From Chiloscyllium plagiosum (lineage: Eukaryota): a DNA stretch of 48,295 nucleotides. The stretch is from contig NC_057719.1 in the NCBI RefSeq assembly GCF_004010195.1, forward strand, positions 41,640,910 to 41,689,204. Direction: 5' to 3'. Below are positions 1-48,295 of the stretch, piece after piece. Under the pieces are notes generated by a model. The model made no database searches. It saw only the letters and a program-made list of their open reading frames with translations, and was not told the DNA's origin. A program made the position numbers and the translations under genes. Each line of letters opens with the position of its first letter. The stretch's first letter is position 1.

Positions 1-1744
1 AGTACCAGAATTATACATAATAGATATCAATTTGGACCCAAAATAGTATCTATAGATTCAGAATTATATGTGCTAGGCAACCAAATTTCATAACCACTGC
101 CAATTTAGTGCGTAAAAAACAGCTATAGCAACATTCTATTCCAACATGTCGATTGCTTTCTTCTTTTCAATTATGCCAAATAATCTCAGCATCTGTATAA
201 AGTATCTAATATTGGAATCTTCTGTTAGACTTATATAATTATTAACTAATCTGGCATGTAGATAGCCTTGGGTTCTTTTGCTATATATATTTTATCAACC
301 TGTATCTGAAAATGAAAGAAAGAGTTTCCCTCTGGATTGTAATATGTGATAAAGTCAGTTACTGACATGGAAAATGTTTCAGTTAAGAATTGAAACATGC
401 TAGCATTTTTATTTCAGCGCTTCTCCACTTCTGATATCCTTTCACCACCTCAATTATTACTGTCAGAAACTTACAACATTAGCCAAACACAGGTCAAACA
501 AGGTTTGATCTCAAGATATTTCCATAATAATCTCTATCATTTCAGTAAAAAAAGAGAGCTCTTTTATTGCAGCAATAAAAACAGCAAAGTGATCTTCTGA
601 TGGTGCTTTATTAGATTCATTTTTCTCTTATCGACTAAGCATGACGTATGAAAACCAGAATTTATGAAGCAAGAATTAATGTGAGAATCCTATGATCCCT
701 AACGCAATTGTGAAAAGTATTGGGTTGGTATTCATTATAATCTATACTTCCATCAATCTTAAGATAAAATGCAGGAAATTTGAAATTTCTTTCTGTTTTG
801 TACAAGTAACCATAATAGTCTGTGGCTGATGCAGGACTGAAACATCAGCAGTGTCTCATCTGCCTGCTGTGCTCTGAAGTTCAAACAGCTGAAACATTTT
901 ATATATTAACACATTCTAGACCATCTTGCTCTCTACTGTAAATAGCTTCATTAAATGGTTGATTGACCAAATGTTCCAAGTAACTTCTAATCTCAATTAG
1001 AATCCAGAAGAAAATCTACAGACATATTTCCTCACAATTCATTGCTTGCAGTCAAAAATGAAAAATTCAAACCACTTCATATATAATAAAGAGCCACAGA
1101 AATTTTACTTAAGTTGAGAAGGAATTTATTTTTCTCACGCAGCCTCTTGTTCAGAATATTTTCCGTAGGTTTTTGTAATTGTGTATGTCACTGATTTTCA
1201 TTAGAGCTTTTAGTTCTTTGTGCACCTGCTACATCACAAAGCAAATTTAGTTCCCTAGATCTTTCACTGATGCAACTAATGTATATTCCTAATAGACCTC
1301 AAGAAAGAATATGTGGAATGGGCTGGAATATTGTCCTGCTAACATACTTTAGGTGCTTCATTGATGCAGAACATTGCTTAAGATAAACAGACAACTTCAA
1401 AGCTCCCTTTGTTCCTGTTTTATGTTTGGATGCTGGCAACATTAGATGTAATAAATAAATAACATTGCAGCAGCACGTCTATCTTCAAACATTTAGCAAT
1501 TGTGATACATCAAGAGAGGTCTTACCATCTTTGTGCCTAGCCTTACTGATGTACTGTCATCTCAAGTTCCAAATATTGTGCAAGATACTAAAACAAAATC
1601 TACACATGAAATAAGAACTGTTTTCCAATGTTAACCTCTTTACTTCACAATTGTGCACTTTCCACTTGTACTTGCACTCCAAAATCCATAAGCTTGACTC
1701 TTCCAGTTGACCCATTGTTTTGGCGCATTTCCATTCCATGGATA

Positions 1745-1960
1745 TGAAACTTTATTGCTGGAACAGCACAGCAGGTCAGGCAGCATCCAGGGAACAGGAG
1801 ATTCGACGTTTCGGGCACAGGCCCTTCTTCAGGAATCCTGAAGAAGGGCCTGTGCCCGAAACGTCGAATCTCCTGTTCCCTGGATGCTGCCTGACCTGCT
1901 GTGCTGTTCCAGCAATAAAGTTTCAACTCTGATCTCCAGCATCTGCAGACCTCACTTTCT
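1745..1960 (+). mobile_element. Short Penelope-like (family A) terminal-repeat insertion forming a perfect 181-bp palindrome plus a 35-nt tail
   Basis: 1745-1834 is the exact reverse complement of 1836-1925 (1-nt spacer at 1835). Direct repeat CCATTCCATGGATATG at 1731-1746 and 1961-1976. Same sequence family as the 3' end (39641-39770) of the PLE RT element at 36766-39770. Confidence 0.85.
1800..1837 (-). ncRNA. Minimal type I hammerhead ribozyme motif (PLE-type)
   Basis: Minus strand reads GATTC-CTGAAGA-A-GGGC-CTGT-GCCC-GAAA-CG-TC-GAATC: full core, 4-bp stem II, 5-bp stem I (GATTC/GAATC), and palindromic ACGT in place of stem III. Confidence 0.8.
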
Positions 1961-2356
1961 CCATTCCATGGATATGTCTTGTTGATTGATTCCACTGTCT
2001 AGATTCCTTTATTCCTTGTTCTTCTCCAACTTTTATTCCAGACATTCATGATACTCTCTACTAGTTTGATATTGCCAGATACTCAAGCCTCTCCCTTCAC
2101 AATGGACATTCATCTGCAAGATTTTATATTTAGTCCATACTACACACTGGTTCATTCTCATTTGGAATGTCATGGGTAGTACAGGTCACTGCATTCCAGG
2201 AAGGACATTAAGACAGTCAGTGGTGGAACCAACAGCCTCCACTCCCCAATAGTTTTAAGCATCAATAGAAGAGCTTAAGAGGTTTAGCTCCATTGTGTAC
2301 CATGACAATTTCATCCTAAGGCTTGGATGTGATTCTATGCTGCTCCACTTCTGCAG

Positions 2357-2530
2357 GTGGATTAGCTGTCAGCATTACTCAGCCCCAGCTTGGTCAGTTT
2401 CCTTCCTGTGAAATTTCGGAACTGAGCTGTGAGAAGCCATTTAACATGACCCACCAAGAGGAGGTCGGAGATGAAGCTCAGAGAGGGCAGCTGTGTGGAC
2501 AGATCAGTTTTAACTGCTCCACAAAGTATG
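2357..2530 (+). other. Candidate internal exon (174 nt, phase 1-1), product unrecognised
   Basis: Acceptor ...CTCCACTTCTGCAG|G, donor ATG|GTAAGG, open frame (within ORF 2323..2547). No homology recognised. Confidence 0.2.
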
Positions 2531-3139
2531 GTAAGGGTTTGAAATGACCAGGAAAGCCATTGAGGCTGATAATGTCAATAAATTTGAAAAAGAAGAGGAT
2601 AGTTATTTGACAACAAAATCAATTGATTAGTAACTAATAAACAGTGTATTTAATGTGGTGCATAACAGACAGGCCAGATTCCCCCATTCCCTTTACCTCT
2701 CCAATTTTATCTCTTACAAAAATCTAACTTTTTAAAACTCCCTGTGCACCATCTCAATCACACCTTTAACTACTCCACTATCAAGCTCAGCTGGACTTAT
2801 TTATTTGCATTCTCAAAAATTTCTGTTTTTACTCTTTCTATTTTCTCCAGATAAAAAGAATCCTGCTCTGGAAGTCGATGTCCAACTGCATTCAGCTGTC
2901 AGTACATTAAATAGTACAGTTTTTATTTCAGTCTTTAAAAGATGTTCTCCCAGAAAACTTTGTCTTTGTACTCATGCTACTTCTTGCTCTCAGTCTGAAT
3001 TAGAGATGTCTTTAGTTATGCATCTAATTTCTATCCATGAAGTCTATCTTGACACTTTCTTGCTATTTGTGTGGTTTCAGCTCTGACTCTGCTAACACAT
3101 TCTTATCCAGTCTAGACACTTGGGTACCTAACTAGGCTG

Positions 3140-3435
3140 GTGACTGAGTCAGTACCAATGAATGATGTTGGAGGTACTATATCTTACAGGTAAGGCACTG
3201 AACTGACATCCTGTCTGACCTCATGGAGGGAGACCATCACACATGTGTTTCAAAAGATCTCAAGGCACAGATGACTCAACAATCTTCTTTCATGGCCAAT
3301 TGTGGGAGCTTGTTGTGCACAAATTGATTGTTGCATTTATTATGTTATGCAAGAGTGGTTTCACTTCAGAAATATTTTAATTACTGTAAAGCAATTTGGA
3401 ATTCCCTGAGGTCATTAAAGGCATTATATAAATGA
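3140..3435 (+). mobile_element. Ancient DeuSINE-like SINE
   Basis: GTGGGAGCTTGTTGTGCACAAATTGATTG resembles the Deu domain as I recall it; 3' end ...AAAGGCATTATATAAATG. Boundaries approximate. Confidence 0.6.
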
Positions 3436-3872
3436 ACTGGCTATTAATATTCATACGTTCATCAAGTTCCATGATTGCCGGATTGTTTTTCTTTTTCCCA
3501 CTTCACTTGGTTTCACCATTTCCATCACCTCTGTTCCACACTAATGTTTCTGTATTTTCTCTTCAGCAAATCTTTTCTCCGCTAGGCTCTTGTATCCACT
3601 TTTTGCTGCCATCTTCTCTTCCTCCTCAACTAATGAAAGGTTCTGTTGTGCCTTTAACATAATCTGTCAGATCTTCTTCTAAGACATTTAGGCCCTCATG
3701 GAGATAACATGCCTCGAAACAGCCACAAACACTTGCACCACTGCTTTGTGTGCTTCTTATCTGCAACTCAAACTCAGCCCTGGGCAATTCTTGGAACATG
3801 AGATCTACGTTCAAAGGGCTAACCATCTGCAAAATGGCAGGTAGATAATTTCTAACAATTAAACAATTATGT

Positions 3873-4087
3873 GGGCGGCACGCTGGCACAGTGGTTAGCA
3901 CTGCTGCCTCACAGCGCCTGAGACCCGGGTTCAATCCATGCGAAGTTGCCCGTAGTGTTAGGTAAGGGGTAAATGTAGGGGTATGGGTGGGTTGCACTTC
4001 GGCGGGTCGGTGTGGACTTGTTGGGCCGAAGGGCCTGTTTCCACACTGTAATGTAATCTAATCTGTAATGTAATCTAATCTAATCTA
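3873..4087 (+). mobile_element. HE1-type tRNA-derived SINE with internal deletion
   Basis: A box TGGCACAGTGG, B box GGTTCAATCC, CR1-like tail GGGCCGAAGGGCCTGTTTCC, (TAATC)n end. Lacks the central part present in the copy at 30828-31118. Confidence 0.85.
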
Positions 4088-4879
4088 AAGGCTGAATGTC
4101 TGAGGTGACTGGACATTCCAGTGTGGGTGTGTACACCCTCCAAAGTGGTCAACGACTAGGTCAGCTGCCTGTTGGTGGTCCAATACTGGCATATGCATTT
4201 CAAACAGCCAACCAGTGTTTTGTTCCTCAGAAATATTATCCTTCATTCAACATTTTGGTAATAAATATGAATGAAAACCTGTGTAACCAAATTTTAACTG
4301 GCTATTCATGATTCCAATTTGTAAGAAAAAGTGTTACACTTTAACATAATTGCAAGAGAACGCCTTACTATAAATGATCGCAATTTTAGGGAAAACAAGC
4401 ATAGGTATCGTGTGTTCAAGCAACATCTGTCTGAGGAGTTCAATGTATGTTTCTTATTCCCCTTAGTCCTGCCCAAAGCTCTGCTGTGTAACTCAGTATC
4501 GGATTATATTTTGGTAACCACCTCCTGCCTAAGGGAAGCCTATGCAATATCTTCAATGCATCTTGCCAAACAGATCATTGACTATTTATGCAAGCAGACA
4601 GCAAAGAATTATTGATCACTTTGTACTTTTTCATCTACCACCTGCATTTGCTGCTACATTGCTTCTGAACATAGATTTGTGTCACACTGATACCAAGATT
4701 TATTATTCCTGTGGTCAGCAGAGCAGGAGGGCAGAGAATCAATATGTACAAACCACCAGCTAGTTTTGCAGTAAATACAATAACCCATAGACCAATAAAA
4801 TGAGAAACTATTTGAATTTTATTGAATCAGCCACTTGTAAACCTACACTAGTTAATGATGTTTTCTAATTACAAAGCAC

Positions 4880-5510
4880 AAGGAACAACACAGCACAAAA
4901 ACAGGCCCTTCAGCCCTCTAAGCCTGCAGCAACATGTTTTGCCCTTTTGTTACTAAAACTGCCTTCACTTACCAGACCCGGATCACACTATTGCCTGTCT
5001 ATTCATGTATTCGTCCAGGCGGTTCTTGAATGCTGCTATTGTGACTGCTTCCACCGCCTCCTCTGGCAGCATGCTCCAGGCACTCACCGCCCTTTGTGTG
5101 AAAAATATGCCTTGCACATCTCTTTTAAACTTCCCCTCTCGCTTCTTGAACCCGTATCCTTTAGTAATGGACCCTTCCACCCTGGAAAAAAGCCTCTTAC
5201 TTTCCACTCTATCTTATCTTGCCATTCACAATCTTATAAACTTCTATCTGGCCACTCCTCAGCCTCCTGCTTTCCAGTGAAAACCAGTCAATCCAATCTT
5301 TTTTCATAGCTAAAACCCCCCATACCAGGCAACATCCTGGTAAACCTTTTCCATACCTCTCTAAAGCAACCACATCCTTCCGGTAATGTGGTGACTAGAA
5401 CTGTGTGCAATATTTCAAGTGTGGCCTAACTAAAATTCTATAAAGCTGCAGCATAACTTGTCTCTCCTTATACTCAATACCTCTTCTAATGAGGACAAAC
5501 ATGTCATAGG
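4880..5510 (-). mobile_element. CR1 LINE 3' fragment
   Basis: Minus ORF 4983..5207 has FFTQRAVSAWSMLPEEAVEA...FKNRLD, typical of the CR1 ORF2 C-terminus. Confidence 0.85.
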
Positions 5511-6497
5511 CAATAATTAGTTATTGATTTATTACATTTCTTGTGGCAAGATTTCAAAGGAATACAGGTAATCAATACTTGAAGGAGAGATGTACTACAA
5601 TTCCAATATCACTGAATTTTATACACTTCCTTAAAGTTTGGCTGAATTTTTGTACTTATTGACAATGTAAGTATTGCAGGTATGTTTAAAGCCATAAGGG
5701 AGTGACATCTAGATCCCATGTTCCTACTCATGTATCAAGACTGAAAACAGAATCATCAGGGATACAGAGCAGGGTCTTCAGCATATGAGAAAGGAAATAG
5801 TTTACAGATGTTGATGTTGCTAAACATTGGATGAACATGAACCTCCTTATCAAAGTAAACCAAATGAAAAATGTTGAAAGAAATCAGATGCAAGTCATGA
5901 ATCAATTTTATCACAAAGATGCAATTAAAACACAATAAGTTGATAAATGGGATTTTTTATGAACTACAGGAAAGAGTTGAAACATTCGTTAATATTGCAC
6001 AAAAGTGGATTGAAAAGACAAAAAGAATATCCACATAGGGATGGAAATGAAGAGGAAAGTTATTTCTATCAATAAATCAGTAAATGGAGCAAATGTCTAA
6101 GATCTGAAATTTCTGCAGTTGGCTTTCAGGACTGAACTGCAGAGTGTCGACGTTGAAGATTAAAATCATTATTCATGTTGGAATCCATGCTGAGGACCCT
6201 AGGTAATTATAACAACAGCAAAGCACTATGGATTCTAAAGTTCAGCAATAAAATCAGAGAATGTTGAGTTGGAAAGGTTGTGAACTGCCGAAGCAGAAAA
6301 CCAGTTACTGTTCCTTCAGAAAGCTTTGGGTTCTGTTGGGAAAAAAAAGCGAGTGAGTATTTTCATTTAGAGAAACCCACCCCTCAATTTGTTAAACTTG
6401 GAGCTTTAAAAAGTCTTCAGTAGTCATATCCAGGAGCCCTACTGCTGCAGTTGAGGCCAAGCAAGTGAGAAGGCACACACAGGCTGTCTGAAGCATC

Positions 6498-6630
6498 TTT
6501 CCTGATGAAGGGCTTTTGCCTGAAATGTCGATTTTCCTGCTCCTTGGATGCTGCCTGAACTGCTGTGCTTTTCCAGCACCACTCTAACCCAGAATCTGGT
6601 TTCCAGCATCTGCAGTCATTGTTTTTAACC
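6498..6630 (+). mobile_element. Short PLE family A terminal unit with hammerhead motif
   Basis: TTC-CTGATGA(6502)-A-GGGC-TTTT-GCCT-GAAATGTC followed by family A body and tail. Confidence 0.8.
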
Positions 6631-6639
6631 TTCAGAAAG

Positions 6640-7153
6640 GCAATAGCGGGGGTACAGATGAGGTTCACAAGGTTGATTCTAGTGTAGAGGGGATTGGTTT
6701 ATGAGGAAAGGCTGAATAGTCTGGGATTACATTCTTTGGAATTTAGAAGAACGGGGGAGGATCTTAAAGAAACATATAAAATTATAAAGGGAATAGATAA
6801 GATAGAAGTAGAGAGGATGCTTCCACAGGCAGATGAAACTAGGACAAGAGGGCATAGCCTCAAAATTAGGGGGAGGAGATTTAGGACTGAATTGAGAAGT
6901 AACTTCTTCACCCAGAGAATTGTGAATCTATGGAATTCCCTGCCCAGTGAAGCAGTTGATGTTTCCTCAGTAAATGCTTTTAAAGCTAAGATAGATAATG
7001 TTTTGAACAGTAAAGGAATTAAGGGTTATGGTGAATGGGTGGGTAAGTGGAGCAGAGGCCATGAAAAGATCAGCCATGGCCTTATTGAATGATGGAGCTG
7101 GCTCGAAGGGTCAGATGAACTACTTCTGCTCCTAGTTTCTGTGTCCTTATGTT
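6640..7153 (+). mobile_element. CR1 LINE 3' fragment
   Basis: ORF 6694..7092: YEERLNSLGLHSLEFRR...TRGHSLK...FFTQRIVNLWNSLP. Confidence 0.9.
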
Positions 7154-7694
7154 TACAAATCACTGTGACTTCACCCTACTGTCACTATAATTTTCTCTAG
7201 CACTACAATCCTCCGGGGTATCTGTTTTCTTCAATTTTATTCTCTTTCACACATCTAGTTTTACATCATTCTGCTGCAAGCATCCATGCCTTCAGCTGCT
7301 AACTCTGGAAATAAGGCCCCTCAGGCACTTCCCTGCCAAACCTGATCACATCTCTCTCCTTTACTAAAATACTTCTTATAAACCTACTGTTGTATGAGCA
7401 ATCTTAATCATTGCTCATCATGTTGTGTGAACTCTTTATGTTGTTGTTCACTATGAGGTAAATTTGCTGCAAAACTCCTCATCTATCAGAAGCATTCCTG
7501 GCAGTTACCATTTTCCTCAATAGTATTGCAGAGCTGCTGCTCCTCTAAGTTATGTCCTCCATCTTTTAAAGAGACGGCAGCCCCAGTGGCAACTGATGTG
7601 TTGCCTGACCCCCGGAAAAGCAGGTGAGATCAGGAGCCTAAGGAATTAGACGCAAAGAAGGTGCAAGGTAGTTGGAGAGTAGCAAATGGGGCAT

Positions 7695-7835
7695 AAAAGC
7701 AAAATACTGGGGAGCAGGAAATCTGAAAGAGTTCAGAAAATGCTGGCAACATTGAGCAGGATGGCAGCGTCCGTGGAAAGAGAAAAATAAAGTCCACCTT
7801 TTATGTTGCAAAGGGCACTTCTTCAGACTGAAGGA
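7695..7835 (-). mobile_element. Old, diverged PLE-type terminal unit related to family A
   Basis: Resembles the reverse complement of family A (TGCTGG...AGCAGG..GGCAGC) with a residual CTGAAGA on the minus strand near 7826. Similar remnants at ~27890-27940 and ~29015-29095. Confidence 0.45.
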
Positions 7836-7859
7836 AGGCAGAAATGTGAATTTGTAAAT

Positions 7860-8830
7860 GTAATGACCTCAATTAAGAAAATGTTGAAGGTCAGCACTAA
7901 CAAGCACAATTAAAGTTTTGTAAACAATATTCAGGGGAAAAAAATAGGCACTTGGAGACATTTGAGTTAAATAAGGATTCCCAATATGGATTTGCGAGAA
8001 GGAGATCATGCTTGATTATCCAATTGAATTTTTTGAAGAGGCGACAGAGATTGATGGACAGAGTGCAGTGGATGTTTCTTCTAGGATTTTTAAGAGGCCT
8101 TGAATAAAGTATCACAAAAAGGTCTGATTAACAAAACACATTCATAGATTGGAGGTCAGTATCAACTCGAATTTAAAAAATAGCTTAAAGACAGAAATAG
8201 TTATTTCAGCAGCAAAAATAGTTATTTTTCAGCCTGGAGGATGATAGACAGTCATGTTTCCCAAGGGTCAATGTTAGGATTATTGTTTCTTATATTACAT
8301 ATAAATGACTTCGATCTTGGAATACAGAATAAAATTTGGACTTGGAAGAATGACAGGCAGTCAGGATGATACTGATCACTTTGCAACAGGACAAAGTTAA
8401 GATAGCAGAATGGACTGACCAGTGGAAGATGACATTTATAATAGAGAAGTTTACTGTCATGCATTTTAGTGGAAGGAATAGGCCAAGCATTATAATTTAA
8501 TTGCACATTTCTAAATTGTGTGTAGGAGCAGAAGGACCTGGGGTTCATATGCATAGTTCTTTGACGCAGGTAGGTCATTTTATAAGAGTAGTTAGCACAG
8601 ATTTAAGGTTTCAGGCAAAAGATGCAGGGGGAATGTTGGCTTGAACTTTTTTTTAAAGCAGCAATTGGTAAGGATCTGGAACTTATTTCCCTCAGGTAGC
8701 AAAGATTATTAATGATTTCTAAAGGAAATTGGAGGGGCACTTACCAAAATAAAATTACAAAATTATGAGGACAAAGCAGGCGAAACAGCATGGCATGGGG
8801 CCAAGTGTCTTCCCGTGAGCCTTAAATGGG
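7860..8830 (+). mobile_element. Highly decayed CR1 RT region
   Basis: GTTTCCCAAGGGTCAATGTTAGGA (VPQGSVLG-like), GAAGGACCTGGGGTTC, CR1-like 3' end; many frameshifts. Confidence 0.65.
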
Positions 8831-10364
8831 CCGATGACTTCCAAGTCTGGCAAGAACAAAACTCTGCTCATTATATCATATAAAAGGTGACGGTTGCAGC
8901 AATACTTCCTCAGCACCATAATGCATTGGCAACTTGGATTAAATATAGAACTCTTGGAGTTGGCCTGCAACTCACTGATTCAGAAAGAAGACTGATCCAA
9001 CTGTGTCATATGAAAGCATCATAAGCAATATATAGCATCTTTGCTGGGTAGAATACAAAAGTAGCTGTTTTGATTTTGAGGAAAATGCCACCTTTTTAAT
9101 ACTGATTCTGTGCATCATGTACATTAGTTGAAAGTATATTAAAATAGCACACCCAAATGATCTGTAGAGTCATTAACTGTCTAAATATTTTGATAAAGTG
9201 TCATCATTGACTGTGCACAGCTGAGTAAGTGATGGAGTCAATTATTTTGTGAATGTTGCAATATACAAAGTGGAAAAAGCTGAAGCACTCAAGTGCTCCT
9301 CCCCTAGCATGACTATGAAGGAACAAAGTTAATTTTAATAGAGAGATTGCTTATGTGAAACATGACATCTGGTTAGTCAAGGAAGAAGGGTGAAGAGCCA
9401 AGAAGGGGAAAAATAGGGGAAAGGTTAGTCATTTGTCATATGGTTTTAAACAGGCACACTGAAATGGTAGTAACATTTTGGTTATGGCTCATTAATACAG
9501 TATTAAGGTAATTATGGATTTTATAGTCTAATAAAGCATATTGCTGTATCAAGTGCTTTGCATGTCACAAGATCTACGGATGCCTTTCCTGTACAAAGCT
9601 GGCATCAAAGACTGAGACTCAAGTGTTATAAATGATTACCTGTCAGGAAAATATTGACTGGGAATGCATGATAAACCTACATGAAGGAAGCATTTACAGA
9701 GTTGGAGATGTCAAATTTAGACAGTTTTGTTCATGCACACGAAAATGTGACGGATGAAGAGGTGGAGAAAGGATGAAGTGATGATGATCAATATCTAGCA
9801 TTTCTGGGACTTGCAAATCTAAATTATATTGAAACTGGGGTCAGGATGTCACAGAGTGCAATTAAAGCCAACAAATTAACCATAAACATTGAAATAAAAT
9901 TGAATACAATCTATGGCTTAGTACAACATTTTAAAGCACAAAGCATTCTACGTCATGACAAAAGTTATTCACAATATAATAATAAAAACATTGGTTTAAT
10001 GACACCAAGAAGAATATTGAAATGTGGATTATTAGGTAAATCCAATCATGATAAATTGGCGGTTTTGAAGCATCTCATCAGAGACAAGTTGAGTGAATAT
10101 TCTTATCACAAAAGGACTAAGGCATGCAACAGAGGAATCTACATTAACACATGGAAGAGAAAGCAGGAGAAGAATATATTGGCAGCACTAGGTAAAGAAG
10201 GGTGAGAGAAGGCTTTGGAATACGTGTTGTGTATTTCAGTGCTCTAAATATTATGTAGAATATGGATGTACATCTGATATTTCCAAACGCAAATTCAGAC
10301 CTCTAGGGAATTCCTGATTTTCCCATTGAGTGTTACTTCAGCTGACTAGGATCCAATCCCTCCC

Positions 10365-10535
10365 TAAACATCTCCCTCCCATTCCTTCATAAAGCTGCTC
10401 CCTAACACTAGCCACTGTGGTCAAGCTTTCCATCATCATTCCTAATATTACTGACAACTTTTGTTTTATACCACACATATTAAGTACATTGTGGCATTTT
10501 ATTGTATTAGAAGTGCTATATAAATGCAAGTTGTG
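10365..10535 (+). mobile_element. Ancient L2-like LINE/SINE 3' tail
   Basis: Ends GTGCTATATAAATGCAAGTTGT, the same tail type as the DeuSINE-like copies. Confidence 0.45.
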
Positions 10536-11711
10536 TTTGTGATTGGAAGAGATATTTCACCCCAAAGGGGAGAGTCAAAGCCATGCCAGTTACTTTTTGA
10601 GTTGTACCTCATCATCAATGATTAATTAATGCCAGATTCAGATTGCGTTCCTTTTATTTGATTAACTAGTCATTAGATGCGTGTTTTAGGTGTGAGGAAG
10701 GACTTAATAAACTGCTGACTATTCAAAAAATGTTAAGACATATTTCAGAAAATCTACATATGAAGCTGAATATAATCTAAAATTAAATCAGCTCTATTGT
10801 AGACTCAAATCACTTGCAACTTTGCCAGTAACAAGAATATTGCATTAGTCCTTGGAATACAAAACATTCCACTGATAACCTTGTGTTCATATCTCATCAT
10901 CACCAGAAAAAATGAATGAGTTGGAAAGAACTAAGCTGTAAGTTGAAGACTTTCCATAATTGTCCAACATTATTTGTTTGTGAACATTATAATGATACAC
11001 CATCTTAAGTTTGTTAAATATTAAGTTTGTTCTTTTTTTAAAACTGAATCAGGTTTAACTTTTTGTTGTCAGTCAGGATCTGGTCTCTGTTCTAAAAGTG
11101 GCCTCAGTTCAGCAGTGGTCATGTTGGAATATGAAATGAATGGAAGCTGGTCCAATAATTAGAACAAAGATAAGAGAGGATATTCTTCAGTGCATTTGCA
11201 ACAAGGTCCACAGCCGGAGGATAAACATCAGTGCCCAACAGCCATGTGGTAGCTATGGTAATCTTTCACTGTCAGATTTTAGATGTAGCCCCAGCAAATG
11301 AGAAGCTACTAAAGGAATCATTGTTCTATGGCATCGCACGGAAAACCCAGTCATGTCTTCATACAAAGAGGGGAACAATAAACTGATCAATTAAGGCAGA
11401 GACACTATTGACTGTATCAGGTGCTGTGAGGAAGTTCTTTTATGTTTTGCTCCTTTAGAGTGAAATAAAAACCATAGTATTAAACCGCATTATAAAAAGT
11501 GCTCTCTACACTACAGTGCAAACAAACCACAGCAGTCAATCTAAGAACAATTAGTTGTTGAGAGCAAACTGCTTCTTTGCTCCAGTAACTGATCCAGCCA
11601 GGATACAGTGGCACATGACCTACTATCGCTAGTTGTGTGGTAAATGTGCCATATCCATTTAATGAATTAGCTTTGGATCACCTTTGTTAATTATAAGATT
11701 GGTTGCAAATG

Positions 11712-12352
11712 TGTTATGGAGCAGGCTAAATCACTCAAAACATTCTTAAGTAGGCAGTCCAGACCATAACTTTGCAATATGTTTCGGTAAGTGTACAATG
11801 AAAATTACCTGGAGTAATTTAGCTACCAGTTTTTAAAACAGACAAAAATTTATTCATAAAATTACACAATGAACACAAAGAACAGAATAAAGAACCTCCT
11901 ACAGAACCCACTCTACCAAACTTAGACTTAATTATGCTGTTCCAGAATATACACAACAGTCCCAATAAGCAAACCTCCTTTAAAAAACAGTAAAAATGGA
12001 ACAAATGCTTACAGGTTGAAGTTCGAAGGGCCAAAGGAGAGAGAGTTTTTGCAGTTTGTTCACACAGTCCACTGCTGAACTACTAACTAGTGCTGGATTG
12101 AACTGCTCAGCTGGAGAGCTGACCACTCCCCTTTCATTATACGGGTCAATTCTAAAACATGACCACTTTGGCCTGAAGTCTCATCTGTTTACATATTAAC
12201 AAAAGGCCTCTCAAAATCCTTTTTCGTCTTTGTACCAAACTAGTCATCTCGGAGCTGGGAGCTGTTTATGACCCCTCTGAAAAAAAAATCAAGGACTCAA
12301 TATACTTGAGAAAAGGAACAGCTTTCAGAAAAAAGGGACCAGCTTTGTGACA
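11712..12352 (-). mobile_element. Solo LTR (641 bp), probably gypsy-type
   Basis: TGTTA...TGACA termini, 4-bp TSD AATG (11708-11711, 12353-12356). Orientation inferred from TTTATT near 11849. Confidence 0.75.
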
Positions 12353-13939
12353 AATGTTCACATATGCATGTATTATATTTAGGCTAAGAGAAGTGAAACG
12401 AGAACTTATTGGATGCAGTTCATTGATAGACCCCTTTCAACGTTTTGCTGATAGGTTCTGATTATAAAGAAGTATGAAATATTTGCGTTGTTTTTCTCGG
12501 GAACAAATCCTCTATATGTTAAACATCTTGTAGAACAAGATTTGTTTTATCAAATAAACAGAATATTATATTTCCTGTAGACTCAATCTTTCAGAAGGGA
12601 CAATGTAATATTTCATCTACCAAGGACGTGACCTGGCTTATTTACAGACAATGATGAAACTGTCCAACTGTTTGATGTCACCATAAATGATTGCCTAGAA
12701 AGAGTGAATTTCACACATACCATTTTCATGACCAGCTAGGTTTGTTTATTTAAAAAAAAAACAGATTCTGCAATTAAGAGCCTGCAATGGCAAATATCAG
12801 ATGCTGACTTTGGTGTTTCAATTATATATTGTTGTGGAATTAATAGTTATGCACAGTCATAAACACAATAATAATTTACATACTAAATTATACACCAATT
12901 GTGTACACATGCAACTAAATAATAAAGCAGTGCTATGTAAAGTGAAGGCAGAGTAGGATAACAGGGTTATATTTGATTCACAGAGCAAGGTTCTTTCACC
13001 ACACAGGGCTCAACCACAAACAGCAATGGTCATCATAATTGCAATATGCTTTTTACAGGACCACATCATTTACAAACCAAATTTGTCAATATTCATTGGT
13101 ATTGTCAACATTGTTAGATTATGTTACAAAATTAACCACCTTATTACTTGCTAATCCTTAATCAAAAAGAAATTTAACTTCAAATAAAAGCCACATTTTC
13201 AAATGTTCACATTTTTTTCAAAAATCTGATGGATTATTCGGCATAGGATAAATGTTCATGTTTTTCATAAAACTGGCATCAACAAAGGATTAAGAAGAAA
13301 ATCAGAGAGTTCATGAAGTGATCAGCCAAATTGGAAGAGCTATACACTCCAAAAAGAAAGACTTCACATTGGCAATTTTGGTAATGAGTTCTGGTTGTTC
13401 TGAAATAATCACAGAAAGTCTCACTGGAATATTCCTAAAGGCAGTGTAGAACTAAATTTCTGGGGAAGAAACTTTAAAAACAAACCACATCTGATTTAAC
13501 CACCAAGCATTGGTCATCTTTTAAGTTTAGTAAACAGACACATTATTTTTTTTCAGCAAAAGAGAATAAATACCTTTGCAAACATATCTAGAAGCGATTG
13601 TAGATTTCTCAATAATGAAATACAATTGTTATAAGGAAACCTTGCAAAACAGCTCTTTGAATCAGAAACAATTACCTAGATGTACTATGTTTGCAGTATT
13701 AATGTAAAAGGAGTCAGTCTGCAAATCTAAGGCAGAAAAGAAAGAGTTTAAAGAATGATTGGCAATTGTCTTTTTAATTAATGAGGAAACCTTTAGTGAA
13801 TTAATCATTCAAAAGAACATAGGATATCAATATTCTAAAATCTCATTTAATTATCTACATAGTCACAACAGCCTTCTGATTTTCTACTTTACCATGCACA
13901 GTGAAGGAATCTTAAGTTGGACTACCCTTTAACAATTGA

Positions 13940-15960
13940 AGGTCTGAATTTTATCAGCTAAGTGTTATTTTCATTGTGTTTCATGGTGGGCTTCTTTCTG
14001 CAAGGCTTAACAAGTTTTCATATCCAATCATCCCAAACTCACCTCATTAACAAGGGATCACGCCCCTCTGGAACCACACTTCTCCAATACTAGCCTGCTT
14101 ATCTCATCTGCCATAACAGAAATACTCCACACTGGACATCCCAAGGCTTCTGTTGCCAATGCAACAGTAGAAAGACACCTCAGTCTGGAGCTGCCTGCAT
14201 GGTGCAGTTAACTTACTGTAGAACATGCTTAGTGGACAGGTCTTGGTGGATAGGACAGTGCAAACGAGGAATGTTCTCTTCCTCCTGAAATGTCAGAGGA
14301 CACCGGTCCTGACCAATCTGGTCTCAGGTCTCCAGCCTGGTCATTGTGGTCTCAACTGTGTCAGGGTGTGCCACCACCTTCTCTCTGCTACCTCACGTTC
14401 ACTCTCTGCTATTGTACTCACCTCCCAGCAAAACTCATGCTCTACCATTCCTTCGATTACAAACACTTTCCTTCATTCGTTCTCACCCACCCTACTAACC
14501 CTGAATAACTTCACTCACTCAGGATGCCACACCATTTTACAAACCTATATTAACACTAACAGCTCTGCTACCCATTCCATCTCACTCAATCCCTTCCTTT
14601 CTCAGTCCAAGAGAAATGGTCCCATACTAGAACTGAAAGAGCTGGGCTAGAAGCTAAGGTGTCCAATATTTATTTCAAAACCTTGTATCAGGAGAGGATC
14701 TTGGCCCTTGCTAGTGAGGATAGGGACCTGTCCTGTGGAGATGCAGAAACATCCACATGTCGGCAACCAAGTAAGAAGCATTGTCTGTTGGGTTGCTACT
14801 TTCACATTGGCCCAGTGAGATTGTATTCTCAACATGTCCAAACAGTGACGATGACATGTTCTCTCTTTTGTCGCCTGCAGATATATATGGCATTACCATC
14901 ATCTCCGTGATCAAGGAGACAACACTGCAAGAGATCCCTTAGCTACATCAAGGCTGCCTCCTGCGTCCTCCATCAGCTCAGATACTGACACCTCGATGGG
15001 TATTTCATCCAAATCAGTATTGGAAGCACCCACTCGTGAGCCTTTCATTGCCATGTTTCTGTAGCTGGCTGAGGAAAGAATGCCCCAAGTCATGGGCAGT
15101 CGGTGAACAGTCAGAGACCAGGCAGCTGCTCAGTCCCAGGCAGGAGAGGACCCCATGGTACTGACAATTTATCACTTCATCAACCTGCACAGACACAGGA
15201 ACAGCAGGAGGGCTTTGTCAGAGGCACTGGATAACCTGACCCAGAGGCTCAAGTCTGCAGCAATACAGTTAGAATCCTGCTCCCTCAGGCATGCAATTGT
15301 CTGGCTGTCTCCATGGAGAGGTTGGCAGCTGCCTTGAGCAGACAATCCTGCAGTCTCAGAGACTGCTGTGGCCTGTGCTCCATTGCCTAGTCATGGGGGG
15401 CTCAGCACCAATAACAAGGGGATGAGGAACCTGACCTCACTCCACATGCCCCTCCTCACAAGGAGACAGGGCAGTGCTGGTAGTTTCTCAGCCAGCGGCC
15501 TTCAAAAAGACAACAGCATTGTACATGTACATGTACCCGCCCTCAGAAATCCCACCACAGGATACTCTCGAGCTGTCCAAGACATCCACCTCAATAGTGC
15601 TGACCATCCTCACCTCTGTGTGAGTTCAAGCTGAGGAGGGTGCACCCATTATGGGGCAGGTTAGACTTAGCAAGGTTCGGGTGTCGAACCTTGTCCCCTC
15701 CCCCCACCCTGAAACTCCCTGCCATCCACCTGAAACTCCCTGCCATCCAATCAAAATTCCAAGACCAATGGGCTCCACTCCAGGGTATCAGGCTTCAACA
15801 CTCACTGCAGAACCCAGGACTGCTCTGAGATGTAATAATAGGGCATATATGTGGCACAAGTGACTTACATCAGTGTAAATTCATTTTTATATTTGTTAAT
15901 GTATTTTCACTTTTTCTCCTCAGCTTTGTGGGTGAATGTCTATTGAGCCACCACTACAAC
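13940..15960 (+). mobile_element. Decayed PIF/Harbinger-like element (Myb/SANT-like gene remnant)
   Basis: GC-richer block. Peptides QVLVDRTVQTRNVLF and TLYQERILALA resemble Harbinger-associated Myb/SANT proteins. An intron-like pyrimidine-rich interval ends in TTTCTCAG. Ends uncertain. Confidence 0.4.
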
Positions 15961-16014
15961 ATTGAAGGTACTAGGCTAAGCTGTCCTTAGCACTGCACAT
16001 TTTTCATGTTTGTA

Positions 16015-16252
16015 GGCCATAGTAAATAGGAACAGGAATAAGCCATTTAGCGCTTCAAAATGATCATGGCTGATCACCCAAATCAGTATTCTGTTCCTGC
16101 CTACTTCTCACTCCCTTTGATCCCTCAAGCCCTAGGAAATATATCCAAGTCTGTCTTGAAAATATTCCCTGTCTTGTCTTCAACCATTTTCTGTGGCAGA
16201 GACTTCCACAGGCTCACCACTTTCTGGGTGAAGAAATGTCTCCTCTTCTCAA
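16015..16252 (-). mobile_element. CR1 LINE 3' fragment
   Basis: TTCCACAGGCTCACCACTTTCTGGGTGAAGAAAT is the reverse complement of an FFTQKVVSLW-type motif. Confidence 0.75.
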
Positions 16253-16304
16253 TCTACAGCAGCTCGTGCACCCATGTGAAGGCAATGGGTAAATGGGAAG
16301 GGAT

Positions 16305-17330
16305 TGTTACTCGAATCAATCTTTCCAGGTGCGTGAACTTACCCCACAGAGGCCGGTATCTTGTCACCAAGTCACCCTTGATTTACAGGTAGAGAGTTCT
16401 TCACACTGAGCAGCTCCCCCAGAGCCAGCTCTCAGAGTGTGAGGATGTCTGACACTCCTGTTTACATCTGTCAGCCAGGACTCCCTGTTGAAAAAGATTA
16501 ACAGCCCCAGTCAGGAACCTCTTTTCTATGACATCCACCTGCTCACCTTGTTACAATTATTACCCCATCCTTCCCCTCTGAGCCTGAGGACATAGGCCAG
16601 TTTTTTTTGTAGCTCCTTGTAGGGTGTTTCCACACCAGGTCAGGTTCCTCCAACTCTACCTCAGATACAGGCGGTATGTAACACAGAGTAGCTCGCCTCT
16701 AGTGCAAGGAGCATCTCACTGGAAATTCATTCTCTTCTTCAGGCACCGAGGCGGTAACATCCACTATGTCCATCTCAGACTTTGAAGTCTCTTTAGCATT
16801 TAACTGAAAGGGTGAACCCATGGTTTCTGCTGGCCTTTCTGACCATTCCAAGGAGCCAGGCACATTTTGCTCCTGCACTTTTTGTGAGTTTTCAGCTTTC
16901 ATATGGTCCACATACTTGTTCAGGCTGTTGCCCCTACCCGAATTTCATACGTCACTGGACCTGACCTCCCATGACCATTTATCTTACCCATTCTCGTGGT
17001 TCCTATACCAAACATTGACCCCTGAAGTAAACTGTCTCACTCACTTAGCAGAGTTTTATGTCAGGCATTGGCATTCCTGATGCAATTTCATCCACTCCTT
17101 CCCCCCCCCCCCCCCCCCCCACTCCTCCCCTGGCCATAGAACATCAGATATAACATGGTATGGAGTCTTCTCCCCATTAGCTCTGCTGGATCTATCCCTG
17201 TAGTTGCATGAGGAGTTGTCCATTAATCAAGTAGGAACTCGGACAATTTGGTAGCTAGTGAAGCAGTAGGCTGTTTCTTTAAGCTTGTCTTCAAAGTTTG
17301 ACTATTGATTGATGGATTGTATGATGCTGT
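16305..17330 (-). mobile_element. Gypsy LTR retrotransposon 3' remnant (integrase C-terminus, PPT, 3' LTR)
   Basis: Minus translation QTLKTSLKK...LSEFLLD*WTTPHATTGIDPAELMGRRLHT (~17150-17300). Polypurine tract AGAGGGGAAGGA (16568-16579) precedes TG. Putative LTR ~16305-16567. Confidence 0.75.
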
Positions 17331-18051
17331 CAGGGGTCATTGCATGTCTAGTTCCCAACACTTCAATGCTACAAAGAAGAGTTTCATTTGAAAGTTCGAT
17401 CCTCATTTCTGAATAAGCTGGGATCTGAAGACCTGGTCAGAAATATGGATCTGCATGACAATAGAATAGTAGGAATGTAGAAATAATTTGAAAGGAACTG
17501 TCATTTCTCAGAGGATCCACACCTTGATATTTTTAGAATGAGAACAAGACAAGGAACAAATCGTATAATTAAGTTAATTTGCGAGGGAAGTGAAACTCAC
17601 AGTATATATTGTAATGATTTCAACATAATCTAAGTGCCATTACCTATTGATTGACCATTGAAATTTTGCTCATGAGCTTGCTTACTGGGTCTACTTGTAT
17701 CAAAGGAACCAATGAAGTGTGATTAGGGATGATTAAATCAGGAAATTAGATAAGATTTCCTCTACCTGTTACCCATTTATTCAGTCGAGGTGAAGAATGG
17801 TGACAGTTCACATTTTCCTCCATTTTCTTTGTTAGAATCTTGAATTGGTGAATTCATCAACTGATGCAAGTTGGTATCTAAAGAGAAGAATGTACTTCAA
17901 TGCTAAACAATGTTAAACTGTACAACTCTGATTGATAGAGCAGAATATTAATTCAGATCAAACAAGAAAAGACAAGCAAGTTTGTGAAAGAAAGGAACCA
18001 AATTTAAACAGAAAATAAAATAAAATGAAATAAAATAAAAACTAACTTAAT

Positions 18052-18182
18052 TTCATCCTTACCTGGTCTGGCCTATATGAGACTCCAGATCCAGTAATGT
18101 AATTGACTCTTGACAGCCCTTTGAATAATTAGCAATGGAAAATAAATACTGGCTAAGCCAACAATACCCACATCCCATGAAC
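18052..18182 (+). mobile_element. 3' part of a SINE with a LINE-derived tail
   Basis: CCTTACCTGGTCTGGCCTATATGAGACTCCAGA...AATAAATACTGGCTAAGCC...CACATCCCATGAA. Related copies at 42835-43030 (-) and 45670-46190 (+). Preceded by (AAAAT)n. Confidence 0.6.
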
Positions 18183-19099
18183 AGATACAGAACAAAGGAT
18201 TAGAAATTACGTTATTTAAAATGCTTCTGGAAATTATTTGGAAGTTATTTTTACAGACATCATTTTAACAAAGAGTTTAGCCCATCTATAATTCAGAACA
18301 GATTACATACCCATTAAATGGTGGCTGACAGTCCACAAGCTTCTAACAGATTGCTAACAATGAAACACAACTAATCATGGACAATAAGATGAGCGTCAAT
18401 GTAATGCACACAAAATACAACCCACAAATGTTAATCTTTGATTCCAACCTATGTTCTGCAGTCGACTAGTACTTGCATCCATGTGTCAGGTTCAAAACTG
18501 GTCACAGCCAAGAAGATGAATGTTTTAAATTGTGTGCTAGTACTTTATGTTTGAATAATTTTAATATGTTCATAAATTTGAAAAATTATTCATACAACAT
18601 AAAAAGAACATTTGTCCAATCCACTTGAACTTCTATTCTGCAGTCACTCTACTTAGCAAATTAAGCATTAGCAAGATTTAATGCTTCAATCCCAAACCCA
18701 GTAAGCTTGCAAACTGGATCTCCAGGCACTAGATATCCAGTGACAAAAAGATATCTTTTCTTTATTACCATTTTCTGAATAACAATTGGCAAATTCACAA
18801 ATAATTCAGCTATACTGTACTAACATGAGTGCTGTGATTTGGTAAAATATGAAAAATATTAATTTTAATTGTCAACGATCACACACAGGGCTGGGAAATT
18901 GCTCTTCAAGGAGTTGCCTTAAACCTCCATAACTCTCAATACGATAAATTCAAATGACTGATCTTCCTATAGGGTCCATACATATTTCTCTTAGAGTACT
19001 TTAGTCTAATTAATGCATAACTTATAATATGAACAGCAATTAAACCGTAATGTTTTAGGGAAATTTAACCCCACTTTTCCAGACAGAAACCTGGAAGCC

Positions 19100-19428
19100 T
19101 GGGTGGCACGGTGGCTTAGTGGTCAGCATTGCTATATCACAGCGCCAGGGACCCAGATTTGATTCCAGCCTCAGGTGATTGACTGTGTGGAGTTCGCACA
19201 TTCTGCCCGTGTCTGTGCGGTTTCTTCCTACAACCCAAAGATGTGCAGTTTGGGTGAATTGGCCATGCTAAATTGCCCAAAGTGTTCAGGGACCTGTAGG
19301 TTAGGTACATTAGTCAAGAGAAATGTAAAGTAATAGGTTAAGGGAATATATCTGAGTGGGTTACTCTTTGGAGGGCTGGTGTGGACTTGTTGGGCTGAAT
19401 CGCCTATTTCCCCACTGTAGAGATTCTA
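19100..19428 (+). mobile_element. HE1-type SINE (older copy)
   Basis: GGGTGGCACGGTGGCTTAGTGG head, TGTGTGGAGTTCGCACATTCT V-like domain, CR1-type tail. Confidence 0.85.
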
Positions 19429-20221
19429 TATAGCCAACTTTAAGTTGTAGATGGTGGGGATTGCCAGCCAAGCTGATGGGTTTCTCATTAAGTATATGGA
19501 TTGGGCTCCAATTATGTCATTTTACCTGAGTGAGGAGGTAGAGACGGCTACCTGACAAGATCAATACCTCCTGCCACAGAAGATGTTTATTGACCACAAA
19601 ACTGGCAAGAGTTTTTATGGAATCATTGATTGGTCACAGCACAATTGAAAAGAGGCCAGCTGGCCCTTCAAGGTCAATACTAGTTCTCTAAAGGCAAGTC
19701 ATTAAGTCTCAGTTCTTCCCTATGGCCTTACAAATGCTTTCTATTAAGGCTGCAGAATTTTGATGTGCAGAAGGATCTAATGTTAAACACCAGAGATTAA
19801 TAGTTGGTTAAACAGAGTCCAGTGTTTATTTTTCTAGTCAGAGTTTTATTCCAACCCACACATCACAAAACTCCAGCATCACTGATTTCTATTTCCATAT
19901 AGAAATTTTGTAATCAAGGTCTTTGGATTTGTTATTAATTGTTATTATATTTCTAGCTCAGAGGTTGGGACACTACCACTGCACTCTAATAACCCTCTTG
20001 TTTTAGTTTATTACAAACCTTCACCAAATTACCTGCATCTTCAATTAAACAATTAAAAAAATACAAGCACTGTCCACCAGAGGCAGTGTAACAGTAAAGA
20101 AAATGGGAGTGTAAGAAGAGAGAGAGGGGATTAGATTTAAATGGAGTTGGAAGGAGAAGGACTTGCTTTGTTTTCACTGATGTTCAGCTTTCTTAAAAGA
20201 GAAAAAAATCAGCACATGAGC

Positions 20222-20284
20222 AAGTGCGACTTGAATCCAGGCCTTCGGACTGAAATAGTAGAGATACTATCACTGTGCCACAAA
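20222..20284 (-). mobile_element. Isolated tRNA-derived SINE head
   Basis: Minus strand TGTGGCACAGTGATAGT...GGATTCAAGTCGCAC (A/B-box like). Confidence 0.5.
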
Positions 20285-20317
20285 AGTCCTCAAAATTAAC
20301 TCACTCTATAAATGCTG

Positions 20318-21592
20318 TCGTAGTTCCTCTGTGCTGCAGTGTGTGGTGGCTCAATGAAATAATGTTCTAATGCAGCTTCATTTGTGGTGTTGGGATGATT
20401 GCTTTTGTAGTTCAGTATTTGGTCCGTATGTGTTGTTTTCCTGTACACACTGGTTTGAAATCTCCCATTGGCTGTTCGCTCTACTGTGACATCTAGGAAT
20501 GACAGTTTGTTGTTGTTTTCCTCCTCTTTAGTGAATTTTATGCCAGTAAGGTTATTATTGATCGTCTTGAAGGTTTCCTCTAATTTGTTTTGTTTAGTGA
20601 GGACAAAGGTGTCATCCATGTAGAAGACTCAAAGTTTGGGTTGGATGGTTGGCAGAGCTCTTTGTTCAAATCTCTGCATTACTGCCTCTGCTGAGAACCT
20701 TAATATCGGAGATCCCATGGCTGTTCTGTTAGTTTGTCTGTAGGTTTTGTTGTTGAAGGTAACTAGAAGCTGCATTAGAACATTATTTCAACAAGCCACC
20801 GCACACTGCAGCACAGAGGAACTTTGAAGAGCAGAGGAAAATCACCTATACAGTGGATTAAAAAAACAATGGGTATCCAATGAACACAGTCCACCAATTT
20901 CTCAGCAACAAACCCAAACAAGGAGAAAAAACACGTCCAGAAACCCAAGCCACTCTCCTCTACATCAAAGACATCTCAGAAATGACCGTGAGACTACTCA
21001 GACCCCTTGGCATCATGATGGCCCACAAACCCACCAACACACTAAAACAGCAGCTAATGAACTTGAAAGACCCTATACAGGCAATAAGCAAAACTAATGT
21101 CATTTGCAAAATACCTTGCAAGAATTGTAACAAACACTACATTGGACAAACAAGCAGAAAACTAGCTACTAGGATACATGAACATCAACTAGCCACAAAA
21201 AGACATGACCCACTCTCACTAGTAACCTTACATACAGATAAGGAAGGACACCACTTCGACTGATTCAACACATCCAACCTAGGACAAGCCAGATAGAGAC
21301 GCGCACGAGATTTCATCAAAGCATGGCATTCCAACCGGAACTCTATCAACAAACGCATTGACTTGGATCCTATTTACCACTCGCTGTGAAAAAGAACAGG
21401 AAATGATGTCACCACAGGACATAACATCACCACAGGAAATGGCATCACTAACCCAACAAAACCTAAGCACATGAATAGAAAGTGGGCCATACCACCAGAG
21501 CTTTATCTGGAGGCTCACTGATGATCTTACCTAGTATGGTGACAAAACATCTGAAAAGGAACTTTCCAGCTCAGCGAGCAAACCTACATCCA
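20318..21592 (+). mobile_element. Penelope-like element (family C), 5'-inverted: RT C-terminus inverted, GIY-YIG endonuclease forward
   Basis: Minus 20318-20762 encodes PMGSPI / YMDDTF / LSFLDV / VYRKTTHT. Plus ORF 20880..21263 has NVICKIPCKNCNKHYIGQTSRKLATRIHEH (GIY-YIG). Decayed hammerhead at 21515-21554. Confidence 0.9.
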
Positions 21593-21636
21593 TACCTGCT
21601 GTATTTCTTCAGTATTCCGTGACTCATGGTTGGGCT

Positions 21637-21700
21637 TGGTAGGACTTGAACCCAGACCTACTGATCCACAAGTAAAGATAGTACCACTACACCACAAGAT
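21637..21700 (-). mobile_element. Isolated tRNA-derived SINE head
   Basis: Minus strand TGTGGTGTAGTGGTA...GGGTTCAAGTCCTACC. Confidence 0.55.
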
Positions 21701-22039
21701 TCCTTACTTTGCTGTTTATTTTCTGAAACCACTGTTAAATTGCCCATGTTACTGACTAAAAGAACAAATAAAGCACTTTTCACTAGGAGCAGTGCAAAAA
21801 GCCTTTCATTTAAAAGTACAGCCTGTCAATTCCTCATACAATCGTTCTGAATTCACATAGAACCATCACCAGTTCCTGGCACCATCCTTGCCAGACCCTA
21901 CAAGATGATCACAGATTCTCTTTTGCCTTTCAAAATAAATTAACGCACATATTCAATCAAAATAAGAAGCAAAACAAAAGCACAAAAATAAAACTGGCAC
22001 CATATTGTGCAGACTAACAGTAAACTGGAGTAACATGTG

Positions 22040-22470
22040 ACATACGTGAAAGAGTAACTTATTCAACCCACATAATTTTGTTCCACCGTTCAGTACAAAA
22101 ATGACTAATCCCCTATCTCAATGGCAAATACTTCCTCTCTCCTCATACCTCTTAATGCTTTTAGTATCCAGAATTCTATTTCTTTCTTAAATATTTTCAA
22201 GGATTTGGCCACATGTGGTGGAGAATATCATAAGGTCACCACTCTTTGAATCAAGAGATTTCTCCTTATTGCTGAGAAACTGACCCGAACCTGACATAAG
22301 GCCCCCTTGTTCTACATCTCCCAGCCAGAGGGAGCATCATCCCTATGTACAGTATATCCAACCCTGTTAGAATTTTACACATTTCAATGAAATACCCTCT
22401 CATTTTTCTAACTTTCAGTTAATGTAAGCCTACTCAACTCAATTTCTCCTCATATAACATACTTGTCATG
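22040..22470 (-). mobile_element. Decayed CR1 3' fragment
   Basis: Resembles the reverse complement of the CR1 ends at 6640-7153 and 26250-26922. Confidence 0.6.
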
Positions 22471-23263
22471 CCCGCTTTCTTGTTTTTTAATATATGCTAG
22501 AGTTCTAAGTGAGCTTTTTCCATTATTTCTCATGCTTTCTCAGAGATTTCTCCTTAATTTATAAAGCAATCAGATAACTGACTGCTGCTATCAATCCATT
22601 TTAATTTGCAGACTTCTCCATTCTCCAGAATGTGTTATGCAATGGAACATTGATCCTTACTCTTTTTACATTGTGTATTTTGTTGAATGTACATTACATT
22701 GTATGACTTATTATTGATGTAGCACTCAGCAAGCATTTTTGCTAAATCTGCCTTTCAAACTTCTTTCAATATTTTCGCTTTAAAAAAACCCATGTGTTGA
22801 ACTTTAGAATATTTTGGCTGTGTCAATTTTGTCCAGTTTCAGAGGAGGTTCCTCTCCATACTTAGAGAGATTTTTTTTCTCTATCATCCCAAACTCACTT
22901 CATTAACTATCTTTCCCAATGCTATGGTGCCTTCATGTCCAATGCTAAGCCAATTCCACCATCTTGCCAATGATGCAAGACCTCACCACTCAGTGGACAC
23001 CCCTGGAATGGGCCAATAGCCCCAGGAGTCACACCATCTTCAAAACTTTGTTTCATACATGTTCAAGGACCGGCATTCTGAAAGAGACCTATACAATTTC
23101 TGACATTTTCCCTGGACATGACAAACAAAAGAAAATTGGCGTTCCAAATTGTGGGCAGGGACCTGGATGTCTTGGTTGAAGGAATGGTGCAGAAGAGGGA
23201 TATTCTGATTCCTCAGGGACCAGCAGAGGAAGAAATCCACAAGGTTGCCACTAGGGTTAATTA

Positions 23264-23397
23264 ATTCCTGATGAAGGGCTTTTGCCTGAAACGTCGATTT
23301 TCCTGCTCCTCGGATGCTGCCTGACTTGCTGTGCTTTTTCAGCACCACTCTAATCGAGACACTGATCTCCAGCATCTCCAGTCCTCGCTTTTGCCTC
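23264..23397 (+). mobile_element. Short PLE family A terminal unit with hammerhead motif
   Basis: ATTC-CTGATGA(23268)-A-GGGC-TTTT-GCCT-GAAA-CG-TC-GATT, then body and tail. Confidence 0.8.
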
Positions 23398-23707
23398 ACC
23401 ACAGCTGTCAGGAGGAATGCCCAGCAGTGCTGTAAAAAGATCAATGATCCTCTCTGCTCCTACCAGAGTAAATGCCATCACTATCTCTCTTGCTACCACA
23501 TAACTATTCTGCTCTTGCAACTGTCCCACCATTCTAATGCTTTACTACTGTCATTGGTATATATTACTGTAAGTATATGTTGCTAGTAATGCCAAGGAAA
23601 TTTTTGAACTTGCTTTTCCTCCCATGGCTTCATCTACTCTTATATTTTGGTCCAGCAGCTTTTCATGGTTTAGTCTTGCAAGTCCCATGAGAAGACACCT
23701 TTTCCAT

Positions 23708-23838
23708 GATTCCTGAAGAAGGGCTTATGCCCGAAACGTCGATTCTCCTGTTCCATGGATGCTGCCTGACCTGCTGCGCTTTTCCAGCAACACATTTCCA
23801 GCTCTGATCTCCAGCATCTGCAGACCTCACTTTCTCCA
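23708..23838 (+). mobile_element. Short PLE family A terminal unit with hammerhead motif
   Basis: GATTC-CTGAAGA(23713)-A-GGGC-TTAT-GCCC-GAAA-CG-TC-GATTC. Direct repeat CATGAT at 23705-23710 and 23839-23844. Confidence 0.85.
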
Positions 23839-24859
23839 CATGATAGACCTGGTTGTCCCCAGTCTGGCACCTCTGTGTACAATTCAAATTCTGTCCAGCT
23901 TTGCAATTCGAGCAGTCTAACAGCTTTTATTAACTTGCTTGTGTCCTGTAAGATTCCCCAATCACATTGGTTTTTGCTGTTGGTGGCATTCCTAGACGGC
24001 AGTATATTCATTAGCTTTGCAAAGCTATGTCCTCGTGCTTTCTGTCTCTGTATAGCTCGTTGCTAGTCTGTAACTATTTATCCTCCCCTCCTACTACAGG
24101 TATTCCATGCTTTTCAAAAGTTTGTTTTACGCCACTTTGCTTTTGTGAAAGACTTATATTAGTATCTCTTTCAAGGGCATGTTCATTCCCAGAGCCCTTC
24201 TCCGAACTTGCCTCCCATTTTTGGATTTCAGGTTCCCAATCCACAGGGCATAAATTCCTGCCTCTCACCAGTTGTTATACTTGCCAGTGGTCTTCACTGT
24301 TCTACTAGTAATAATGGCATTTCTTCATTGACCAGCCCCTTACAGGAGCTATTTAACTTCGGTACCCACTTCTAGTAGTTTTCCTTGAGGATGGCTGGCC
24401 TCATTCTGATCACCAGAACTGATCAGACAAACTGTCAACTTTAACAGTCGAATCCTCAGAGCTGAGTAACATATGGTAGTAAGATGTACCCAATACATCA
24501 TTACTTTCTATAAATGCTTTAGAATTTGCAAAATTTCTAATTCATATCAGCAACCTTGAAGAATGTATCCAGAATCATGCTGGGAATCAAATTGTACAAT
24601 TATTATTTTTCTGTTCTTGATAATTACCTTTCCCAGGCTTCTCCAGGCTTTAAGTCCCTCTCTTTTGTAATAGTCCCTTTACTGACAAAATATAATAGTC
24701 CTCAAATCTCCCATTATTGACATTAGTTTCAAATGCTTTCTGAGACTGGTGTTTAATGAAAGCCTTTCCAACTGAATGCAGTGCCTACAAATACTCAAGA
24801 AAAGTAAAAGTAACTGTACTCTCTTCCCAAGCTGAGGGGTGGTCACTCGTTACTGAGAG

Positions 24860-25048
24860 AAGCTCAGTTGGCTGGATGGCTGGAATGTGATGCTGAGTGA
24901 CGCCAATAGTATGGGTTCACTTCTTGCATCTCCTGAAGTTGCCATGAAGGTCGTGCCTTCTCAGCCTTGCCCCTGGCTTGAGGGATGGCAACCCTCACTC
25001 TCAGTAACCTTTCTCTTGAATGAGAAAGTGGGTCTATGGTGACTTTAA
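24860..25048 (+). mobile_element. Ancient tRNA-derived SINE
   Basis: AGCTCAGTTGG A box and GGGTTCACTTC B-box-like motif at tRNA-like spacing. Confidence 0.45.
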
Positions 25049-25162
25049 GTGTTTTCTTACTGACAGGACTTTACGGTTTTGATCAAAACTTAATTGACAT
25101 TGATTATATCCTCTGACGAAATGCACTAAATTCTTTGCATGGACAGGCCAATCTAATAGCAG

Positions 25163-25915
25163 ATGGTGAGGACTGCAGATACCCGAGAGTCAGCATTGAT
25201 AAAGTGTGGTGATGGAAAAGGCAGAGCAGGTCAGGCAACATCTGAGGAGCAAGATCGAAGACGGCTACAGAGAGTGGTGAACTCGGCCCGAACAATCACA
25301 AAGGCCAACCTGCCATCTATAGAATCCATCTACCAGACCTGCCAGCATTCTCAAAGATCCATCCCACCCTGGCAATGCTTTTCGACAACCTCTACCATCA
25401 GGGAGAAGGTACAGAAACCTGAAGACATGCACCAGGCGGTTTCAAAACAGTTTCTACCCCACTGTTGTTAGAATACTGAATGCTGCCAGCATTCTCAAAG
25501 ATCCATCCCACCCTGGCAATGCTTTTCGACAACCTCTACCATCAGGGAGAAGGTACAGAAACCTGAACACATGCACCAGCCGGTTTCAAAACAGTTTCTA
25601 CCCCACTGTTGTTAGAATACTGAATGGACTCACAAACCCTTAACATTCGCCTCTACCTGTGTTTTTATTTTTGCCTATTTTTGTTTACCTATTATTTCCT
25701 TATCCATGCTACTTAACTATGTGATCTGCCTGTATTGCTCGCAAGACAAAGATTTTCACTGTGCCTTGGTACATGTGACAATAAATTCAATTCAATTCAA
25801 GGGAGTTAACATATCGGGCATAACCTTGATGGAGGGTTAAGCCCAAAATGTTGACTCTCTTGCTCCTCAGAGGCTGCCTGACCTGCTGTGCCTTTTCCAG
25901 CGCCACACTTTATCA
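25163..25915 (-). mobile_element. Older family A-like fold-back PLE unit, split by a Rex1 insertion
   Basis: 25198-25253 plus 25801-25826 is the inverted copy of ~25827-25915. Tail lies at the left end. Diverged TSD CCAATCTAATAGCAGATG (25148) / CCAATCTAGTGCAAATG (25918). Confidence 0.75.
25254..25800 (+). mobile_element. Rex1/Babar LINE 3' end with internal 144-bp tandem duplication
   Basis: RRRLQRVVNSARTIT, ILKDPSHPG, LPSGRRYR, NSFYPTVVRILN motifs. AATAAA plus (TTCAA)n tail. Repeat units 25339-25482 and 25483-25626. Confidence 0.85.
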
Positions 25916-26249
25916 GCCCAATCTAGTGCAAATGTTAGTTTACAGTCTGAATGTCCTGCCACAATTTTCTGAATCATGTTATCTATTATCTATTATAAAT
26001 CATGGATATTTTCACAAAGCCCATTGCTAAAATGGCTTTCTTTCTTTTGCCTTATTCATAGCTATTATTTTCAAATTCACCATTAGCAAATTATCAGTGG
26101 GAATCTTTGCCAGTGTCCCAGCTCCAATACCAATTTATTTTTCCATTACCCATCCACAATTAATTTCTTATCTTGACCATCAATATTATTACTGACTGGC
26201 AAAATATGGTGAAATGAAAATCTTTTTTCTACATCCCAGTCTTTTGGTC

Positions 26250-26922
26250 TCTGTACTTGAGAAGGGATGTATTGGAACTGGAACGGGTATAGAGGAAGTT
26301 CACTGGGTTGATTCTGGGTTTGAGAGGGTTGGCTTATGAGGATAGATTGAGTAGACTGGCACCACTGTCAATGGAATTTAGAAGATTGAGGGGGGGATCT
26401 TATAGAAACATACAAAATTATGAAGAGAACAGATAAGATAGAAACAGGAATGATGTTTCCACTGGTGGGTGAAACTAGAACTAGGAGGTGTAGCCTCATA
26501 ATAAGGGAGAGCAGACTTAGAACTGAGTTGAGGAGGAACCTCTTCACCCAAAAGATTGTGAATACAGAACAACCTCGATTATCCAAATGAGATGGGCAGG
26601 GAGTATTTTGTTTAAATAACCGAATGTTCGGATAACAGATAATGTTTTTATGGGACCTTGAGATCTTGTTCAGATAATCCGAAATTTGGATAATTGATGT
26701 TTGGATAACTGAGGTTGTTCTGTATGTGGAATTCCCTGCCCAGTGAAGCAGTTGAGGCTATCTCATTAAATGTTTTTAAGGCAAAGATAGATAGATTTTT
26801 GAACAGAAAATGAATTAAGGGTTATGGTGAGCAAGAAAAAGATCAGCTATGATTTATTGAATGGCAGAGCAGGCTTGAGGGGCCAGATGGCCTACTCCTA
26901 CTCCTATTGCTTATGTTCTTAT
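26250..26922 (+). mobile_element. CR1 LINE 3' fragment interrupted by a MITE
   Basis: Colinear with 6640-7153 once 26565-26724 is removed. Confidence 0.85.
26565..26722. mobile_element. 158-bp Tc1/mariner (pogo/Tigger-like) MITE
   Basis: TIRs CAGAACAACCTCGATTATCCAAA / TTTGGATAACTGAGGTTGTTCTG; TA TSD at 26563-26564 and 26723-26724. Confidence 0.9.
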
Positions 26923-27059
26923 ACTTTTGAATCCATATCCATCACCTCATTGAAATCCCCTGCGAAGGGTAAACATGCTACAGGCCATGGCAGCGTCTTT
27001 TCGTATTTCTAACAATTCTCAGATTATTCTCATACTAAATCTCACATTTGATTGAAGGA

Positions 27060-27515
27060 AGGATGCAAATGCATTGCAAGTGGTTTATAAAATATTTTCT
27101 AGATTGATATGTGGAAAATGCAGATTGTCTTTTAATGAAAGATTGGGCAGACTGAGCTTGATTTCATTAGAATTTAGAAGAGTGAAGATTAGATTGAAGT
27201 GTATACAATCCGGGCCAGTCTTGATAAGATGAATTTGAATAGGATCTTTCCTCCTGTGGCGGAGTCCAAAGCTTGAGCATACTGTTTAAAAATGATGGGT
27301 TGCTCTTTTAGGATAAAGATGTGGAGAGTTTCTTTCTCTCGGAGATTCTGAAGGCTGTGGAAGTGGGATCATTAAATATTTTAAGGCGGGGACAGAAACG
27401 TTCTTATTAGGAAAAGGAATCAAAGGTCATCAGGCATAAAAGAGAATGTGGAATTTGAAGCAGAAACAAAACAGCTTTGATCTCATTGCATGGTGAAGAC
27501 AATGTCAAGGAGCCA
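27060..27515 (+). mobile_element. Decayed CR1 3' fragment
   Basis: ATGAAAGATTGGGCAGACTGAGCTTG...TTAGAATTTAGAAGAGTGA, colinear with the other CR1 ends. Confidence 0.65.
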
Positions 27516-27889
27516 AACAGCTTATTTCTGCCCCCGGGTTTGCATGTTATTATGTTCAAGTAAGGAACCAAGACTGTACACAATATTCCAGATGCAGTCT
27601 CACCAATTGTCCTGTTCAGCTGCAGTAAAATGTTCTCCTTTTATATTCCATTCCCCTATATTAAAAACCAACATTTGCCTTCCTAGTAATTTGTTGCAGG
27701 TACCAACATACTCTGATCCCTCTGAACCAGAGTTCGGAAATCTCTCCATTTAAATTGCTTGCTGTTTTTCTATTCTTCATATTTATTATACTTCACCTGT
27801 CACCTACTCACTTAACCTATCTATCTCCCTTTGTAGACTTTCTATTTCCTCTTGATAATCTGCTTAATTGTTTGGCCTAAATACCAGCA

Positions 27890-28840
27890 AAACACTGTAG
27901 ATGCTAGAAATCTGAAATAAAAACAGAAAATCCCGCAGAAGCTTGTCCAAAGTCCAAACCCCATTTATGTCCTGTGGTGGTGGTTATCAACTAGGGGCTG
28001 ATAGGAGAAAGTGTCTGTGAGTTGGCATTCAGCCTCTGCAAGACAGTGGTCAGCACGCCATATGAGAACAGCACTAGCCTTTATCAGCAGATTTGGTTAC
28101 CAAGTCAGACCTGAAAGATCAGAATACAACAAGTTCAGAGGGAGATAGGTGTGAACAGTTGAGGGGAACAGAAAAATTAAAGCGGCTGATGTCACCTCAG
28201 GTATTCTCAATGTACAGGGAAATGTCCTTAATCAAGTTCAGGTAAAAGGCCAAATCAGTGGATCTAGGTGGAGGGAGCATATAAAAGAAGGATGAAGAAT
28301 CTGTGGAGTGGGGAGAGGGCTCTTATTCAAAGAAGTTGGCATGGAGTTGAAAGTGATGGAAGACAAGTTCAATGGTATGTTGTGCCCAAACTTCATTGGT
28401 GGGATATAAAGAAATAAGTCCTTTGCTGAGAACGGAACAGTCAGACATGTGGTGAATACATGGGAAAAAGTAGGATTATAAAAAGGGATGGTGTCATTGG
28501 GAAGTGGAGGAAAAATCCAGAGGGTGTCAGTACCTATGATTTGTTGGAGTTTGTGTTTCTTAACATCTGAAGCAAGAGGAAAGGTTTCTTGTTAAGGTGT
28601 CGAATGAGCTGATGAATGAAATAGAACTGGGAACTGAGATGACTCTGAAGTAGTGTGAGGTGTTGCTGATAGAGAGAGGTTGGGGTTGCTCATGGCTCTG
28701 AGTGTGGATCTCAGGAAGTGGTGCCAGCAGCAGTCTGAGGAGCATTATATGAATCAAAGGGACTTGTAATGCTGGGTGTGTTAAAACGTGAAGGGTTGAA
28801 CTTCACTTAGAATCCTCATGGGGTAAAGCAGATAAATGGC
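27890..28840 (-). mobile_element. Highly decayed Penelope-like 5'/RT fragment
   Basis: Minus strand shows SVLSKGL-like (near 28415-28440) and ADKG-like (near 28075-28090) motifs matching the element at 36766-38518. Confidence 0.6.
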
Positions 28841-29096
28841 TGTGAAAGTGAGTTTTGGCAAACACGTTATCAAACACTATGCAGGAAATAGAAACAATGA
28901 AAGTGAACAAGTGAAAAGATTAAAATGGAAATCCCATCAGAGAGCAAAGCAGAACTTCCTCAAGGTGGACATAATTGAAGAGAAGTGATTGTGAATTAAA
29001 CACTCAATAAAAGTAAAATGTTGTGGATGTTGGAAATCAAAAATAATAACAGAAAATGCTGGTGAGCTCAGTAGGTTTGGCAGCATCTGTGGGGAT

Positions 29097-29848
29097 GGAA
29101 CTATACAGAGCAGCGGAAAATCACCTATCCAGTATATTCAAAAAGAATGGGTACCCAATGAACACAGTCCGTCGATTTCTCAGCAACAAACCCAAACAAG
29201 CAGATAAAACACATCCAGAAACCCTATCCACTCTCCCCTACATCAAAGATATCTCAGAAATGACTGCCAAACTACTCAGACCCCTTGAGCATCATGGTAG
29301 CCCACAAATCCACCAACACACTAAAACGGCAGCTAATGAACTTGAAAGACCTTATACAGACAACAAGCAAAACTAATGTCATTTACAAAATACCATGCAA
29401 CGACTGTAACAAACACTACACTGAACAAACAGGCAGAAATCTAGCCACCAGGATACATGAACATCAACTAGCCACAAAAAGACATGACCCTCTCTCACTA
29501 GTATCCTCACATACAGATAAGGAAGGATGCCACTTCGACTGGGACAAGCCAAACAGAGACACGCACGAGAATTCCTAGAAGCATGACATTCCAACTGGAA
29601 CTCTATCAACAAACATATTAAGATAGACCCCATTTACCACCCCCTGTGAAAAAGAATAGGAAATGACATCACCACCGGAAATGATGTCACCACAGCAGGT
29701 GACATCACCAGCACAAAGAAACCCAAACATATAAATAGAAAACAAAAATCAACTGTGCTTCGCCTGGAGGTCCACCGAAGATGTTACCTAGTAGGGTGAC
29801 AAAACATCTGGAAATGAACCTTCCAGCTCAGTGAGCAAACCCACATCC
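29097..29848 (+). mobile_element. Penelope-like element (family C), 5'-truncated GIY-YIG end
   Basis: NVIYKIPCNDCNKHYTEQTGRNLATRIHEH; colinear with 20817-21592; decayed hammerhead at 29771-29812. Confidence 0.9.
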
Positions 29849-30384
29849 TGCTCTGTACCCTTTTGCTTTGTAAGGCAATATTTTCCCTCTTCCAAACTCT
29901 CTCCATCTTCTAAATTAATTAATGCCCTCTCTACTTATCTTAATACTTTTCTTATTGGACTTACTCTTCTTACCTTTAGGTTTTGCTGGTAGAATATCCA
30001 GGCTATGCTCCATTCCCCCATCCATTCAGTTGTTAAATTTAATCAGGATCCTATACATTGTGGAGCCCTAACAAGGCCCTATAGCAAGGCCTTAGCCACC
30101 TTTATGAACAATGGAAGCAACATTAAAGTTAGAATCAAAGCCCAAATAAGATTATAATTTCTTATTTACAGTTTTAACTTTGCTTCCATTCAGCTATTGC
30201 CAGGAAGAGAGAGTTAAAATTGTTTCTAATATATATGGGAAAGAAGAAAATAACCATGCAAAAGGTGATAGGTGAGTTATATAGGTGAAAGTTCCAAAAA
30301 CCTGACATACTTTTGAAAATTAAGCCAAATGTTTAAAGAAACTGCAATTAGGTGAAAGCATACAAAACAGAAAAGGCAAAAATC

Positions 30385-30651
30385 AAGTTCAAAATCACAC
30401 CACACCAGGTTATTGCCCAACAGGTTTAATTGGAAGCACACTAGCTTTCGGAGGTTGGAGTGTTGCTCCTTCAGCAGCTGGTAGTGGAGGGCTCAATCCT
30501 AACACACAGGATTGAGCCCTCCACTACCACCTGATGAAGGAGCGACGCTCTGAAAGCTGGTGTGCTTCCAATTAAACCTGTTGGACTATAACCTGGTGTG
30601 GTGTGATTTTGAACTTTGTACACCCTAGTCCAACACCGGCATCTCCAAATC
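30385..30651 (+). mobile_element. Short PLE-type (family B) fold-back unit with hammerhead motif and ~35-nt tail
   Basis: Inverted arms 30385-30500 / 30508-30616 with loop AACACAC. CAC-CTGATGA(30531)-A-GGAGC-GAC-GCTCT-GAAA-GC-TG-GTG. AAAATCAA at 30379-30386 and 30652-30659. Confidence 0.8.
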
Positions 30652-30733
30652 AAAATCAAATTCAGGTGCTTCCAAAGGTTTCACCTGTTAAATAAATAAT
30701 GCAGCATTCACCTTCTTTGGGTTACTAATACTA

Positions 30734-31384
30734 AGTTAAAAATCACACAACACCAGATTATACTCCAAGAGGTTTATTTGGAAACACTAGCTTTCGGAGT
30801 GCTGCTCCTTCATCTTTTAAAAAAGTTTAGATTAGATTAGATTACAGTGTAGAAACAGGCCCTTCGGCCCAACAAGTCCACACCGACCCGCCGAAGCGAA
30901 ACCCCTTACCTAACACTACGGGCAATTTAGTATGGCCAATTCACCTGACCCTGCACATCTTTGTGATGTGGGAGGAAACCGGAGCACTCGGAGGAAACCC
31001 ACGCAGACACGGGGAGAACGTGCAAACTCCACACAGTCAGTCGCCTGAGACGGGAATTGAACCCGGGTCTCTGGCGCTGTGAGGCAGCAGTGCTAACCAC
31101 TGTGCCACCGTGCCGCCCAAAGTTCTGCAATTTACATATGAAAAAACTGAAACCAACATGTTCATTCTAAAAGATGAGAGACTTAACAAACAATCCAGGT
31201 CTTTTTCAATATATAATTTCAGTTACATCACACTGTAAACCTTTGCTGTAAATTCTGTCTTGCGATCTTATACACCACAACCACCTGATGAAGGAGCAGA
31301 GCTCCGAAAGCTAGTACTTCCAAATAAACCTGCTGGACTATAACCTGGTGTTGTGTACTTTTTAACACTGGCATCTCTAAAGCA
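30734..31384 (+). mobile_element. PLE-type family B unit with inverted terminal arm, interrupted by an HE1 SINE
   Basis: 30734-30814 is an inverted copy of ~31287-31366. Hammerhead AC-CTGATGA(31285)-A-GGAGC-AGA-GCTCC-GAAA-GC-TA-GT. TSD TTACTAATACTA (30722-30733) / TTACTAATGCTA (31385-31396). Confidence 0.8.
30828..31118 (-). mobile_element. Young HE1-type SINE
   Basis: Full head GGGCGGCACGGTGGCACAGTGG, V-like domain, (TAATC)n tail, CpGs retained, TSD AAAGTT (30822-30827, 31119-31124). Confidence 0.9.
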
Positions 31385-34300
31385 TTACTAATGCTATTGC
31401 ACTCTCCCATTCATATGCAACAAGGAGATTGTGAATAAAGTGTCATATTTTGAAGAACAGACAGAACACAAATACTTTTCCACATATCCTGTACATTTCA
31501 AGCAATACTCTCATTGCCATTAGGAAAGCCGAAATTTAAATCCATGAATACACATAGTCTAGTTCTCAAAGAGAAATGAAAACTATCAACCATGGAACGA
31601 CACCAAGATTTCACATGGACATGCCTATTTATAAAATTATGTGTTGATGGATCACAATTCTTAGGTCCTGATAACTAGATTTTAAGGTTGTCAATTTAGT
31701 TTTTGTACTTTATATTTCAGTACAATATAAACTTCAATTGACTACTGCTATGCTGTTAAGAATATACAGCTGCTGCATGACGGAATATTGCATGGCCCAC
31801 TGAGGCAGGTCTAACAACTTTTCTTCATTACAGGAATGATGCTTAGAATGTCACCCACACATATCAATGGCACTTCATCTGTCAACCAGAGGAATTGCTT
31901 TTGATTACTGCTATCAGCTTGAGCCCGTCCAAGCCTTGCTCTACAAGTACGCTGAACATATTGCAATGGCAGCATACTGAAAGCTGGAGGTTTTAACTGG
32001 GCAGTGGTCCAATCAGCTTACATCATATAGCGGAATAATTAGTGTGTTCAAGGAGAAATGAAACCAGCTGGTAGGCAGCCTTGATCTGCTGCAAGTGATG
32101 AAATTAGCTGCAGGTTATGAAGCAGCACCTTAAAAGAAGCAGGGATTCTCACTTGACTTTGAAAAATTATCTTTAAATAAAGGTTTATCCCTCTTGTACA
32201 TTAAGATAAAAAAGACTTGGCTAAACGCTAAAGCTATAACACATTATTGAATGCTAAATTTATGGGATTAATTATTACTACAAGTTATCCAGAATGTATG
32301 CAATCAACCTTGCACCTTAACACTATGTATACTAATGAAGATTAGCGCATATTTTATGCAATCAACTGAACAATAATTTCCCATTTAATAACACATTAAA
32401 ATATTCTAATCAACTCATTTTATTAACAACCACTAAACTCAGAAATGTTTTTCCATAGATTACAAAGGTGTGACTTTAAATGTAATAATTATAAAGAAGA
32501 AATAGATTTGAGGGAAATTAATTATCAGCACACACTGTTGCAGCAAAATAATCACATTACCTTTCGCAATAATGTCATAAATATTTAAAGAAAGATCATT
32601 TATTCTCTGTTATTTTCATTCTAGCTCCACATTGCCCTTTTGAATGCACAAAGATATTTGTCAAATGTTGCTGATCTGATTTTCAAATTAAAAGTGCAAA
32701 GAATCATAGGCAATTTACTTGTTCACTGCAGCATGAAGGAAATCAAAAACATTGTTGTGTTTTGTTGCAGACCAGAATAATACATATGTCTGAAATTAAT
32801 TTTTTTTAAACAGTCAAGCATTGTGACCTAAATCTGAGGTTTATGCAGAGAAGTGTTGAATCATTTTCTGTATAGCAGTAAAGCTTCTACAGAGGCAGAT
32901 GTGATTGTATCTATGCAGAATGATGAACTAACACCAGAATTTGAAAAAGTAGACCTGAAGGTCTCCTAACTAGTGAAAATGAACTGAGGTGGTCTCTCTG
33001 CTACAAATGGAGGAGCAGTAATCCTGCTGTCACTAAGACCACCTCAATCTTCACTCCTGAGCAGCCAAAGATCATGCTGTCTCTCACATTAAATGAGTTG
33101 CTAGGCCCATTTAAAATGGTAAAGCCCTGATTTACCTAAAATGGTAATCAGGGCTTGGCAATACACAGAGGATCCTTGTCACTGTTGCAATGAACCTTAG
33201 AGCATGCAGGAGTTCATCATACTCGAGCCAACTCTTTGAATGACTTATCCATTTATTTCAGCCATTCTTGCTATTTTCCCATGGCTGAGCAGACCTTTCC
33301 CTTACAAATATTGGTCCAATTCCCTTTTGAATGTTATTATTGAATTTGATTAAATACTCTTTTGAGGCAACGCACTCCAGATTGGAATAACTTGCTGCAT
33401 GAATCCATTTCTCATCTCTGCTGAACCGTCAGAGCTACCCAATGTTGCAGTGGCCCAGGGTCAGTGAAATGTGCCAGAGTACTTGTTTGCTGCCTGCAAC
33501 ATACTAATAAGGCCCAACCATCAAATGCCCTCCCTTTAGAGCTATAAATTGTTCCTCCAGCCAGTCACTTGAAGACCACGCAAGATGAAAATCTCAATTT
33601 ACATTTGGGTACAATCACCACCACCCTTCACATTAATATGGAGAAAATGTCACTGTTGTGTTAGTTATCCAGAAACTATGCAAAAAAAAAGTGGCTCATT
33701 CATCACTAACAAAAAAAGATCAGGAATAAAGATGTCATTCAGCAGGCGGGCTGCTCATTTTTCTGTTGTGTGGCTTTGGATTAATGTGTGTGCACTCCAT
33801 CTGCAGTGCTGTGTGTCAGCGATTAATTTTCTATCGTGCAGCATTGAATGAGTGTATGTTTGATTAATGTGTAATTGTCAACCCCTCCGCCATGTGAAAT
33901 GTAACTTTCAGTATTAGGGCTTCTCACAATGCAATGGGAAAACAACTGACACTAACCACAGCAACAATAACTTCTATTCACTAAAACACAGGGAGGATTT
34001 GGGATAGGAGGTAGTTAATTGTGCATATTCCTGTGGTTCCCACCTGAAAATTTGATAGGTTAATGTGTAAACAAAAAAGGCAGAAGTCAAAAATAAAAAG
34101 TAAACTAAACAATGCCTCAAAAAAGTAAGCACCGAAAATGTTTTCACGGGAAATTTTCCTGTCCACGCTGCAGTGTATGTATGTTGCAATGACATTGAGA
34201 AATAGATTGTATATGTACCATCAACTGTGCCAAGAATACGCCACTGCACAATTGAGCTGTTTACAGTAGCAATAGCAATCATCTCCATTCAGACCAACCA

Positions 34301-36585
34301 GGGTTTTTTTTTTAATGCTCAGTTATGTTAATCAAAGAATTAGGACAGCCATGACATAATGATTTAGGCTCCAGTCTACATTGGACCGTGTCCTGTAATC
34401 TTAAAAAGACGAAAACACTCGCGCTAATTCTGTACGCACTAATTGGTACAAATTTATCACCTGTCTTTCGGATGTTCATGAATATTGTGTGAATAAAATG
34501 AGGAGCCCAGCAGTCAGATAAGTAATGCTACATTTACCATTGCTCTACACCAGAAAAGGAATGGTCAATTCTTCAAATAGTAAGCCCTGGTCTGGGAATA
34601 CACCTTCAGAATTATATTTATCTGACCTCAAAAGTCATCAGAAATTCAGAATGTCAGGGGATTTGCACTGAAAAAAATCTATACTATATAGTTATTAAAA
34701 CTGATAGATCACAGCACATAATTAGAACTTCAGACTCCATATCAATCTTTGTCAGTAAGTCTCAGTTCATATTCAACACACAAAATAAATACAAAAAGAA
34801 AACACTTAAAAAAGGACAAGTCTCGTCAATTGTTCATTATAACAGAAGTGTTTTCAGTTGTGAACTTCTGTTGATTTTTCTTTTCCTGAAGCTGTGGATT
34901 TCCTTCCAACAGATTTAGTCAATGGGTAACCCAGGTAACTGGAAGGTGTGAGGTTTCATCTTTCGGATCGTGCTGAGATAAGACAGCTCAGCAAGGGATA
35001 GTGAGTTAGGCAAAGGGAAATCCATCCACCTCTGATCGTCATCCACCAACACCTACCATAGCTGTGTACATAATTGAGCACAAAATTGACAAGATACCTG
35101 CTGAAGTTGATCAGTCCACTGACCCTCATTGTCAATGCTCACACCTGACTTATCGTCCTTTGGATGAAAGAACAAGAATTCTGGGTCAAAGGCAAACACA
35201 GATTCTATCTCTTTAGGAGGACAAGATTGGAAAAAAGACTGATAGAAGGAATTGATGATGACTTGGATAGAAATTGGAGGCAACATTGTGATAAAGCAGT
35301 GAGTAGTGAGTACTAGTGAAAGATTTGACTGCGTGAGAGAGCTGAATTAACAGGAGCAGTTAAGGTCATTAACTGGGGTCTACAGAGGCTACATTGTTTG
35401 AACTGAGTGCATGCATTTACCTTCCTTCACACTGCCAGACTTGATAATTCCTCCCAGTCAGTTTCCTTCATGATGCCATTAATATACATTTTTAAGCAAA
35501 ATATATTGAGCAATGAGCAGAAGCAGCATGTGGTTTAGTGGATCAGCAGGGCTGCTGTCTCAACCTGCTGGGCCTTTCTATACTCCTGAAAACTATCAGT
35601 GTTAATAATGCATGTAGACTACATTCTGAATTCATGCTGATATTTGAATCTTTGAGGTTATAGCCCAGAAATTACAGCTGCTGATAAAAATAAATGGGTT
35701 AAAACCTCCATTAGCACAGCAGAGCATGTGGAAACACTAAATGCTATTGGCTAACACCGACATTGATCATTTCTCTCCAATATGTACATAATTTTTACTT
35801 GATAGTTCTGTAACAGTGGAGAAAATAGGTAGGACAATCAAGGGAGAGACAGATCAAGCTCTTCAATGCTGGGCCCTACAATATTCAGCCGAAAGACCAA
35901 AGATCATCCAGTCACTGACGTTAGTATTATCACAATGCAGCACAAGTATTAGTTGATGCCTGCTAAAATACCTGATTAAAAAATAAAGAACAACCTCATG
36001 TCTGTGGTAAGCTCACCCCACCCCATTTTTGTATGAAATGTATAAACAGGGTTCTACAATCAATGTATGATTTTCAATGAGTGCTGTTTCCAACATGTTC
36101 AGTAGAGCAAAGACAAGTGTTTGTTTTGGAGCAATATAGTGAGGGGAACCTTTCCGAATAGTGAGTGAGGATGGAAGGTACTGTTTGTGTAGCAGAAGTG
36201 AAAAAATTGTGTTAGCTTCCACCACTAGTTACCTTCTTGGGGAATAAGCCAAATTAGTGTACGCTTTACATAATCAAGTAATGTTCAAATGAAGTACTAC
36301 TGTATAAAAATAACCATCTGTCTCACTCTACTATTGAACTACTCAGTTTAAATGATGACACCAGTGGTTTTGAGAAATCAAAGTTATACACTTTAACTTC
36401 CCCAGAAGTACATATTAGCCTTTCTAGGGCTTGCTAACTCTGTGATAAGTACCATTCATGGCAAATATTAATAGCTTCATTAACTCCAAGCTTTTATTTA
36501 GAAATGTTTTCTTTCTACTTTGCCCATCAGCTCCCTTCCTCCATTGTCCCAGTCCAACTACTAGCTGTTGATACATTTATAAGAT

Positions 36586-36765
36586 AACTTGCATTCACCT
36601 TGCACTTTTGTAAAAGCACTTTACCGCCAGGGAAGTATGTTTTTGTGAATGTTGTGATGTAGGAATCATACCAGTTAATTTGTGCAGAAAATCTCCCACA
36701 AACAATAATGCAGTAATGAAGGGGTTCTTTTGAGTGATGTCATTTCACTGGTAAATATTGGCTAA
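36586..36765 (-). mobile_element. DeuSINE-like SINE 3' part; continues at ~39771-39862 beyond the PLE insertion
   Basis: AATTTGTGCAGAAAATCTCCCACAA is the reverse complement of the motif near 3300. The downstream half reads ...TTCAAAATAGTGGCATGTGATCTTT...GGCCTTGATTTAACATCTCA. Confidence 0.6.
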
Positions 36766-39700
36766 ACCGTACAGACTACAGATTCAAAACCACCAGAAAC
36801 AGTTCTCCTTCCGGATCCTCCGCTCCACACTCACAGCAATGCTCCGGCACCGAACCTCTCTACAGTCAGCCCTGCCTCAGCTGAGGGCCACACTCTCTCA
36901 GAACTGCAAAGGACCCACTCTATACTATATTCTAAGAAGAATTCATACTCTCAACAAACAGTATGTCAACACCATCTCAAACATCAAAAACTGTAAGTAC
37001 AACAAACTTTTACACACACCACCTCCATAACCAGTGCTCCTCAAACATTCCAGAGGATTCCCCCGACCTCTGGAACTGCTCAGATGCCATTAGCCATGTG
37101 GCTGGTACAGCTACTATCCCCACGGTGATCGATGACATCACTTCCACCCCCATCATGGCCACTTACGCCCCTCACAATTCCTTATGCATCACACGTAACA
37201 TCACTTTTGCCTCCCACGTCATCACTGACGCCACGCGTTCAGCGACTTCCGCCCCCCTCTACTGCTGTGTTCACCACCACTTCTGCCCCCACCAATGCCA
37301 CTCACCTGCATTCTGGCCAAGTTTTCACCATCCCTCCAGACCTCCCCCTTACTGAGGACGAAAGATCAGTCCTCAGCAAAGGACTCACCTTCATCCCCCT
37401 CCGCCCACACATCAATGAATTTAATACACATCGTACGTCGATCCCTTCTTCTGCCACCTCCGCCTCCGAGCTTACTTTTACAATCAGGACTCCCGCCCAC
37501 CTTCCGAGGACCCCTTCGCCCGCCTCCAACACACTCCATCCACCTGGACACCCCGTGCTGGCCTCTTACCTGCCCTTGACCTCTTCATTTCCAACTGCCA
37601 TGGAGACATTAACTGCCTCAAATGTCTATCCCCCCTCCCCCATTCCAACCTCTCAACCTCACAACACGCTGCCCTCCACTCCCTCTGCTCCAATCCAACC
37701 TCACCATCAAACCAGCGGATAAAGGGAGCGCAGTGGTAGTCTGGTGCACTGACCTCTACACCGCTGAAGCCAGATGCCAACTCAAAGACACCTCTTCCTA
37801 CCGCCCCCTCGACCGTGACCCCACCCCCCATCACCAAACCATTATCTCCCAGACGATACAGAACTTCATCACCTCAGGAGATCTCCCACCCACAGCTTCC
37901 AACCTCGTACTCCGGGAACCCCTCACCGCCCGATTCTAACTCCTTCCCAAGATCCACAAGCCTGACCATCCTGGCTGACCCACTGTCTCAGCCTGCTCCT
38001 GCCCCATCGAACTCACCTTCACCTACCTCGACACTATCCTATCCCCCTAATCCACGAATTCCCCACATATGTTCGAGACACCACCCACGCCCTCCACCTC
38101 CTCTAAGACTTCCGTTTCCCCGGCCCCCAATGCCTCATCTTCACCATGGATATCCAATCCCTCTACACCTCCATCCGCCATAACCAGGGCCTCCAAGCCC
38201 TCCGTTTCTTCCTCTCCCGACATCCCCAACAGTACCCTTCCACTGACACTCTCATTCGTTTGGCCGAATTGGTTCTCACCCTTGACAATTTCTTCTTCGA
38301 ATCCTCCCACTTCCTCCAGACCAAAGGGGTAGCCATGGGCACACGTATGGGCCCCAGCTATGCTTGTCTCTTTGTTGGCTACGTAGAACAGTCCATCTTC
38401 CATAGTTACACCTGCACCGTTCCCCACTTCTTCCCCCGCAACATTGATGACTGCATTGGCGTCACCTCGTGCTCCCGCGAGGAGGTTGAGCAATTCATCA
38501 ACTTCACCAACACATTCCNNNNNNNNNNNNNNNNNNNNNNNNNNNNNNNNNNNNNNNNNNNNNNNNNNNNNNNNNNNNNNNNNNNNNNNNNNNNNNNNNN
38601 NNNNNNNNNNNNNNNNNNNNNNNNNNNNNNNNNNNNNNNNNNNNNNNNNNNNNNNNNNNNNNNNNNNNNNNNNNNNNNNNNNNNNNNNNNNNNNNNNNNN
38701 NNNNNNNNNNNNNNNNNNNNNNNNNNNNNNNNNNNNNNNNNNNNNNNNNNNNNNNNNNNNNNNNNNNNNNNNNNNNNNNNNNNNNNNNNNNNNNNNNNNN
38801 NNNNNNNNNNNNNNNNNNNNNNNNNNNNNNNNNNNNNNNNNNNNNNNNNNNNNNNNNNNNNNNNNNNNNNNNNNNNNNNNNNNNNNNNNNNNNNNNNNNN
38901 NNNNNNNNNNNNNNNNNNNNNNNNNNNNNNNNNNNNNNNNNNNNNNNNNNNNNNNNNNNNNNNNNNNNNNNNNNNNNNNNNNNNNNNNNNNNNNNNNNNN
39001 NNNNNNNNNNNNNNNNNNNNNNNNNNNNNNNNNNNNNNNNNNNNNNNNNNNNNNNNNNNNNNNNNNNNNNNNNNNNNNNNNNNNNNNNNNNNNNNNNNNN
39101 NNNNNNNNNNNNNNNNNNNNNNNNNNNNNNNNNNNNNNNNNNNNNNNNNNNNNNNNNNNNNNNNNNNNNNNNNNNNNNNNNNNNNNNNNNNNNNNNNNNN
39201 NNNNNNNNNNNNNNNNNNNNNNNNNNNNNNNNNNNNNNNNNNNNNNNNNNNNNNNNNNNNNNNNNNNNNNNNNNNNNNNNNNNNNNNNNNNNNNNNNNNN
39301 NNNNNNNNNNNNNNNNNNNNNNNNNNNNNNNNNNNNNNNNNNNNNNNNNNNNNNNNNNNNNNNNNNNNNNNNNNNNNNNNNNNNNNNNNNNNNNNNNNNN
39401 NNNNNNNNNNNNNNNNNNNNNNNNNNNNNNNNNNNNNNNNNNNNNNNNNNNNNNNNNNNNNNNNNNNNNNNNNNNNNNNNNNNNNNNNNNNNNNNNNCTC
39501 CTCTCTGACCTATCACCTCCATCCCCACCCCCACCCCCATTCACCTATTGTACTCTTTGCTAACTTCTCTCCAGCATATATATATATACATACACACACA
39601 CACTCTCTTATCTCTCCACCCTGGACGCTCCCTGCCTCTATTCCTGATGAAGGGTTTTGCCCGAAACGTCAATTTTCCTACTTCTCGGATGCTGCCTGAC

Positions 39701-39770
39701 CTGCTGTGCTTTTCCAGCACCACACTGATCTAAACTCTGGTTTCCAGCATCTGGGGTCCTCACTTTGCCT
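36766..39770 (+). mobile_element. Penelope-like retroelement (family A), large inactivated copy spanning the gap
   Basis: SVLSKGLTF, IKPADKGSAVVVW, MDIQSLYTSI, QTKGVAMGTRMGPSYACLF, RNIDD motifs with stops and frameshifts. 3' end carries hammerhead CTGATGA(39644)...GAAACGTC. Continuity across the gap is assumed. Confidence 0.85.
38519..39497. other. Assembly gap (979 N)
   Basis: Run of N. Confidence 1.
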
Positions 39771-40744
39771 AAGGATACCTTGCCTACCGTTCAAAATAGT
39801 GGCATGTGATCTTTCACATTCATCACAGAGGCCTTGATTTAACATCTCAACCAAAAGCTGAGTCCTAGTCTCAAATGCTGCATTTATTAGGGGACCATTC
39901 TTTAAAGCAATATACATCTTTTTTTTCTACAAAGGGAGGAGTGAATATACTGGACTGATACAAGTCAAAGCTATTACCTTACACTTCAAAACAGTAGTTT
40001 CGGACTTACTAAATAAAAAAAAGTGAATATTTGCTGTGTTTTAGTAAATGTTTGCTAAAAGGAAGGTGTAAGCTTGAGTATTCAAAGTATCAGTGTTCAG
40101 TAAACTTGGGACACAGGCTAAGTAGTTCACTAAAACTTTAAATGAAGCTCATTGAATGATAAATACGAAAAGGATTCAGAAGAGAAAGGTCAACACCTGC
40201 CAGAATATCCTGAAGAGGGAGCTGTTTTATCTATTTGTCAGCAGAGAATTCTTGAAGATATTTAACAAGATGCTATGGCACCACAGGGAGCATGTTTAAA
40301 TCAGCATATATAAACAAGATGAAATGTCATTCCTCAGCAAAAGCTTTATAGTAGAGAATTTATCAATGTAAGCCTGTTTGCAGAACTCTGACACTTATAT
40401 ACAAAGGACAAAAAATACACAATCATTAAAATTTCCATTGGCATCTTAGAGACAATTTATGATTATATCTTTTGATTATATTTAGTTATTTAACTGAGAA
40501 AAGAAATCTAACTCTGAGGGACTTGCACTTCAAAAATATTTGTCATAACTTTGTAGATATTGGGTGGAATCTTCCGAGCCCCTTAATAACATGGGAACTT
40601 GTGAGTCAATTGGAAAAATATGGCGTGTTTGACAAAAACATGAGTCTCGATTGTTGAGAACAAAAATGTCCAATTCTGCAACTAATTTTGAACAGCGAGA
40701 CAAAAATCTTGCTAGTGAGCTTTGAGATGCCTATTTGCATGCAT

Positions 40745-40905
40745 TAGCATTGGAATTCCCTCCCGAATAGCACTGTGGGTCTATTTAAAGCACATAGACT
40801 GCTGCAGTTTAAGAAAGCGGCTCACCACCATCTTCTCAAAGGCAACTATGGATGAGCAATAAACGCTGGCTAGCTAGTGATGCCTATGTCCCACGAGTGA
40901 ATTAT
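40745..40905 (+). mobile_element. LINE 3' end (CR1-like), same family as 44385-45165
   Basis: GCAGTTTAAGAAAGCGGCTCACCACCATCTTCTCAAAGGCAACTA...GCAATAAACGCTGGC. Confidence 0.6.
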
Positions 40906-41301
40906 AGAAAATGTCATTCATACCTAATCTCACTTCATTGATATGCATTTTTCTATTCTCCCACTTGCCAGAGAGGAACTAGATGGTGACAGTTCTTGAT
41001 ATGGAACTCAGAGCAGGAACCTAGTTACTGCCACACTCCTGCAGGCCTCCATCTTGAACATCAGTCTTCAATGTCTCAGGGTATGCTCCATGGGCAGTGA
41101 CCACCTATACCCTTCTCCATTCATGAAGGTTGGCATTGCACACTCAGCAGCTTCATCACGTCACCATGACATATCCCTGAGCCATTTACAATACAGTTCC
41201 CTACTTCAGTGCTGAACAATAAAATCCATCAGCACCATACATTGGAATACTGCTTCCAGGACAGTTTGAGAGCAGGGACCAGGCACCTATCTCATAGATT
41301 C

Positions 41302-41543
41302 TGGATTAGTGGTAGAGCACAGCAGTTCAGGCAGCATCAAATGAGCAACGAAATCGATGTTTCGGGCATCTTCCGCCTCGGAACACTTCAACCCCAGGGC
41401 ATCAATGTAGACTTCAACAGTTACGCTTCAGGCTCTCTGCCTTTATTCCTGATGAAGGGCTTTTGCCCGAAATGTCAATTTCGCTGCTCCTTGGATGCAG
41501 CCTGAACTGCTGTGCTCTTCCAGCAACTGTAGTCATTGTTTTT
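41302..41543 (+). mobile_element. Mosaic short PLE family A insertion
   Basis: 17-bp direct repeat ACCTATCTCATAGATTC (41285-41301, 41544-41560). Contains an inverted arm, a fragment coding IFRLGTLQPQGINVDFNS, then the hammerhead unit (CTGATGA at 41449). Confidence 0.85.
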
Positions 41544-41769
41544 ACCTATCTCATAGATTCAACCAGTGTCCACCTTCACCGTCCTTGCTTACTGTCTGAG
41601 CTTTCACTCACTTTGTACCTATTTGGATTCTTACAGCGCCACTGATTTGCTTAGCTTGCCTTTTTGAGCTTGGCCATCTCAGCCTCGGTTTAAAAGCTCA
41701 CAATACTTCTGTCTTTCCTTGCCTTTTAGCCATACTCAAAGAACGCTACGTTAGTTAAGTGGAGAAAAA

Positions 41770-42495
41770 TTGCTGAAAATTGCAACTCAAAGGGACTTGG
41801 AGGTGTTTGGTGCACAAAACACAGAAGACTAGCACAGAGATGCAGCAGGTAATCAAGAAGACTAGTGGAATGTCAACCCTTATTTCAAGGGGTTTGGAGC
41901 ATAAGAGTAGGGAGGTCCTCCATCAACTGTACAGGGTGCATCTGGAATACTGCAAGCAGTTGTGGTCCCCTTATTTAGGGCAAGATATAATTTCAGTGGA
42001 GACAGTTCAGAGAGAAGGTTCACTAGGATGACTGGTGGTATGGAGGGATTGTCTTACAAGCAAAGGTTAAATAAGTTGGGACGCTCCTCACTAGAGTTTA
42101 GAAGCATGAGATGGCGATCTCATTTGAAACATATAGGATTCTTAAGGGGCTTGACAGGGTAAATGCTGAGAGGATGTTTCCCCTCATGGGAGAGTCCAGG
42201 ACCAGAGGGCATAGTCTCAGAATAAAAGGGCGCCAATTTCAGAAGGAGATGAAGAGGAATTTCTTCTTTCACATAGTTGTGAGTCTTTGGAACTCAGAGA
42301 GCTGTTGAGGCAGAGTCCTTGTGATTGTTTAATACTGAGATAGACAGTTTCTTGATCAGTGAAGGACTCAAGCGCTACGGGGAAAGAGCAGAAAGGTGAA
42401 TGTGAGAAATGTCAGATCAGCCACGAAGCTATTGAATAGTGGAGCAGGCTCAAGAGGCCAAATGGCCTCGTCCTGTTCCATTTCTATGGTCTTGT
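41770..42495 (+). mobile_element. CR1 LINE 3' fragment
   Basis: HLEYCKQLWSPY, LSYKQRLNKLG, TRGHSLRIKG motifs. Confidence 0.85.
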
Positions 42496-42834
42496 GATCA
42501 AGCAGCTTCTCAGAACAAATGGGTGTCGGCAGTCATCAGTTGTGAATACATTGCTACCTTATCATGCTAGAGGCATTTCACACCTGCAGCATGTACCAGT
42601 ATGATATGTGGGTAACACATTTTATGTGGTTCAACCCACGGGACATGTCTCAATGTCCTCGGTCAGGCCATCAGTCAGGGGGTCCCTGCAAAGTAAAATC
42701 TGATAATAGTCCAGGACTTGGAGACAGTCAGTCAGTTATTTGGGGCAGTGAACATCAAGGAGGTCCACATCACTACAATCTGGGAATAGACTGTGGTCAG
42801 ACCTGCAGGTCCAGTGCTACCACAGTGGGGCATT

Positions 42835-43030
42835 TGTTTTTATTCGTACGTCGGACTTGGGTGTCTCTGGTTAGGCCAGCATTTATTACTCTTTTATAAT
42901 TGCCCAGAGAACACTCAGTCAACCATGTTACTGTAGTTTTGGAGTCACATGTAAGCCAGACTAGGGAAGGTTGGTAGAATTTCCTCTTCCTTGTAGGGCA
43001 CTAGTGAACTCAATGGGTTTTCATAACAAT
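42835..43030 (-). mobile_element. SINE 3' part (family of 18052-18182)
   Basis: GGCCAGCATTTATT...TGGAGTCACATGTAAGCCAGACTAGG. Confidence 0.6.
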
Positions 43031-43068
43031 CAACAACTGTTACGTGGTTAGCATAAGGCTGACCAGTG

Positions 43069-43345
43069 AGGCAGCATGGTGGCTTAGTGGTTAGCACTGC
43101 TGCCTCATAGCAACAGAGTTCCAGCCTCAAGTGACTGTCTGTGTGGGGTTTGCACATTCGCCCTAGGTCTGCATGGGTTTCCTCCCACAATTCAAAGATA
43201 TGCAGGTCAGGTGAATTGGCCGTGCTAAATTGCCCGTAGTGTTAGGTGCATTAGTCAGAGGGAAGTGCGTCTGGGTGGGTTACTCTTTGGAGGGTCGGTG
43301 TGGACTGGTTGGGCCGAAGGGCCTATTTCCACACTGTCGGGAATC
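43069..43345 (+). mobile_element. HE1-type SINE
   Basis: GGCAGCATGGTGGCTTAGTGGTTAGCACTGCTGCC head; GGGCCGAAGGGCCTATTTCCACACTGT tail. Confidence 0.85.
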
Positions 43346-44107
43346 GAATTGAGATTTTAGTGTTCCAGTCGATGTCTGTTCATAGATTCACATGAATTCC
43401 ACAGATTCACCAACCTCTGGGAGAGGATCTTGCTCATCTGTGTCTGTAATGGGTAATCCCTTACTCTGAGGTTATTCTTTCTGGTCCTAAACTATATCAC
43501 AATGGGAAACAATCTTGTTGCTTGTCCTCTGTTATGTCTCCAAAAGAATCTGTTTATTTCAATAAGGTCACCTCTCATTCTTCTAAACTCCACTGACTAC
43601 TGGCCCAATCTACTCAACCTCTCCTCCCATGACAACCTCTTCATATCTTCAATCAACTTGTGTTAATCAAATTGTGTGGGAGGAATACAACCATCAATGT
43701 TGAGCACCACAAACAGAACAGGACTAAATTGACTCCAACAATCATGAACTGGGTGCAACGTTCACTCATTGACCACAAGATTGTTGTTGAACAAAAGGAA
43801 AGCAGACTCCATCTGTTCACAGAAGCAAACATGATGTTTGTCCACTTGTTTTCTTTTTCACTTTTGCTATTGCTCAATAAAAGTAAAAGCTTCAAAAATT
43901 TGAAAGCTTTCCAGTGTGTGATAACCCCACAATGAACAATGACATGATGTCATACTACAATAGATGTTAGGGAAAGAGGAGCATTCACTTCACTAGGGTT
44001 CGGAGATGGGATAATGCTGAGGATGGATAACTTGTGTGGGTTAGATCTTACATCTGCAGTTACAATTACGGCTAAAACAGTAATAAATGCATGGATGTAC
44101 GCTTATA

Positions 44108-44331
44108 CATGCAGGGAAAACAGCCTGTTCCGCCTCTCCCTATAGCTCAAATCCTCCAATCTTGGCATCATCCTTGTAAATCTTTTCTGAACCCTTTCAA
44201 GTTTCACAACATCTTTCCAATAGGAAGGAGACCAAAATTGCACGCAATGTTCCAACAGTGGCCTAACCAATGTCCTGTACAGTCGCAGCATGACCTCCCA
44301 ACTCCTGTACTCAATACTCTGACCAATAAAG
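44108..44331 (-). mobile_element. CR1 LINE internal fragment
   Basis: LYRTLVRPLLEHCVQFWSP...LERVQKRFTRM. Confidence 0.9.
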
Positions 44332-44384
44332 GATGCAATCAAATGCAATCTTCTGGAGACATATGTAGAAGTTATTTTGCACTT

Positions 44385-45165
44385 TTTGCTTATTAATTGA
44401 CAGGACGTGGATGCTGCTCACTGTGCTGACATTTATTGACGTGCCCTGGAGAAGGTGGTTCTTGAACCACTGCAGCCCATGGTAAGTAAGTAGATTCACA
44501 ATGCATGCATGAAAGATAGTGAAGGAATGGCAATTATATTTCCAAATTAGGAAGATGTGTAGTTTGGAAGGGAACTTGCAGGTGATAGCGTTTCCATGTA
44601 TCTGCTACCCTTGTCTTTCCAAATGGTAGGGACTGTGGTTTGAAAGGTGTTACCAAAGAAGCCTTGGTGAGGTACTGTAGTGCAATAAACACTGCTGCCA
44701 CTGAGTATCAGTGCTGAAGGAAGTGAATGTTAAAGGTGGTGCATGGAGATTACTCAAACTGACAGCATTGTGCTGGATATTGTGAGCTTCTTGAGTATTG
44801 TTGGAGCTGTCTTCATCCAAGTGAGTGGGAAGTATGCCACTACACCCCTGACCAGTGTTTCCACTAATTTTCTTTCCAGATGCTAGGTCGCTGAGTCTCT
44901 GAGGGCAGCGACTTCTGGAAGCGGAGGTCAATGCCGTGGTCAGCGTGCTGACATCACTGTGTGTGGAACCATGCAGCAGCTGTGTGCATGTGTAGCCCCA
45001 AAACTGAGAGGGAAAATTGCGACTGACTTGTGCCTTGTAGGTGGTGGAAAGGCTTTGGAGAGTCAGGAGCTGAGTTAGTCACTACCAAAATTCTAACCTT
45101 TGACCTGCTCTTGTACTCACCATATCGATATCACTGGTCTAGTTCAATGCTGTCTCCCAAGATGT
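44385..45165 (-). mobile_element. Decayed LINE 3' region (CR1-like)
   Basis: Reverse complement of the 40745-40905 tail at the left end. GACTTGTGCCTTGTAG (YKAQV-like on the minus strand) lies further in. Confidence 0.6.
44853..45019. mobile_element. 167-bp hAT-like MITE inserted in a LINE
   Basis: Imperfect TIRs CAGTGTTTCCACTAATTTT / AAACTGAGAGGGAAAATTG. 8-bp TSD CCCCTGAC (44845-44852) / CGACTGAC (45020-45027), 6/8 match. Confidence 0.6.
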
Positions 45166-45669
45166 TCACCTAGCAATCTCCAACCAACTCCAGATGAATA
45201 ACCAATACATTAATTTTGCTGATGATTTAATATTGACAGGTGACATTTTATCTTTCCTTCGAATTGTATTATATAATTTTGAATGTCCACCAGGAAGGGG
45301 AAGGGCAGAACAGGAGCTAAACATCTCATATGATGTGATGAGCCCCATAGAGACACTACACCTTGAACACTATCTTACAGCATCAGCTAGCACCCATGAC
45401 GTTCCATCTTCAGCATGTCCATAATCCATTCAATGTAAAACTAAGAGGGAATTAATGATGGTGTGAATTCCTGAATATATGCAATAATAGAATGGGATAA
45501 ACCTATCTTTTTCAGGATTTAGTTTGTGTAAACAAGGTTAGTTTATTTCTAAAGAGAAGGTTTAAAATATAACCCTAACCCTTACAGCATGTGTCGAAAT
45601 CAAACTCAATTCCAGAAGAAGTAAATGAGTTCCAACCAACAATACCATTAAAGAAATGGGGAATGGGAA

Positions 45670-46190
45670 CACTATGGTTTTGTTACTGGACTATTAATCC
45701 ATTATCTCAGATTAGTGCTCTAGAGAAATGCGTTCAAATTCAACAGAGGTTTTACATTTAATTAGTTAATAAAGCGGCAATGAAAAGTTGATGTGATGTG
45801 AATAATAAATGATCATGAAACTATCAAGTTGTTGTGAAGACCCATCCAGGTCATTCATAACCTTTAGAGAGGAGCCCAGCTATCCACTTCCGGTCTACAT
45901 GTGACTCTAGCTGTACAACAATGTCATTGACTCCAGTTGCCTTCTGTCACAACCAATGATAAAGTGACCATGTGATAAAAAGCACTCACTGCCAGATGTG
46001 GCTCAAAAAGGCAGCTCACTGGCACTGAAGAAGGGCTAATGCCCGAAACATCGATTCTCCTGTTCCCTAGATGCTGCCTGATCTGCTGCGCTTTTCCAGC
46101 AACACATTTCCAGCTCACTGGCACTGCCTCACGGCAAAGTCAAGATGGACGATAAAAGTGAACTTTGCTCACATGCCAAACATGAATGAA
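45670..46190 (+). mobile_element. Old tRNA-derived SINE hosting a family A unit
   Basis: TTACTGGACTATTAATCC...GTTCAAATTC head; GGTCTACATGTGACTCTAG body shared with 18052-18182. Confidence 0.55.
46025..46116 (+). mobile_element. Tail-less ~90-bp family A hammerhead unit
   Basis: CTGAAGA-A-GGGC-TAAT-GCCC-GAAACATC. 16-bp direct repeat CAGCTCACTGGCACTG at 46012-46027 and 46111-46126. Confidence 0.85.
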
Positions 46191-46511
46191 AACTTTTGAG
46201 TGCGTAGACACTATAGTTAATAATAACTATTAATTAAAGCAGGTACACCAGAAGTAAGCTGATTAGTGGGTGCATCCTCATTGGCAATCACTTGCTAATG
46301 GGTATGATTGTCAGTCTGGGAAATTCCATTGTGGCGAGTGGTCGAGTTCTGCTGGGGAGATGAGTCACCTTTTAAAATGGGAATGCTGATGCACATCAGC
46401 AGATACACAGTCCTTGATGGAAGGTAGATCCAGTTTCAGTGGCAAGGAAATCTTGATGACTGAGGATCTCCCTACTACTGTAACCTTCAACCACTGTCAC
46501 AGACATTGACG

Positions 46512-47775
46512 TTTTTTTTAATTTCAGAAACACATTTATTCATAAAAATATCATATAAAAATATCACTTAAGGCAGTTTGGTTCTGTACGACAGTATATG
46601 AATAAACAAGCAACATTAAGTTTGACTTTATCTAGCAAACAAACCCAAGACATTTGTTACTTTTCCAAGATTATACTTATGTATATTTGAGGCATTGGCA
46701 GTGTCCGATAACTGAACGGATCCCCATTTACCTTCAGCAGGAAGACCTCAGACCGCAGTCTTTCCCCATGGTACCTTGGCAGTAGCTGGCCCAAGCTTTA
46801 GTGCCTTCATCAGCATTTAATCCTGGACCTTGGAATGTGCCTGTCTGCAACACTCAGTCAAGGGCAACTCCTTGTTCTAGAAGACAAGTTTCAGGCAGGC
46901 CAAAGAGCATCTTTCACCGAGTTGATGGTCCTCCAGGCATTATTGATGTTTGCCTCAGTGTGCGTCCTGGAGAACCGACAGCAGAGCACAGAGTCCCACA
47001 TCACGGAGCTGCTCAGGAGGAACTTCAACACAAACCACTGCATCTTTCTCCAGACTTCCTTTGCAAAGGCACATTCCAGAAGGAGGTGTGTGACAGTCTC
47101 TACCCACCCACCAGCAACCACTTCAGGGCAGCGTGTGGTGGCACAGACGAACTGGGCACAGACGAAGGATCTCACAGGTAATGCCTTTCTCACACCAGTC
47201 AAGTAATGTTGTGGTGTTTGTTAGAAAGTTCTGGTGATGGGGCATTCTGCCAATGACTTTGACAGTCTGCTCAGGGAACCACGCGACAGGATCCACCCTC
47301 TCCTTTTCCCACAGGGTCTCGAGGATGCTGTCCACTTCCTGGTGGACTGTGAGTCAAAGGTGTTTTCCTTCACAAATTTTTCCACAAAGGACAGGTGATA
47401 TGGCATAGTCCAACTACTTGGAGCATTCCACGGCAGCGAGGTCAGGCCCATTCTTCACCACATAAGGTCAGGTAAAACCTCATTACGTAGTAACACTTAG
47501 TATTTGTGTACCGAGAGTATACACACAGCTTGATGCAGCCACACACAAAGGTGGCCATCAGGATGAAGACGGCATTGGGTATGTTCTCCTCCCGCTCCTT
47601 ATCCAGAGTTTTGTACATGGTGTCCCTGCAGACACAGATCATTTTAGATCTCCAGATGAAGTGGAATATGACATGGGTGACTGTAATAGTGCAGGTTTTT
47701 GAATGGGCCAGACCTGTGCCACGTACAAGAACAGACAAATACCTCACACCCGATGACCAGGTTTTTACCCACAAT
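46512..47775 (-). mobile_element. L1/Tx1-clade LINE 3' region
   Basis: KALPVRSF...CP...ETVTHLLLECAFAKEVW (CCHC-type C-terminus), FHFIW motif, AATAAA and A-rich tail on the minus strand near 46512-46540. Confidence 0.8.
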
Positions 47776-48295
47776 GAGTCATAGAGTTATAGAGATGTGT
47801 ACAGCATGGAAACAGACCCTTCGGTCCAACCCATCCATGCCGACCAGATATCCCAACCCAATCTAGTCCCACCTGCCAGCACCCGGCCCATATCCCTCCA
47901 AACCCTTCCTATTCATATACCCATCCAAATGCCTCTTAAATGTTGCAATTGTACCAGCCTCACCACATCCTCTGGCAGCTCATTCTATACACGTGCCATT
48001 CTCTGTGTGAAAAAGTTGTCCCGTAGGTCTCATTTATATCTTTCCCCTCTTACCCTAAACCTATGCCCTCTAGTTCTGGTTCCCCGACTCCAGGGAAAAG
48101 ATTTTGTCTATTTATCCTATCCATGACCCTCATAATTTTGTAAACCTCTGTAAGGTCACCCCTCAGCCTCCGATGTTCCTGGGAAAACAGCCCCAGCCTT
48201 TTCAGCCTCTCCCAATAGTTCAAATCCTCCAACCCTGGCAACATCTTTTCTGAACCTTTTCAAGTTTCATAACACCTTTCCAATAGGAAGGAGAC
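47776..48295 (-). mobile_element. CR1 (HER1-like) LINE 3' end, runs off the window
   Basis: YWERLKRLGLFSQEHRRLRGDLTEVYKIM. Tail GGACCGAAGGGTCTGTTTCCATGCTGTA plus (ACTCTAT)-like repeats. Confidence 0.9.

Follow-up and report, generated by a model that had tools for sequence, protein, structure and literature searches.

The window, by which we mean the whole stretch of 48,295 nucleotides analysed here (Chiloscyllium plagiosum, contig NC_057719.1, positions 41,640,910 to 41,689,204), carries eight dispersed loci of a short repeat unit built around a hammerhead-ribozyme core, one of them at the 3′ end of a decayed Penelope-like element (PLE). Positions within the unit are numbered from +1, the A five bases 5′ of the hammerhead core. 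The features are as follows.

1745..1962, inverted pair: minus-strand arm without tail at 1745-1836, beginning at +1; plus-strand arm with tail at 1836-1962
1730-1746 and 1960-1976, target duplication of the locus at 1745, 17 bp
6499..6628, plus strand, single tailed unit: begins at +2, core at 6502, no above-chance duplication
23264..23396, plus strand, single tailed unit: begins at +1, core at 23268, no above-chance duplication
23708..23837, plus strand, single tailed unit: begins at +1 (23709) with a preceding G; duplication of just 6 bp
25163..25916, old inverted pair: tailed minus-strand arm at 25163-25254, resuming at about 25800-25825
25255-25799, unrelated insertion of ~550 bp that splits this pair
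25822-25916, plus strand, tail-less arm of the same pair, core at 25826 decayed
25148-25155 and 25918-25925, duplication around the pair, 8 exact bases
36766..39770, plus strand, decayed 5′-truncated PLE: coding from about codon 80, three stops and frame changes
37431-38517, 38519-39497 and 39640-39770, parts of this PLE: reverse transcriptase region, N gap and tailed terminal unit
41302..41545, composite: minus-strand arm without tail at 41302-41369, then a 57-bp piece of the endonuclease C-terminus at 41368-41424, ~20 bp of the parent 3′ end, and a forward arm that starts at +1 (41445), has lost an internal piece and retains the end of the tail
41285-41301 and 41544-41560, duplication of the locus at 41302, 17 bp
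46025..46116, plus strand, single tail-less unit beginning at +5
46012-46027 and 46111-46126, duplication of the locus at 46025, 16 bp

All eight loci carry the unit that the sequence-only reading had assigned to them, and the core, that of the minimal type I hammerhead known from PLE terminal repeats, is kept in seven, being decayed at the 25163 locus. The loci at 1745, 25163 and 41302 are head-to-head pairs and not single units. That reading had also described the units as bounded by target-site duplications, which holds in part: duplications are clear at three of the eight (17 bp at 1745 and 41302, 16 bp at 46025), weak at 25163 (8 exact bases) and 23709 (6), and missing at 6499, 23264 and the long PLE. 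A profile made from six window copies gave 13 matches in the window, all eight named loci included, and a fixed-length core pattern with at most one mismatch gave 15 against 5.7 expected, a number reached in none of 100 shuffles. A structural descriptor placed cores at 1838(+), 1832(-), 6502, 23268, 23713, 39644, 41449 and 46025; an Rfam search of the window returned no match at E up to 1.

The core reads CUGANGA ... GAAA ... UH, carries one additional base ahead of stem II, and has a G10.1-C11.1 pair. Its variation falls where it had been said to be tolerated, at position 7 (A/T) and in the stem II loop, which is 3 nt long at 39644, and the palindromic helix III remnant is likewise present, as ACGT in the family of these loci (family A) and as AGCT in a second family. 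Metazoan PLE terminal repeats (pLTRs) contain a minimal hammerhead of the same kind, as described in the available text of Cervera and De la Pena (2014, PMC4209133): the core agrees with that of family A, including the extra base between positions 9 and 10.1, the G10.1-C11.1 pair and the palindromic helix III remnant. Helix I, expected to have 4-5 bp in this class, gives a mixed picture: the locus 1745 subfamily has 4 bp, and the other subfamilies have only 2 bp followed, after a mismatch, by 1 more bp. In co-folding the active dimer was not the form of lowest energy, and the folding of the leader was not significant (z -1.56). In 24 hand-picked matches stem II is 87.5% paired, and nine cells differ on both sides (none of 500 shuffles). 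As the rows are related and come from a descriptor that requires pairing, these figures lend weak support to maintenance of stem II by compensatory change; core invariance in the same alignment is circular.

In 100 randomly chosen stretches, 963 kb in all, there were 158 unit arms at 122 loci. The very high copy number that had been predicted is borne out: the density is ~127 loci/Mb, for a genome estimate of about 400,000-430,000, and the arms alone make up ~1.7% of the sampled DNA. The structural descriptor, with all families pooled, matched 67 times in the 963 kb and 0-2 times in five shuffles; this is ~70/Mb, compared with about 4,000 matches per genome in coelacanth and 9,000 in Xenopus in the accessible part of PMC4209133.

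The candidate autonomous parent that had been suggested for the window is not autonomous: the PLE there starts near codon 80, has three stops and frame changes, lacks an upstream unit, and carries a terminal unit just 81-89% identical to the other units. Nor does the window by itself establish that the unit ends a PLE, because a 979-base N gap separates the reverse transcriptase from the terminal unit. Other copies confirm it. A unit lies 3′ of the reverse transcriptase on the same strand in eight of 11 relatives of the window PLE (two of the eight partial), and three long copies (L328, L331 and L332) link the two without a gap. The long copies have endonuclease and reverse transcriptase upstream of the unit, and the terminal unit of L328, a young copy, is 100% identical to the forward arm of locus 1745. 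A single frame of L328 matches RVT_1 (E 6e-08) and, at the C-terminus, a GIY-YIG domain (E 4e-04, just under the Pfam cut-off); Pfam returned nothing for two other reverse transcriptase/endonuclease fragments in the window. In L328 and L331 a CX4CXXC motif stands between reverse transcriptase and endonuclease, an instance of the CX2-5CxxC linker that marks Neptune and Nematis in the available text of PMC8557442. We favour Neptune over Nematis, an assignment based on this linker and on reports of Neptune in vertebrates. Among 14 copies picked for long open frames from 150 listed reverse transcriptase matches, we found no intact full-length element.

In tandem copies the tail of the unit runs on into an ATG and a reading frame, the ATG lying ~40 nt beyond the tail, and family A units pass gradually into PLE coding sequence at both flanks. 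Further features of endonuclease-containing (EN+) PLEs are present as well: a pLTR, an optional 30-40 bp tail, and inverted and partial-tandem forms. Judged from these sequences, the unit is the terminal repeat plus 5′ leader of Neptune-type PLEs and not a separate family. A candidate for a separate non-autonomous element of 600 bp was explained by a longer stretch of the parent PLE 3′ end paired head to head.

The 5′ ends of the units are narrowly placed. Of the 158 sampled arms, 74 start between -5 and +11 and 36 continue upstream; no start falls between -15 and -32. Genome-wide, exact clean junctions number 3,439 at +1, 37 at +29, 130 at +33 (the cleavage site) and 84 at +37, the +33 junctions being 26 times rarer than those at +1; the four 31-mers behind these counts are similarly common (8, 8, 10 and 13 in the sample). 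The base before +1, a C in the parent, is G in 2,747 and T in 515 of 16,912 cases in the youngest subfamily; one base further in, the counts are G 660 and T 1,625. The second subfamily, for which only G and C were counted, gave G 430 and C 826 and did not reproduce the G excess, and 15 of 20 inspected C loci there were junctions. Counted by eye, 32 of the 100 +1 junctions listed represent a single inverted junction, where the other arm can be the source of the G.

Such ends might be thought the product of ordinary 5′ truncation, in which copying from the 3′ terminal repeat halts at the hairpin of the hammerhead, terminal-transferase activity adds the G, and no transcript starts at +1. Truncation at the 5′ end is typical of PLEs (PMC8557442, available text), the region has its stable hairpin in stem II, and both the arms that run on past +1 (36 of 158) and the unclear G excess of the second subfamily would fit, but a stall would be expected at the 3′ foot of stem II (~+25), not 12 nt past its 5′ foot. 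Upstream of -15 the ends also disappear, a G excess is seen at +1 alone, and the joins of 19 of 25 partial tandems fall exactly on +1; we consider this explanation unlikely. The units are instead likely to be, for the most part, DNA copies of the first 95-130 nt of PLE mRNA. Earlier they had been offered as stereotyped abortive PLE insertions; stereotyped short PLE insertions they appear to be, whereas "abortive" is likely the wrong word, because most ends resemble a natural RNA end and not a random failure.

The 3′ ends form two groups, one at about +80 to +99 and one at +124 to +135 with the tail. Single units without a tail (46 of 86) are about as common as tailed ones, but in inverted pairs the 35-nt tail is on exactly one arm in 34 of 36 cases, on neither in two, and never on both. 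Either arm of a pair can be the one that reaches +1. Target duplications of 12-18 bp surround 13 of 15 inverted pairs; duplications of at least 11 bp were found at only seven of 37 single units. The 30 single units with no long duplication might suggest solo terminal repeats that stay behind when full-length elements recombine or are deleted, and recombination has been suggested for rotifer solo repeats in the available text of PMC3846280. We regard this origin as scarcely credible here, as it accounts neither for a start precise to the base with an added G, nor for a tail on one side only, nor for head-to-head pairs that lie within intact duplications.

The arms of an inverted pair are discordant at six of 174 diagnostic site comparisons, with 59 expected under random pairing, which indicates that they share one source. 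Query-biased matches had hinted at two different RNA templates for the arms, an idea unsupported by this unbiased test; two RNAs from one locus are possible as templates. Arm concordance fits equally well a fold-back, in which one cDNA primes itself to produce the inverted arm, with no second primer, and the endonuclease resolves this arm at the tail boundary; self-priming and endonuclease resolution have been proposed in the available text of PMC3846280 and PMC8557442, and the junctions are often small hairpins. For the inversion step, the only step it concerns, we hold fold-back to be a serious alternative and still the less probable one: the tail-less 3′ ends of 46 of 86 single units show that this site works without a partner arm, +1 is reached by either arm, and both strands were extended in vitro in the system of PMC11167929, as far as its available text describes.

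Partial tandems carry the same 5′ end. In 19 of 25, coding sequence is joined straight to +1, from 15 different donor points, the preceding base being C in 13, G in five and A in one, and the spacers are varying coding pieces of 144-556 nt. Because four pairs among the 19 have a donor point in common, spread of some composites as whole units is possible; the inverted arm lies at the same position in seven of 20 longer copies, with the junction identical in the four compared. Recurring composite junctions are what a non-autonomous retrozyme- or SINE-like family would also leave, one that was excised by the hammerhead, circularised, and spread with borrowed PLE enzymes. The excess of units over reverse transcriptase fragments in the sample (122 loci to 7) and the proposed derivation of retrozymes from PLE terminal repeats (Li et al., bioRxiv 10.64898/2026.07.22.740005, available text) lend this possibility some appeal, as do RNA ends at the cleavage site in the U6 fusions described below. 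The non-LTR retrozymes of that report resemble family A in their type I hammerhead, their derivation and their many dispersed monomers; they differ in needing a tandem repeat with at least two consecutive hammerhead units, while family A occurs singly, inverted, or as partial tandems with variable coding-sequence spacers. The 122 loci include no monomer arrays (the five same-strand neighbours within 700 bp have no like ends), cleavage-site junctions number 130 against 3,439 at +1, and the units lack the downstream template sequence needed by the lizard protein of PMC11167929, if that need, described in its available text, can be transferred here. The retrozyme-like reading, one of the two originally put forward, is thus largely refuted, and we think it very improbable.

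The idea that 5′ ends generally peak at the cleavage site was considered and rejected: 11 of 158 arms start at +33 to +38, yet genome-wide +33 exceeds its neighbours only 1.5-3.5-fold, and many +33 junctions are microhomology junctions. The pattern behind the +33 count excluded a T two bases upstream and was blind to U6 fusions. Among 20 U6 copies examined of 48 listed, three are fused to the unit, and all three junctions lie at +33, which suggests that the hammerhead may occasionally cut in vivo. In U6/L1 chimeras, which RtcB ligation produces (Moldovan et al. 2019, PMC6789731, available text), full-length U6 is similarly joined to a retroelement RNA end, a would-be 5′-OH, but the L1 junctions vary, whereas the three seen in family A all fall at the cleavage site. 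In RNA, one raw-read run with coverage had both strands present and no pile-up of starts or ends, and no circular joint was listed in one poly(A)-selected run, ~2% of it read, from a library type ill-suited to circles.

We think it probable that most units are made anew at each site, by target-primed reverse transcription running from inside the RNA to a likely capped 5′ end. Transcription would start at +1. The PLE protein would nick both target strands, 11-18 bp apart, and each nick would prime at one of two internal start sites ~35 nt apart, so that the cDNA would reach the cap after 95-130 nt as a strong-stop-like product. This cDNA could then follow one of three routes: (a) it joins the far target side, giving a single unit; (b) it is linked head to head with a second cDNA, and an inverted pair results; or (c) it jumps to a point further downstream in the RNA, where copying continues, and a partial tandem results. 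In most templates the hammerhead is predicted to stay uncut, while some RNAs would be cut in vivo. For a lizard PLE, Poseidon of Anolis (PAc), the available text of Frangieh et al. (2024, PMC11167929) reports that in vitro two internal start sites downstream of the hammerhead bound the tail, that both strands are nicked and extended, and that uncut RNA is the main template; we propose a similar pair of sites here. PAc belongs to a different clade, and its hammerhead overlaps the start codon, in contrast to the ATG of family A ~40 nt past the tail; the available text also states that no reads were found at the cleavage site, which in family A is marked by the U6 fusions.

Solo and inverted PLE hammerheads are already published. 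Those of PMC4209133 were mostly single, with some opposite-strand pairs, and were interpreted in its available text, which maps no end positions, as truncated PLEs; family A looks alike. Insertions of EN+ PLEs (PMC3846280 and PMC8557442, available text) share with family A the inverted pLTR, the one-sided 30-40 bp tail, the partial tandems and the target duplications, but in family A the smallest version dominates, and its 34 of 36 one-tailed pairs and 19 of 25 tandems joined at +1 point to a fixed RNA end. A literature search with limited coverage of subscription journals returned no report of these end patterns.

As a repeat family, these units are ordinary for a PLE-rich genome. How PLE terminal repeats are regenerated and why tandems form has been stated to be an open question (PMC2377424), and in vivo cleavage by PLE minimal hammerheads was left unshown in the available text of PMC4209133 and PMC11167929. 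Family A yields predictions precise to the base: a cap at +1, start sites near +95 and +130, jumps from +1, and a 5′-OH at +33. More tentatively, and with our own judgment inclined slightly against it, the whole PLE cycle may be preserved in several hundred thousand insertions, comprising the +1 cap, two leader priming sites, an obligatory strong-stop jump from the cap so that the body of the element is copied, and U6 fusions that would record germ-line hammerhead cutting; if true, a single cap-jump step would account for ends in inverted orientation, for a tail on one side only, and for partial tandems in which the promoter is regenerated. If the units are indeed copies of the leader, they would be a natural record of how a poorly understood PLE copies itself.

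The repeat that the sequence-only reading claimed at eight loci (1745, 6498, 23264, 23708, 25163, 39641, 41302 and 46025) is real: scanning the window with a profile of six of its own copies gave 13 matches, all eight loci included, and a fixed-length pattern of the hammerhead core gives 15 matches there against 5.7 expected. Rfam returned no match in the window. The core is intact at seven loci and decayed at 25163, which is interrupted by another insertion; head-to-head pairs make up three of the eight. That target duplications bound the units holds for the three loci with long ones (16–17 bp) and, in short form, for two more; none was seen at three. Weak profile matches at 7705–7826 and 29024–29094 (− strand) are likely older relatives of this repeat, family A, and a LINE-like 3′ fragment (25255–25799) that carries a 144-bp direct repeat internally and ends in a tail of short repeats lies inside an old inverted pair.

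Of 11 sequences related to the window's reverse transcriptase (RT), 8 have the unit downstream on the same strand (in two of the 8 it is partial), and in three long Penelope-like elements (PLEs), L328, L331 and L332, RT and unit are joined gap-free, so that the unit does end PLE RT elements, as had been claimed. L328 and L331 read RT, CX4CXXC linker, GIY-YIG domain, an arrangement that PMC8557442 describes for Neptune and Nematis. In tandem copies the tail, an optional ~35-nt 3′ extension, continues to an ATG ~40 nt on and then a long frame; because the unit stands both downstream of RT and ahead of this frame, it serves as the element's 3′ terminal repeat and also as its 5′ leader. The window's own PLE (36766–39770), proposed as an autonomous parent, begins near codon 80, is interrupted by three stops and by frame changes, and cannot fill that role. 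Its unit is 81–89% identical to the other seven window units; the element is a decayed sibling. The unit at 1835 matches the end of L328 at 100% identity. The PLE frames of L324 and L328 contain in-frame internal tandem repeats (in L324 a 26-residue unit, many times), either a real expansion or an assembly artefact.

Very high genomic copy number had also been predicted, correctly. One hundred evenly spaced 10-kb stretches (963 kb excluding N) held 158 arms, or unit copies in one orientation, at 122 loci, which is 127 loci per Mb (bootstrap 103–152), a count that takes in some older relatives and drops 10 of 168 arms under an identity or length cut. Extrapolation to about 3.4 Gb gives roughly 430,000 loci (350,000–520,000). 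The source genome (G000) is 3.56 Gb in size and, judging by its SINEs, may be that of a shark. A single exact 40-mer occurs 16,912 times genome-wide, and the 963-kb sample has RT fragments at 7 loci.

With positions counted from the A that precedes the core by five bases (+1), 74 of the 158 sample arms begin at −5 to +11, six at −8 to −14 and none at −15 to −32; 36 begin farther upstream and 42 downstream of +12. Clean junctions (an exact 31-mer with three non-parent bases ahead, the four 31-mers being about equally frequent) number 3,439 genome-wide at +1, 37 at +29, 130 at +33 and 84 at +37. Among 30 loci with a coding-sequence start, a second unit follows close behind in 25; 19 of these start exactly at +1, from 15 different donor points 144–556 nt into the element, and the other six keep the parent 3′ end (one), start near +10 (one) or start at +33 to +43 (four). 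The youngest subfamily's parent has C before +1, within a pyrimidine-A-pyrimidine context that we take to resemble the initiator consensus. Genome-wide, G stands before +1 in 2,747 of its copies and T in 515; one base further in, the figures are 660 and 1,625 respectively. In 20 loci with G, the flanking sequence is unrelated or is an inverted arm, and only 3 have another G one base upstream. Untemplated 5′ G has been taken as copied cap in L1 work (PMC9341517). Against this reading, 32 of 100 listed +1 junctions are, by eye, one inverted form in which the G is possibly templated, although with both palindromic forms set aside G is still the most frequent base (30 G, 15 A, 10 T). Also against it, C precedes +1 in 13 of 19 tandem junctions, and a second subfamily, its parents being mixed, gave 430 G and 826 C. 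On balance, a transcript with a capped start at +1 is likely. At 23708–23748 the hammerhead's ACGT (+28 to +31) lies close to the position that PMC2377424 gives for a similar downstream promoter element of Penelope; we would call this a resemblance only. In the RNA read run X19, reads come from both strands, their starts and ends do not pile up, loose ends are found both at +1 (in 104 reads) and where the tail stops, and depth beyond the tail is about 100-fold lower. These reads are passengers in host transcripts and carry no start-site information.

The 3′ ends are bimodal: 74 sample arms end between +76 and +99 and another 74 between +116 and +135, and the two groups correspond to the absence and presence of the tail. 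Inverted pairs, called by an ad hoc distance rule (n = 36), combine a tailed and a tail-less arm in 34 cases, neither arm tailed in 2 and both in 0; single units are tailed in 40 cases and tail-less in 46. Duplications of 11–18 bp flank 13 of 15 pairs and 7 of 37 singles, 20 of the 52 short loci in all; among 52 controls, 2 have a duplication, of 9–10 bp. Of 174 diagnostic comparisons between the arms of 40 young pairs, 6 disagree; random pairing would give 59, and the background is 1.7%. Both arms of a pair share one source: a single RNA that was copied two times, two RNAs transcribed from the same locus, or fold-back copying. An inverted arm also stands at the same position in 7 of 20 longer copies (L103–L122); the four compared have a common junction that lies ~200 bp upstream of +1 and includes a 15-nt loop, the tail being on either side. 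This recurrent junction could mark another fixed RNA end or a hot spot for fold-back, or belong to a composite that is spreading.

The family A motif fits the minimal hammerhead described in PMC4209133, in agreement with the assignment to the PLE type. Stem II shows compensatory changes across families, in rows that are related and were picked by a descriptor that demands pairing; outside the locus 1745 subfamily helix I is weak, and in co-folding prediction the lowest-energy fold is not the active dimer. Since the core is complete in most inserted units, most templates were presumably uncut, as in vitro for a lizard element (PMC11167929). Of 48 matched U6 copies, 20 were examined; three, of different sequence variants, are fused to family A, all at +33, just past the predicted cleavage between +32 and +33 (one of the three was purposely included in the 20; another, L352, was not preselected). 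None of the 20 is joined at +1, though +1 junctions are 26 times commoner than those at +33. This pattern fits ligation to a 5′-OH end, and U6 ligation to such RNA ends is described in PMC6789731; template switching to U6 would likewise require an RNA end at +33. Other U6 fusions (L338, L341, L342, L345, L350, L353, L354, L355, L347 and L351) join, by eye, a tRNA-like start (1), the start of the common SINE (7) or the PLE endonuclease region (2). Separately, G000:C16:42817618-42818027, in the source genome, is a 47-bp tandem array of a segment starting at the cleavage site, with 8 clean-junction matches at +33.

Two further hammerhead families occur in the window:

21003–21591 and 29282–29848: two pieces of another PLE family, with GIY-YIG-like frames at 20862–21263 and 29264–29578
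31279–31321 (and 30385–30814): third hammerhead family, with an AGCT palindrome instead of ACGT

The first two fragments, which we presume to be of Poseidon type, end in a hammerhead unlike that of family A, its stem II being longer. The AGCT family has 7 matches in the 963-kb sample and occurs in inverted form too.

A non-autonomous retrozyme-like family had been one suggested reading; it does not pass the tests that define retrozymes. In the literature, partially covered, we found no published report of the end statistics or the U6 fusions. The analysis establishes what the unit is, how abundant it is, where it ends and the rule by which its arms pair. As to mechanism, we consider it likely that a transcript with a capped start at +1 is copied from two nicks, each priming at one of two internal sites, and that the cDNA then joins or jumps at the cap. 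Use of two internal sites and extension on both strands have been established in vitro for a PLE of a different clade (PMC11167929). Such a model would provide a route to partial tandems, the origin of which is left open in PMC2377424.
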